NCBI GenBank assembly: GCA_965240325.2
Contig: OZ251227.1
Location: 2,604,001-2,668,000 of the forward strand
Origin: Rebecca billardiae RCC1528
Lineage: Eukaryota > Protista > Haptophyta
DNA length: 64,000 nucleotides
Direction of reading: 5' to 3'
Shown: piece by piece, positions 1-64,000 of the stretch
Numbering within the stretch: position 1 is the first letter of the stretch
Layout of the letters: every line of letters starts with the position of its first letter
The notes under the pieces: model-generated
What the model saw: the letters and a program-made list of their open reading frames with translations, nothing else
Told to the model about the DNA's origin: nothing
The model's database searches: none
Translations under genes and position numbers: made by a program

Positions 1-3000
1 TGAGCGCGAGCCCGCGCGCGTTCACCGCCCAGCCCGCGAAGGCGCGGTGCTGCGAGCGCTTCGACCAGCGGCCGAGAGCGACGTCCAGCGTGCCGCGCGC
101 CGCGGCGCTCCGCCGGTGGTCGTCGCGCCACGCGTCGAAGAGCCGCGCCTGCGCGCCGTGCACCCAGCTGCGCGCCGCGTGCCGTGCGAGGGCGCGCTCG
201 CGCGCGCGCGCCGCCCAGCCGTCGAACGCGGCGTGCTGCGCGCGCAGCGTCCACCGGCCGAGTGACGCGCCGAGCGACGCGCGCGCCTCGCCCAGCGCGC
301 GCGCGCCGAGCGCCCACGCGCGGAAGAGCCGCGCGCTCTCGCCGTGCAGGAACGTGCGCGCGCCGCGCAGCAGCAGCGCGCGCGACGCCGCCTCCGCGTC
401 CCAGCTGCGCCACGACGCGCGCAGCGAGCGCTGCGACCAGTGCGCCACCGTCGCGCCCAGCGTCGCGCGCATCGCCTCCCTCGCGCGGTGGTCGTCGCGC
501 CACGCGTCGAAGAGCCGCGCCTGCGCGCCGTGCGTGAACGCGCGCACGGCGTGCCGCACGAGCCCGCGCTCGCGCGCGTTCTCCGCCCAGCCGCCAAACG
601 CTGCGCGCAGCGTGCGCTGCGACCACCGCCCGGCGGCGGGCTCGAGCAGCGACAGCGCCTCGCGCAGCGCGCGCGCCCAGTCGGACCAGCCGAGGAACGC
701 GCGAGCCAGGCCGCCCTTCATCGCGACCACGAGGGCGCGCCGCTGCAACTCGCGCGCGCGCACCTCGGCCGCCCACAGGGACCACGTCGCCAGCAGCGAC
801 CCCGCCGCCCAGCGCTCGACAGAGGAGTCGAGCGTGCGCAGCGCGGAGGCGCGCGCCGCGCTGAACTCCATCCAGCACGAGAGCGCGCGCGCGAGCGCGC
901 CGCCCATGAAGCGGCGCACGCCAGAGCGCAGCAGCTGCGCGCGCGATGCGGCCTCGTCCCACGAGCGCCACGCCTTGTGCACCGAGGCCAGCTCCCAGCG
1001 CACCATCACCACGGCCGCGCGCTCGAGCACGGACAGCTGCGCCACCGCCGTCCGCTTCCACGACGCGAACGCAAAGCCCACGCCCGTGACGGGGCCCTCC
1101 ACGAGCGCGGTGGCGGCGAACATGAGCTGCGCGCGCTGCGTCGCGAACACAGTCCACGCGCGCCACGCACGGCCCTGCGCCATCGAGGCGAACGCGCGCG
1201 CCGGCGCGGCGAGCAGCTCGCGCGCGCGCGCCAGCTCGGCCACGCCCGCGCGCCACACGTCAAAGAGCCGCGCCTGCGCGCCGTGCACCCAGTCGCGCGC
1301 CGAGCGGCGCAGCAGCGCGCGCCCGTGCGCGTTGTCCGCCCAGCCCGCAAACGCGAACGACTGCGAGCGCTTCGACCAGCGGCCGAGCGCCGTGCCCAGC
1401 GTGCCGCGAGCGTCGCGCACCGCGCGCGCGCCGGATACCCAGCGGTGGTACAGCCGCGCCGACTCGCCGTGCACCAACGCCTGCGCGGAACGACGCGCGA
1501 GCGCGCGCTCGCGCGCGCGCGCCGCCCAGCCGTCGAACGCGGCGTGCTGCGCGCGCAGCGTCCACCGGCCGAGCGACACGCCGAGCGACGTGCGCGCCTC
1601 GCCCAGCGCGCGCGCGCCGAGCGCCCACGCGCGGAAGAGCCGCGCGCTCTCGCCGTGCAGGAACGTGCGCGCGCCGCGCAGCAGCAGCGCGCGCGACGCC
1701 GCCTCCGCGTCCCAGCTGCGCCATGATGCGCGCAGCGAGCGCTGCGACCAGTGCGCCACCGTCGCGCCCAGCGTCGCGCGCATCGCCACCTTCGCGCGGT
1801 GGTCGTCGCGCCACGCGTCGAAGAGCCGCGCCTGCGCGCCGTGCGTGAACGTGCGTACGGCGCGCCGCACGAGCCCGCGCTCACGCGCGTTCTCCGCCCA
1901 GCCGCCAAACGCGGCGTGCAGCGTGCGCTGCGACCACCGACCCGCCGCCGGCTCGAGCAGCGACAGCGCGTCGCGCAGCGCGCGCGCCCAGTCGGACCAG
2001 CCGAGGAACGCGCGAGCCAGGCCGCCCTTCATCGCGACCACGAGGGCGCGCCGCTGCAACTCGCGCGCGCGCACCTCGGCCGCCCACAGGGACCACGTCG
2101 CCAGCAGCGACCCCGCCGCCCAGCGCTCGACAGAGGAGTCGAGCGTGCGCAGCGCGGAGGCGCGCGCGGATGAAAACTCCGTCCAGCACGAGAGCGCGCG
2201 CGCGAGCGCGCCGCCCATGAAGCGGCGCACGCCAGAGCGCAGCAGCTGCGCGCGCGACGCGGCCTCGTCCCACGAGCGCCACGCCTTGTGCACCGACGCC
2301 AGCTCCCAGCGCACCATCACCACGGCCGCGCGCTCGAGCACGGACAGCTGCGCCACCGCCGTCCGCTTCCACGACGCGAACGCAAAGCCCACGCCGGTGA
2401 CGGGGCCCTCCACGAGCGCGGTGGCGGCGAACATGAGCTGCGCGCGCTGCGTCGCGAACACAGTCCACGCGCGCCACGCGCGGCCCTGCGCCATCGAGGC
2501 GAACGCGCGCGCCGGCGCGGCGAGCAGCTCTCGCGCGCGCGCCAGCTCGGCCACGCCCGCGCGCCACACGTCAAAGAGCCGCGCCTGCGCGCCGTGCACC
2601 CAGTCGCGCGCGGTGCGGCGGATGAGCGCGAGCCCGCGCGCGTTGTCCGCCCAGCCCGCGAAGGCGCGGTGCTGCGAGCGCTTCGACCAGCGGCCGAGCG
2701 CGACGTCCAGCGTGCCGCGCGCGGCGGCGCGCCGCCGGTGGTCGTCGCACCACGCGTCGAAGAGTCGCGCCTGCGCGCCGTGCACCCAGCTGCGCGCCGC
2801 GTGCCGTGCGAGGGCGCGCTCGCGCGCGCGCGCCGCCCAGCCGCCAAACGCGGCGTGCTGCGCGCGCAGCGTCCACCGGCCGAGTGACGCGCCGAGCGAC
2901 GCGCGCGCCTCGCCCAGCGCGCGCGCGCCGAGCGCCCACGCGCGGAAGAGCCGCGCGCTCTCGCCGTGCAGGAACGTGCGCGCGCCGCGCAGCAGCAGCG

Positions 3001-6000
3001 CGCGCGACGCCGCCTCCGCGTCCCAGCTGCGCCACGACGCGCGCAGCGAGCGCTGCGACCAGTGCGCCACCGTCGCGCCCAGCGTCGCGCGCATCGCCTC
3101 CCTCGCGCGGTGGTCGTCGCGCCACGCGTCGAAGAGCCGCGCCTGCGCGCCGTGCGTGAACGCGCGCACGGCGTGCCGCACGAGCCCGCGCTCGCGCGCG
3201 TTCTCCGCCCAGCCGCCAAACGCTGCGTGCAGCGTGCGCTGCGACCACCGCCCGGCGGCGGGCTCGAGCAGCGACAGCGCCTCGCGCAGCGCGCGCGCCC
3301 AGTCGGACCAGCCGAGGAACGCGCGAGCCAGGCCGCCCTTCATCGCGACCACGAGGGCGCGCCGCTGCAACTCGCGCGCGCGCACCTCGGCCGCCCACAG
3401 GGACCACGTCGCCAGCAGCGACCCCGCCGCCCAGCGCTCGACAGAGGAGTCGAGCGTGCGCAGCGCGGAGGCGCGCGCCGCGCTGAACTCCATCCAGCAC
3501 GAGAGCGCGCGCGCGAGCGCGCCGCCCATGAAGCGGCGCACGCCAGAGCGCAGCAGTTGCGCGCGGGATGCGGCCTCGTCCCACGAGCGCCACGCCTTGT
3601 GCACCGAGGCCAGCTCCCAGCGCACCATCACCACGGCCGCACGCTCGAGCACGGACAGCTGCGCCACCGCCGTCCGCTTCCACGACGCGAACGCAAAGCC
3701 CACGCCCGTGACGGGGCCCTCCACGAGCGCGGTGGCGGCGAACATGAGCTGCGCGCGCTGCGTCGCGAACACAGTCCACGCGCGCCACGCGCGGCCCTGC
3801 GCCATCGAGGCGAACGCGCGCGCCGGCGCGGCGAGCAGCTCTCGCGCGCGCGCCAGCTCGGCCACGCCCGCGCGCCACACGTCAAAGAGCCGCGCCTGCG
3901 CGCCGTGCACCCAGTCGCGCGCGGAGCGGCGCAGCAGCGAGATGCCGCGCGCGTTCGCCGCCCAGCCCGCAAACGCGAACGACTGCGAGCGCGAAGTCCA
4001 CTTGTGCACCGCCGTGCCCAGCGTGCCGCGAGCGTCGCGCACCGCGCGCGCGCCGGACACCCAGCGGTGGTACAGCCGCGCCGACTCGCCGTGCACAAAC
4101 GCCTGCGCGGAACGACGCGCGAGCGCGCGCTCGCGCGCGCGCGCCGCCCAGCCGTCGAACGCGGCGTGCTGCGAGCGCAGCGTCCACCGGCCGAGCGACA
4201 CGCCGAGCGACGCGCGCATGGCGCCCAGCGCGCGCGCGCCGAGCGCCCACGCGCGGAAGAGCCGCGCGCTCTCGCCGTGCAGGAACGTGCGCGCGCCGCG
4301 CAGCAGCAGCGCGCGCGACGCCGCCTCCGCGTCCCAGCTGCGCCACGACGCGCGCAGCGAGCGCTGCGACCAGTGCACCACCGTCGCGCCCAGCGTCGCG
4401 CGCATCGCCTCCTTCGCGCGGTGGTCGTCGCGCCACGCGTCGAAGAGCCGCGCCTGCGCGCCGTGCGTGAACGTGCGCACGGCGCGCCGCACGAGCCCGC
4501 GCTCGCGCGCGTTCTCCGCCCAGCCGCCAAACGCGGCGTGCAGCGCGCGCTGCGACCACCGACCCGCGGCGGGCTCGAGCAGCGACAGCGCCTCGCGCAG
4601 CGCGCGCGCCCAGTCGGACCAGCCGAAGAACGCGCGGCCCAACCCGCCCTTCATCGCGACCACGAGGGCGCGCCGCCGCAGGAAGAGCGAGCGCGTCTCG
4701 TCGAGCCAGAGCAGCCACGTCGACAGCAGCGTCTGCATCGCCCAGCGCTCGACCGACGCGTCGAGCGACTGCAGCGCGGAGGCGCGCGCGGATGCAAACT
4801 CCATCCAGCACGAGAGCGCGCGCGAAAGCGCGCCGCCGATGAAGCGGCTCACGCCCGCGCGCAGCAGCTGCGCGCGCGACGCCGCCTCCTCCCACGAGCG
4901 CCACGCCTTGTGCACGAGCGCGCGCTCCCAGCGCGCGAGCACCGCGGACGCGCGCTCGAGCACCGAGCGCCGCACGCCACGCGCGCGCCGCAGGGCCTCG
5001 AACGCGCCGCCCACGCCGGCGACGGGGCCCTCGACGAGCGCCACGGCGCCAGCGCGCAGCCGGGCGCGCTGGTACGCGAAGAGGCCCCACGCGCGCCACG
5101 CGCGGCCCTGCGACATGGTCGCGAAGGCGCGGGCGGGCGCGGCGAGCAGCATGCGCGCGCGCGCCAGCTCGGCCACATCCGCGCGCCACACGTCGAAGAG
5201 CCGCGCCTGCGCGCCGTGCGCCCAGTCGCGCGCCGAGCGGCGCAGCAGCCACAGCCCGCGCGCATTGTCCGCCCAGCCCGCCAGCGCAAAGTGCAGCGAG
5301 CGCTTCGACCAGCGGCCGAGGGCCACGTCCAGCGTGCCGCGCGCGGCGACGCGCCGCCGGTGGTCGTCGCGCCACGCGTCGAAGAGCCGCGCCTGCGCGC
5401 CGTGCACCCAGCTGCGCGCCGCGTGCCGCGTGAGCGCGCGCTCGCGCGCGCGTGCCGCCCAGCCGTCGAACGCGGCGGCCTGCGAGCGCAGCGCCCACCG
5501 GCCAAGCGACACGCCCAGCGATGCGCGCGCCTCGCCCAGCACGCGCGCGCCGAGCGCCCACGCGCGGAAGAGCCGCGCGCTCTCGCCGTGCAGGAACGTG
5601 CGCGCGCCGCGCAGCAGCAGCGCGCGCGACGCTGCCTCCGCGTCCCAGCTGCGCCACGACGCGCGCAGCGAGCGCTGCGACCAGTGCGCCACCGTCGCGC
5701 CCAGCGTCAGGCGCATCGCCTCCCTCGCGCGGTGGTCGTCGCGCCACGCGTCGAAGAGCCGCGCCTGCGCGCCGTGCACCCAGCTGCGCGCCGCGCGCCG
5801 CACGAGCCCGCGCTCGCGCGCGTTCTCCGCCCAGCCGCCAAACGCGGCGTGCAGCGCGCGCTGCGACCACCGACCCGCGGCGGGCTCGAGCAGCGACAGC
5901 GCCTCGCGCAGCGCGCGCGCCCAGTCGGACCAGCCGAGGAACGCGCGAGCCAGGCCGCCCTTCATCGCGACCACGAGGGCGCGCCGCTGCAATTCGCGCG

Positions 6001-9000
6001 CGCGCACCTCGGCCGCCCACAGGGACCACGTCGCCAGCAGCGACCCCGCCGCCCAGCGCTCGACAGAGGAGTCGAGCGTGCGCAGCGCGGAGGCGCGCGC
6101 CGCGCTGAACTCCATCCAGCACGAGAGCGCGCGCGCGAGCGCGCCGCCCATGAAGCGGCGCACGCCAGAGCGCAGCAGTTGCGCGCGGGATGCGGCCTCG
6201 TCCCACGAGCGCCACGCCTTGTGCACCGAGGCCAGCTCCCAGCGCACCATCACCACGGCCGCACGCTCGAGCACGGACAGCTGCGCCACCGCCGTCCGCT
6301 TCCACGACGCGAACGCAAAGCCCACTCCCGTGACGGGGCCCTCGGCGAGCGCGGTGGCGGCGGACATGAGCTGCGCGCGCTGCGTCGCGAACACAGTCCA
6401 CGCGCGCCACGCGCGGCCCTGCGCCATCGAGGCGAACGCGCGCGCCGGCGCGGCGAGCAGCTCGCGCGCGCGCGCCAGCTCGGCCACGCCCGCGCGCCAC
6501 ACGTCAAAGAGCCGCGCCTGCGCGCCGTGCACCCAGTCGCGCGCCGAGCGGCGGATGAGCGCGAGCCCGTGCGCGTTGTCCGCCCAGCCCGCGAAGGCGC
6601 GGTGCTGCGAGCGCTTCGACCAGCGGCCGAGCGCGACGTCCAGCGTGCCGCGCGCGGCGGCGCGCCGCCGGTGGTCGTCGCGCCACGCGTCGAAGAGCCG
6701 CGCCTGCGCACCGTGCACCCAGCTGCGCGCCGCGTGCCGCGTGAGCGCGCGCTCGCGCGCGCGCGCCGCCCAGCCGTCGAACGCGGCGTGCTGTGCACGC
6801 AGCGTCCACCGGCCGACCGACGCGCCGAGCGACGCGCGCGCCTCGCCCAGCGCGCGCGCGCCGAGCGCCCACGCGCGGAAGAGCCGCGCGCTCTCGCCGT
6901 GTAGGAACGTGCGCGCGCCGCGCAGCAGCAGCGCGCGCGACGCCGCCTCCGCGTCCCAGCTGCGCCACGACGCGCGCAGCGAGCGCTGCGACCAGTGCGC
7001 CACCGTCGCGCCCAGCGTCGCGCGCATCGCCTCCCTCGCGCGGTGGTCGTCGCGCCACGCGTCGAAGAGCCGCGCCTGCGCGCCGTACGTGAACGTGCGC
7101 ACGGCGCGCCGCACGAGCCCGCGCTCGCGCGCGTTCTCCGCCCAGCCGCCAAACGCGGCGTGCAGCGCGCGCTGCGACCACCGACCCGCGGCGGGCTCGA
7201 GCAGAGCGAGCGCGTCGCGCAGCGCGCGCGCCCAGTCGGACCAGCCGAGGAACGCGCGAGCCAGGCCGCCCTTCATCGCGACCACGAGGGCGCGCCGCTG
7301 CAACTCGCGCGCGCGCACCTCGGACGCCCACAGGGACCACGTCGCCAGCAGCGACCCCGCCGCCCAGCGCTCGACAGAGGAGTCGAGCGTGCGCAGCGCG
7401 GAGGCGCGCGCGGATGCAAACTCCATCCAGCACGAGAGCGCGCGCGAGAGCGCGCCGCCGATGAAGCGGCTCACGCCCGCGCGCAGCAGCTGCGCGCGCG
7501 ACGCCGCCTCCTCCCACGAGCGCCACGCCTTGTGCACGAGCGCGCGCTCCCAGCGCGCGAGCACCGCGGACGCGCGCTCGAGCACCGAGCGCCGCACGCC
7601 ACGAGCGCGCCGCAGGGCCTCGAACGCGCCGCCCACGCCGGCGACGGGGCCCTCGACGAGCGCCACGGTGCCAGCGCGCAGCCGGGCGCGCTGGTACGCG
7701 AAGAGGCCCCACGCGCGCCACGCGCGGCCCTGCGACATGGTCGCGAAGGCGCGGGCGGGCGCGGCGAGCAGCATGCGCGCGCGCGCCAGCTCGGCCACAT
7801 CCGCGCGCCACACGTCGAAGAGCCGCGCCTGCGCGCCGTGCGCCCAGTCGCGCGCCGAGCGGCGCAGCAGCCACAGCCCGCGCGCATTGTCCGCCCAGCC
7901 CGCGAGCGCAAAGTGCAGCGAGCGCTTCGACCAGCGGCGGAGAGCCACGTCCAGCGTGCCGCGCGCGACGGCGCGCCGCCGGTGGTCGTCGCGCCACGTG
8001 TCGAAGAGCCGCGCCTGCGCGCCGTGCACCCAGCTGCGCGCCGCGTGCCGCGTGAGCGCGCGCTCGCGCGCGCGCGCCGCCCAGCCGTCGAACGCGGCGT
8101 GCTGCGAGCGCAGCGCCCACCGGCCGAGCGACGTGCCCAGCGACGCGCGCATGTCGCCCAGCGCGCGCGCGCCGAGCGCCCACGCGCGGAAGAGCCGCGC
8201 GCTCTCGCCGTGCAGGAACGTGCGCGCGCCGCGCAGCAGCAGCGCGCGCGACGCCGCCTCCGCGTCCCAGCTGCGCCACGACGCGCGCAGCGAGCGCTGC
8301 GACCAGTGCGCCACCGTCGCGCCCAGCGTCGCGCGCATCGCCTCCCTCGCGCGGTGGTCGTCGCGCCACGCGTCGAAGAGCCGCGCCTGCGCGCCATGCA
8401 CCCAGCTGCGCGCCGCGCGCCGCACGAGCCCGCGCTCGCGCGCGTTCTCCGCCCAGCCGCCAAACGCGGCGTGCAGCGCGCGCTGCGACCACCGACCCGC
8501 GGCGGGCTCGAGCAGCGACAGCGCCTCGCGCAGCGCGCGCGCCCAGTCGGACCAGCCGAGGAACGCGCGAGCCAGGCCGCCCTTCATCGCGACCACGAGG
8601 GCGCGCCGCTGCAACTCGCGCGCGCGCACCTCGGCCGCCCACACGGACCACGTCGCCAGCAGCGACCCCGCCGCCCAGCGCTCGACAGAGGAGTCGAGCG
8701 TGCGCAGCGCGGAGGCGCGCGCCGCGCTGAACTCCGTCCAGCACGAGAGCGCGCGCACGAGCGCGCCGCCGATGAAGCGGCGCACGCCAGAGCGCAGCAG
8801 CTGCGCGCGCGACGCGGCCTCGTCCCACGAGCGCCACGCCTTGTGCACCGAGGCCAGCTCCCAGCGCACCATCACCACGGCCGCGCGCTCGAGCACGGAC
8901 AGCTGCGCCATCGCCGTCCGCTTCCACGACGCGAACGCAAAGCCCACGCCCGTGACGGGGCCCTCGGCGAGCGCGGTGGCGGCGGACATGAGCTGCGCGC

Positions 9001-9870
9001 GCTGCATCGCGAACACAGTCCACGCGCGCCACGCGCGGCCCTGCGCCATCGAGGCGAACGCGCGCGCCGGCGCGGCGAGCAGCTCTCGCGCGCGCGCCAG
9101 CTCGGCCACGCCCGTGCGCCACACGTCAAAGAGCCGCGCCTGCGCGCCGTGCACCCAGTCGCGCGCCGAGCGGCGGATGAGCGCGAGCCCGTGCGCGTTG
9201 TCCGCCCAGCCCGCGAAGGCGCGGTGCTGCGAGCGCTTCGACCAGCGGCCGAGGGCCACGTCCAGCGTGCCGCGCGCGGCGGCGCGCCGCCGGTGGTCGT
9301 CGCGCCACGTGTCGAAGAGCCGCGCCTGCGCGCCGTGCACCCAGCTTCGGGCCGCATTCCGCGTGAGTGCGCGCTCGCGCGCGCGCGCCGCCCAGCCGTC
9401 GAACGCGGCATGCTGCGAGCGCAGCGCCCACCGGCCGACCGACGCGCCGAGCGACGCGCGCATGTCGCCCAGCGCGCGCGCGCCGAGCGCCCACGCGCGG
9501 AAGAGCCGCGCGCTCTCGCCGTGCAGGAACGTGCGCGCGCCGCGCAGCAGCAGCGCGCGCGACGCTGCCTCCGCGTCCCAGCTGCGCCACGACGCGCGCA
9601 GCGAGCGCTGCGACCAGTGCGCCACCGTCGCGCCCAGCGTCGCGCGCATCGCCTCCCTCGCGCGGTGGTCGTCGCGCCACGCGTCGAAGAGCCGCGCCTG
9701 CGCGCCGTGCGTGAACGTGCGCACGGCGCGCCGCACGAGCCCGCGCTCGCGCGCGTTCTCCGCCCAGCCGCCAAACGCGGCGTGCAGCGCGCGCTGCGAC
9801 CACCGACCCGCGGCGGGCTCGAGCAGCGACAGCGCCTCGCGCAGCGCGCGCGCCCAGTCGGACCAGCGGT
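1..9870 (-). repeat. Coding tandem array, 1311 bp (437 aa) unit, ~7.5 copies, continuing off the left edge
   Basis: The sequence at 1 recurs at 2623. Shadow ORFs recur at 1006/2317/3628/6250/8872 and 1260/2571/3882/6504/9126, all multiples of 1311 apart. One unit = 14 W-terminated repeats (7x33 + 6x29 + 1x32 = 437 aa). Confidence 0.95.
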
Positions 9871-12800
9871 GGTAGAGCCGCGCGGAGGCGCCGAAGGCGA
9901 AGGCCTGCGCCGCGCGCCGGCGCAGCCCGCGCGAGCGCGCGCCGGCCGCCCAGCTGCCAAAGGCGCCGGCGACGGCCGCGCTCACCCAGCGGCGCAGCGA
10001 CGCGTCGAGCGCGGCGCGCGCCGCGTGCGCCGCGGCCGCGTGGCCGCGCCAGCTGTCGAACGCGTGCGCCGCGCTGCCGGCGCGCCAGCGGCGCAGCCCG
10101 CGGCTCAGGCTGGCTCGGAGCACGCTGTGCTCCGCCCAGCCGCGCCACGACGCGCGGCGCGCGCGGTCGCCCCACATCTCGAGCGCGCCGCCGAGCGCCT
10201 CGCGCGCGGCGCCCGCGCGAGCGGCCGCGCCCTCCCACGCGCGCAGCGCGCGCGCGGCCGCGGCGTGCACCCAGCGCCGCGCGGCCGCGTGGAGGAAGGC
10301 GCCGGCGCGGCCGTGCGCGTGCAGCTTGCCGAGCGCGCGCGCGGCGCCGGCGAGCCGCCAGTGCCGCGCCGCGGCGAAGAGCCGGCGGTGCTCGCGCGAG
10401 ACCGCCGCCCAGGCGCGCCACACGCCGCGCGCGCGCACGTCGACGGCCGCGTTGACCACGTCGAGCGCGCGCGCGAACGCGCGCGCGCGCACGCGCCAGT
10501 GGCGCCACGAGCGCTGCACGGCGTCGACGACGCGCGCCGCGTCGAAGGCGCGCGCCGCCTCGCCGAGCGCGCGCGTCGGCGGCGCGCCGAGCAGCGCGCG
10601 CAGCGCGCGCGACGCGGCGGACGCGGCGGCGTGCGCGCGCGTGGTCGCGCGCGCCGCGCGGCGCACGCGCGCGAGCGCGGCGCCGTCGCGCCACGCGCCG
10701 AGCGCGCGGCCCGCCTGCGACGCGCCGCGGTGCGAGCGGACGAGCAGCGTGCGCGCGCGGTCGAGCGCGCGCAGCTCGAGCGCGTCGCGCCAGATGCGCA
10801 GCGCGGCGTGCACGCGCGCGACCGCGGCGCGCGCCTCGTCGGCGCGCGCGCCGCGCGCCGCGGCCGCGGCCGCGCGCCACGCGCCGAGCGCGCCGAGCGC
10901 GCCGCGCAGGCCCCAGAGTGCGGCGGCGTGCGCGAGCTGCGCGGCGCCGAGCGCGCGCAGCCGCGCGAAGCCGGCCCACGTGCGCAGCGCGCGCGCCGCG
11001 CCGCGGCCGAGCAGCGCGCGCGCCGCGCCGCGGCCGAGCTCCGCCGCGAGCGCGCGCGGCGCCCACGCGCGCCACGCGCGCGCGAGCGACGCGCGCGCCC
11101 ACGCGCGCAGCGCCTCGCCGAGCACGGCGCGCACGTCGTCCGACGCGCGGAGCGCGGCGCGCCAGCCGCGCAGCGCGCGCGCGGCGGCGGCGAGCGCCCA
11201 CGCGAGCAGCGCGCCGCGCAGCAGCTCGGACTCGGCGGCGCGCTCGAGCCAGCGCGCGAGCGCCGCGCGCGGCGCGCGCGACGCCCACGCATGCAGCGCG
11301 GCGGCGAGCGCGGCCTCCGCGCCGAGCGCCGCGCTCACGGCGCGCGTCCACGCGATGAAGCCGCGCGCGAGCCGGCCGCCCGCGAGCCGGCCGAGCGCGA
11401 CGCGGCCGAGCGTGCGGCCGCGCGCGCGGTGGTCCCACGCGAGCCACGCGCGCCGCGCCGCGCGCGCGCCGAGCGCGCCGCGCAGCGCGGCCGCGGGCTC
11501 GCGCAGCGCGGCGCGCGGCGCGGCGCCGTCCGCCCACGCGCCGAGCGCGGCGCGCAGCGCGGCCGCGGCCGAGCGGCCGAGCAGCTGCGCCGCCGCGCCG
11601 CGCAGCGCGTGCTGCGCCGCGGCCTCGGCGCGCCAGCCCGCCCACGAGCGCCAGAGCGCGCGCTGCGTCCAGTGCGCGAGCGGCGCGGCGAGCGCCGCGA
11701 GCGCCGCGGCGCGCCGCCGGTGGTCGTCGCGCCACGCGTCGAAAAGCCGCGCCTGCGCGCCGTGCACCCAGCTGCGCGCCGCGCGCCGTGCGAGGGCGCG
11801 CTCGCGCGCGGCCGCCGCCCAGCCGCCAAACGCGGCGTGCTGCGAGCGCATCGTCCAGCGCGCGAGCGCGCGCGCGGCGCGCGCGCGCGCGAGGCGCGCG
11901 CCCGCCGCGGCGTCCGCCCACGCGTGGTACAGCCGCGCGCTCTCGCCGTGCGCAAACGCCTGCGCCGCGCGCCGCTGCAGCGCGCGCGCGCGCGCGCCGT
12001 CGGCCCAGCCGCGCCACGCGGCGCGCAGCGTGCGCTGACTCCAGTGCGCGAGCGGCGAGGCGAGCACGCGCGCGGCGTGGCGCGCGGCGGCGGCCGACGC
12101 GCGCCAGACGTCGAGCAGCCGCCCGAGCGCGCCGTGCACCCAGTCGCGCGCCGAGCGGCGCAGCAGCGCGCGCCCGCGCGCGTTCTCCGCCCAGCCGCCG
12201 AGCGCGAACGCCTGCGAGCGCAGCGTCCAGCGGCCGAGCGCGGCGTCGAGCGCCGCGCGCGCGCCGCGCACGAGCTTCGCGCCCGCGGCCCAGCGGTGGT
12301 AGAGCCGCGCGGACTCGCCAAAGGCGAACGCCTGGCCTGCGCGCCGCTTGAGGCCGCGCTCGCGAGCGCTCTCCGCCCAGCCGCCGAACGCCGCCGCCTG
12401 CGCGCGCATCGACCAGCGGCCGAGCGACGCGCCGAGCGCCGCGCGCGCGGCGCCGCGCGCGGCCGCGCCCTCGGCCCAGCGGCGAAGCGCGAGCCCGCAC
12501 GCGCCGCCGTGCCACAGCGCGGCGCTCGCGCGCGCGAGCGCGACGAGCGCGGCGCGCTCGGCCCACGCGCGCCACGCGCGGTGCACCGCGGCGTGCTCCC
12601 AGCGCACCACGACCGCGGCGGCGCGACCCAGAACGTCGAGCCGCGCGCGCGTGCTCGCCGCCCAGCCGTCGAACGCGGCCGCGGCCGGGCCGGCGACGAG
12701 CGCGCGCGCGCCCGCGCGCAGCCGGCGGCGGTCGTCGGCGTGCGCGCGCCACGCGCGCCACGCGCGGCCGTGCGCGGCGCGCGCCCAGCGGCCGAGCGCG

Positions 12801-15800
12801 CCGCCCGCCGCGGCGAGCGCCGCGCCGCGCCGCCGGTGGTCGTCGCGCCACGCGTCGAAGAGCCGCGCCTGCGCGCCGTGCGTGAAGCCGCGCGCCGCGC
12901 GCCGCGCGAGGCCGCGCTCGCGCGCGCTCGCGGCCCACGCGCCGAAGAGGCGCGCCGACTCGCCGTGCGCGAGCGTGCGCGCGGCGCGCAGCTGGAGGCC
13001 GCGCAGCCGCGCCGCGCCGCGCCAGCCGGCCCACGAGCCGCGCAGCGCGCGCGAGCCCCAGTGCGCGAGCGTCGCGCCCGCCGCCGCGAGCGCGGCGGCG
13101 CGGCGCGCGTGGTCGTCGCGCCACGCGTCGAAGAGGCGCGCCTGCGCGCCGTGCACGAAGGTGCGCGCGGCGGCGCGCTGGAGGCCGCGCGCGCGCGCGC
13201 CCGCCGCCCAGCCGTCGAAGCCGGCGCCGAGCGCGCGCGCCGCCCAGCGCCCGAGCGCCGCGCCGAGCGCCGCGCGCGCGTAGCCGACGAGCGTCGCGCC
13301 CTCCGCCCACGCGCGGAAGAGCCGCGCGCTCTCGCCGTGCAGGAACGTGCGCGCGCCGCGCAGCAGCAGCGCGCGCGACGCCGCCTCCGCGTCCCAGCTG
13401 CGCCACGACGCGCGCAGCGAGCGCTGCGACCAGTGCGCCACCGTCGCGCCCAGCGTCGCGCGCATCGCCTCCCTCGCGCGGTGGTCGTCGCGCCACGCGT
13501 CGAAGAGCCGCGCCTGCGCGCCGTGCGTGAACGCGCGCGCGGCGTGCCGCAGCAGGCCGCGCGCGCGCGCGCCCGCGGCGAGGCCGCGCCAGGCGCGCGC
13601 GAGCGCGGCGACGCCCCAGCGCGAGACGGCGTCGCCGAGCGCGGCTCGCGCGCCGAGCGCCGCCGCGTGCGCGCCCGCCCACGCCGCCCACGCGCGCGCG
13701 GCGCCGGCGTGGCCGAGGCGCGCGAGCGCGCGCGCGCGCAGCCGCGCGGCGCGGCACGTGTCGCGCCACCGCCCCGCGGCGCGGCCGAGCGCGCCGCCGG
13801 CCCAGGTGGCGAGCGCGCCGGTGGCGAGCTCGCGCGCGGCGGCGCGCGCGGCGCACGCGTCGCGCCACCGGCCGAGCGCGCGCGCCGAGCGCCCCGCGCC
13901 CCAGCGCGCCGCGGCGGCGCGCCCGAGCGCGACGCGGCGCGCGCGCGCGCCGGCACGCGCGCGCGCCGCGCGTCCGAGCGCGAACACGGCGCGCGCGGCG
14001 GCGCCGGTCGACCAGCGCGCCGCGGCGCGCGCGGCGAAGGCGCGCGCGCGGCGGCGCGCGGCGGCGAGCAGCTTCCACGAGCGCGCCGCGCGGCCAATCG
14101 GCCGCGCGCGCGCTCCGAGCGCGCGCAGCGAGCGCGCGCGCGCCGCGGCGGCCGCCCAGCCGCCGAGCGCCGCGCGCGCGGCGCGCGCGCGCCACGCGCG
14201 CAGCGCGCCGCCGAGCACGTCGGCGCGCGCGCGCAGCGCGTCGTGCGCGGCGCGCGCGCGCCAGGCGGCGAGCGCGCCGCGCGCGCGCGCGCCGCCGCGC
14301 CGCCAGCCCGCGAGCGCGCGCGCGCCGCGCGCGCGCTCGGTGCACAGCGCGCGCCAGCGGCGCACGGCGGTCGACGCGCCGCCGGAGCGCCAGTGCGCGG
14401 CGGACGCGCGCAGGCCGACGGCGGCGCGCGCGCGCGGCGCCCACCGCGCCCACGCGCGCGCCTCGCCGCGGTGGCGCAGCCGCGCGAGCGCGCGCCCCGC
14501 CGCGCGCGCGCGCGCCGCGAGGCCGGCCCACCACGCCCACGAGCGCGCGCGCGCGCCGCCCGCCCAGTGCACGAGCACGCGCCCGGCGGCGCGCGCGCCG
14601 TCGGCGGCGGCGGCCGCGGCGGCGGCCCACGCGGCCAGCGCGCGCGCGGCGCGCGCGGCGCCGCTGCCCGTCGCAAAGTACGCGGCGCCGATCGCGTCGA
14701 GCGTCGCGGCGGCGCGCCTGCCCGCCCACGCGCGCCACGCGCGCAACGTCGCGCCGCCGCGCCACGCGCGCGCCGCCGCGAGCGCCGCGGCGCGCGCCGC
14801 GCCGTTGCGCTCCCAGCGCGCGAGCGCGTCGCCGAGCGCGCGGCGCGCGCCGCCGAACGCGCCGAGCGCGCGCGCGCGCAGCGCGCGCGCGCGCGCGCCC
14901 GCGGCCCAGCCGTTCAGCCCGGCGCCGAGGGCGCGCAGCGCCCAGCGGCCGAGCGCGAGCCCGAGCGTCGCGCGCATCGCGCGCTTCGCGCGGTGGTCGT
15001 CACGCCACGCGTCGAAGAGCCGGCCGAGCGCGCCGTGCGTGAGGCCGCGCGCGGACGCGCGCAGCAGGCCGCGCGCGCGCGAGCCCGCGGCCCAGCCGCG
15101 CCACGCGGCGCGCAGCGCGCGCGAGGACCAGCGGCCGAGCGACGCCTCGAGCGTGTCGCGCGCGCCGCGCACGGCGGCCGCGCCGTCCGCCCACGCGTGG
15201 AAGAGCCGCGCGGCCTCGCCGTGCGCGAACGCCTGCGCGCCGCGCCGCCGCAGCCGCTCGACGCGCGCGCCGTCGGCCCAGCCGGCGAAGGCGGGGCGCG
15301 CGGCGCGGTGCGCCCAGTGCGCGAGCGGCGCGGCGAGCGCCGCGAGCGCCGCGCCGCGCCGCCGGTGGTCGTCGCGCCACGCGTCGAAGAGCCGCGCCTG
15401 CGCGCTGTGCGTGAAGCTGCGCGCCGCGCGCCGCTGCAGGGCGCGCGCGCGCGCGGCCGCCGCCCAGCCGCCGAGCGCGGCGTGCAGCGCGCGGCGCGAC
15501 CAGCGGCCGAGCGCGCGCGCGAGCGTGTCGAGCGCGTCGGCGCGCGCCGCGCGCGCCTCGGCCCACGCGTCGAGCGCGCGGCCGAGCGCGCCGCGCGCGC
15601 CGCGCCGCGCCGCGGCCAGCGCGAGCGCGCGCACGCGCGCCGCGCGCGCCCACGCGCGCCACGTGCGCGCGAGCGCGCCGCCCGCCCAGCGGCCGAGCGC
15701 GCCGTCGAGCGCGAGCAGCGCGGACGCGGACGCGGACGCGTGCGCGCGCCAGGCGTGCAGCGCGTGCGCGGCCGCGCCGCCGCGGAACACCGCGGCGGAC

Positions 15801-18800
15801 ACGCGCAGCCGCTCGCGCTCGAGCGACAGCCCCGCCCACGAGCGCCACGCGCGCGACACAGCAAACGGCGCGCGCGAGCGCGCGGCCGCGGCCGCGGCGG
15901 CCGCGGCGCCGCGCGCGGCGGCGCGCACGCGGCGCGCGCGCGCGGCGTGGACCCAGCGGTCGAAGGCGCCGCCCTGCGCGGACGCGGCGCCGCGGCGCTG
16001 CGCGAGCCGCCGCGCCGCGCGCCGCCGCCCGCGCCGCGACGCCGCCGCGGCGCGCCACGCGCGCGCGGCCGAGCGCGCGGCGCGCGCGCCGACCCAGCCG
16101 CGCGCCGCGCGCGCGCGCCGCCGCGCCGCCTCCCAGCCGTCGAACGCGGCGGCGGCGGCGTGCAGCGCGCCGCGCGCGGCGGCGGCGGCGCGGACGCGCG
16201 CGGACGCGCGCGCGAGCGCGCGCGCGTGCGCCCACCGCCGCACCGCGCGCCGCGCCGGCCCGCCGAACGCGAGCGCCGCGTCCGCCGCGGCCGCGCTCGC
16301 GCGCAGCGCCGCGCCGCGCCGCGCGCCGCCAAAGCCCCAGCGCGCGAGCGCGCGCGCCTCGCGCACGTAGCGCAGGCGCGCGGCGGCGAGCGCGACGCGC
16401 GCGCGGCGCGCGGCGGCGAGCGTCCACGCGCGCAGCGCGCGCGCCGGCGCGCGCAGCGCGAGCGCGCGCGCCGCGCGCGCGCCGAGCGCGAGCGCGTGCG
16501 CCTTGTCCGCCCACGCGCGCCACGCGGCCGCGGGCGCGGCGGCGCGCCAGTGGCGCAGAGCGCGCGCGCGGCCGAGCGCGGCGGCGGCGGCGGCGGCGCG
16601 CGCGGCGAGCTCGGCGCGCCAGCGCTCGAGCGCGCGGCCGCGCGCGCCGCCGGCCCAGCGCCGCGCGCCCGCGCGGAGCAGCGCGCCCGCGCGCGCCGCC
16701 GCGGCCCACGCACAGAAGGCGGCGGGCGCGGCGCGGCCGCCAAACGCGGCGGCGGCGAGCGCGCGGCCGCGCGCGGCCGCGGCGCCGCGCTCGGCGGCGG
16801 CGCGCCACGCGCGCCAGCCGCGCGCGGCGGCGGGGCGCGCGGCGGCGGCGGCGGCGCGGCGCGCGAGGCGCGCGGCGCGCGCGCGCGCGCGCCAGCCGTC
16901 CAGCGCCGCGCGGCCCGAGGCGTGCGCCCAGCTGCCGAGCGCGGCCGCGGCGCGCGCGCGCGCGGCGGCGCGCGCCGCGCGCGCCGCGGCCCACGCGCGC
17001 AGCGCGCGCGCGGGCGCGGCGTGCGCGAGCGCGCGCGCGGCGCGGCGCAGCGCGGCGCGCTGCGCCGCGGCGGCGGCCCACGCGCGCAGCGCGCCGCCGA
17101 GCGCGCCGCCCGCCCAGCGCAGCAGCGCGCTGCCCAGCGCCGCCGAGCCGAGCGTCGAGTCGTCGGCGGCGCGCGCCCACGCGCGCAGCGCGCCGCCGAG
17201 CGCGGCGCGTGCAAACGCGGCCGCGGCGCGCCGGCCGAGGGCGAGGTCGCGCGCGTTGGCGGCCCAGCCGCGCAGCGCGGCGCCGAGCGCGCGGCACGCC
17301 CACTGCGCGAGCGACGCGCCCATCCGCCCGCCGAACCCCGGCGGCGCCGCGCGCAGCCAGCGCCGCAGCCCGCGCGCGAGCCCGTGAGCCTGCCACATGC
17401 GCATGGCCGCGTGCATCAGCCGCTCGCGCCGCGCCTCCGCCGTCCAGCCGAGCCACGAGCCGAGGAGGGCGCGCGCGCCGAAGCGGCGGAGGGCGAGCCC
17501 GCCCACGCGCCGCGCGTGCGCCGCGCCGATCGCGTCGCGCGCCCACCGGTGCAGCGCGCGCGAGCGCGCGCCGCCGCGCAGGTAGCGCAGCGCGTGCGCG
17601 ACGACGCGCTCGTTATTGGCCTTGGCGAGCGTGTTCTGCGCCCACGTGAGCGCGCACGCAAAGAGGCGGCGCGCGCCGAGCGCGGCGGCGCAGGCGTCGC
17701 GCGTGCGGCGGAGGGCGCGCGCGGCGTGCACGCGCCGCTGCAGCGCGCGCACCGCGCCGCGCAGCCCCACCGGCGCGGGCAGCGCGCGGCCGAAGAGGCG
17801 GCGCGCGGCGGCGAGCTCGGCGGCGGCCGCCGCCCAGCCGTCGAGCGCGCGCGCGCCGCCCGCGCGCAGCCAGCGCGCGCCCGCGCGCGCGCCGAGCGCG
17901 GCGGAGGCGGCGGAGGCGGCGGAGGCGGCGCGCCAGCGCGCGTACCCGCGCGCCTGCGCGCCGCGCACCAGCCGCCGCGCCGCGCGCAGCGCGAGCACGC
18001 GCAGCCGCGCCGCCGCCGCCCAGCCCGCCCACGAGCCGCGCGCCGCGCCCGCCGCCCAGTGCGCGAGCACGAGCGCGCGCGACGCGAGCGCGGCGGTGCG
18101 CGCGAGCCACGCGTCGAGCGCGCGCGCGACGGCGCCGCCGGCGAAGCGGCGCGCGCCGCGCGCGAGCAGCGCGCGCTCCCGCGCGCGCCACGCCCACGCG
18201 CGCACCGCGCGCGCCTGCGCGCGGTGCGCCCACCGGCCGAGCGCGGGCGCGAGCGCGGCGCGCGCGCCGCGCAGCGCGGCCGCGCCGGTCGCCCACGCGC
18301 GGAAGAGGCGCGCGGCCTCGCCGTGCGCGAAGGCCTGCGCGGCGGCGCGCGCGAGCGCGGCGGCGCGGCGCGCGTGCGCCCACGCGCGCAGCGCGCGCAC
18401 CAGCCCGCCGCGCGCGAGGCGCAGCGCCGCCGCGTGCAGCAGCGCGAGCGCGCGCGCGGCCGCGCGCGCGTCGGCGCGCCAGTCGGCGAGCGCGCGGCCG
18501 GCGGCGCCGAGCCGCCAGCGCGCGAGCGCCGCGTCGGCGGCGGCGAGGAGGCGCCAGGTGCGCAGCGCGGCGTGGAGCGCGGGCGCGCGCCAGCGCAGCG
18601 CCGCGCGCGCCGCCGCGCGCGCCGCGCGGTGCGCCGACGCCCAGCGGCGCAGCGGCGCGCGCAGCGCCGCCGGCCCGCTCGCGCGCGCGCCCGCCGCGTC
18701 GCTCAGCGCGAGCGCGCCGAGCGCGCGCGCGCGCCACGCGCCGAGCGCGGGCCCGCGCGCGCCGCGCGCCCAGATGAGCGCGGCGCGCGCGCCGAGCGCG

Positions 18801-21572
18801 AGCGCGCCGCGCGCCTCGGTCGCGCGCGCGCGCCACGTGCGCAGCGCGCGCGCGCGCGCGCCGCCCGCCATCGCGCGCGCCGCGCGCCGCATGAGCCGCG
18901 CCGCGGCCGCCGCGTCGCCGCCGCGCCACTGCCGCCAGCCGCGGCCGAGCGCGCGCCGCGCCCAGCGGCCGAGCGAGCCGCGGCCGAGCGCGCGCGCGGC
19001 GTCGCGCCGGCGGTGGTCGTCGCGCCACGCGTCGAAGAGCCGCGCCTGCGCGCCGTGCACCCAGCCGCGCGCCGCGCGCCGCTGCAGCGCGCGCTCGCGC
19101 GCGGCCGCCGCCCAGCCGCCGAGCGCGGCCGCCTGGCCGCGCCGCGCCCAGCGGCGCGCGGCCGCGCCGAGCGCGGCGCGCGCGGCGCGGACGCGCGCGG
19201 CGCCGTCGGCCCACGCGAGGAAGAGCCGCGCGGACTCGCCGTGCGCGAACGCCTGCGCGCCGCGCCGCCGCAGCGCCGCCTGCCGCGCCGCGCCACGCCA
19301 CGCGCGCAGCGCGGCCGCGGGCGCGGCGGCGCGCCAGTGCGCGAGCGGCGCGCCGAGCGCGCGCAGCGCGGCGGCGCGCCGCGCGTGGTCGTCGCGCCAC
19401 GCGTCGAAGAGGCGGCCGAGCGCGCCGTGCGCCGCGCGGCGCAGCGCGCCGCGCAGCAGGCCGGCCTCGCGCGCGCCGCGCGCCCAGCGCGAGAACGCGC
19501 CCAGCGCCGCCTGCTGCGCCCAGCGCGCCGCGGCGGGGCCGAGTGCGTCGGCCGCGGCCGCGGCGCCGGCCGCGCCGTCCGCCCACGCGTGGAAGAGGCG
19601 CGCGGCCTCGCCGTGCGCGAAGGCCTGCGCGGCGGCGCGCTGCAGCGCGGCGCGGCGGAGGCCCGCGTGCCACCCGCCCCACGCCGCGCGCGTCGCGCGC
19701 CCCGCCCAGTGCGCCACCGGCCGCGCGAGCGCGGCGCGCGCGGCCGCGGCCGCCGCCACGTCGCCGCGCCAGCCGTCGAGCGCGCGGCCGAGCGCGCCGT
19801 GCACGAGCCGGCGCGCGGCGAGGCGCATGAGGCCGCGCTCGGCCGCGGCGGCGGCCCAGCCGTCGAGCGCGGCGGCGAGGGCGCGGCTCGCCCACCGCCG
19901 CGCGGCGGGCGCGAGCGCGGCGCGCGCCGCGTGCGCCTCGGCCACCGCGGCCGCCCACGCGTGGAAGAGCCGCGCGGCCTCGCCGTGCGCAAAGCCCTGC
20001 GCGCCGCGCCGCGTGAGCGCGCGCGCGCGCGCCGCGCCGCGCCAGCCGGCCCACGAGCCGCGCAGCGCGCGCGTGCCCCAGTGCGCGAGCGTGGCGCCGA
20101 GCGCGCGCGCCGCGGCGGCGCGCCGCGCCACGTCGTCGCGCCACGCGTCGAACAGCCGGCCGAGCGCGCCGTGCGCCCACGCGCGCAGCGCCGCGCGGCC
20201 GCGCAGCACCGCCAGCGAAGCCTCGCACCACGTCGCCCACGACACGTACAGGCCGCGGCCGACGAAGCGGAGCGCGGCGCCGAGCGTGCGCGCGCGCACG
20301 AGCGCGTGGGCGTGTAGCGTGCGCAGCGCGCGCGCGCACCCGCCCGCGCGCAGCGCGCCCGCCGCGCGCAGCGTGAGCGCGCGCGCGCGCGCCGCGCCGC
20401 GCCAGCCGGCCCACGAGCCGCGCAGCGCGCGCGAGCCCCAGTGCGCGAGCGGCGCGCCGAGCGCGCGCGCCGCGGCGGCGCGCCGCGCCACGTCGTCGCG
20501 CCACGCGTCGAAGAGGCGGCCGAGCGCGCCGCGCGCCGCGCGGCGCGCCGCGCCGCGCATCAGCCCGAGCTCGCGCGCGCCCTCCGCCCAGCCGCGCAGC
20601 GCGCGCGCGCGCGCGCCGCCCGCCCAGCGCGCGGCCGCGCCCGCGAGCGCGCCGAGCGCGGCGCCGCGCCGCGCGGCGCCGTCGGCCCACGCGAAGAAGA
20701 GGCGCGCGCTCGCGCCGTGCACGAAGTGGAGGAGCGCGTGCCGCCGCCGCGCGAGCGCGTCCACCGCCTCCGCCCAGCCCGCCCACGAGCCGCGCAGCGC
20801 GCGCGCCGCCCAGTGCGCGAGCGGGCGCGAGAGCGCGGCGAGCGCGGCCGCGCGGCGCGCGTGGTCGTCGCGCCACGCGTCGAAGAGGCGGCCGAGCGAG
20901 CCGTGCACGAGGCGGCGCGCGGCGGCGCGCTGCAGGGCGAGCGCGCGCGCGCGCGCGGCCCAGCCGTCGAAGCCCGCCGCCTGCGCGCGCACCGCCCAGC
21001 GCGCCGCCGCCGGGCGCACCGCCGCGCGCGCCGCGCGGCCGTCGGCCGCGGCCGCGCGCCATCCGAAAAAGGCGCGCGCGCTCGCGCCGTGCGACAGGTA
21101 GGCGGCGGTCTGGCGGCGGAGGAGGCGCTCCTCGCTCGCGGCGCGCCAGTCGAGCCACGAGCCGCGCAGCGCGCGCGAGCCCCAGTGCGCGAGCGGCGCG
21201 CCCAGCGCCGCGGCCGCCGCGCGCCGCGCCGCCGCCGCCGCGCGCCACGCGTCGAAGAGGCGGCCGAGGGCCCCGTGGAGAAACCGGCGCGCGCCGGCGC
21301 GCAGCGCGCCGAGCGCGGCCGCGCCCGCCGCCCACGACGCGAAGGCGGCGCGCTCGGCGCGGCGGCCGGCGCGCAGCGCGGCGGCGCGCAGCGCGCGCAG
21401 CTCGGCCGCGCCCGCGCGCCACGTGCGCAGCGCGCGCGCCTCGCGCGGCGCGCGCAGCGCGCGCGCCGCGCGGCCGCGCGCCGCGTCGGGCAGCGCGCGC
21501 GCCGCCCACGCGCGCCACGCAAACGCCGCGCCGCGCCGCGCCCACGCGCGGCCGCCGCGGCGCCGCGCGCGC

Positions 21573-21604
<32 letters not shown>

Positions 21605-24600
21605 CCACGCGTCGTACGCGCCCGCCTCGGCCGCGCGGCGCATGCGGCGCAGCGCGCGGCCGCGCAGCCCGTGCGCGCGCGCCGCGCGCGCCCACGCCGC
21701 CCACGTGCGCCGGCGCGCGCCGTCCGCCCACGCGCCGAGCGCGTGCGCGGCGCGCGGCGCGCGCGCGAGCGCGGCGAACGCGCCGAGCCACGCGCGCAGC
21801 GCGCGCGCGAGCGGCAGGTGGCGCGCGGCGGCGGCGGCGGCGGCGAGCAGCGCGCGCGCGCGCGCGCCCGCCGCCCAGCCGTCGAAGCCCGCCGCCTGCG
21901 CGCGCAGCGCCCAGCGGCGCACCGCGCCGCCGACCGCCGCGAGCGCGGCCGCGCGGCGCGCGTGGTCGTCGCGCCACGCGTCGAAGAGCCGGCCGAGCGC
22001 GCCGTGCACCCAGCCGCGCGCGGCGGCGCGGAGGCGGTCGAGCTCGGCGGACGCGGCGGCCCACGCGCGCAGCGCGCGCGCCTCCGCGCGCGCGGCGCTC
22101 GCCGCCGCGCCCATCGCCGCGCGGCGCGCGGCGAGGCCGCGCGAGCCCGCCGCATCGGCCCAGCGGCGCAGCGCGCGCGCGGCCGCGCCGCCGCGCCACG
22201 CCCGCGCCGCGCCGCCGCGCAGCGCGGCGGCGCGCGCGGCGGCGGCCCACGCGCCGAGCGCGGCGCGCGCGGGGCGCTCGAGCCGGTACGCGCGCGCGCG
22301 CGCCGCCACCGCGCCGCGCCGCGCCGCGCCCGCCGCGCCCTCCGCCCAGCGCCAGAGCGCGCGCGCCTCGGGCGGCGCCGCGGCGCGCCGCCACGCGCGC
22401 GCGGCGCGGCGCACGGCGCCGCCGTCGGCCGCGGCGGCGCGCCAGCCGGCCCACGAGCCGAGCAGCGCGCGGTCGTGCCACGCGCGCCCGCCCGCGCGCA
22501 GCGCGCGGCGCGCGGCGAGCGCCGCGGCGCGCAGCTCGCGCCACGCGTCGTACGCGCGCGCCACCGCGCCGCCGCGCAGCCGGCGCGCCGCGCGCCGCCG
22601 CAGCCGCTCGACCCGCGCCGCGCCGCGCCAGCCGGCCCACGAGCCGCGCAGCGCGCGCGAGCCCCAGTGCGCGAGCGGCGCGCCGAGCGCGCGCGCGGCG
22701 TCGGCGCGGCGCGCGGCGTCGGCGCGCCACGCGTCGAACAGCCGGCCGAGCGCGCCGTGCGCCAGCCGGCGCGCGGCGAGCGCCAGCAGCCCGCGCTCGG
22801 CCGATGCGGCCGCCCAGCCGCGCAGCGCGGCCGCCTGCGCGCGCATCGCCCACGCGGTCGCGACCGGCGCGACCGCGCCGAGCGCGGCGCGCGCGGCGCG
22901 CGCGTTGTGCGCCCACGCGTGGTAGAGCCGCGCGACGCCGCCGAAGCGCAGCGCCTGCGCCGCGCGGTGCACCAGCCCGCGCTCGCGCGCGCGGTGCGCC
23001 CAGCCGTCGAAGGCGGCGTGCAGCGCGCGCGACGCCCAGCGGCGCGCGGCGGGCGCGAGCGCGCGGCGCGCGGCGCGCGCGGCGCGCGCGGCGCCGCGCC
23101 ACGCGTGGAAGAGGCGCGCGGCGTCGCCGTGCGCGAAGCGCTGCGCGGCGCCGAGCAGCCGGCCGCGCTCGAGCACCGCCTCGCCCCACGCGCGCCACGA
23201 GCCGCGCAGCGCCGAGCTCGCCCAGCCGCGGCGCGCGCCCCACAGCTGACCGAGCGCGTGCGCGCGCACAGCTACGTACAGCCGCCATTCGTCGAGCGCG
23301 CGCGCGCGCGCGCCGCCGGCCCAGCGGTAGGCGGCGGCGCCGGCGAGCGCGGCGGCGTCGGCGGCGTGCGCCCACGCGCGCCACGAGCGGTGCAGCGCCG
23401 CGCGCGCCCAGCGCAGCGCCGCCGCGCGCAGCGCCGCGCCGCGGATCGCCGACTCGTCGAGCGCGCGCAGCGCGGCCAGCTCGCCCTGTCTCGCCCAGCG
23501 GCCGAGCGCGATCCGCGCGCGCTCGGCGCGCGCGACCTCGGCGGCCCACGCGCGGAGGGCGAAGCGCTGCGCCGCGCCCTCCGCGCCCTCGTACAGCCGC
23601 GCCACCGCGCGCCGCGCCGCCGCGTGCGCGCGCAGCGCGCCCAGCGCGCCCTCGCAGCCGCGCGCGCGCGCGAGCCGCGCCGCGGCGCGCTCGGCGCGCG
23701 AGTGGCGGCGCAGCGCGCCAAACGCGCCTCCGGGCTCGCCGAGCGCGCCGAGGCGCTCGGCGGCGCGGTCGAGCGCGCGGCCGGAGCGCGCGCGCGCGCG
23801 CCAGCGCGCGAGCGCGCCGCGCCGCGCCGCGCGCAGCGGCCGCGCGAGCGCGCGCGCCGCGCCGCGCCGCGCGGCCGCGGCGGCGCGCGCGCGCGCAAAC
23901 GCGCGCGACGCGCGCGTCGCGGCGAGCGCGCCGGCGGCGGCGCGCGCGGCGAGCCGCGCGCGCGACGCGGCGCGCCAGCCCTTCCACGAGGCGTGGAGCG
24001 CGGGCACGCGCAGCGCGCGCGCGAAGCGCGCCGCGCACGCGCGCAGCAGCACCCACCGCCGCGCCGAGCGCCGCCACGCGCGCTGCGCGCGCCGCACGGC
24101 GCCGCGGCCGCCGAGGCCGGCGCACGCGCGCAGCCGCGCGCGCCGCGCGGCGCGCGCGCCGCGCGCCGCGCGCCAGCGGCGCAGCGCGGCGCGCGCGAGC
24201 GCGCGGAGCCGCCGCGCGATGAGCGCGCGGCAGAAGTGCACCGCGCGCCGCCACACGCGCAGCCGCCGCACCGCGCGCGCCGCCGCCGCGCGCGCGCCCG
24301 CGAGCGCGCACGCGTCGAGCAGCGCGCGCCGCAGCGCGGCGGCGCGGCCGCGCGCCGCGAGCTGCGCGAGCGCGGCGCCGAGCGCGCGCCGCCGCGCGGC
24401 GCGGCCGCGGCGCGAGGCGCGGCGCCAGCGGAAGAGGGCGGCGTCGAGCGCGGCGGCGGCGCCGAACCGGCTCGCGCGCAGCATCCGGCGCAGCGCCGCG
24501 TTCGCCCGCCCCCACGCCAGCCACGCGCGCGAGAGCGCGCGCAGCGGCGTCGCGTCGCGCGCGCGCCCGAGCGCGGTGCGAACCGGCCGCAGCGCGGCCG

Positions 24601-27600
24601 CGCGGCCGATCCAGCGGCGGAGCGCGCGGCCCTCGCCGCGGCGCGCGAGCGCGCGGCCGGCGGCGCGGGCGCGGCCGCGCACGCGCGCCGCCGCGGACCA
24701 CGGCACGAACGCGCGCGCCGCGCCGCCGCGCAGCTCGGCCGCGGCCGAGACGGCGAGGCCGCGCAGCCGCAGCGCGCGCGCCGCCGCGGCCGCGTCGGCC
24801 GCGGCCGCGAGCGCGCCGCGCCACGTGTGCAGCGCGCGCGCGCCGCGGTCGGCGGCGAAGGCGGCGGCGCCGCGGCGCAGCGCGCGCCGCGCCGCGCCCG
24901 CGCCCGCCCAGCGGCGCATCGCGCGCGCCGCGCCCTGCTGCGCCCAGCGCGCGAGCGACGCGCGCGCGGTCGCGGCCGCGGCCGCGGCCGCGGCCGCCGC
25001 CGCCGCCCAGCACATGAGCGCTCGCGCCTCGCCGCGCCGGCGCAGGCGGTGCACGACGGCGCGCGCGGACGCGCGCGTCGCGGCGTGCGCGTCGAGCGAG
25101 CGCCACGCGCGGTGCGCCGCGCCGTGCGCCCAGCGCACCGCGCACGCCTCGCGCAGCCGCAAGCCGTCGAGGCCGTCCGCCGTGCGGACGAGCCACGCGC
25201 CCCACGCGCGCGCCTGGCCCGCGTGCGTGAGCCGCGCGAGCCCGCGGCGCAGCGCGGCGCGCAGCGCGGCGCCGGCGCGCCAGCCGCGCAGCGCGCGGCA
25301 GACGGCGCGGTTGAGCAGCGCGCCGCCCGCGCCGCGCATCAGCGCGAGCGCCTCGCGCCGCGCGCCCGCCGCCTCGGCCCACGCGAGCAGCGCGCGCGCC
25401 GCGCCGCGGTGCCGCAGCCGGCCCGCCGCGCGCCGCGCCGACAGGTGCGTCGCCGCGCGCTCGAGCCACCAGCCCCACGAGCCGCGGAGCGCGCGGCTGA
25501 GCCAGCGGTGGCCCGCCGCGTCGAGCGTGAGGCGGCCGTCCGCGAGCGCCGCGGCGAGCGCCGCCCACGCGTTCAGCGCGCGCGCCACGTCGCGCGCGAG
25601 CGCGCGCCTGCACACGACGCCCATCACCGCCGCGTCCTCGGCCGCGCCCAGCCACGAGCGCCACGTGCGCGCGAGCGAGGCGGCGGCCCAGACGGCGGCG
25701 ACGGTGCCGAGCGCCGCGCGCGCGGCCGCGGAGGCGTCGAGCGCGCCGCGCCACGCGCCGAGCGCGCGCGACGCCGCGCGCGACACCCAGCGCCGCACCA
25801 CCGCGCGCGCGGCGAGCCGGCGCGCGGACGCGCGCCGCCACGCCGAGTGCGCCGCGGCGAGGCCGGGCGAGCGCCAGCGCGCGCCGACCGCGCCGAGCGC
25901 GAGGCGCTGCGCGGCGGCGTCGGCCCAGCCGCGCAGCGCGCCGTGCGCGCGGCGCGCGCCCAGCCGCGCCGACGCGCGCAGCCGCGCGTCGCGCAGCTCG
26001 AGCGCCGCGGCGGTCGCGTCCGCCCAGCCGCCGAGCGCGCGCGCCGCGCCGCGGTGCCGCAGCCGCGCGCCCGCGCGCCGCGCCGCGCGCCACAGCTCGC
26101 GCGCGCCGCGCCACGCGCCCCACGTGCCGCGCACGGCGGCGAGGCGCCACGAGCCGAGCGCGCCGCCGAGCGCGCCCGCCGCGTCCGCCGCGTCCGCCGC
26201 GGCCGACGCCCAGCGCGCGAGCGCGCGCGCCGCCGAGCGGTGGCGCAGCCGCAGCGCCGCCACGCGCATCGCGCGCAGCAGCTCGGCGCCGTCCGCCCAG
26301 CCGCGCAGCGCGCGCGAGCGCGCGCGCGCGTCGGCCGAGCCGACGCGCGCGGCGACGGCGCGCGCGGCGCGGCGCTCCGCGGCGTTCGCCGCCCACGTGC
26401 GCAGCGCGCGCGGCCGCGCGCCCGCCGCGTGCTCGAGCGCGCGCCGCAGCTCGCGCAGCTGCGCCGCGGCGCCGCGCCACGCGCGCAGCGCGCGCACCTC
26501 CGCCGGCCGCACCCACGCCGCGCCGAGCCGGCGGCGCTCGCGCGCGTCGGCGATCGCGGCGCGCCAGCGGCGGAGCGCGGCGCGCGCGGCGCGGCCGCCA
26601 AGCAGCGCGCGCGCGCGCGCGCGCGCCTCGCGCAGCGCGCGCGCCGCGGCGAGCGCGCCCGTCCAGCCGCCGAGCGCGCGCGCCGCGCCGCGGTGCCGCA
26701 GCCGCGCGCCCGCGCGCCGCGCCGCGCGCCACAGCTCGCGCGCGCCGCGCCACGCGGCCCACGACGCGCGGCGCTCGCGGTCGGCCCACGCGCCGAGCGC
26801 GCCGCCGAGCGCGCCGCGCGCCTCGCGGCCGTCGGCGGCGAGCGCGGCCCACGCGCGCAGCGCCGCGCCCGCGCCGCGCAGCGCCCAGCGCCGCGCGGCG
26901 ACGTGCGCCGCCGCGCGCGCCGCGAGCGCGCCGAGCCACGCGCGCCACGAGCCGACGATCGCGCGGTTGCCCCACGCGCCGAGCGCGCCGCGCGCGCGCG
27001 CGCGCGGGCCGCGGCCGTCGCGCGCGGCGGCGCGCCACGTGCGCAGCGCGCGCGACGCGCCGACGCGCAGCCCCTCGCCCACCGCGAGCCGCAGCCGCGC
27101 GAGCTCGGCGCAGCGCGCCGCCCAGCCGTCGAACGCGCGCCCAAGCTTGCGGTTGCGCAGCCGGCCGGCGTACGGCAGGAGCGCGCGGCGCTCGGCGGAG
27201 GCGGCGCGCCACACGCCCCACGTGCGCCGCGCGGGGTGCGCGGCGCGGCGCGCGAGCGCGAGCGCCTCGCGCGCGCGCGCCGCCGCGCCGCGCCACGCGA
27301 GCAGCGCGCGCGCCTCGCCGCGCCGCCGCAGCCGCCCTGCGCCGCGCCGCAGCAGCCGGCGCTGCGCGCCCGCGCGCGCGAGCGCGCGCATCGCGCCGCG
27401 CGTCGCGCGGCCGCGGAAGAGGCGGCCGCCGGCCGCGAGCGTCTCGCGCGCGTCGAGCGCGCGCGCCGTCGCGTCGTCCCACTTGCGCAGCACGCGGTGC
27501 ACCGCGCGGTGCCTCAGCCGGAGCAGCGGCGCGAGCAGCCGGAGCCGCGCCGCCGCGTGCGCGGCGAGGCTGCGCCACGCGCGCGCGCGCGCCGGGTGGC

Positions 27601-30600
27601 GCAGCCGCGCGGCCGCGGCGCGCACGGCCGCGAGGCCCTCGGCGCGCGCGCGGAGCCACGCGGCCCACGCGCTGAGCGCGCGGCGCGTGCCGCGGTGCGC
27701 GAGCGCGCCCACGCCGCGCGCGAGCGCGCCGCGCGCGCGCCGGCCGCGCGACGCGACCTCGGCCCACGCGCGCAGCGCGCGGCCCGCGCGCGCGCCGCGC
27801 AGCGCCGCCGCCGGGCGCTCGAGCGCGCGCAGCGCGTCGGCGCGCGCGGCGGCGCGCGCCGTCCACGCGCCGAGCGCGCGCGCCTTGGCCGGCGCGCGCA
27901 TCCGGCCGGCGGCGCCGCGGAGCATGCGCCGGCGGCGCGCGCCGGCGCGCCAGCCGCCGAGCGCGGCGCGGCGCGAGCGCGCCGCCTGCACAGAGCGCGC
28001 CGCCTCGAGCGAGCGCGCGCGCGCCGCGGCGGACGCGGCGCCGTCGGCCCAGCCGCCGTACGCGCGCGCGCGCTCGCGGTTGCGCAGCCGCGAGATGGCG
28101 GAGCGCGCGAGCCGCGTGCGCCGCGCGCCGTCGCGCGCGGCGGCGAGCGCGGCGGTGAGCTCGCGCTGCGACCAGCGCGCCAGCCCCGCGCGCAGCGTCT
28201 CGCGCGACTCGCGCAGCGCGCCGCACGTGCGCGCCCAGCGGCGGAGCGCGCCGCCCTCGGCGCCGCGCGCGGCGCGCGCGGCGGCGCGCCGCGCGTTGCG
28301 CCACGCCGCGCCGCCCGCGCGCCACCACGCGTGCGCCTCGCCGAGCAGCGCGCGCAGCGCGGCGGCGCGCGCCACGTCGGCCGCGCGCGCGCGCGCCGCC
28401 TCGCCCTCCGCGCCGCCGCCGAGCTCGGGCGCGCGCCCCGCCCACACGAGGAAGCCGCGCCGGCGCGCGCCACCGACGAGTGCCGACGCCGCCACGCGGC
28501 CGAGCGCGCGCGCCTCGCCGCGCGCGCGCCAGTAGCGCCACGTCGCGGCGAGCAGCGGCGACTTCCACCGCCGGCCGAGCGCCTGCGCCGCCGCGCGCTC
28601 CGACGCCTCGCCGCGCCACGCGCGCAGCGCGCCGTGCGCGTGCCGCAGCCGGTGCTGCGCGCGCGCGCGCGCGACCGTCTCGCGCTCGAAGCGGCGCGCG
28701 CCGATCGTGTCGCGCCAGCCGGCGAGCGCGCGCGCGCGCGCGGCCGAGTCGCCGCCGCGCACGCGCGCGAGCGCGCGGCGCATGGCGCGCGCGTCGCGCG
28801 CGCCCGCGTCGAGCCCGGCCCACGCGCGCCGCAGCCCGGCGGTGCGCCACCGCCGCACCGCGCGGCCGGCCGCCTCCCTGGCCGCGCGCGCCTCGCGCGC
28901 CGCGCCCGCCCACGAGCGCACGGCGAGCGACTCGGCGGCGCGCGCCGCGCGCGCGGCGAACGGGCGCAGCCGGCGCGCGGTCGCGCCGCGCGCGCGCAGC
29001 TTGTTGAGCGCAGCGCGCACGCCGCGCATCGCGAGCGACGCGGCGGCGCCGCGCGCGGCCGCGAGCTCGGCGCGGCGCGACGCCATCAGCAGGCGCCAGC
29101 GGCGCGTCGCGCGCGAGGTGCCGCGGTGGCGCAGCGCGAGCGCGGCGCGGCGCATCAGCGCCGCGCCCGCGGCCGACTCGGCGGCGCGCTGCAGCGCGCG
29201 CCACGCGCCGCCGAGCGCGCGGCCCTGCCAGCGCGCCACGCCCTTGCGCAGCGCGGCGCGCGCGGTCGCGACCGCCGCCGCGCCGCCGAGCCAGCCGTTG
29301 AGCGCGCGCACGAGGCCGTTGGCGAGCGCGCGGCGCGCGACGACCATCGCGACCGCCTCGCCCTCGAGGAAGCGCAGCCACGAGCGCCACGCGCGCCAGC
29401 GCGAGCCATCGGCCCAGCCGGCGAGCGCGCGGCGCGCGCGCCACTGCGCGGCGACGGCGCCGACGAGCCCGGAGAAGGCGAGCGCGAGCGGCCGGCTCGC
29501 CAGCCGCGCGGCGGCGCGCGCCGCGGCCGCGGGCCGCAGCGCCGCGCGCCAGCGGCGCAGCCCGCGCGCGAGGCCGGGCGACGCGAGGGTCGCGACGAAG
29601 TTGCGCATGGCGCGCGCGTCGGCGCGGTCGTCGGCGACGCGCTGCGCCCATGCGCGCATCGCGCGCCACGCCGGGCCGCGCCGCCAGCGCGCGAGCAGCA
29701 GGTGGAGCGCCATCCGGCGCCGCGCCTCCGCGCGCCACAGCCGCGCGCCCGCGCCCGCGTGCCGCAGCCGCAGCCGCGCGCCCGCGCGCTCCAGCTGCGC
29801 CGCGAGCTCGGCCGTGCCGCGCACGTACGCGCGCCACCCGCCCCACGCGCGCGCCTCGGCGCGGTGCCGCAGCCGGCCGGCCGCGCCGCGCGCGCGCGCG
29901 CGCAGCGACAAATAGTCGCCCCACGCGAGCCACGCGCGCGCCTCCTCGCGGTGGCGCAGCCGGCCGGCCGCGAGCCGCGTGCGCGCGCGCAGCGCCGCGT
30001 GCTCGCGCCACGAGTTGAGCGCGCGCGCCTCGGGCGTGCGGCGCAGCCGCCCGCCGAGGCGGCGCGCGCGCGCGCGCGTCGCGAGGTACGCGCGCCAGCC
30101 GCCGAGCGCGCGCGCCTCCGCCACGCGCCGCATGCGCCGGCCGATGCCCGCCGCGCGCTCGCGCAGCGCGAGGTACTCGTCCCACGCGAGCCACGCGCGC
30201 GCGGCGCCGCGGTGGCGCAGCCGGCCCATCGCGGCGCGCGAGCGCGCGCGCAGCTCGACGAAGCCGCGCCAGCTGCCCCACGCGCGCGACTCGGCCACGT
30301 GCCGCATCCGCCCGCCGAGCGCGCGCGCGTGCGCGCGCGCGGCCAGATACGCGCGCCAGCCGTTCCACGCGCGCGCCTTGGGGATCGAGCGCATGCGCCG
30401 GCCGGCGCGCCCGCCCGCGTGCCGCGCGCGCTCGCGCGCGAGCGCGCTCGCGCGCCACGCGTTGAGCGCGCGGCCGACGCCGCCGTGGCGCATGCGGCGC
30501 ACGAGCCCGCGCGCGCGCGCGCGCGTCGACACAAAGCCGCGCCAGCTGTTCCACGCGTGTGCCTTGGGCAGGCTGCGCATGCGCCCGCCGAGGCCGCGCG

Positions 30601-33600
30601 CGCGCGCGCGCAGCTCGAGGTACGCGCGCCAGCTGTTCCACGCGCGCGCCTTGGGGATCGAGCGCATGCGCCCGCCGAGCCCGCGCGCGCGCGCGCGCAG
30701 CTCGAGGTGCGCGCGCCAGCTGCCCCACGCGCGCGACTCGGCCACGTGCCGCATCCGCCCGCCGAGCGCGCGCGCGTGGTCGCGCGCGGCCAAATACGCG
30801 CGCCAGCTGCCCCACGCCTTGGCCTTGGGCACGTGGCGCATGCGCCCGCCGATGAAGCGAGCGTGCGCGCGCGTCGCGAGGTACCCGCGCCAGCCGTTCC
30901 ACGCCTTGGCCTTGGGCACGTGCCGCATGCGCAGGCCGAGGCCGCGCGCGCGCGCGCGCGCCGCGACAAAGCTGCGCCAGCTGCCCCACGCACGCGCCTC
31001 CGGCACGTGGCGCATGCGCCGGCCGAGGCCGCGCGCGTGGTCGCGCGCCGCGACGAACGCGCGCCAGCTGCCGAGCGCGCGCGCCTCGCCGCCGCGGCGC
31101 ATGCGGCGCGCGAGCGCGCGCGCGCGCTCGCGCGTCGCGAGGTACGCGCGCCAGCCGCCGAGCGCGCGCGCCTCCGCCACGCGCCGCATGCGCCGGCCCA
31201 TGCCCGCCGCGCGCTCGCGCAGCGCGAGGTACTCGTCCCACGCGAGCCACGCGCGCGCGGCGCCGCGGTGGCGCAGCCGGCCCATCGCGGCGCGCGAGCG
31301 CGCGCGCAGCTCGACGAAGCCGCGCCAGCTGCCCCACGCGCGCGACTCGGCCACGTGCCGCATCCGCCCGCCGAGCCCGCGCGCGCGCGCGCGCAGCTCG
31401 AGGTGCGCGCGCCAGCTGCCCCACGCGCGCGACTCGGCCACGTGCCGCATCCGCCCGCCGAGCCCGCGCGCGCGCGCGCGCAGCTCGAGGTACGCGCGCC
31501 AGCCGTTCCACGCCTTGGCCTTGGGCACGTGGCGCATGCGCCCGCCGAGCCCGCGCGCGCGGTCGCGCGCGGCGACAAAGCCGCGCCACGAGCCGAGCGC
31601 GCGCGCCTCGCCCACGCGGCGCATGCGGCGCAGCAGCTCCTTCGAGCGCGCGCGCAGCTCGAGGCACGCACCCCACGAGCCCCAGCCGCGCGAGACGCCC
31701 GAGCGGCGCAGCCGGAAGAGCACGGCACGCGCGCGCGCGCGCAGCGACTCCTCCGCGCGCCACGCCGCCCACGAGCCGACGAGCTCGCGCGCGCCCCAGC
31801 GGCGCGCGGCCGTGCCGGCGTGCGCGCGCGCGGCGCGCTTGTCGGCCGCGCCGCCGCGCCAGCCGTTGAGCGCGGCGATGAGGCCGGGCGGCGCGCGGAG
31901 GCGCGCGCCAAACTTGCGGCGCGCGGCCGCGTCCGCCGCCCACGCGCGCAGCGCGTACGTGAGCCCGCGCTGCCGCAGCGCCGCCACGCCGCGGCGCAGC
32001 GCGCGCAGCGTCGCGCCGCGCGCGGCCGCGCGCGGCCGCCAGCCAAGCAGCGCGCGCGCGAGCCCGCGGTGGCGCAGCCGCGCGGCGGCGGCGCGCGCGC
32101 GCGCGCGCGGGCCGCCGTGCTGCCGCCACGCGCGCAGCGCGAGCACGAGCGCGCGCATGCGCGGCGCGAGCACGCGGCCCGCCTTGATCCGCCACGCGTA
32201 CCGCGCGGCGCACGCCTCGCGCCAGCGCGCGGCCGCGGCCGCGCGCAGCCGCAGCCGCGCGACAGACGCGGCGCGCGCGAGCGTCTCCAGCTTGGCGCGG
32301 CGGCGCAGCCGCTGGCGGCGCCACGTGCGCACGGCGCGCGCGAGCGCGGGCGAGCGCAGCGTCGCGGCGATCCGCGCGGCGCGCGAGCGCGCGCCCGCCA
32401 GCGCGTCGATCCACGCCGTGAGGCCGCGCGAGACGCCGCGCCGGCGCAGCCGGCGCACCGCGCGGCGCGCGGTGAGCACGCGCGCGCGCTCGGCGCGCCA
32501 CGAGTTCCACGAGCGGCCGAGGCCGCGCGCGGCCCAGCGGAGCGCGCCGACGCGCAGCGCGGCGACGCGCGCGCTCAGCGCGTCCGCCGCAGCGGCCCAC
32601 GAGCGCGTCGCGCGCGCGAGCCGGCGCAGCCGCAGGCGCGCGTAGAACGGGCGCGCGCGCGCGAGCATGGCCGCGCCGTCCGCGCGCCGCGCCGCGCCGT
32701 CGTCGTCGCCCTCGCCGTACTCGCCGTGCGGCGAGACCCACTGCCGCCAGCCGCGGCGCAGCTTGCGCGCGCGGAAGGCGGAGGCGCCGCGCCGGATCGC
32801 GCCGAGGCTCTCGGCGCGGCGCACGAGGTGCGCCAGCCAGCCGTTCAGCCCGGAGCGCAGCCCCCGCGCGCCGAGCGCGCCGACGCCGCGCCGCAGCAGC
32901 ACGAGCCGCGCGCGCCGCGCGCCAGCCGTCGCGCGCCAGCCCGAGACCGCGCGGCCGAGGCCGCGGTGGCGCAGCCGCGCGGCGGCGCGCTGCGCGGCGG
33001 TGGTGTGCGTGCTCGCGCCGCGCCACGCGCGGAACGCGCCGCCGAGCTCGCGGCCGCGCCACCGCGCCGCGCCGCGCGCGAGCGCCGCGCGCGCCGCCGC
33101 GCGCGCCGCCGCGCCCGCGAGCCAGCCCAGCAGGCCGCGCGCGAGGCCGCGGTTGCGCAGCCGGCGCGCGGCGAGGCCGGCGGCGCGGCCGCGCTCGCCG
33201 CCGCGCGTGCCGTCGTCGGCCCACGCGCCGAAGGTGCGCGACACGCGCCCGCGCAGCGCGCGCGCGCCCACCAGCCGCGCCGTCGCCGAGACGCGCGCGC
33301 GCCGCTGCATGCGCGCGAGCGCGAAGCGGAACGCGGCGCGGCACGCGGCGAACGCAAAGAACTGCGCGCCGACGCGCACCTTTGCGTGGCGCGAGGTGCG
33401 GACGGCCCACCAGCCGAGCGCGGAGGCGCAGCGGCGGAGGCGGCGGCGCTCGGCCGCGATCCCGCCGCGCACGCCGCGCCGCCGCGCGCCGCCCGTCGCC
33501 TCGCGCCACGCGCCGAACCGCGCGCGCACGCGCAGGTTGAACCACTGCCACGCGGCGGCGCGCAGCAGCATTGCCGACTGGCGCGCGCTCGCCGCGCGCG

Positions 33601-34606
33601 CGTTCGCGTGGCGGCGGAGGCGGCGGAGCGCGCGGGCGGTCGCGATGGCGCGGCCGCCGGAGGCCTTGAACGTCGGGCGGCGGCGCGCCGACTCGCGCAC
33701 GCGCGCGAGCCAGCGGTCGAGCCCGCGCGCGAGCATCACCGCGCGCGACTCGGCGCGCAGGTCGTCGCCCGACGCGGCCGAGCTCACGTCCTCGTCCGCG
33801 TCGTCGTCGTGGGCGGCGGCGGCGGCGGCGGCGCGCCAGCCGCCACCGGGCGAGGGCGTGCGGCGCGCCTCGTACGGCGAGGCCGTGCCGCCCGAGAGCC
33901 GCGTGCCCTCGCCCTCGAGCCCGCCCAGCCCGAGCAGCCCCGCCGACGCCGACGCGCTCGGCTGCGAGTCCATCGTAAGCCGCAGGCGCTCGTGCAGGTG
34001 CTCGACCATCAGCAGCGTCGAGCGGAGCTCCTCCTCGGCGGAGACGAGCTGGCGCGAGAGCGAGGGCGAGGGCGGCTCGTCGGGCGCCGCGCCGAAGAGC
34101 GCGCCGCGCCCGTCGCCCAGCCGCCCCTTGAGCATCTCGACCTCCGCCTCGAGCCGCTCGATGTTGCCGAGCGAAGACGAGAGCCGCTGCTGCAGCCGAG
34201 CAATGTCCGCCACCTCCGCGTCGGCCGCGCGGTAGCGCTCGGCGCTGGCGCGCGGCGCGCGCGCGGGCGAGGCGCGGCGCGGCGGGGGCGGCGGCGCGCG
34301 GCGCGTGCGCCGGCGCCACAGCGCCATCGCCTCGCTCATCGCGTCCGCCTCGTCGGCGGCACGCGCAGCGTCGTCGTACGCAGCGCCGAGGTCGTCGTCG
34401 TCGTCGTAGCCGTAGTCGTCGTAGTTGAAGGCGTCGTCTTGGTCGTCGTACGCGGCGCCACCCGCGTCGAAGGGCGGCGACGCGCCTCCGCGCGCGTCCC
34501 GCTCATCCGTCAGCAGCTGCACGAGCTCGTCCTCGACCTCGGCGAGCCGGCGGCTCGCGGGCGAGCGCCGGCCCGGGCTCGGCCCGCGCCGAGTGCCCGA
34601 GGACAT
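2..34606 (-). CDS. Giant Sfi1-repeat (putative centrin-binding) protein, >=11,535 aa, 3' end outside the window
   Basis: ATG at 34606-34604 (MSSGTRRGPSPGRRSPASRRLAEVEDELVQLL...), with an upstream in-frame TGA at 34912-34910. No minus-strand ORF in this frame is listed anywhere in 1-35100, which is expected if the frame has no stop before the window edge. Manual translation gives protein-like text with W every 29 or 33 aa, e.g. AENARERGLVRHAVRAFTHGAQARLFDAW / SDWARALREALSLLEPAAGRWSQRTLRAAFGGW. These match the Sfi1 consensus AX7LLX3(F/L)X2W. The + strand 'VVVAPRVEEPR' ORFs are its exact antisense. Confidence 0.9.
29950..31650 (-). repeat. Coding tandem array of 87 bp (29 aa) Sfi1-type repeats, ~19 copies
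   Basis: gccagctgccccac recurs at 31324 and 31411 (87 bp apart). The unit reads RAHLELRARARGLGGRMRHVAESRAWGSW. A block at ~30070-30320 is duplicated 1056 bp away (aggtactcgt at 30171 and 31227). Confidence 0.85.
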
Positions 34607-35139
34607 CGAGGCGGCGAGTGCTGCGCGCGAGGCGAGGGAAGGCTGTACGATGCGCGTGCGCGGAGCTGCCGGCACGCGTCTCGCAGAGGCTTCGCGGCGC
34701 TCGCTCGCTACAAGCGAGGCAGCGCAGCAGGCGTCGGCTCGTCGATCGAGGCTTGGGCCCCAATCGCCAGGCAGGCAGGCCAGTGGCACTCGTCGGCTTC
34801 GGCGTCGCCCGCGCAAGGCCGAGCTCGGGCTCGAGCTCGGTCGGGGCCCAGATTGCTGTTGGCTCGATGAGGCCGAGCGCGAGCGCGCAACAGCCTGTGT
34901 GCCCTTGCTTCATCAGCGCTGTTTCGCGTGGTGCGCGCGCTGAAAAGTGAAGGGTGAAGGTGAGAACTCTTGAAGAATACGGCAAACCCATGGGTCGGCT
35001 GGGGGACCAACCGTCTTCATGGCGTATTACCGGATTGCTGTTTCTCCTCCGGACTTGCTGTTACACCTGAAAAAGGCTTTTCCATTTTCGTCGACGTCTC
35101 GTCAGGCCAAGCTAAAAGCGCACGTTGGCCACCCCACCG

Positions 35140-36231
35140 CTAGGCCGCGTCGACGGGCGTGCACGCCTCCGACGGCAATGGCCGCTTGCGGCCTCGAGCG
35201 GCGGCGCGCTCGTTTTCCCAGCGCGCGGTCTGCCGCACGGCCTCTTCCAGGACTGTCGGCGTCCAGCGCGGCAGCACCCTCGTCGCGAGCGCCACGCTGA
35301 GAGGCCCAAAGTCGGTCGACAAGAACTGCGTGTCGCGCTCGGGCGCAAAGCGCGCGGCCGGCACCGACACGGCCGCGGCGGCGGCGGCGCGCGTGGCGGC
35401 TGGGACCTCGGCGTCGAGGGCCGTGGCGAGCGCGCGCACGAACCCCTCCCACGTCGGCGACTCGTACGCGCAGATGTTGAGCGCGCGCCCGTGCACGGCG
35501 TCGTGCGATCGGCACGCGGCGACGACCGCAGCGCCCACGTCGGGCCCGTAGACCAAGGAGATGGCCCTGTGCGCGCCGGCGCCCGGCTCGCCCTCAACGC
35601 GCAGCCCGGTCGCGCCGCCCTTCCGCAGCCGGCGGACCAGCGACGCCTGGCGCCCCGTGTTCTCGAACGGGCCGAAAGCGTCCGGCAGCCGCAGCGCGGT
35701 CCAGCGGAGGCGCGCGTCCGCGGCGGACGCGCGCGCGAGCAGCTCCTCGGCCTCGAGCTTCAAGCTGCCGTACTCATCGTTCGACGCGCGCTCCGCGCGT
35801 CGGCGCGCGTCCGCCGGCCGCACGGCGCTCGCCTCCGTCAGCCGGCCGCGCTCGCGCTCGAAGCGGTCTGGATCGGACGCCATGTACACAGAGTCGGTCG
35901 AGATGAAGATGTACAGGCCTGCGCGCTCGCCGAGCACGTCGACGACGGGCCGCACGTCGTCGGGCGCGTACGCGCAGAAGTCCACCGTCGCGTCGAAGCG
36001 CTCGCGCGCGGACGAGAGCCACTCGCGGAACTCTGCGCGCGAGCGGTTGCAGCGCACGTGCGTGGCGCGCGGCTCGCCCTCGAACGGAAACCGCGTGCGC
36101 CCCCGGCTCAGGACGGTGACCTCGTAGTCGGCGTCCAGCAGCGCGCGCACGGTGTGCCGACCGAGGAACTGCGTCCCGCCGATCACGAGCACGCGCCCAG
36201 CCACGTCGTGGGGGGGCGCGACGACGGCCAT
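35140..36231 (-). CDS. NAD-dependent epimerase/dehydratase (extended SDR family), 363 aa
   Basis: N-terminal Rossmann motif VLVIGGTQFLGRHTVRALL, YIFISTDSVY, catalytic YGSLK (YxxxK), and LRLPDAFGP. Intronless ORF. Confidence 0.88.
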   Translation of the reverse strand: MAVVAPPHDVAGRVLVIGGTQFLGRHTVRALLDADYEVTVLSRGRTRFPFEGEPRATHVRCNRSRAEFREWLSSARERFDATVDFCAYAPDDVRPVVDVLGERAGLYIFISTDSVYMASDPDRFERERGRLTEASAVRPADARRRAERASNDEYGSLKLEAEELLARASAADARLRWTALRLPDAFGPFENTGRQASLVRRLRKGGATGLRVEGEPGAGAHRAISLVYGPDVGAAVVAACRSHDAVHGRALNICAYESPTWEGFVRALATALDAEVPAATRAAAAAAVSVPAARFAPERDTQFLSTDFGPLSVALATRVLPRWTPTVLEEAVRQTARWENERAAARGRKRPLPSEACTPVDAA

Positions 36232-36406
36232 CGTGATTCTCGTGTTACAAACTTACAATACTCACTGCTGAGTACTTGTAACACGAAAGGCGAGCCGCCG
36301 AGCGCGCGCGGCAGCAGGGTGGACGGTGGCGCAGCTGCGCAGGCCCAGCCGCCCCGCGCGCACGCACCGACGAGTTAACGTCGACTGACGACCGGCTGCT
36401 GAGCGA

Positions 36407-37566
36407 ATGGCGTCGTCGGCGTTCGCGGCGCTTCTCTGCCTCGCCGCCGTGCTCACCGCGGCGGCAGGCCCTCCCGAGGGTAAGGGCGGAGGCCCGCCTG
36501 ACGGTAAGGGCGGGAAGCCGTCAGACAAAGGCGGAGGCAAGCCGTCGGGCAAAGGCAACCAGAAGGAGCTGCGGGACGACTCGACGGGCATCTCCGTGCG
36601 CGTCCTCGGGCAGTCGGGGAAGATTGTCCTCGGCGCCGATTCCGAAGACGACGCGGACAAGGTGACCATCGCCATGTCGAGCATCGTCGAGCGCAACGCT
36701 GCGGGCGAGAGGATCGGCCAGTCTGGTCCGAACGACGGGAAGCACTCGCGCAGCACCTTCGCCAACACCGACTTCGCCTTCAGCGCGCCGTACGACATCG
36801 ACGTCTCCGGCGTGCCCGCCACGGCGATCGACTTTGACGTGGCGCTGGTGAACGGCATCGCCGACCTCTCGATTTCGGCCCTGCTCTTCACGGCGAACGG
36901 CACGATCACGCCCACGCCCTTCGAGGAGCACGACGTCGGCCCGGGCTCGCTCAAGTTCAACGTGCAGGTGAGCGCGCCTGCCGCGCGCCCGTGCGCACGC
37001 CGGCCGCGCGCGCGTCCGCGCGGCTGCATGCGAGGTCACTCACTGCATCACCGCTCCCGTGTCGCGCGCGCGCGGCCGTGCTGCGACGGCAGCTCGCCAA
37101 CTGGCCGTTTTGCGACGGTGAGGATGGCAACCCCTGCCAAGGCGCGACCGGCGCCTTTGTCGACATCGGCATCGAGGTCACGTCGCGCGCGCACGCAGCG
37201 CTCGCGGCGTCCGAGGCGGCCAATCACACGTACTCGCTCGGCGACGGCGCCGAGCTGGTGCTCTCGGATGCGGTGCAGCTCGATGGCGAGTGGACGGTGC
37301 TGCCGGAGGGCTACCCCGCGCTCAGCGCGGAGGGCGACAAGTACGAGCTCACGCTGCGCATCCCGAGGTTCAGCGAAAAGGCGCTGTACGACCCGATCGT
37401 GCGCGAGGAGGCCGCGCCGTCGGCGTCAGGCGGGCTGAGCAGGCTCGCGTGGTGGGGCATCGGCGCCGGCATCGTGGTCGCCCTGATCTGCGCCTGCGCC
37501 GTTGCAGTCGATTGCGTGTACGACTTCCGGGGCAAGAGGTCGACGGGACAGCAGCAAATGGCCTAG
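36407..37566 (+). CDS. Type I membrane protein with a domain resembling coral skeletal acid-rich proteins (SAARP/CARP4-5 type); 2 exons 36407-36967, 37093-37566 (~344 aa)
   Basis: Signal peptide MASSAFAALLCLAAVLTAAA. A phase-0 intron CAG|GTGAGC...GGCAG|CTC (36968-37092) joins SLKFNVQ to LANWPFC. Ordered motifs GQSGKI...KHS..TFAN.DF.FS...LKFNVQLANWPFC...C...G.FVD...LPEGYP...RIPRFS..ALYDP. C-terminal hydrophobic helix LAWWGIGAGIVVALICACAVAV. Family assigned from recalled motifs, not a search. Confidence 0.72.
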
Positions 37567-38205
37567 CAGATGGATACTGCCGATCCGAGCTGCGAGGGCT
37601 GAGCAAGCTCGACCGGGCCGACGCCCGAGTTGACGAATGACGTTGCCCGACTGGGCGACTGGCGACTCCGCCATACTACTTAAGTGTCATTTACTATACT
37701 GCTACTGTAGTACAGTTCTGTCACGTACATCGAGCTGGTGGTGCCGCCCTAAGTGAGTAATGCGTGACGATATTATTGCTGGTAGTATCTGCTGTCACAT
37801 TATCAATGAGTTGACAGTTGTAGTGTCTGCTGGCATCCGGTACTCGTTGTCTCGTAGTCTGCCCTCTGACGGAGCATAGCGTGGTTGACTGCTGTCGGTA
37901 ATCAAGAGTACAGTATGGCAGCCTGTCACAACGTCGTCCGGGTCTCCACTCTTCTATCTTCAGCTGTCAGAGCGCCGCCAGGGCGCATGCAGCGCACCCG
38001 CGATGACCCTGGCCGCACCGCCTGGTCTGCCCGTCGAGCGCGCCTTTCGGTTGGCCCTGTTTTTAGCCCGCCGCGCTCCGGAAAGGAAGTCGCAGTTTTG
38101 ACGCGAGTTTCTCCCCTTTACTGTATTCCTTTGTTTGCAGTTTGCACCGGCCCACCGGCCGTGTTCTGGGCTGCGGTGGGCGGGCGGGCTGCGACGAGCG
38201 GCAGC

Positions 38206-40438
38206 ATGAGCGCGCACCGGCCTCCGCCGGCCGACGCGCCACCTCCGTACGGGGCGGACGCGTTCGACGTGCAGTCGCCCGCGCACGAGCACGACGCTGC
38301 CGCCGAGGTCGAGGTGCCGGGCGCGCTGCCGCCGCCCGAGCGCGCGCCCGGCGCCGCCGCCGTCGGCCACGGCGGCGCGTCCGACGATGGCGCACCGCGA
38401 GCGCTCGAGGCGCAGCCGGCCGACGCGGAGGTTAGCGGCGCGACGCGCGGCGGCGCGGTGCCCGTTCCATCCGCGGGCTCCGACGCGGACGCGCTCGAGG
38501 CGGCGCGGCCGCCGCCCGCGGACGCGGACGCGGGCGAGTACATCACCGAGGCGGCCGCGCCGCTGGAGGGCTCGGCGGCTCGCTCGGCGGTGGGGCTGGG
38601 CGTGATCGAGCTCGAGGCGCCGTCCGAGACGCGCAAGTGGCGCTCGACGTGCGAGCTCCTCGCGCGCGGCTTCCCCGTCTCCGCCGCCTCGCTCGTCGTC
38701 GGCCTCGCGCTGGTTGTTTCCGGGAAAGTTCTCGCCGAGCTGAATAGGCCCGCGCAGTCGCGCACGCTGTGGGAAGCCGGGCTCTGCTGCGGCACGCCGG
38801 GCGCGGAGTGCGCGCGCTGGGTCACGCGGTACGATGGCGCCGGGCTGCTCTGCCCCGCGGGGCGCGCCGCGCCGCGCGCGCAGTCCTGGGAGATCGGCTC
38901 GGAGGCGGCCGGACTCTTGCATGTCCGGAGATACAATCTCGCGCTCTATGTGAGTACCGGCTCGACGGTCGAGCTGAGCTGGTCGCTGGCCGACGCGCGG
39001 AACGTGACGCTCGTCGAGCAGGCGCAGGCGCGTGTCACGCCGCCCGACGGCGCGCGCCGCGCGCTCATCGAGCTGCCCGGCGCGGATGGCGACGGCGGCG
39101 GTGACGCGGCCAGCACAGCCGGCGGCAGCGTAGCGGGCGCCGCCGGCATGTGGCGCGCGCTGCTCAAGGCTGGCGGCTCGGGCGGCGGCGGGCGCACGTC
39201 GCGCACCTCCGGCCGCTCGATCAGCAGCCCGTCCCCCGCCGCCTCCACGCGCACCTACCGCCTCTCCGCCGCGCCCACCCGCTACGGCAGCCGGCAGGTG
39301 GGCGCGCTCGCGGCCGGCGGGGTGCTCGGCAACGCCGTGCGGCGGCGCAGCTCGCGGACGGGTCCGGTGAATGCGCGAGGGGACGACACGGGGGGGCAGG
39401 CGACGAAGGCGAACGAGACGCTCGATCGGTGCGGCGCACGCCTCGTGGCGCGCACGCCATCACGCCGCCGCTCCTCTTACGCGCCGCGCGCTCACGCCCC
39501 GCCACCGCACACGCACACACGCCGCGCCGCGCCGCGCCGCGCGCCTCTCGCCACGCGCAGCGCAGAGGTGGCCCAGCCGACGTTCCTCTCGCCGCCGCAG
39601 ATGAGCGCGCCGCGCTGGCCGCTCAAGCTCACCGTGCACTCGCTCGTCGTCCAGCCGCCCGCCGCGCGGCCGAGCGGCGACGCGCCGTACCTCTTCCTCG
39701 GCTTTGTTACCCAGGTGAGTAACGCCATGCTGTTTTGGTTCGACGTGAGCACGGCGCTGTGGGCAGCGGGCGTCGGGCTGGTCGGCGCGACGGTGCTGCT
39801 CAACGCGGCGCGCTTCGTGCGCGCGCGCCCCGGCCGCGCGCGCACGCACGCCCACGGCCTCTTCGTCCTCGTCTCGCTCGGCACCGGCGCTTTCTTCGCC
39901 GGCTGCGTCGCCACCGCCTCGCCCCTTACCGCGGTGGTGCGCGCGCGCGCGCGGCCGCGGCGTGCCGTGCGCGAGCGCCGAGCGCGCTCCTGCGCGAACT
40001 GGACACGCGCGCGGCGCGTTGTGCGCGACCGGCCGATTGCCGGCATGTCCTGCCGGTCGCTCACGCCCACCCCGCGCGTTTGCGCGGCCGATCACCCATG
40101 CATCTGCCGGCGGCCCGCCTTCCGCGCCGCAGCGCGCGCCCGGCATCGTGTTCCTCGTACTGGGCGTGGGCATGGTGTACGGCGCGTTCTACCTGAAGGA
40201 CCGGTGGGAGGCGAGCGCTCTCCCGGACGGCTCCGTCGAGAAGGCGTGCGACGACCTCGAGGACTACCACGGGTGGGCGGTGATCGGCCTCACGCTCACG
40301 TGCGTATTTGGCGTGCTGCTGGAGGACGGGTGGCTGCCGTACTACATCGCGGTAGGGGTGGGCGTGGGGCTCACGTGCTTCGGCTGGGGCTGCGCGTGGC
40401 TCGAATCGGGTGTGAAGGACGAGCACGTGATGCGCTGA
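38206..40438 (+). CDS. Uncharacterised multi-pass membrane protein; probable exons 38206-39428, 39561-39936, 40133-40438 (~634 aa)
   Basis: ATG 38206 (MSAHRPPPADAPPPY). Hydrophobic helices include GFPVSAASLVVGLALVVSG, TALWAAGVGLVGATVLLNA, GLFVLVSLGTGAFFAGCVA, GIVFLVLGVGMVYGAFYL, GWAVIGLTLTCVFGVLL and YYIAVGVGVGLTCFGWG. Low-complexity CG-rich stretches bounded by GT..CGCAG at 39429-39560 and 39937-40132; removing the second links two ORF-track frames. Confidence 0.65.
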
Positions 40439-40805
40439 GCAGCCCGAGCGCCATCGTCGTGATCTCTATACGTACAGTTTACTAAGAGTAAGAGACGCAC
40501 ACAGCTGGCAGGCAGGACAGTACGTAGTAGTAGCTACTACTATCCTGGCGGAAACCCACTGAGAACAAAGGCACGACTTCGACGCTGGGGACCAGCCCGT
40601 CGCAGGCCTTTTTTTGACGCCCCGGCTAACCGTCGGTCACATAAGCGGAATTCGCGTACCCGCTTACGCGCTCGCTAGGACAAAAGCCGCTCGTCGTTCG
40701 GTCAAAAACCGCTCGTCGTTCGGCGCTTTGCGTACTCACATTCGCGCGAATCGCATCGGCCCGGGCCCATTCGTCGTGTCGCGAGCGAGTTCACACTTCA
40801 CATTC

Positions 40806-42137
40806 GGGTGAAAATCCCATTTTCTGGCCTGTCCGGGCGGAAAATCCGGCTGCTCAGATCTGACCGGACCGGGACCCGGACAGCACAGTATCTAGGGACC
40901 AGACACTTTTACATCTTCGTTCTCTTCGGATTTGAGCATGGGGCGGCGCCCCATTTGCACAGTCAAAAGATCGCGGGTGTAAAAGCAACCGTTGTCGAGT
41001 TCGATGTAGCGGCTGGGCGAATTAGTGAATTAAAAAACAATTCACGAGACACTTGCGCCCACGGCCGCGATGGCGTGCGCCGTCCACCCACGACGGAGTC
41101 GTGGACGGACATCGCTACACAGCCTACGCGACAGGCGTTGTCGTGATCGAGGTGCCCGTGCCCGTTGTCGATAGCCAAGCAATTGGCACGACGACCTGGC
41201 ACCACATCCGCGTCAAGCGCGGCGAGGCCGTGGTCCAGCGCGTGTGCGGCAAGCTGGCCGATGTGCGGACGGCGGCGGGTGGCGCAGGGGCCCCTGCCGA
41301 TGCTATCTGGCGGCTACTGCGGGGCCTGCTGCCGTGGTCGAGCCTGAGGCAGACGGTGAGTCAACCGCGGAGCAGCTCAACGCTTCCGAGATCGAGCTGC
41401 GCGCGGTCGGACCAGATGACGGCCCGCGGCCGTCCAAGCGCACACGCAAGGACGCCCGAGCAGACGCGTTCAGTCCGAGCAAAGCCTGGTCGGCGTACGA
41501 GCGCGAGCCAGCTCAGACACGGCACGAGCACACGCGTGACGGCTCGTACGATGAGCTCGTCGGCTTGGTCACCGGGCTGCCGTCGCTCGTCGCATCGCTT
41601 GTCACGTCACACTCAGCTGAGCAGAGACATCACTCCCGCCGTTCAGCTGATCGACGAGGACGAGGCGGCCAAGGCGGCGGCGGCCCAAACGCCTGGAGGA
41701 GGAGCGCAGAAGGAGGAGGAGCTCACAGCGCTGAGCCTGTGGGGCCGCGCCGAGGCCAGGCACCGCGGCCAGCGGCTGCAGTCGCGGGTGGCTGCCGGAC
41801 AGCACGGCTCGGCGGCACACGCTCACTCATACGTCGATCCTCTTGCTCGAGAGTCGAGGCGGCGGGCAAGGTGCAGGCCACACGCGAGCTTGCTAAGCGT
41901 GCGTAGGCCGAGCCGCAGCTGAGCCCCGAGGGTGCTCGGGACGCCGCGTGCGCAAGCAGGCCGCCTCGCAGCAGATCGGGTGCTTCGCACAATAACTACG
42001 CGGATACACCCGGAAAAATTTCTTCGCACTGCGTGCGCTTTATTCCCTTATTTATTGTTTATTCCTTATTCGCGTATTAAATGACGCTTTTCCGCCTCCC
42101 CAGTGCGGAAGTGCGCCAGAAAATGGGAATTCCACCC
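40806..42137. mobile_element. Non-autonomous DNA transposon (1332 bp), imperfect 23 bp TIRs, 4 bp TSD ATTC (Sola2-like termini)
   Basis: Left GGGTGAAAATCCCATTTTCTGGC (40806-40828) vs reverse complement of 42115-42137 GGGTGGAATTCCCATTTTCTGGC (21/23). ATTC lies at 40802-40805 and 42138-42141. AT-rich subterminal sequence with broken ORF fragments inside. Confidence 0.7.
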
Positions 42138-42460
42138 ATTCACTAGAGAGTGAGTTGCAGCCGCCGCTGCACGCCGGCGGCAGCTTCACGAATCACGACC
42201 ACCTTCAGACGTTGATAGCCGGGTGCGGACAGCGCGCTGCAGACTCGGCACTCGCTGATGCAGACGACGCCGCCGTGCGCACGTGCCAGCCCTGAGGACT
42301 TCTTAAATGAACTGCTCAGATTGATGGTTAGCTGGCAGCCGCAGCGTCATACTAAGACAGCTGGCGGTCGAGTCACATTCGTCAAGGTAGCTGCTGCCGC
42401 CACGGTCCCGAGTGCTGCGGACGCTGGGGCGGGTGGCGGGTGCAGCCTGCGTTGACAACT

Positions 42461-43190
42461 GCGCAGGGCACGCATCAAGCGCGCGCCCCTACTGTCTACT
42501 GAGCCTCGCACCGTGTATGTAGGGCTGGTGGACGGCCGTACTGAACACTTGCAGGCGACGCCCGGTGCGCAGTAATCCAGTCGCGCAACACTGATTCGGC
42601 GCACCGCCGTCGAGAGTTCGGCAGCAGCAGGGCCAGGCAGCCAGGTGCCAACCGCGCAGGGCACGGCACGCATCAAGCGCGCGCGCCGACTGAGCCTCGG
42701 ACCGTAGGGCTGGTGGACGGCCGTAAACACTTGCAGGCGAGGCCCGGTGCGCACATCCAGTCGAGCAACACTGATCGGCGCGCCGCCGTCGAGAGTTGCA
42801 GCAGCAGGGGCAGGCAGCCAGGTGCCAACCGCGCAGGGCATGGCACGCATCAAAACAGTTGCAGGCGAGGCCCGGTGCGCAGATCCAGTCGAGCAACGCG
42901 GACGGCGGCGCGCCACTCCGTCGAGAGATGTAGAGAGTTGCAACCGCCGGGGCAGGTCGTTAGGTGACAACCGCGCAGGACACGCATCAAGCGTGCGCCT
43001 CCTGAGCGCCGGGCAGGAGAGCGGCCGTGATCAGTTGCAAGCGACGCCCGTCGTGCGGATCACTCGATCACTCGTCGAGCCGTCGGGATCACTCGTCGAG
43101 CGTTACAGATCGGTCATCCGGGCACCCGGTCGTGAGGTGCAGGCGAGGTGCAGGTGGAGGACGGCCGTCGACAGTTGCAGGTGACAGGGC
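42461..43190. repeat. Degenerate tandem repeat, ~140-195 bp unit, ~4 copies
   Basis: Anchor gcgcagg(g)ca...cgcatcaa at 42461, 42654, 42831, 42973. Shared blocks ttgcaggcga.gcccggtgcgca, atccagtcg.gcaac and ccgtcgagag. Confidence 0.75.
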
Positions 43191-43580
43191 GTGAACATCT
43201 TGCTCACACATCACCCCGACGGTCCACACCCTCGGTCGCAGCCCCGCGGCGCCCGCGGTGGCATCTCGACCTCCCGTCACGGCGGTCAGCCTGGCCCGAG
43301 CGGGCCCCTCTTGACGAGCGAGTATCATCGCGGTGCTGTTCAAATAATGAGCCGCCTATATTAACTTGAGTCGCGTCGGCTGTAATCGATCGACGGACCC
43401 TGATTGGCCCTCCATGTTTCGTCGAGAAGATTTTTCCCTCGAACGATCAACTACTACGAGTGAAAAACATGTTACAATCATCGCGAAGCCATCACTCGAA
43501 ACGCGTACTCCGATTCTTGTTTGTCGAGACCAATACGTGCGAGGACTGTCCCAACCGCAAGCACCTTGGGTAAAAAATGC

Positions 43581-43706
43581 CGAACCGATGGTTTGACGAG
43601 TAAAACCCGTCGAACCGATGGTGTTTCGGAGTAAAACACGTCGAACCGTTGGTTTGACGAGTAAAAACAGCCGAACCGGTGGTTTGTCATAGGGAAAACA
43701 CCGAAT
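43581..43706. repeat. AT-rich minisatellite, 30-31 bp unit, ~4 copies
   Basis: cgaacc at 43581, 43611, 43642, 43672, and cgaatt at 43702. Unit approximately CGAACCGATGGTTTGACGAGTAAAACCCGT. Confidence 0.85.
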
Positions 43707-44681
43707 TGTGGGCATTTTCGTATTCCGGGCACACCTCTTCCGTACTCGTATTTTACACGATTAAGTAGAGTAGACACGAGCCGTCACTTTCTCGCTAGAC
43801 ATTTCACGAGCGAAAGCCGAAAGGGCGCGCTGATGGTGGCACGCGGGTATCATCTTGCATTGGACTATGAGCATCGGAGCAACCTCGCACATCCTCGCGT
43901 CGACGACGGCCCGTGAAGGACGCGGCAGGCGGAGAGCCCACGCCAAGGGTGGCCCTTGCGATTGACGTCTCGTTCGGTCGCGCGACGAGCGGCTCGCGTG
44001 CGGCGCCAAGCGAGCGACGCGGGGCGCGCGGCGGGCGCACGCGCGAGGCTGTCCACCACGCGCACGCGCGCGAACCCGCCGGCTCGGGCGACACGCGCCG
44101 CCTCAGCTCGAGCACGAGCGCGAGGCGTGGCGCCGGCTCGGTGGCGGCGGAGGGCTCGACCTGCACTGCGCGCGACGAGCGGCTCGCCTGCGGTGCCAGC
44201 GAATGAAGCGGCAAGCCCGGCGGGCGCATACGCGCAGGGCCGCCCTCCACGCGCGAGCGCGCGACTGCGTGTTCCACGAGCTGCAGCAGGCGGCCGCGGG
44301 CTGGTCGGCGGCCGGCGAGGTCGGCGGAGTGCCGCCCGGCCCGCGTTCTCGCTTGGGCGCGGGCCACACTCTCACTCACAGCGCGGGGCGGGGTGCTGCA
44401 GACGGGCCAGTCATTGCAGCTCGCACTCCGTGGTCAGACATGCACACGCGCGCGCGTCGTCAGCCCCGCCGCTGCGCCCCTGTGGCGCCCGTGGCAGCGT
44501 CGGAATTCCGAGCTCGGGCGACCGGCCCGGCGTGCCATCATGCGTTTCAGAAACAGGTTTCCAGCCCAAGTTGACGCGCAGCGCCAACCCATATTCGGAG
44601 TAAAAGTCGCCGAACCGTTTTTATTTCTTTGGTTTTTACGTAGGGTTTTCGGTCACACTAGATAATGTGCCATCGACGCCG

Positions 44682-45908
44682 ATGACGACGACGCTGCTCC
44701 TCTTGGCGGCCGTGGGAGCGACCCCGCCATCGCACGCAGAGGACGGCGGGTCCACCCTTGCCCTGAACACGAGCACCCCTCGCAGGCCCCCGCACTTCCT
44801 CTGGCTCCACTTCCCCAAGGCGGGCACTAGCTTTCAGTACGCTTTGCTCGATGGGCTGTGCTCGCCGGTCGAGCTGTTGCAACTGATGGGCACGCGCCGG
44901 CTGTGCCCAGCAGTCGCGCTGCAGAGCCGGCGCGTGCTCCACGCGTATGGCGTCGAGCCCCACGGCGAGTGCGATCGCGCGGACGAGATGCTCCTCGTAT
45001 GGAACAAAACGGGACACCGGCAATCGGAGGGCTTGTACGACCTGCAGCTCCGAGACAAGCTGTCGCGTGAGTGGAGTCCACGGCATATCGGCCAGCTGTT
45101 GAGGGAGAACTACCTCTGCCCACGCGCGCTAGTCTCGCCCAACCTGCAGGGCAACCACGCGCTGCTCACGTCCGCATCCGACCTGGGCCACCTGGTCGGT
45201 ATCTTCCGCGCGCCCGACCAGAGGCTCGCCTCGAGCTACTTTTATATGGCCCGCGCTGTGGGCGGGAACTGCTGCAAGCGAGACTGGGGGTTCGAGCCGA
45301 CATCGCACGAGCGGCTTGTGCGAGAGATCGCGATTGAGCGCAGCCTGGAGCTGGCCGAGTACTCAAGGTGGTACCGCGCGCGCGGCTGCATGACACGCAC
45401 GCTCAACGGCCTCCGCTGCCACGGCCCCGAGCGGCTGACAGCAACGCATGCGGAGCGCGCGTTGTCGGTCGTGCGCACTGGTTTCGCGTTCGTCGGCATC
45501 TTCGAGAGCTGGGGGCTGTCGGTCTGCCTGTGGTACGCAATGTACCTCGACCCGCACAGCCCGCCGCCCGAGCGCGCTTTCGCCAACAACAGGCCCACCA
45601 AGCGCCCGCGCCGGCGCGACCCGCCTGGTCGTGGCAACAGCAGTCAAGGCGATGCGCCAGCGTTGAAGCTGTACGACACGCGGAACGTCGCCCTGGACCC
45701 GGAGGACGAGGCAGTGTACGCCGCAGCGCTCGACGTGTTCCGGCGGCAGCTCGCCGCATACGGCCAGCTGCGCAGCTTCCGCGCGTGCTGCGCCGCGGAG
45801 CCTGGCCGGTGCGCCGACCGCAGTGCGCTGATGTTGTCGCGGCTGTCTGTGGGCGCCCTGGTGCCGACAGCTGCCACCTTTGACTTCGTCCACGGTACGT
45901 ACAGCTAG
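44682..45908 (+). CDS. Secretory-pathway (Golgi-type) sulfotransferase, ~408 aa
   Basis: Hydrophobic N-terminus MTTTLLLLAAVGA, 5'-PSB motif FLWLHFPKAGTS, 3'-PB motif IFRAPDQRLASSYFY, and FAFVGIFESW. Confidence 0.8.
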   Translation: MTTTLLLLAAVGATPPSHAEDGGSTLALNTSTPRRPPHFLWLHFPKAGTSFQYALLDGLCSPVELLQLMGTRRLCPAVALQSRRVLHAYGVEPHGECDRADEMLLVWNKTGHRQSEGLYDLQLRDKLSREWSPRHIGQLLRENYLCPRALVSPNLQGNHALLTSASDLGHLVGIFRAPDQRLASSYFYMARAVGGNCCKRDWGFEPTSHERLVREIAIERSLELAEYSRWYRARGCMTRTLNGLRCHGPERLTATHAERALSVVRTGFAFVGIFESWGLSVCLWYAMYLDPHSPPPERAFANNRPTKRPRRRDPPGRGNSSQGDAPALKLYDTRNVALDPEDEAVYAAALDVFRRQLAAYGQLRSFRACCAAEPGRCADRSALMLSRLSVGALVPTAATFDFVHGTYS

Positions 45909-46001
45909 CTATAGTGCGCTAGTGTCAGCGTACACTGTAGTCATCCCTGCCGCGCCGAACCGCGTAGTTTTCCGATCTATCCGTGGCTGACGTAAAATAC
46001 T

Positions 46002-46029
46002 TATATATATATATACATATATATATATT
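46002..46029. repeat. (TA)n microsatellite
   Basis: tatatatatatatacatatatatatat. Confidence 0.85.
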
Positions 46030-46959
46030 GATGAATAACCGCGGCAGAGTGGCGCGGCGGTCCGCCTGCCCTACTGCTTGGCCTTGCCCTCTGAGCCGTC
46101 TGACTCTGAGCGGCTAATAAATGTGGCGCCGGTCGGCCGGTCGCCCGCCGCGCCCGCACTCCGCACCGCACCGCCGCAGGCCGGCCCGAGGCGCAGCCGG
46201 CTTGTTGCATTTTGAAGTGAGACCAAACGCGACATCGGAGGGAATTTCGGCGAGCGAATTTTTTTCATGATGGCCGCTGCCGCGCTGCGGCGGCGGCCAC
46301 GGGAGGCGCTCAGGAGGCGCGCGTCGCACCAGACGACGCGCGTCGACGCTTGCCTACGGTTCTAGACAGAGTGTGCGCCACGCTGTATGCTATACAGTCA
46401 CGGCACGCTCGGCAGTCAGGTCGACACTCGTCGACGCCGTCCGCGTGCAGTGCCGACACGAGTTGTGATCGAGCGCGTCGGCGCGCTCAGCCATCTGGTC
46501 GAGAATCATGCTGTGGTCTGCGGCCGAGAGAACGACCGGGATCTTCCTCAACGCCTTCCCCATCGTGCTCGAGTTGTGCGTAGTCTCGCCCGCGGGCGCG
46601 CTCGCAATCACCATCTGCAATCTGCGCTCGCCTTGCGGTGCAGCGCTCCTCGGAGTGCCACCACGAGAGCTCGCGGTACTTCTACTGGGTATTGGAGGAG
46701 TCGAAGGTGCGCCAGCCAAGTAGATGAAGTCGACCACCTCGGTGCCAGCCACGATCAGTCCCCAGACGCCCCCAAAGCAGTGTCGGGGTCTAGAGGTAAG
46801 CGTCGAGGATCAGTAGAAGCTTACGGCGCAGTGTCCGAACGGTGCTCAACAGGACAGTACTGCAAGAGAATGAGATAGTACGTTCGTAGGATTCACTGTC
46901 ATCAGACTAGTTGCCGCCGGCGTCATCCACGGCTGGGATGGCCCCGTTGTGACCGGGCT

Positions 46960-47630
46960 CAATGAGTGCCACGCGTCGCTGCTGGTCGTCCAGGAAGCGC
47001 TCTGCGAGCCAGTGTCAACCCGGAGCTGATGCGCTCGGGCCTCGGCGGAGTCGGCGGCGCTCGGGGAGGGCGCCCCGCATTATCAGCTTCACCGAGGAGA
47101 TCGCGCGCTGGCTGGGGACGGCCAAGCAGATGAACACGGAGCTGGGCGGCTCGGAGCTGATTATGAACCGCACGCGCGCGCAGCTCGCGAGGACGCGCGA
47201 TCGTGTGGTGGTACCCTACGCCGAGATCACCCGACTTTCCGGGGTACGACACAATCGACCCGGCGACGCGCGACGAGAAGCGCGCCCGCACTCAAGCCGG
47301 AAGAGCTTCCACAACCTGCGCATCGACCAGGCGGGTCGCGTGTGGGTGTGTCGCTGGCCGTGCTCGTGCGCACCGTGCCGTGCCGCGCTCCCGCGCAACA
47401 TGCGCCCGACATCCGGTCCCTGCGCGCTCCGGCCCATCTTCAGCGAGCTCAACGACTGGCACGTCGCACGACGTGACGGCGCAGCTCCAGCGGAAGGCCG
47501 GCGCTGGAGCTGAGGACTCGGACGATGAGATCGAGGTCGACCGGGACTTGTGTAGCGCCTCGTGCCCGCCTCCTCACGCGTCTTGCGGGCTGCAGCATGC
47601 GCTGAATCTTGAGCTCCAGCCCTTCTGAGC
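46960..47630 (+). pseudogene. Frameshifted gene/transposon-protein fragment with a CxCxxC motif
   Basis: Protein-like text (IISFTEEIARWLGTAKQMNTEL; PDFPGYDTIDP; KSFHNLRIDQAGRVWVCRWPCSCAPC) is split between two frames and has no intact start context. Confidence 0.4.
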
Positions 47631-48069
47631 TTTCTTGCCGCGTCGACCGCGCGCGGAGAGCTTCTGCTTCCGCTTGGACATGAGGGGGTGCCCACTTGGA
47701 TGCAGAGTGTTCTCGACGTAGGTCACGCCGCAGCCTGGCGCAAGTGGATTGCTGCACTCACGACAACCTCAGGGGTGCAGCGATCGCGTTCCCCGCGGTC
47801 CAGACGCCATCCTCGTCGAGAACACTCTGCATCCAACCGGGCGTCACGCGGATTCCCACTGGGACATCCTCATCCTGTCGGCGCGCTGTCGCATCGGCGC
47901 CCAGTCGGCGAGTTCGGACGACGACGTTTTGTGGACGACGGTGGGGCGAGGACGACGGGCGCTGGCGCGCCGCGAGGCGGCCGCAGCCCTCATCCAGGCC
48001 TCGCAGGCGGACGGCTGAACGATTTTTTCCGGCGGCGCTACCATCGCGGCGACGGCTTCATGGGCGGTG

Positions 48070-48204
48070 ACAGTTGGCGGGCGTCAATCTCGCCTGCCTG
48101 AGCTGTGTGCGTCTCTTATTCTTATAGTTACAAACTGTAAGAATAAGAGACGCATCACACGACAGCTCAGGCAGGCGAGATCGACGCCCGCTACGCTCAA
48201 CTGT
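48070..48204. repeat. Long fold-back inverted repeat (hairpin, ~55-60 bp stem)
   Basis: gcgggcgtcaatctcgcctgcctgagctgt..gtgcgtctcttattcttatagtt - aca - aactgtaagaataagagacgca..acagctcaggcaggcgagatcgacgcccgc. Two mismatches and small bulges. Confidence 0.85.
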
Positions 48205-48513
48205 ACATACAGTTTACTAAGAATAAGTCCGATATTAAGAGATGACGCATCACACTAGCTCATCAGGCAGGCGACAGATAGTAGCAGCTCCCTTGTAGTA
48301 AAGTAGCAGTGATGGCACCACCGCCCAGTCATCTTATTAAGTCGTGAAGCTCGGCTCCAGCGTGTCGGCAGCTCAGCACTATGCACCGCTGGCCCGTTGG
48401 GGCATGTCAACGAGGGCGCCATCCGGCCGCGGACGGCGAGTCGGAGCCGCGGCGGCGTCCTCCGGCCCTCCGCCGCCGTGGTTGGTATCAAAGCTCTGCC
48501 CTGGCTGCTCAGG

Positions 48514-50250
48514 CTAGCCGCTCCCGTTCGTGGGCGCGCTGCCGCCCTTGTGTGCGGCCTTGCTCACGCCGCCGACGCGGATCTTGAAGGGATTCCGACG
48601 TGGGCTGCCCTCCTCGTACACGCGCAGCCGCTTGCGCAGCTGCTCGTTCTCCCGCCGGAGCTCCTCGCGCGTCGCCGCGCCCATCGTCCGGCGCAGCTTC
48701 GCCCACGGTCCGGTGGACCAGCTCGAGTCCTGCTTTTCGAGCTCGGTCACGCCGAGCTCGGACGCGCGCAGGTTGACGCTGGGGCGCTGGGTGTCCTTCG
48801 GCTCGAGCTTGGCGTACGCGCGCCGCGTGAGCAGCGGCGCGACGTACGCGCGGTCGAGCGTGTCCAGCCACGTGTGCCCCTTGTTCGACCACGGCGCGCT
48901 CGAGGGCGTGTGCTCAAAGTCCTCGTTGTGGAGGTCGCTCTTCGCCTCGGGCGCGAGCACGCCGAGCTTGTGCGCGATCGGCTCGATCGCGCCGCCGAAG
49001 ACGAAGATGGTGAACGCTGCGATGATCAGCGTGGTCTGCAGCACGTCGAGCTCCGCCGCCGCGTCGCCGAACAGCCCGTGCTCGTAGATGAACGCCGAGA
49101 TCGCGAAGGCGACGCCGCCGCGCAGCCCGGACGCAAACAGCGCCGCCTGGTACGCGCCCGGCACGCGCACGCCAAACGCGCGGAGCGAGAGGGAGACGAG
49201 GCCGATGTTGGCGGCGCGGCCGACGAGGCACGCGAGCAGCGCGATGCCGGCGAGCGCCCACGACGCGCCGTTCAGGATCGGCAGCGCGAACACCGCCAGC
49301 CCGAGGTAGATGAAGATGTACGTCTCGGCGACGGTCGCGAGCACCTTGAACGCGCGCGCGGTGAGGACGCGCGCTGGTTTTGAGAGATTGGGGCGCGTGT
49401 ACCGCGCCATCGTCATGCCGCAGAAGAGGATGGCGACGATGCCCGAGAGGCCGACCACCTCGCACAGGTAGAACGCGCACCAAGGCGCCACGATCGACAG
49501 CGCCGTCTCGACGAACAGCGCCGACTCGTGCTCGGCCAGGTTGAGCAGCTTGTACGAGAAAGCAGACATGGCACCAAACGCGATGCCGAGCAGGGTGGAG
49601 GCGACGAAGACGTAGAGGAAGAGGCCGACCGCGCCGAAGACGGACGCGGCGTTCAGCTCCTCGTGCTTGAACGCGATGAACGTGCGCGCGAGCACCAGCG
49701 CGATCGCGTCGTTCATCACGCTCTCGCCGAACACGAGCGCGAAGAGGTCGGGCTGCACGCCGAGCGCCTGGAAGACGCTCAGCACGGTGACGGGGTCGGT
49801 GGCGGAGATGAGCGCGCCGAAGGTGAGGCTCGCGATCCCGCCGAGCGGCGGGCATAGGCCCAGCTGCGCCGCGCCGTACACCATCCCGCCCACCACGAAC
49901 GTCGAGATGCACGTGCCGACGAACGCGTAGCCGAGCATCGGCCCTGCCGCGTCGAGGAAGGTCTGCTGGTTCATGTTGAAGCCCGCCTCGAAGATGATGG
50001 GCGGGAGGAGCCAGATCATGAAGAACTCAAAGTCGAACGCGAAGAACTCCGACACGCTCTGGTCGTGCAGCACGTGCACGGCGAGCGCGGCGAGCGCGCC
50101 GAGGATGAGAGCAAACCCGGCCTCTGGCAGCCACCACACGTGCTTGCTGTCGAGGATGTGCCCTCCGGCGAAGGCGCCGCCGAGGCAGATCAGGCCGACG
50201 ATGATGGCCTCGTCGATCGCATGAGACTCGCCGTCACCGCCCTCGCCCAT
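48514..50250 (-). CDS. Na+/H+ exchanger, CPA1 (NHE/NHX) family, ~578 aa
   Basis: FFMIWLLPPIIFEAGF, FGALISATDPVTVLSVF, VFGESVMNDAIALVL, LSGIVAILFCG, SGLRGGVAFA. About 12 hydrophobic segments. First ATG at 50250. Confidence 0.93.
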   Translation of the reverse strand: MGEGGDGESHAIDEAIIVGLICLGGAFAGGHILDSKHVWWLPEAGFALILGALAALAVHVLHDQSVSEFFAFDFEFFMIWLLPPIIFEAGFNMNQQTFLDAAGPMLGYAFVGTCISTFVVGGMVYGAAQLGLCPPLGGIASLTFGALISATDPVTVLSVFQALGVQPDLFALVFGESVMNDAIALVLARTFIAFKHEELNAASVFGAVGLFLYVFVASTLLGIAFGAMSAFSYKLLNLAEHESALFVETALSIVAPWCAFYLCEVVGLSGIVAILFCGMTMARYTRPNLSKPARVLTARAFKVLATVAETYIFIYLGLAVFALPILNGASWALAGIALLACLVGRAANIGLVSLSLRAFGVRVPGAYQAALFASGLRGGVAFAISAFIYEHGLFGDAAAELDVLQTTLIIAAFTIFVFGGAIEPIAHKLGVLAPEAKSDLHNEDFEHTPSSAPWSNKGHTWLDTLDRAYVAPLLTRRAYAKLEPKDTQRPSVNLRASELGVTELEKQDSSWSTGPWAKLRRTMGAATREELRRENEQLRKRLRVYEEGSPRRNPFKIRVGGVSKAAHKGGSAPTNGSG

Positions 50251-50601
50251 CTGGCCCGGCCGCGCGTGCAATGCGCGCGCGGACGGAAGTGCGCGCAGGG
50301 TCGGCTGCCACCACGCGAATCTGCGCTTCCAGGCGCACAGCGAATTCCTCCGGCCAGGCTGTGTCGAGCAGGCGGATGAGGGCGGTTGGACCAGGTTGCC
50401 GGTTGGGCACTTGAAGCCCGCAGTGGTTCGTTGATTCCGTAGTCGTCAAATCAGACCGATACTACTTGTACAGGGCAGGTCGGTCCACACATCATTAACT
50501 CACGACAAGTGACCAACCGGCACACCTCTGCCGCTTTATTGGCGCTCATACTATCCTACCACTCATAGGACCCTCGAGTCGCAGCCTCAGATCCTTCTGC
50601 G

Positions 50602-52416
50602 TCAGATGTTGGTGAACACGCGCTCCTTGAGGAGCGCGTCGCATGCCTCGTCCACGCTGCTCAACCCACGCCAGGAAGCCGACGGTGGCCTCCGCCGCTG
50701 GAACCAGGCAGCAAGCCGCCTCCACCAGCCACCGCCGCGGGTGTGCAGAGGCGGCACTGGCGTCCTGGGCGGCGGCGGGCACGCGGTCGCGCCGAGCGCC
50801 AGATGGGTCTGCCGGAGGAGCTCGTTGCGCCCGCAGATGACGACCACCGTGTTCCCGAGTGAGGCCCCCATGTCCTTGAGGTTTCCTGCAGCGAATGCCG
50901 CGCCCAGAGCGTGTTGGGCGTACACTGCACGAGAGCTGCGAGGCACGAGGCGGGCGAGGGCGCGTGGCGGGCGCCGCAGCGCCCAGGGCGGCGGTCTGGC
51001 GAGCCGGCGGAGCGCCTCGCCGCGCGCGACGGCCTGGGCGATCTCTGGCTCTGTGGCCTCGAGGGCCGTCGCGTTGCGCGAGCTGACGACCAAGGTGAGC
51101 TCGAGCACGCCGCTCGAGGCCCACGAGACGAGCGCCTCGCGGTACGGCAGGTGGCCAGCATCTCGCAGGCCGTACAGGAGATGAAGCCGCGGCATGGTGG
51201 CGCGCTCTGCAGCGGGCCGGGCCGCAAAGCGCTCCAAGACGGACCGCAGGCCAGAGAGCCCGGCTCCCGTCGCGAGGAGCACGGCGTGCTCCACCTCGGC
51301 GCTCATCGGCCCCTCCTTCCCACCGCCCCGATGGGCGGCTGCCCCCGCGCCCTCCGCTGTGCCCGACGCGTTGGCGGCCTCCCCACGGCCTCCCTGCCAT
51401 CGGTCCAGGAGGTCAGACAGAAAGACGTACCGGCTGTTGAAGAAGCCGCCCACCGACGGGTTGACAAAGAGGGGGCCTCGGCCGTCGGCCACGGGGCCCT
51501 CAGGCAGCGCGCGCACGCGCCGCGCCACCTCGGTGACCGTGGGGTGGTAGCGCGCCTCGGGCAGCCCCGTCAGGATCTCGAGCTCTCCAGGTGTGCCGCC
51601 TGTGGCCGCGTCCGTGGCGAGCGCGTACGGCTGCTCGAGCGGTCGGTGGCCCCAGGCGCTGGGAGAGGGCGCCTGCAGGCGCACGACGCCGCCGGGCCTG
51701 TGGTCGGCCATGATGCGGTGCCACGCGCCCACGCTCACGCCCAGCACCGTCACCTCGAGGTCGCCGAGGCGCTGCTTGCGCCGCACCTCGGTCACCTCCT
51801 CCCACTCATCCGGGCAGTCCGAGCCAAACCAGTTGCACGGGCACTCGAGCGCGGCGAGGCCCGCGAGCGCCTTGTGGGTGCCGCGGTAGCGCACCTGGAC
51901 GGCTGGGTCGCACGTGCTCGGGGCGCAGAGGAGGCCCAGGCCCGTGGGCGCGGGGTAGCGGTCCGGCTTGATCTCGTCGAGGAGGCACGCGGGATCGCAT
52001 GGCTCCGCACCTACGGGGAAGGCTGACGTGCGGATGAACTGAGCGCACGCGATGCCGGGGGCACCCGGGGAGCGGGCCTGCTCCACGGACACGTTCCACA
52101 GGCCGCAGGTGCTCGTGCACCAGTAGGACCCCGAGCAGGGCACGCGCGACTCGTCCATGGTGCATGGCGTGGCAGGGTCAAGCGCAGCCGATGCGCACCA
52201 CGCGCCGCACGTGTGCGCGCCCACAGCGCCTCGGCCCGTCTCGCGCGACTGGTAGGACCCCGAGCCATCGTCGAGCGCGCACTTGCCTTGGCCATCCTCG
52301 GCGCCGCATTGTGGTGGCGCTTGGGCGATGCTCGCCGCTGCCAGCGCCGCAGCGAGCACAAGCTGCACCGAGCGTCCCATCCTCGGCTCCGCCATTGTTG
52401 ACATGCCATCCCCCAT
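50602..52416 (-). CDS. Oxidoreductase with FNR-like FAD/NAD(P)-binding domains, N-terminal signal peptide and Cys-rich region
   Basis: Signal-like MGRSVQLVLAAALAAASIAQ, then about 15 Cys. EQPYALA (cf. RxYS), VLLATGAGLSGLRSVL (cf. AGGTGIxP), LHLLYGLRD, VVVICGRNELL (cf. CGP). Start uncertain: in-frame ATGs at 52590, 52416, 52404, 52395, 52380. Confidence 0.7.
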   Translation of the reverse strand: MGDGMSTMAEPRMGRSVQLVLAAALAAASIAQAPPQCGAEDGQGKCALDDGSGSYQSRETGRGAVGAHTCGAWCASAALDPATPCTMDESRVPCSGSYWCTSTCGLWNVSVEQARSPGAPGIACAQFIRTSAFPVGAEPCDPACLLDEIKPDRYPAPTGLGLLCAPSTCDPAVQVRYRGTHKALAGLAALECPCNWFGSDCPDEWEEVTEVRRKQRLGDLEVTVLGVSVGAWHRIMADHRPGGVVRLQAPSPSAWGHRPLEQPYALATDAATGGTPGELEILTGLPEARYHPTVTEVARRVRALPEGPVADGRGPLFVNPSVGGFFNSRYVFLSDLLDRWQGGRGEAANASGTAEGAGAAAHRGGGKEGPMSAEVEHAVLLATGAGLSGLRSVLERFAARPAAERATMPRLHLLYGLRDAGHLPYREALVSWASSGVLELTLVVSSRNATALEATEPEIAQAVARGEALRRLARPPPWALRRPPRALARLVPRSSRAVYAQHALGAAFAAGNLKDMGASLGNTVVVICGRNELLRQTHLALGATACPPPPRTPVPPLHTRGGGWWRRLAAWFQRRRPPSASWRGLSSVDEACDALLKERVFTNI

Positions 52417-52909
52417 CGGTGGCGGGCGCAGACTTGTGCATGCTGGAAAATCGGCGAGATGTGAATTATGGGCCCGCTGTTCATGTTGAAAACCGCCGCG
52501 GCAAGTCGCAGGTTCGAGTAGTCGTTCGCCGATGATCGCGGATCGCGGACTTCCGAGTGACCCTCGGTAACTCGGTTGGCCGTCCGTCATTCGGAACTTA
52601 GGTCACCCCGCCGGGGCACTGCACCTCGCGGCATGCGCCGGCGCAGGCTATGCAAGAGCGTGCGATCTGAGCATGGCATGCAGAAGCTGCTACTAAGTAG
52701 GCACTCGGATTCAGAACCCAGGCGCCCCCGCCGCGCCCGGCGAGTTACGTTCGCGCGGGACGACTCGAGCCATTCAGCACAGCGGTGCGCGCACACGCTG
52801 TGCGGCAGCGAGGGAGCTCCCAGCGGGGCGGCGCCGGCCCGCGGATCGCACCACGGGCACGACGCCCGCGGGCGCGTCGGCGTCCGCCCCGGCGGCGGCC
52901 TCGCCGCGC

Positions 52910-53718
52910 TTACTTGAGCGCGCACTTGGCGCCCGCCTCCTCGAGCTGCTTCTTCATCTCCTCCGCCTCGGACTTGGAGACGCCCTCCTTGAGCGACTTG
53001 GGTGCCGACTCCACAATCTCCTTCGCCTCCTTGAGGCCGAGGCCGGTGATGCCGCGCACCACCTTGAGGACGGCGATCTTCTTGTCCGCCGGGTACTCCT
53101 CGAGGACGACGTCGAACTCCGACTTCTCCTCCGCAGCCTCCGCCGGCGCACCGCCGGCCGCCGCCGGCGCCGCCATCATCATCCCCCCAGCCGGCGCCGC
53201 GGACGCATCCACACCGAAGGCCTCCTCGATGCCCTTCACGAGCTCAGCCGCCTCCATCAGGGTGAGCGACTTCAAGTCCTCCAAGATGGCGTCGGTCTTC
53301 TCCGACATCGTCACGCGGCTCGAGGCCACGCGCGAGCGCGCAACCGGCGCGACAAAGCCTGCGCGCGAACGCGCAGCGAGCGCGAGGCGCACGTGCACCA
53401 GACGAGCGCGATCAGCGGAGGCTCCCGCGCGCGCCGGCGTGCTCGTGTGGTGCGTCTGACGCCTTCCCGAGCGCCCGCCCGCCGCCCGACCCCCTCTGCC
53501 CACGCTCCGCGCGCCGATTGCCGCCCGTAATCAACCGTCGGCCGATGACGGACTGAGGCAACTGATACGCCCCAGCGCCGCATGCGCGGCGGTGGCCGGC
53601 GGCGAGGCGCACGCGAGGGACGCGCACGTGCTCGTAGATGCACACCGCGCGCGGGCGCGCGCGCACCGAACGCCGGCGCGGCGACGACTGCCAGGGCGAG
53701 GACGAGCTGCCGGAACAT
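52910..53718 (-). CDS. rpl12: Plastid 50S ribosomal protein L7/L12, nucleus-encoded; exons 53718-53667 and 53358-52910 (166 aa)
   Basis: Mature part [37 protein letters not shown]...[12 protein letters not shown]...[30 protein letters not shown] phase-1 intron (G|GTGCGC...CGCAG|GC) yields [35 protein letters not shown] (signal + Phe-initiated transit peptide). Confidence 0.92.
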
Positions 53719-53946
53719 GGCTGTGCTGTGCAAAGGGGCGGGACGTCCACGTACGCCACTGAGAGATTGAAGCGACGTGCGAGGCCGAGCCCCGCGAAGA
53801 TCGCAAGTCCGCCGAAGTCCGGGAAACAATCCGGACTCATTCGCGGTGCGCACGGCAGCCAGGGGGGGGAGCAGGGTGCCAACGGCGCCCGCTTCCTCGA
53901 CGCGAAGCGCGCTCGAGGCTCGCTCGCTGCCGCGCGGCCGAAGAAG
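53719..53946. promoter_or_regulatory. Putative bidirectional promoter between rpl12 and the WD40 gene
   Basis: Divergent ATGs at 53718 (-) and 53947 (+), 228 bp apart. Confidence 0.5.
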
Positions 53947-55593
53947 ATGCCGCAGCTCGGCCTCGGGCCGAACAAGGGCGCGGCGTTCGGCCATGAGTTC
54001 TCCGACGCCTACCTCGCGCAGGTGCGCGAGACCCTCGGCGCCGTGGAGCTCGACGAGCCCGCGCCGCCCCCGCCTCCGGGCGGGCTGCCGTACGGGCCGG
54101 CGCCCGCGCGGGCTGCCGCGCTCTCGGGGCAGTGGGGTCGCGGCCCGCTCGAGCCGCAGGGCGCGCACTTCGACGCCTCCGACCGCCCGCTCCTCTGCAT
54201 GGACGTCTCCGCCGACGGCTCGACGGCCGTCGTCGGCGGCGCCGACCACGGCCTCAAGGAGTTTGGCGTGTACGACCGCCGGCTGCGGCGCGAGCTGTTC
54301 ACCCGGACCGACGGGCACACGGAGTGGGTGTCGTGCTGCAAGATCCTGCCGGACGGCCGCGTCATCTCGGGCGGCGTCGACGCCAAGCTCTGCCTGTGGC
54401 ACGCGCGCGTGCGGCCGGCGCGCTGCACCGAGCTCGGAGGGCATGGCGCCTCGATCGCCGCGCTCGCGCTGAGCGCCGACGGCGCGCACGTGTGCTCCGC
54501 GAGCTACGACAAGACGCTGCGCGTGTGGAGCGTCGGCGCCGGCGGCGCGAGCGCCTCGTGCGCCGCCGTCCTCGCCGCGCACAAGGCGCCCGTCATGCAC
54601 GTCGCGTGGCAGGGCGACGTGCTCGCGAGCGGCGACCGCGGCGGCCAGGCCGTGCTCTGGGATGTGCGGACCGCGCGCGCGGCCGCGGTCGTGTCGGCGC
54701 ACCGCGGCCACCTGACCGCGCTCGCGCCGGCAGACGCGGCGGGCGTGGTGACGGGCGGGCACGACGGGCACGTCCGCCTCTTCGACGCGCGCACCACCGC
54801 CGTCGCCGCCGAGGCGCGCGCGCTGCACGTCGGTGCGGTCAACGAGCTGTCATGGCATGCGCTCCCCTCCGGCCAAGTCGCCCTGGTGAGCGCCGGCGCG
54901 GACAAGGCGCTGCACGTGCTCGAGCCGCGCGCGTCGATGCGGCCGCTCTTCTCGTTCCACGAGCACCGCGACTTCATCTACTCGCTGCACACGCGCGGCA
55001 GCTACGCCTTCTCCGGTGGCGGCGACGGCATGCTGATCTGCCATGACCTCGAGGCTGGGAGCGTGTGCTTTGGGCTCGGGGCCAACCGCGCGGCGGTGCG
55101 GTGCATCCATGCGACTGCCGACAAGCTGATCGCGGCGGGCGACGACGGCGGCGCGCTGGTGTACGACTTTGGCGGCGCCGCCGACCCGGGCGCGGAGCGC
55201 GCGTACGGCCGCGCCACGCCGGACGCGGCGCGCCAGCCGCTCGCGCGCCGGCCGTCCGCCGGCTCGGCGGCGGGCGGCGCGGGGGCCGCCCCGCGCGGGA
55301 GCGCCGCCGCCGCCTCGCGCGACGCGGCCGCGTACGCGGACAAGCGCCGCGCCGCCGTCGAGCGCGCCTCGCGGCTGCGCGACGAGCGCCGGTCCACCGC
55401 GGGCTCGCGCGGGGGCGACTCGCTGGACAACTTCTGCGCGAGCTCGCCGTGGTCCGGCCCGGGCGGCGGCGGCGGCGGCGGCGGCTCGGCGCCGCCGCAG
55501 CAGCAGCAGCAGTCGGAGCTTGACCTGCTGCATGCACGCGGCGACGCGAAGTTTGGAAAGCCAAAGCGGCGGCCCGCGCCTCCTTTCGGCTAG
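53947..55593 (+). CDS. WD40-repeat protein, ~548 aa
   Basis: Repeated GH...SxD..L.LW motifs: GHTEWVSCCKILPDGRVISGGVDAKLCLW, GHGASIAAL...SASYDKTLRVW, AHKAPV...SGDRGGQAVLWD, AHRGHL...GGHDGHVRLFD, EHRDFIY. First plausible ATG is 53947, because the ORF-track start overlaps rpl12 exon 1. Confidence 0.88.
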   Translation: MPQLGLGPNKGAAFGHEFSDAYLAQVRETLGAVELDEPAPPPPPGGLPYGPAPARAAALSGQWGRGPLEPQGAHFDASDRPLLCMDVSADGSTAVVGGADHGLKEFGVYDRRLRRELFTRTDGHTEWVSCCKILPDGRVISGGVDAKLCLWHARVRPARCTELGGHGASIAALALSADGAHVCSASYDKTLRVWSVGAGGASASCAAVLAAHKAPVMHVAWQGDVLASGDRGGQAVLWDVRTARAAAVVSAHRGHLTALAPADAAGVVTGGHDGHVRLFDARTTAVAAEARALHVGAVNELSWHALPSGQVALVSAGADKALHVLEPRASMRPLFSFHEHRDFIYSLHTRGSYAFSGGGDGMLICHDLEAGSVCFGLGANRAAVRCIHATADKLIAAGDDGGALVYDFGGAADPGAERAYGRATPDAARQPLARRPSAGSAAGGAGAAPRGSAAAASRDAAAYADKRRAAVERASRLRDERRSTAGSRGGDSLDNFCASSPWSGPGGGGGGGGSAPPQQQQQSELDLLHARGDAKFGKPKRRPAPPFG

Positions 55594-56008
55594 GGAGGCG
55601 CGAGGCGCTGGGCGGGCGATGGCAGCGCGCGGGCGCGGGCCTCCGGGGGCGGGATGCCGCGCAGCCCGCCCGCCGCGGTGGCGGTGCTTCGGGCAGCTTC
55701 GGCCGCATTCCCGCGGCGTCGCGCGGAGCTCATAGTTGTCAGCGACTGTGAAGCCTGTGAGCGCTCGGCTGAGACGACCTACTGTGTTAGAGTCAGCCGG
55801 TACGCGCGTAGTTATATATGGACTTATATATTTTGAATAATATTGAAATTTTGATGCAGCATCGTCAGACGTCATCTAATTCATCATTGACATCGAGTAG
55901 CATCACGGCCATCACGCTAACTACAGACTACTACTATAACTACTAGAGACCGTGTCAGAGACAGAGTCACGCAGCACTCTCGTTATTAGCAGTAGTTACC
56001 ATTTATTA

Positions 56009-59000
56009 GTTGCGTTTCCAAACACACGTGTGGATGCCCCACTTTGGTGCCAGTGGGCGGAGGACTTTAAAAAACTAATTCTCGGTTTCGTCGGTTCTTT
56101 TTTTAGAACGATCTCCCCGAGATACTAGTCGTGCGTGCAAGCTGTGCACTTAGAGCCTCCGAGAGGCCTCTTGACGAGGTCGCCGCGCGCTCGCCGCTCG
56201 CCGCAGGAAGGTTGGACGCCGGACAGACCCGAGCCGCTCGGTGGCCAGCTCAAGGGGGCCCCGCTTGGTGAGCATCACCAAGGCGCCAGGAGGCCGGGCC
56301 GCGCCGGCGGAGCCGCGGCAGCGCAGTGATGGCGACCATCTTGTCATACAGAGCAGCGCCCTTTGTAAGCGGCTGCGGAGGTGCGTTCGTACCACCCCAG
56401 CCGGCGTCTCGGGCGTGACGCGCGTGCGTCAATGTCGCCGTGTAGCAGACATTCCGCTCCCCCGCGCCTGCGCGCACAGTGGCGGCTTGCACGTCGTCGT
56501 GCGGCGCGATGGTCAGAGGACGAAGTGCCTGCACACATTTGAACTGCCAGATGTGTCCGGTCCGTTGCCGTCATCAAGGACCAAGATGGATAAGCTCATT
56601 CTCGAGATGCGCGCCACCACAGCACGCTACGAGAGCGCTCCCCAAAGGAGGCTGCTGTGCGTATGCTCAGCCGAGCGGCCAGAGCGTGCTTGGCCTGACG
56701 GGCCGGTCTGCACCACTCCACCGCGCAGCGGTCATCAGCACTGTGAGTGGAAGGGCGCCACGCCGGGTATGATGGGTCTGGATCGGCGGCGCCTGCAGTG
56801 TGGGTGAGTGTAGCAGGTGCGTGGGCCGGTGCGTGCAGCAGCCCCTCCTGCCGCTCACACCTGTGCATGCACGCGCGTTCGTCGACCCGCCTGCCGCTCA
56901 GAATCCTTGCGCTTCGATTCGCCCGCCGATGCCTCGCCATCCCCGCTCCTCCCGAAGGGTTGTTTGGAGAGTTCCATCTTCCGCCCACTCCTCGAGTGAG
57001 CGGCGCACAGATTTAGTGGTGATCGTCGGAAGCGCCGCTGTCGACGAGCAGCTGCTTGCGCTTGCTGGCAGCAGCCTACAGCGCGATCCATGGCATATGC
57101 CCGCAGGCATCGGCCTCTGCAGAAACTGCGGGCCAGGTCCACTTGACGTACCAGCAGATGCTGTTGTCTCCGCACCGCCGGCGGCGGCGTGCCGCGTGGC
57201 CGGCCCCCGGGACTGCTCGAGGGCGAGGCCGAGGGGTGCACTCCGGGTGCAGGACGTCTCATGCTGCAGGTGACATCGACCGCCGGGCTGGCAGCACTCG
57301 TCTCGGTAGTAACTTAGCACGGCCATGACCGTATACGCACGCCACGTCTGCACGGTTACGGCCCCGCCGGACGGCTTAGGCCCGCTGAGGGGCCGCCCGA
57401 ATCGGGCGAATGGGGCCGAACGACTGCCGCCGGGGCCCGGGGCACCCTGTGACCCTGACGTCGTTGCGGCCGTTGCACACCGGAGCCAGGTATATTCGAT
57501 CACACGACTGATCTAGTCTCAGTTTATCACAGTGTCAGATGACACGGGACGATGACTCAGACCGCCGCGCGCGCCGGCCCGTTCACGACTCGCGCGCGGC
57601 CGCGGCCGAGGCGTCACTGAATGTCATTGATTCAGACTCAGCTACACAGGTCCGGCGGCGGCTGCTGAGCTAGTGCTGATCAGTGGTCAGTGGACGACCG
57701 TCAGTCCCATTCGGACCGTGACACGGCGACTTCAGATAACACGTCTATAGCTTATTAATAATTAATAACCAGACGCCCGCGCCGAGTACGACTCTCTACC
57801 GTACTCGGGCCGACGCCGGACACCGGATCCCCGTGTGCTACTGCCACCGTTCATCACTGCACGGACGGGCTGAGGGCCGAGGCCCGGTCACATCAATCAG
57901 TCCGGCCGGCGGCCGGCGGCCGCCCCGGCCGTCACGTCGGCGCGGTTACCGCCGCCGCGCGGTGCGGCCGGTGGCCCGTGTACGGTGTAGGCTGTGCCTG
58001 TAGCCTGGGCCCTGGCCGCGGCGACCGTCAGACTGCTGCGGCGCCGCACCGGCGCACCGCCGCCGCAGTCAGACTCAGCGTCAGCCGCGCGAGTCGGACC
58101 CGCGGACCGGACACGGGACAGTGGCACTGGCAGTGCCACTGGCACTCACGGCAGGCACGCGCGGGCACGGCGGCGTGACGGCTGGCGGCAACGCGCGCCG
58201 GGGGCGACTAGTCAGAACTACGCCGGTCCGCAGGCGTGGTCGGACCTGGCCGACTGCGGTCAGGACTGGCACGCCGGCCTCAGACTAGTCAGAGCGGACT
58301 GCTTCAGCCACTGCCCGCGAGCCTGCCACTTATTGCCAGCCCCCGCCGGCCGCCCGCGGCCACGGCCGGCTCCGCGCCGCCGCTCCCGCCGGCGCGCGTG
58401 CGGCCGCGGCGCGGAGCTGCTAAGCGGCCCCGGCCGGTCCACGGCTCGGGCGGGGGCCCGGCGCAGCGCGGGGAGTGAGCGGGCCTCGTCGTGTGTCATC
58501 GCGGTGACCGCCGGTGAAGGACTGTCAGTCACAGGTCATAAGCAGTGCGTGAATCATGGATGCCGGCCCGATCTGTCTCGGTGTGCTGGTGCAGCTCGGT
58601 CAACGCCGCCGACCCGCTCGCTCAGTCTGCCAGTCCGCTCCAACGGCGGCTCACCTGCGCGGGGCGATCGGGCGACGCGCTGATGCCGAACACGCTGAAG
58701 CTTGGGCCCTCGCTGGCCTTGGCGGAGGCGCTCTCCACCGCGACTACGAGGCCGCCAAGCGCCACCACGCCGCGGGTCACCAGCTCTCGGCTGCGCGCGC
58801 GCGGAGCGGCGCGCCAGGGTTGCGCCGCGCGCGCAGTCGCGTGAGCGTGTCGCGGCCGCACTGAGCGTGCGCAGGCTCGGAGCCGGGGCATGGCAGCTGC
58901 AGCGCGACGCCGTCTGGCCGAGCCGTGGCGTGCTGCGCCGGCACATAACCTCGGTCGCCCACCCACAGGGTGAGCAGGCCACGCGACGCAGCTCGCTGGC

Positions 59001-60178
59001 CGCGTGCTCCAGCTGTCCGAACAGCGGATGCGCCGCCGCTGCCGAGTGGCGCGCGCGCGCGGCAGCAGAGCGCAGGTGATGACGGCGCGACCGGCGAGCG
59101 CACTCACCGTGTTTTGGCTGCATCCGACAGTGCTTGCGGGCTGGCGATCTCGCTAGGCTCGGGAACAGCGTCGCAGCTCTGGGAGCACTGCGACGTGACT
59201 GACCGACCACGCCCGACGCCGCCGACCATGCATCAAGGCAGGCGTTGCTGCTCCCACGCCGGTAGAGTGAATAGCCCTCAGCGCCCAGAGGAGGCCGCAC
59301 GCGTACATGATCCGGCGTCTCGGCTAGTGGGCACCGGGGAAGGAGTCCTTGAGCGAGCGCGCCCACAACTGGGCCCGAGTGTGAGCCCAAGCACAGAGCA
59401 CGAGCGCAGTTCATCTCCGTACGCAAAGAGTGCCGGCCGGCCAGCAAGAGTGTACATTGAAGCTGATGGTGGCGTGGACGGAGAGCCCTCGACGCCTGCC
59501 ACGCAGCAGAGGTCAACGTCGATGAGCACTGTCACTCCTGTCGCGTCCCTACGCTCGCCAAGGGCCGGCTGTGTCACAGCACAGCGGCGCGACTTCACGG
59601 GGTGCGGCGCAGCGCGCGCCATCAGCCGACGCGCACTTCGTGATGAAGGTGACGTGGATCGGTGCGTGCAGTACAGCCGAGCTCGATCATTTGAAGGCCA
59701 ACGGCCACTCTCATCCCAGTTGCGTACCTCCCCGATCCCCTCTTGCCCCCCTTCCCAGCGTGCGCAAGGGTGGCGTCGACCTGGTCCCCGCCGCCCGCCC
59801 GACGAGCGCGTTTTTGCCAAGTTGGCAAAAAAAGTCCGGGTGCCCCCGTCGCGCTCCAACCTTCGTGCTCGATTGGTCATCAACGCGGCCCGCGCGTTTG
59901 AGGTTGGGCCTCTCATTCCTATTCATCAGCTGCGAGAAGACAAGTACTCACAATGAGGGGTTGCGCCGGGGTTTTTAAGTAGTCCTAATGACGAAATCTT
60001 CTGATGAGCTTCTGTTCTCAACTTTGTAATCTCAGAAGTGGGCCGAACTTTTTCGGGCTCACCAATCACAGGCCGGGATTCCTTTTTTGACAAAACTGAA
60101 AACTCGTTAAAATCGTCTTGAACATTTTTCCGCGTGTTCGCAAAGTGGGGCATCCACACGTGTGTTTGGAAACGCAAC
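56009..60178 (-). mobile_element. Degenerate pogo/Fot1-like (Tc1/mariner superfamily) DNA transposon, 4170 bp, perfect 38 bp TIRs
   Basis: GTTGCGTTTCCAAACACACGTGTGGATGCCCCACTTTG (56009-56046) is the exact reverse complement of 60141-60178. Left flank TA, right flank GA. Frameshifted DDE_1-like remnants at ~59950-59400 (-): SNARAA...RTFFANLAK...VRNWDESG...HVTFITKCASADG...LRPRHHQLQ. Confidence 0.75.
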
Positions 60179-60278
60179 GACCACTGGTCCATGACTCATG
60201 AGTGACTGGTCCAGTAAAAAATAAATAATACCACGATCCGTCACTCGTCGGCCGTCGCTCGACCGGTCCATACCGCTA

Positions 60279-60413
<135 letters not shown>

Positions 60414-61248
60414 TATATTGCGCGCAGCCGATTATGGCGCACGGCCCCCCCGAAAGGTCTGAGCGTGAGCGAAAGCCGGGGGGGGCGGCGCACGTGCTCC
60501 GCAAAATCAAAAAAGAGGATGCGCGCAGGATTTGGGGGATTTTTGTCGTAGGTGGATTTAGGTGTGAAATCCGCATTTGACTCGATATCGCTGCTCATGA
60601 TTGCGTTTGTACTGCTCCTTAATCCTTGGATAGTAAGTAATAGAAGAAATCGAACTCGAATAGGACAAAGGCGTCTGCATCTTTCTGATAATTATGGTGG
60701 GCCGTTCGTGATTCTCCTGCTGATATACACTTTTGGTTTGCTGATTCCAATTCAAAGAGTAAAGTATCGTCTCCTATTATCCTTCTCCTCTGAAGAGAAC
60801 CACACTTCAGCAAAAACAACGTTTCAGTATCAACGTATTATGGCACGACGTTCGTCACTTCGCGGCTCGTTTGTCTATTGGTACCCGCGAAATGAACCCT
60901 GCCAGATCTTCGCCTAATCAAAAACGCCTAGGCACGCGTTTTCGCACCGTTTCGCCGTACCATTTATGAGATTAACTTATAATTATACAAACTTACAAAA
61001 ACGGCGGTTCGCTTCGACCAGAATATATGCGCCCGTGCTGGCGTGGCCGACTAAGTGATATGACCAAATGAGGGAATCTTACCCGTAAGCACAGCAACGA
61101 CTTCTTTTTTAAAGCGGCCGTTAGCGTGTCCAGCGGCCAGATTAATTTTCGAAAAATTACTATGCGCTGCGCGCGCGCCCCTAGGGGGCGGCGCGCGCGC
61201 GCGGCTGGTCCCCCCTGCATGCCCGCACCGTCAGCTGCCTGATTGCCG

Positions 61249-64000
61249 CTACCCAGCCCCGCTACCGTCGCGCGCGACATCCGCGCCGTAAATCACCGTC
61301 ACCGAGCGGTCCGGCGAGCGCGCCGCCATCAATTTGCTCCTGAGTGCCGAAAACTCCTTCTCCGGAAGCCCAGCCTCCTCGCGCAGGAGCTTGCGCGCCG
61401 TCATGCACTCCGCGATCAGGTCGATCGCGTCGGTCTCCGCCCTGCGCTGCCATTCGCGCTGCCGCTTGGCGTACTTCTTCAGCCAGAGCCGCCGCACCTT
61501 GTCGCCGAACTCCTCTGCCCACGTCGCAAGCGACACGCGGCGCACGAGCTGCGCGACCGTCGAGATGTGCGGCTCCGCCGTCGACTTCTTCCCCTCGGCG
61601 TACTCGCGGACGAATGAGTCGAGTGACTTGCGCGCGTGCACGAGCGGCATCGCACGCTTGGTCACCTGCACGAAATGCCCCTGCACCTGCTCGTCCGCGA
61701 GCTGCACGAGGCGCCCCCGCCGCCTGAGGCGAGACGCCGTCTGCGCCCGCCTCCGTGACCGCCCAGACGTTGAAGCGGAGCGGTGGGACGTTGTGCGAGC
61801 CCTGGCCGGCGAGGCTGGCGAGGCTGACGTAAGCGCCGGTGCACGCCACGATGGCCTTCTGCTCCTCCGCGTAGTCGGCCGCCTCGGCGCCGCCGCCAAA
61901 ACCGCCGCCGGCCGCGCTGCCGCCTGCCGAGGCAGTGCTGCCACCGAGGCCGCGCTGCTGCGCGCCGCCGCCGGCCGCGCCGCCGCCGGCCGCGCCGCCA
62001 CCAGCCGCACCACCACCCGCACTGTCAGCCGCGCGGCTGGCCGCGCCACATGCCGCGCCACCGGCCACGCGGACGCCAGCACCGGCTGTGCCGCTAGCCA
62101 CGCCGCTGCCACTGCCGGCCGCGCCGCCCACGCCGCCGCCCGCGCCCGCGCCCGCGCCCACGTTGCCAGCCGCGCCCCCGGCCGCGCCCCCGGCCGCGCC
62201 GCCGGCCGCGCCACCGGCCGCGCGGACGCCAGCGCCAGCGGTGCCGCCAGCCACGCAGCTGCCGCTGCTGCTGCCACCAGTGCTGCTGCTGCCGCCCGCA
62301 CCGGCCGCGCCGCCGCCGGCCGCGCCACCGCCGGCCGCGCCGCCGCCGGCCGCGCCGCCGCCGGCCGCGCGATCGCGAGCGCTGTCAGCCGCGCCGCTGT
62401 CCGCGCCGCCGGCAGCACCTCCGGCCGCGCCTCCAGCCGCGCGGACGCCAACGCCAGCTGTGCCGCCAGCCACGCCACTGCAGCTGCCGCCCGCGCCGCC
62501 CGCGCCGCCGCCAGCACCCGCGCCCGCGTTGCCAGCCGCGCCGCCGGCCGCGTCCGGCCGCGTCGCCGGGCGCACCGCCGCCTGGCGCGCAGTTGTCGGG
62601 CGTGCCGCCGTCGGGCGCGCCGCCACCGGGCGCGCCATCGCCCGCGCTGTCAGCCGCGCCGCCGGCCACGCCGCAGGCCGCGCCACCGGCCGCGCGGACG
62701 CCAACGCCGGCTGTGCCGCCAGCCACGCCGCTGTCGCTGCAGCTGCCGCCGCCGCCGCTGCTGCCGGCCGCGCCGGCCGCGCGCGGCCGTGCCGCCGCCG
62801 GCCGCGCCGCCGCCGGCAGTGCCGCCGCCGGCCGCGCCACCGCCCGCGCTGTCAGCCGCGCCGCTGGCCGCGCCACCGGCCGCGCCACCGGCCGCACGGA
62901 CGCCAGCGCCGACTGTGCCGCCAGCCACGCCGCTGCCGCTGCCGCTCGCGCCGGCCGCGCCGCCGCCCGTGCCCGCGGACGCGCCCGCGTTGCCAGCCGC
63001 GCCGCCCGCCGCGCCGCCGGCCGCGCCGCCGACCACGCCACCGGCCGCGCGGACTCCAGCGCCGGCGGCACCGCCAGCTACGCCGCTACCGCTGCCGCTG
63101 CCGCTGCCGCCGCTGCCGCCGGCCGCGCCGCCGGCCGCGTCGCCGGCCGCGCCGCCTGCCGCGCCGCCAGCCGCGCCGCCCTGCCGCGCTGGCCACGTGC
63201 AGCGGCGGCAGCTGGCGGCGCCGGTCGCGGTGGGAGCCGGCCGCTCCGGATCACGTCATTGATCCCGTCGGCGTCCGCACTCCATAGCTCGGGCATGTCC
63301 GAGTCCGGCCGCTCCGAGATGGCGATCGCCTCCGACGACGCGAGCGCAACACCCTCATCGTTGCGCACGATGGCGATCGTGGCCGCGCGCGAGTGCGCTG
63401 CGTTTGGCCCGTGTCCGCCGAGAGGAGGAGGACATGCGGCTGCCCGCGCGGGCGCGCGGACTTGCCGTAGCGCTCCAAGCGGTCCAGCACGGCGCCCACG
63501 GCCTGCGCCCACGGCCGCGCCGCCGACTCGCTGCCGATCATCATCACGCCCGCGCCCGCGTGCTCGCGATTGCGCAGCGCGCTCTCACGTGAGCCAGCCA
63601 CCGGCGGCGGGATCGGGTGGCGCATGCCCAGGTTGAGCCACGTCGAGATCTCTCGGGCTGGCGCGAGCCCACGATGCGCAGTGTGCGGTCCTTCTCGCGC
63701 GCCTAGTGCACGACGCCCTCGTCGTCGAGCGAGTGAAGGCAGGCAAGCCCGAGCGCGTCTCACTGGAAGAGCAGCAGCTTGGCTACACGCAGCAGGTTGT
63801 TCTTCTTCCGCTCGGCCTTGATGGCGACGAGGCTGTTGACGCTGCGCTTGACCTCCGCCGGGTAGTTCTCGTTCGGCATGATCGAGTGGTCCACCTCGCT
63901 CCCCGCCTCGCGCGCGCTGACAGCTTGAGCATCTCGTGCGGCAGCGCCGCGGCCATGCGCAGCCGCGCAGATGCGGCAGAGACCTGGCGCCCGATGCGTT
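61249..64000 (-). pseudogene. Frameshifted gene (or TE-borne gene) with an internal Gly/Ala-rich tandem repeat; 5' end outside the window
   Basis: Protein-like segments in different frames: EVDHSIMPNENYPAEVKRSVNSLVAIKAERKKNNLL (~63900-63780, then a GTGAG donor at ~63763), REISTWLNLGMRHP..., TIAIVRNDEGVAL..., DYAEEQKAIVACTG..., LVQLADEQVQGHFVQVTKR...TAG. Several frame switches are not explained by clear introns. Confidence 0.5.
61900..63190 (-). repeat. Gly/Ala-coding tandem repeat (GSGSGVAGGTAGAGVRAAGGAAGGAADSAGGGAAGG...), 6 copies of variable length
   Basis: Anchor ggac(g/t)cca at 62071, 62224, 62443, 62696, 62898, 63051, built on 12-15 bp gccgccggccgc subrepeats. Confidence 0.8.

What the first reader, a model, noticed from the sequence alone, without database searches (positions are those of the whole stretch)
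2..34606. Hidden giant gene: >=11,535 aa intronless Sfi1-repeat protein, a candidate backbone of a micrometre-scale centrin/Ca2+ fibre
Seen: one minus-strand frame stays open from ATG 34606 to the window edge. It is missing from the ORF track only because the stop lies outside the window. From ~33750 onward the protein is an almost continuous Ala/Arg-rich chain with [F/W/L]xxW every ~29-33 aa, e.g. ALVVAMKGGLARAFLGW and AAGRWSQRTLRAAFGGW. Known: this fits the Sfi1 centrin-binding consensus AX7LLX3(F/L)X2W. Yeast and human Sfi1 have only ~20 repeats, while giant Sfi1-like proteins form contractile centrin/spasmin fibres in ciliates (Paramecium infraciliary lattice, Spirostomum myonemes). Inference: ~11,250 aa / ~31 aa gives about 360 centrin sites, >1.2 MDa, and ~1.7 um if fully helical (0.15 nm/residue). 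In a probable haptophyte this suggests an undescribed centrin-based contractile or ruler system (fibrous flagellar root, nucleus-basal body connector, or haptonema-associated).
Basis: partly seen in the sequence, partly recalled or inferred. Interest (0 to 1): 0.95.

Follow-up and report, generated by a model that had tools for sequence, protein, structure and literature searches.

The report
Giant Sfi1-like repeat protein gene
A haptophyte-like alga carries an unannotated single open reading frame of at least 11,535 codons, encoding about 360 tandem Trp-ended helical repeats related to Sfi1, the protein that scaffolds centrin fibres; this would be the first such giant outside ciliates, but its expression and centrin binding are untested.

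Summary
The minus-strand frame from ATG 34606 to base 2 has 11,535 codons and no stop (about 63 expected). GC3 is 0.98 against GC2 0.71, and dN/dS between repeat copies is below 1. It encodes about 1.25 MDa of Ala/Arg/Trp-rich protein and is cut off by the window edge.

The protein has a 290-aa head with two confident helices. After that come about 340-365 units that alternate strictly between 29 and 33 residues. The last 3,500 aa are nested into 437-aa super-repeats.

Sfi1 kinship is partly supported:
- Against: Pfam Sfi1 and PDB sequence searches do not hit the window protein directly.
- For: it has 103 relatives, and two of them pass Pfam's Sfi1 threshold in the region that aligns with it.
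- For: reversed and shuffled controls score zero.
- For: Kilmartin's published Sfi1 patterns occur 58 and 38 times (5 and 0.7 expected).
- For: AF2 predicts helices of up to about 120 residues.

A fragmented Pavlovales orthologue shares the 29/33 alternation. Centrin binding, fibre formation, transcription and the true gene end could not be tested.

I rate it a new variant of a known kind. The scan also noted this gene in neighbouring windows.

The parts
2..34606 (-). Partial CDS of the giant gene (5' end complete, 3' end beyond the window): 11,535 codons, 1,249 kDa, pI about 12
   Evidence: 0 stops vs about 63 expected; GC1/2/3 0.83/0.71/0.98; composition A30 R19 L11 G9 W5.4%
34607..35142 (-). 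Upstream non-coding stretch: in-frame TGA TGA at 34915-34910, a less GC-rich intergenic tract, and the stop of the neighbouring epimerase gene near 35143
33737..34606 (-). N-terminal head (aa 1-290): disordered Asp/Tyr-rich and Pro-rich segments plus two long helices
   Evidence: sequence; AF2 single-sequence model; no homologues or Pfam family
33968..34258 (-). Two confidently predicted long helices (aa 117-169 and 181-213, pLDDT about 86-93): candidate coiled-coil or anchoring module
31628..33736 (-). First, irregular Trp-ended repeats (aa about 291-990), spacings 29/33 with gaps
29825..31627 (-). Nearly pure 29-residue repeat array (87-bp period, about 20 copies; units like RHV.E.RAWGSWRAYL...)
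   Evidence: TRF period 87/174/261; register print; spacing string
10490..29824 (-). Old, divergent Ala/Arg-rich zone (GC 86-88%) of alternating 33+29 = 62-residue double units (aa about 1600-8039)
   Evidence: identity and Trp autocorrelation peak at 62/124; TRF 186/372-bp periods; units listed
2..10489 (-). Eight tandem 437-aa (1,311-bp) super-repeats, each about 7 double units; adjacent copies 60-92% aa identity; array continues past the window edge
   Evidence: autocorrelation 437 aa at 0.70-0.86; copy identities and dN/dS 0.19-0.88; Trp is the most conserved residue type

Best explanation
This is the first 34.6 kb of a giant, apparently single-exon gene for an Sfi1-family scaffold protein. 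After a 290-aa head with two long helices, the chain is one extended, proline-poor, very basic alpha-helix. It is built from about 360 units that alternate between 33 and 29 residues. Each unit shows a hydrophobic stripe on one helical face (positions -19/-16/-12/-7/-4,-3) ending in an invariant Trp. In Sfi1 this stripe is the docking site for one acidic centrin-type EF-hand protein. The likely product is a centrin-coated rod at least 1.7 um long, with about +4 charge per unit neutralised by the bound centrins. Such rods would bundle into a Ca2+-responsive fibre at or near the flagellar apparatus, anchored or dimerised through the helical head. Shown here: the open frame, coding signature, selection, repeat grammar, homology to Sfi1-positive proteins, conservation of the grammar in a Pavlovales orthologue, and predicted helicity. 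Inferred: centrin binding, stoichiometry, fibre formation, Ca2+ response and location.
For: A real gene: 0 stops vs 63 expected and GC3 0.98; dN/dS 0.19-0.88 between super-repeat copies; Trp columns are the most conserved, 78% invariant. Relatives: 103 hits in 1.84 billion proteins, top hits from Pavlovales sp. CCMP2436 at E 5e-174 to 1e-29. Reversed and shuffled versions of all hits score 0 bits against a forward mean of 56. Link to Sfi1: P0016 (24.6 bits) and P0021 (29.6 bits) exceed Pfam Sfi1's 22-bit cutoff at residues 526-708 and 239-348, overlapping the stretches aligned to the window (604-858, 209-343). Sfi1 is the only Pfam family shared by more than one of 35 relatives. Composition-adjusted BLASTP gives in-register alignments at 2e-13 (P0021) and 4e-16 (Prymnesium P0013, which UniRef names an Sfi1 domain protein). 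Published Sfi1 patterns (PMC2173958): A-x12-[FL]-x2-W-[KRH] 58 hits vs 5.1 expected; the paired pattern 38 vs 0.7. Spacing of 29/33 lies inside the 23-36 range of yeast and matches the 33-mers of human Sfi1. Proline is about 1%. AF2 gives about 97% helix with helices up to about 120 residues and no compact fold. The 29/33 alternation is conserved at about 33% identity in the Pavlovales fragments: 60 alternations vs 9 same-type neighbours.
Against: Pfam Sfi1 does not hit any piece of the window protein, even at E<=10. The strict yeast consensus occurs 0 times. The full L8-L4-W1 triad (PMC3871271) is present in only 50% of 33-mers and 31% of 29-mers, and the residue after Trp is more often Ala than Lys/Arg. 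Comparing a single double-unit profile with Sfi1-positive relatives gives weak scores (E about 0.004-0.007, probability <10%). Atlas feature hits to Sfi1 clusters are weak (<=0.67), and IQ-motif clusters are as frequent. AF2 confidence is low (pLDDT 56, pTM 0.17). There is no expression evidence, since no sequencing run was listed. No centrin gene was identified and no complex was modelled.
Confidence: 0.65

Rival explanations
1. It has the same Sfi1-like rod architecture, but the partner is not canonical centrin. It could be a calmodulin-like or spasmin-like EF-hand protein, or two different partners read the 33-mers and the 29-mers separately.
For: The two unit classes have distinct conserved signatures. 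33-mers: W(-12), L(-7), [W/L/F](-3), W0, A(+1). 29-mers: [W/F/L](-12), H(-10), G(-9), L(-4), F(-3), W0, R(+1). Strict alternation is conserved across Pavlovales. Atlas features resemble IQ-motif proteins about as often as Sfi1. Two partner types were also proposed for Spirostomum GSBPs (PMC9946354).
Against: Every characterised Sfi1-family repeat binds centrin-family proteins (PMC2173958, PMC9946354, bioRxiv 2025.08.11.669701). No IQ Pfam hit was found in the window protein.
Confidence: 0.17
2. It is a structural or polyanion-binding basic helical protein that needs no EF-hand partner. The Ala/Arg helix would bind nucleic acid, polyphosphate or acidic polysaccharide, and the Trp residues would mediate self-association.
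For: Net charge is +1,603, pI about 12, about +4 per unit. The direct Sfi1 HMM match fails. Much of the Ala/Arg/Gly richness could simply reflect 86-88% GC.
Against: The conserved positions form an i+3/i+4 hydrophobic stripe ending in Trp, and this stripe, not the charge pattern, carries the information. Homology runs to Sfi1-positive proteins that are Lys/Glu-rich and not extreme in charge. Canonical Sfi1 repeats also end in basic residues and bind acidic centrins.
Confidence: 0.1
3. It is a non-functional or mis-assembled locus: a GC-rich coding-derived satellite whose frame stays open because stop codons are rare, or whose copy number is inflated by assembly.
For: At 78-88% GC, other frames also hold ORFs of 4,800-5,600 aa. 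The super-repeat copies are up to 93% identical in DNA, which makes them hard to assemble. The Pavlovales orthologue is broken by a 4,065-N gap and a contig end. No expression data are available.
Against: Only this frame has 0 stops in 11,535 codons and GC3 of 0.98. dN/dS is below 1 in all 21 copy pairs, and Trp is preferentially conserved. Trp periodicity persists through the old divergent 19 kb. The grammar is conserved in another genus at about 33% identity.
Confidence: 0.05

Closest known systems
Sfi1 of yeast and human (Kilmartin 2003, PMC2173958; Pfam PF08457)
   Same: Tandem helical repeats ending in a conserved Trp with a hydrophobic residue at -3; spacing within 23-36 residues (human Sfi1 has continuous 33-mers); very few prolines; basic repeats; non-repeat N-terminal domain. 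Kilmartin's search patterns are met many times over.
   Different: About 360 units instead of about 21-24. At least 11,535 aa instead of about 950-1,250. Strict 29/33 alternation. Ala/Arg-dominated composition. The strict LL consensus is absent, and Ala is more frequent than Lys/Arg after Trp. Not detected by the Pfam model. Likely a paralogue, not the centrosomal orthologue (not resolved).
Spirostomum GSBP1/GSBP2 (13,125 and 17,974 aa; PMC9946354; bioRxiv 2024.11.07.622534)
   Same: Giant (>1 MDa), Trp-rich, apparently intronless Sfi1-like backbones made of a two-part unit nested in higher-order repeats. Both were missed or mishandled by routine gene prediction and poly(A) RNA-seq.
   Different: The unit is 62 aa (33+29) with a Trp in each half. 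GSBPs have a 69-aa unit (36+33) with one Trp and two helix-breaking prolines. This gives about 340-365 Trp sites in the window part alone, against 184 and 267. AF2 predicts long straight helices here, not kinks. The lineage is a haptophyte-like small flagellate, not a giant ciliate. Direct homology to GSBPs was not tested because no GSBP sequence was available.
Paramecium PtCenBP1 and the Stentor Sfi1 family (bioRxiv 2025.08.11.669701)
   Same: Expanded Sfi1-repeat scaffolds that organise cortical centrin networks. Unchecked earlier scan notes suggest several paralogues exist in this genome too.
   Different: Ciliate units are 69 aa, have up to about 50 repeats in Stentor, and are predicted to kink into a coil. 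Here the spacing is as dense as in canonical Sfi1, and the protein is several-fold larger.
Pavlovales sp. CCMP2436 'hypothetical proteins' T492DRAFT_911093/911094 (KAJ1625172.1 and neighbour), 895293, 918933
   Same: Closest relatives (E 5e-174 to 1e-29, 32-35% identity). Same composition (A 25-27%, W 5%) and the same 29/33 alternation. Two partial models lie on one strand across an assembly gap and run into a contig end, so the orthologue is probably also giant.
   Different: They are annotated only as partial fragments of 708-3,250 aa. Sequence identity is low. No 437-aa super-repeat was examined there.

Membership tests
Sfi1 family (Sfi1 repeats) | Tandem repeats with a conserved Trp at 23-36-residue spacing | tested here: met
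   338 repeat-terminal Trp; 294 of 337 spacings are 27-36 aa, mainly 29 (138) and 33 (120)
Sfi1 family (Sfi1 repeats) | Kilmartin's ScanProsite definitions: A-x12-[FL]-x2-W-[KRH] at least 3 times, or [FWL]xxW[KRH]-x21-34-[FWL]xxW[KRH] at least twice (PMC2173958) | tested here: met
   58 hits (5.1 +/- 2.2 in locally shuffled protein) and 38 hits (0.7 +/- 0.9)
Sfi1 family (Sfi1 repeats) | Strict consensus AX7LLX3(F/L)X2W(K/R) | tested here: not met
   0 exact matches. The profile has A(-16), A(-8), L(-7), [L/F/W](-3), W0, [A/R](+1)
Sfi1 family (Sfi1 repeats) | Reverse hydrophobic triad L8xxxL4xxW1 that docks centrin (PMC3871271) | tested here: inconclusive
   The full triad is in 50% of 33-class units and 31% of 29-class units. 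39% of 29-class units use L(-4)F(-3) instead. Position -12 is hydrophobic in 81-91%
Sfi1 family (Sfi1 repeats) | Match to Pfam PF08457 at or above the gathering score (22 bits) | tested here: not met
   No hit in nine pieces of 330-5,000 aa, even at E<=10. It is met only transitively: relatives P0016 (24.6 bits) and P0021 (29.6 bits) pass in the regions aligned to the window
Sfi1 family (Sfi1 repeats) | Proline-poor repeat region forming a long continuous alpha-helix | tested here: met
   Pro is 0.97% of the repeat region. AF2 gives helices at 78-200, 202-311 and 321-436 of a 437-aa super-repeat, at low confidence
Sfi1 family (Sfi1 repeats) | Binds centrin about 1:1 per repeat; localises to the centrosome, basal body or centrin fibres | not testable with these tools
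   No multimer prediction, no centrin sequence of this organism, no experimental data
Giant ciliate myoneme backbones (GSBP type) | 69-aa unit (36+33) with two helix-breaking prolines and one Trp per unit | tested here: not met
   The unit is 62 aa (33+29), with 0.16-0.31 Pro per sub-unit and a Trp terminus in each sub-unit
Giant ciliate myoneme backbones (GSBP type) | More than 10,000 aa, continuous frame without introns, nested higher-order repeats | tested here: met
   At least 11,535 codons in one frame with 437-aa super-repeats. Absence of introns was not shown with RNA
IQ-motif arrays (calmodulin/light-chain binding) | IQxxxRGxxxR motif at 23-26-residue spacing; Pfam PF00612 | tested here: not met
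   No IQ Pfam hit. Spacing is 29/33. There is only a weak Atlas feature resemblance

The most novel reading that the evidence does not exclude
The gene continues for at least 17 kb beyond the window (unchecked earlier notes) and encodes one polypeptide of about 17,000 aa or more with over 500 docking sites. That would make it the largest Sfi1-family protein and the first giant centrin scaffold outside ciliates. In a cell only a few micrometres long it would form a 2-3 um Ca2+-responsive fibre. The conserved 29/33 alternation would set a defined two-partner or superhelical arrangement of EF-hand proteins, acting as a contractile root or molecular ruler of the flagellar or haptonemal apparatus.
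Probability: 0.25. Interest if true: 0.85.

Novelty: new variant of a known kind. Interest (0 to 1): 0.62.

Why it matters
Giant Sfi1-like backbones have so far been described only in ciliates, where their size is explained by ultrafast contraction of very large cells. PMC9946354 even argues that such backbones are lineage-specific inventions.

A protein of at least 1.25 MDa with canonical-density Sfi1-type sites, in a small haptophyte-like flagellate and conserved in a second Pavlovales genome, would have several consequences. It would show that gigantism of centrin scaffolds arose independently in algae. It would provide a molecular candidate for the fibrous or centrin-positive root structures seen by microscopy in haptophytes. 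It would also offer a very regular 62-residue lattice for studying how centrin-centrin contacts depend on repeat spacing.

It is also a practical warning. The gene is absent from protein databases at anything like its real length, and its orthologue is split into 'partial hypothetical proteins' by an assembly gap.

Tried and rejected
**Direct family and structure searches**
- Pfam on nine window pieces gave no Sfi1 or other credible family.
- PDB sequence searches with a 1,200-aa piece, a 62-column repeat profile and a 526-column family profile gave nothing.
- The Pfam-Sfi1-positive relative P0021 also finds no Sfi1 chain in the PDB. This test therefore has no power, and its negative result is uninformative.
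- hhalign of one double-unit profile against P0021 and P0016 gave only E 0.004-0.007 at low probability. Significance comes only from many repeats together.

**Homologue searches**
- The word-indexed search found only P0002 because low-complexity words saturated the candidate list.
- No relative of 5,500-17,500 aa was found.
- The N-terminal head has no homologues and only anonymous Atlas neighbours.
- Atlas on the repeats gave weak, mixed Sfi1 and IQ leads.

**Expression and other tests**
- The look-up of sequencing runs listed no run on two stretches, so read laying was never used and transcription is untested.
- The alpha-solenoid rival was rejected because AF2 gives helices of over 100 residues, not short hairpins.
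- Fold searches were not run, because long single helices at pLDDT 56 would give meaningless matches.
- P0013, which UniRef names an Sfi1 domain protein, did not reach Sfi1 in my Pfam scan, so I did not count it as Pfam-positive.
Full report
**1. The observation**

The reverse complement of window 2-34606 starts with ATG and translates into 11,535 residues without a stop. Mononucleotide shuffles of the same DNA give 62.7 +/- 7.8 stops in that frame (minimum 42). The other five frames contain 6-72 stops.

The region is 78-88% GC, so long accidental ORFs are common here. Other frames hold ORFs of 4,800-5,600 aa. Only this frame shows the coding signature GC1/2/3 = 0.83/0.71/0.98. The competing ORFs carry the 0.98 at position 1 or 2, so they are shadows of this frame.

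An in-frame TGA TGA lies at 34915-34910 with no ATG before 34606. A less GC-rich tract separates the gene from the stop of a neighbouring epimerase gene near 35143. The ORF tool does not list the frame because it runs off the window edge.

**2. Anatomy**

The in-window product is 1,249 kDa with pI about 12 and net charge +1,603. Its composition is A 30%, R 19%, L 11%, G 9% and W 5.4%.

Residues 1-290 form a head. It has disordered Asp/Tyr-rich and Pro-rich stretches and two helices predicted with pLDDT about 86-93 (aa 117-169 and 181-213). The head has no Pfam family, no homologue and no informative Atlas neighbour.

Trp-ended repeats start at about aa 290:
- There are 338 recognisable repeat-terminal Trp, and long gaps imply about 26 degenerate units.
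- Spacings are 29 aa (138 cases) and 33 aa (120 cases).
- There are 196 alternations between the two classes, against 27 and 29 same-class neighbours.

The repeats fall into three zones:
- A nearly pure 29-mer array at window 29825-31627.
- A 19-kb old, divergent Ala/Arg-rich zone of 62-aa (33+29) double units at 86-88% GC.
- Eight 437-aa (1,311-bp) super-repeats from 10489 to the window edge.

**3. Is it a functional gene?**

Between super-repeat copies, dN/dS is 0.19-0.88, below 1 in all 21 pairs. These values are probably overestimates, because GC3 of 0.98 constrains synonymous change.

Trp is the most conserved residue type across copies: 78% of Trp columns are invariant, against 52% for Ala and 17% for Val. 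In the old zone I looked only at positions not conditioned by my unit definition. The most informative are -12, -7, -16/-19 and -4 in 33-mers, and -12, -10 (His), -9 (Gly), -7 and -5 (Arg) in 29-mers. Together with -3 and 0 these form an i+3/i+4 stripe on one helical face.

An exhaustive HMMER search of 1.84 billion representatives found 103 relatives. The best are four partial 'hypothetical proteins' of Pavlovales sp. CCMP2436 at 32-35% identity. Two of them lie on the same strand either side of a 4,065-N gap and run into a contig end. That orthologue is therefore probably also giant, at least about 6,700 aa, and is fragmented by assembly. It shares the 29/33 alternation: 60 alternations against 9 same-type neighbours. 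Conservation of the spacing grammar at about 33% identity is strong evidence of constraint.

No protein of 5,500-17,500 aa in 5.8 billion clusters matches. The gene is therefore unannotated at its real length.

**4. Is it Sfi1-like?**

*Direct tests failed.* Pfam Sfi1 does not hit any piece. The strict yeast consensus occurs 0 times. PDB sequence and profile searches are empty, but a Pfam-positive relative also misses the PDB Sfi1 chains, so that test is uninformative. One double-unit profile against Sfi1-positive relatives gives only E about 0.004-0.007.

*Indirect tests succeeded.*
- Sfi1 is the only Pfam family shared by more than one of 35 relatives.
- P0016 (24.6 bits) and P0021 (29.6 bits) exceed the curated 22-bit cutoff at residues that overlap their alignments with the window protein, which have library-wide E-values of 1.9e-11 and 2.5e-08.
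- Composition-adjusted BLASTP aligns the repeats in register. For example, RFMGGALARALSCW in the window aligns with RFLNGALVRAFEHW in P0021, at 2e-13. The alignment with a Prymnesium protein that UniRef names an Sfi1 domain protein scores 4e-16.
- Reversed and shuffled versions of all 103 hits score nothing, against a forward mean of 56 bits. The similarity therefore does not come from composition or bare periodicity.
- Kilmartin's own search patterns (PMC2173958) are met 58 times (5.1 expected) and 38 times (0.7 expected).
- The Sfi1-type triad L8xxxL4xxW1 (PMC3871271) is complete in 50% of 33-mers and 31% of 29-mers. The 29-mers often use L(-4)F(-3) instead.
- Proline is about 1%.
- AF2 predicts a 437-aa super-repeat as about 97% helix, with helices of 110-123 residues and no compact fold. 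Confidence is low (pLDDT 56, pTM 0.17), as expected for a partner-less rod. This argues against an alpha-solenoid.

I conclude that the protein belongs to the Sfi1 repeat superfamily as a divergent branch that the current Pfam model does not recognise.

**5. Mechanism**

By analogy with Sfi1-centrin filaments and ciliate myonemes, each unit would dock one acidic centrin-type EF-hand protein on the hydrophobic stripe, neutralising about +4 charge per unit. The in-window repeat region of about 11,250 aa would span about 1.7 um as a helix.

Unlike Spirostomum and Stentor units (69 aa, proline-kinked), this rod is proline-poor with canonical-density sites. It therefore resembles a greatly lengthened canonical Sfi1 more than a GSBP.

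The two unit classes have different signatures, which allows for two partners or a fixed superhelical register. In haptophytes, centrin is reported around basal bodies with arrays that may follow flagellar roots, and as a dot at the haptonema tip. That makes the flagellar apparatus the most plausible location. All of this paragraph is inference.

**6. Context**

The neighbours are ordinary genes: an NAD-dependent epimerase, a Na+/H+ exchanger, organellar-type ribosomal protein L7/L12 and a WD40 protein. The best hits and the extreme GC fit a pavlovophyte. Diacronema lutheri is reported at 73% GC with 45% single-exon genes. The organism was not identified here.

Earlier first-stage notes of this scan, all unchecked, describe the same gene from neighbouring windows. 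They place a stop-like junction about 17.4 kb left of this window, which would give about 17,300 aa, and report further Sfi1-like giant genes elsewhere in the genome. I confirmed the 1,311-bp array and the 29/33 grammar within my window. The rest I could not test.

**7. Limits**

No public sequencing run was listed for two stretches, so transcription, strand and splicing are untested, and read laying was not used. Centrin binding could not be modelled. The assembly of the 1,311-bp array could not be checked.

**8. Verdict**

This is a real, very large, unannotated gene for a divergent Sfi1-family repeat rod. It is a new variant of a known kind: giant centrin scaffolds, previously known only from ciliates. 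It is of clear interest to protist cytoskeleton research, but its proposed function rests on homology and motif logic.

Noticed in passing
L001 (NCBI GCA_026770615.1, MU631596.1, first 20 kb, reversed): In Pavlovales sp. CCMP2436 the closest relatives P0002 and P0001 (T492DRAFT_911094/911093) lie on one strand either side of a 4,065-N assembly gap, and the second runs into the contig end. They look like fragments of one giant orthologue annotated as two partial hypothetical proteins.
   Followed up: partly
window 2-10489: The 437-aa super-repeat copies fall into two interleaved subtypes. Odd-numbered copies are close to each other (dS 0.03-0.09), while neighbours differ more (dS 0.11-0.25). 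This suggests duplication in 2-copy (2.6-kb) blocks or patchy gene conversion.
   Followed up: partly
window 20318-34867 (+) and 17613-34319 (-, other frame): These are shadow ORFs of 4,850 and 5,568 aa, produced by the GC3 = 0.98 periodicity of the real frame. They could be mistaken for genes by ORF callers.
   Followed up: yes
window 61966-63189: An 80% GC tract with strong negative GC skew and 12-bp/153-219-bp tandem repeats. One + frame reads as a Pro/Ala-rich low-complexity protein (APPPGAPSP..., extensin- or mucin-like). No Pfam family was found.
   Followed up: partly
window 60282-60411: A perfect (CT)65 microsatellite in the least GC-rich part of the window.
   Followed up: no
window 52913-55590: A ribosomal protein L7/L12 gene (minus strand, with an N-terminal extension suggesting organellar targeting) lies head-to-head with a 651-aa WD40-repeat gene, leaving about 100 bp between their ORFs.
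   Followed up: no
window 10000-30000: The old middle of the gene reaches 86-88% GC with Ala up to 39%, yet Trp stays at 4-6% throughout. Composition appears driven to GC-rich codons everywhere except the motif positions.
   Followed up: partly
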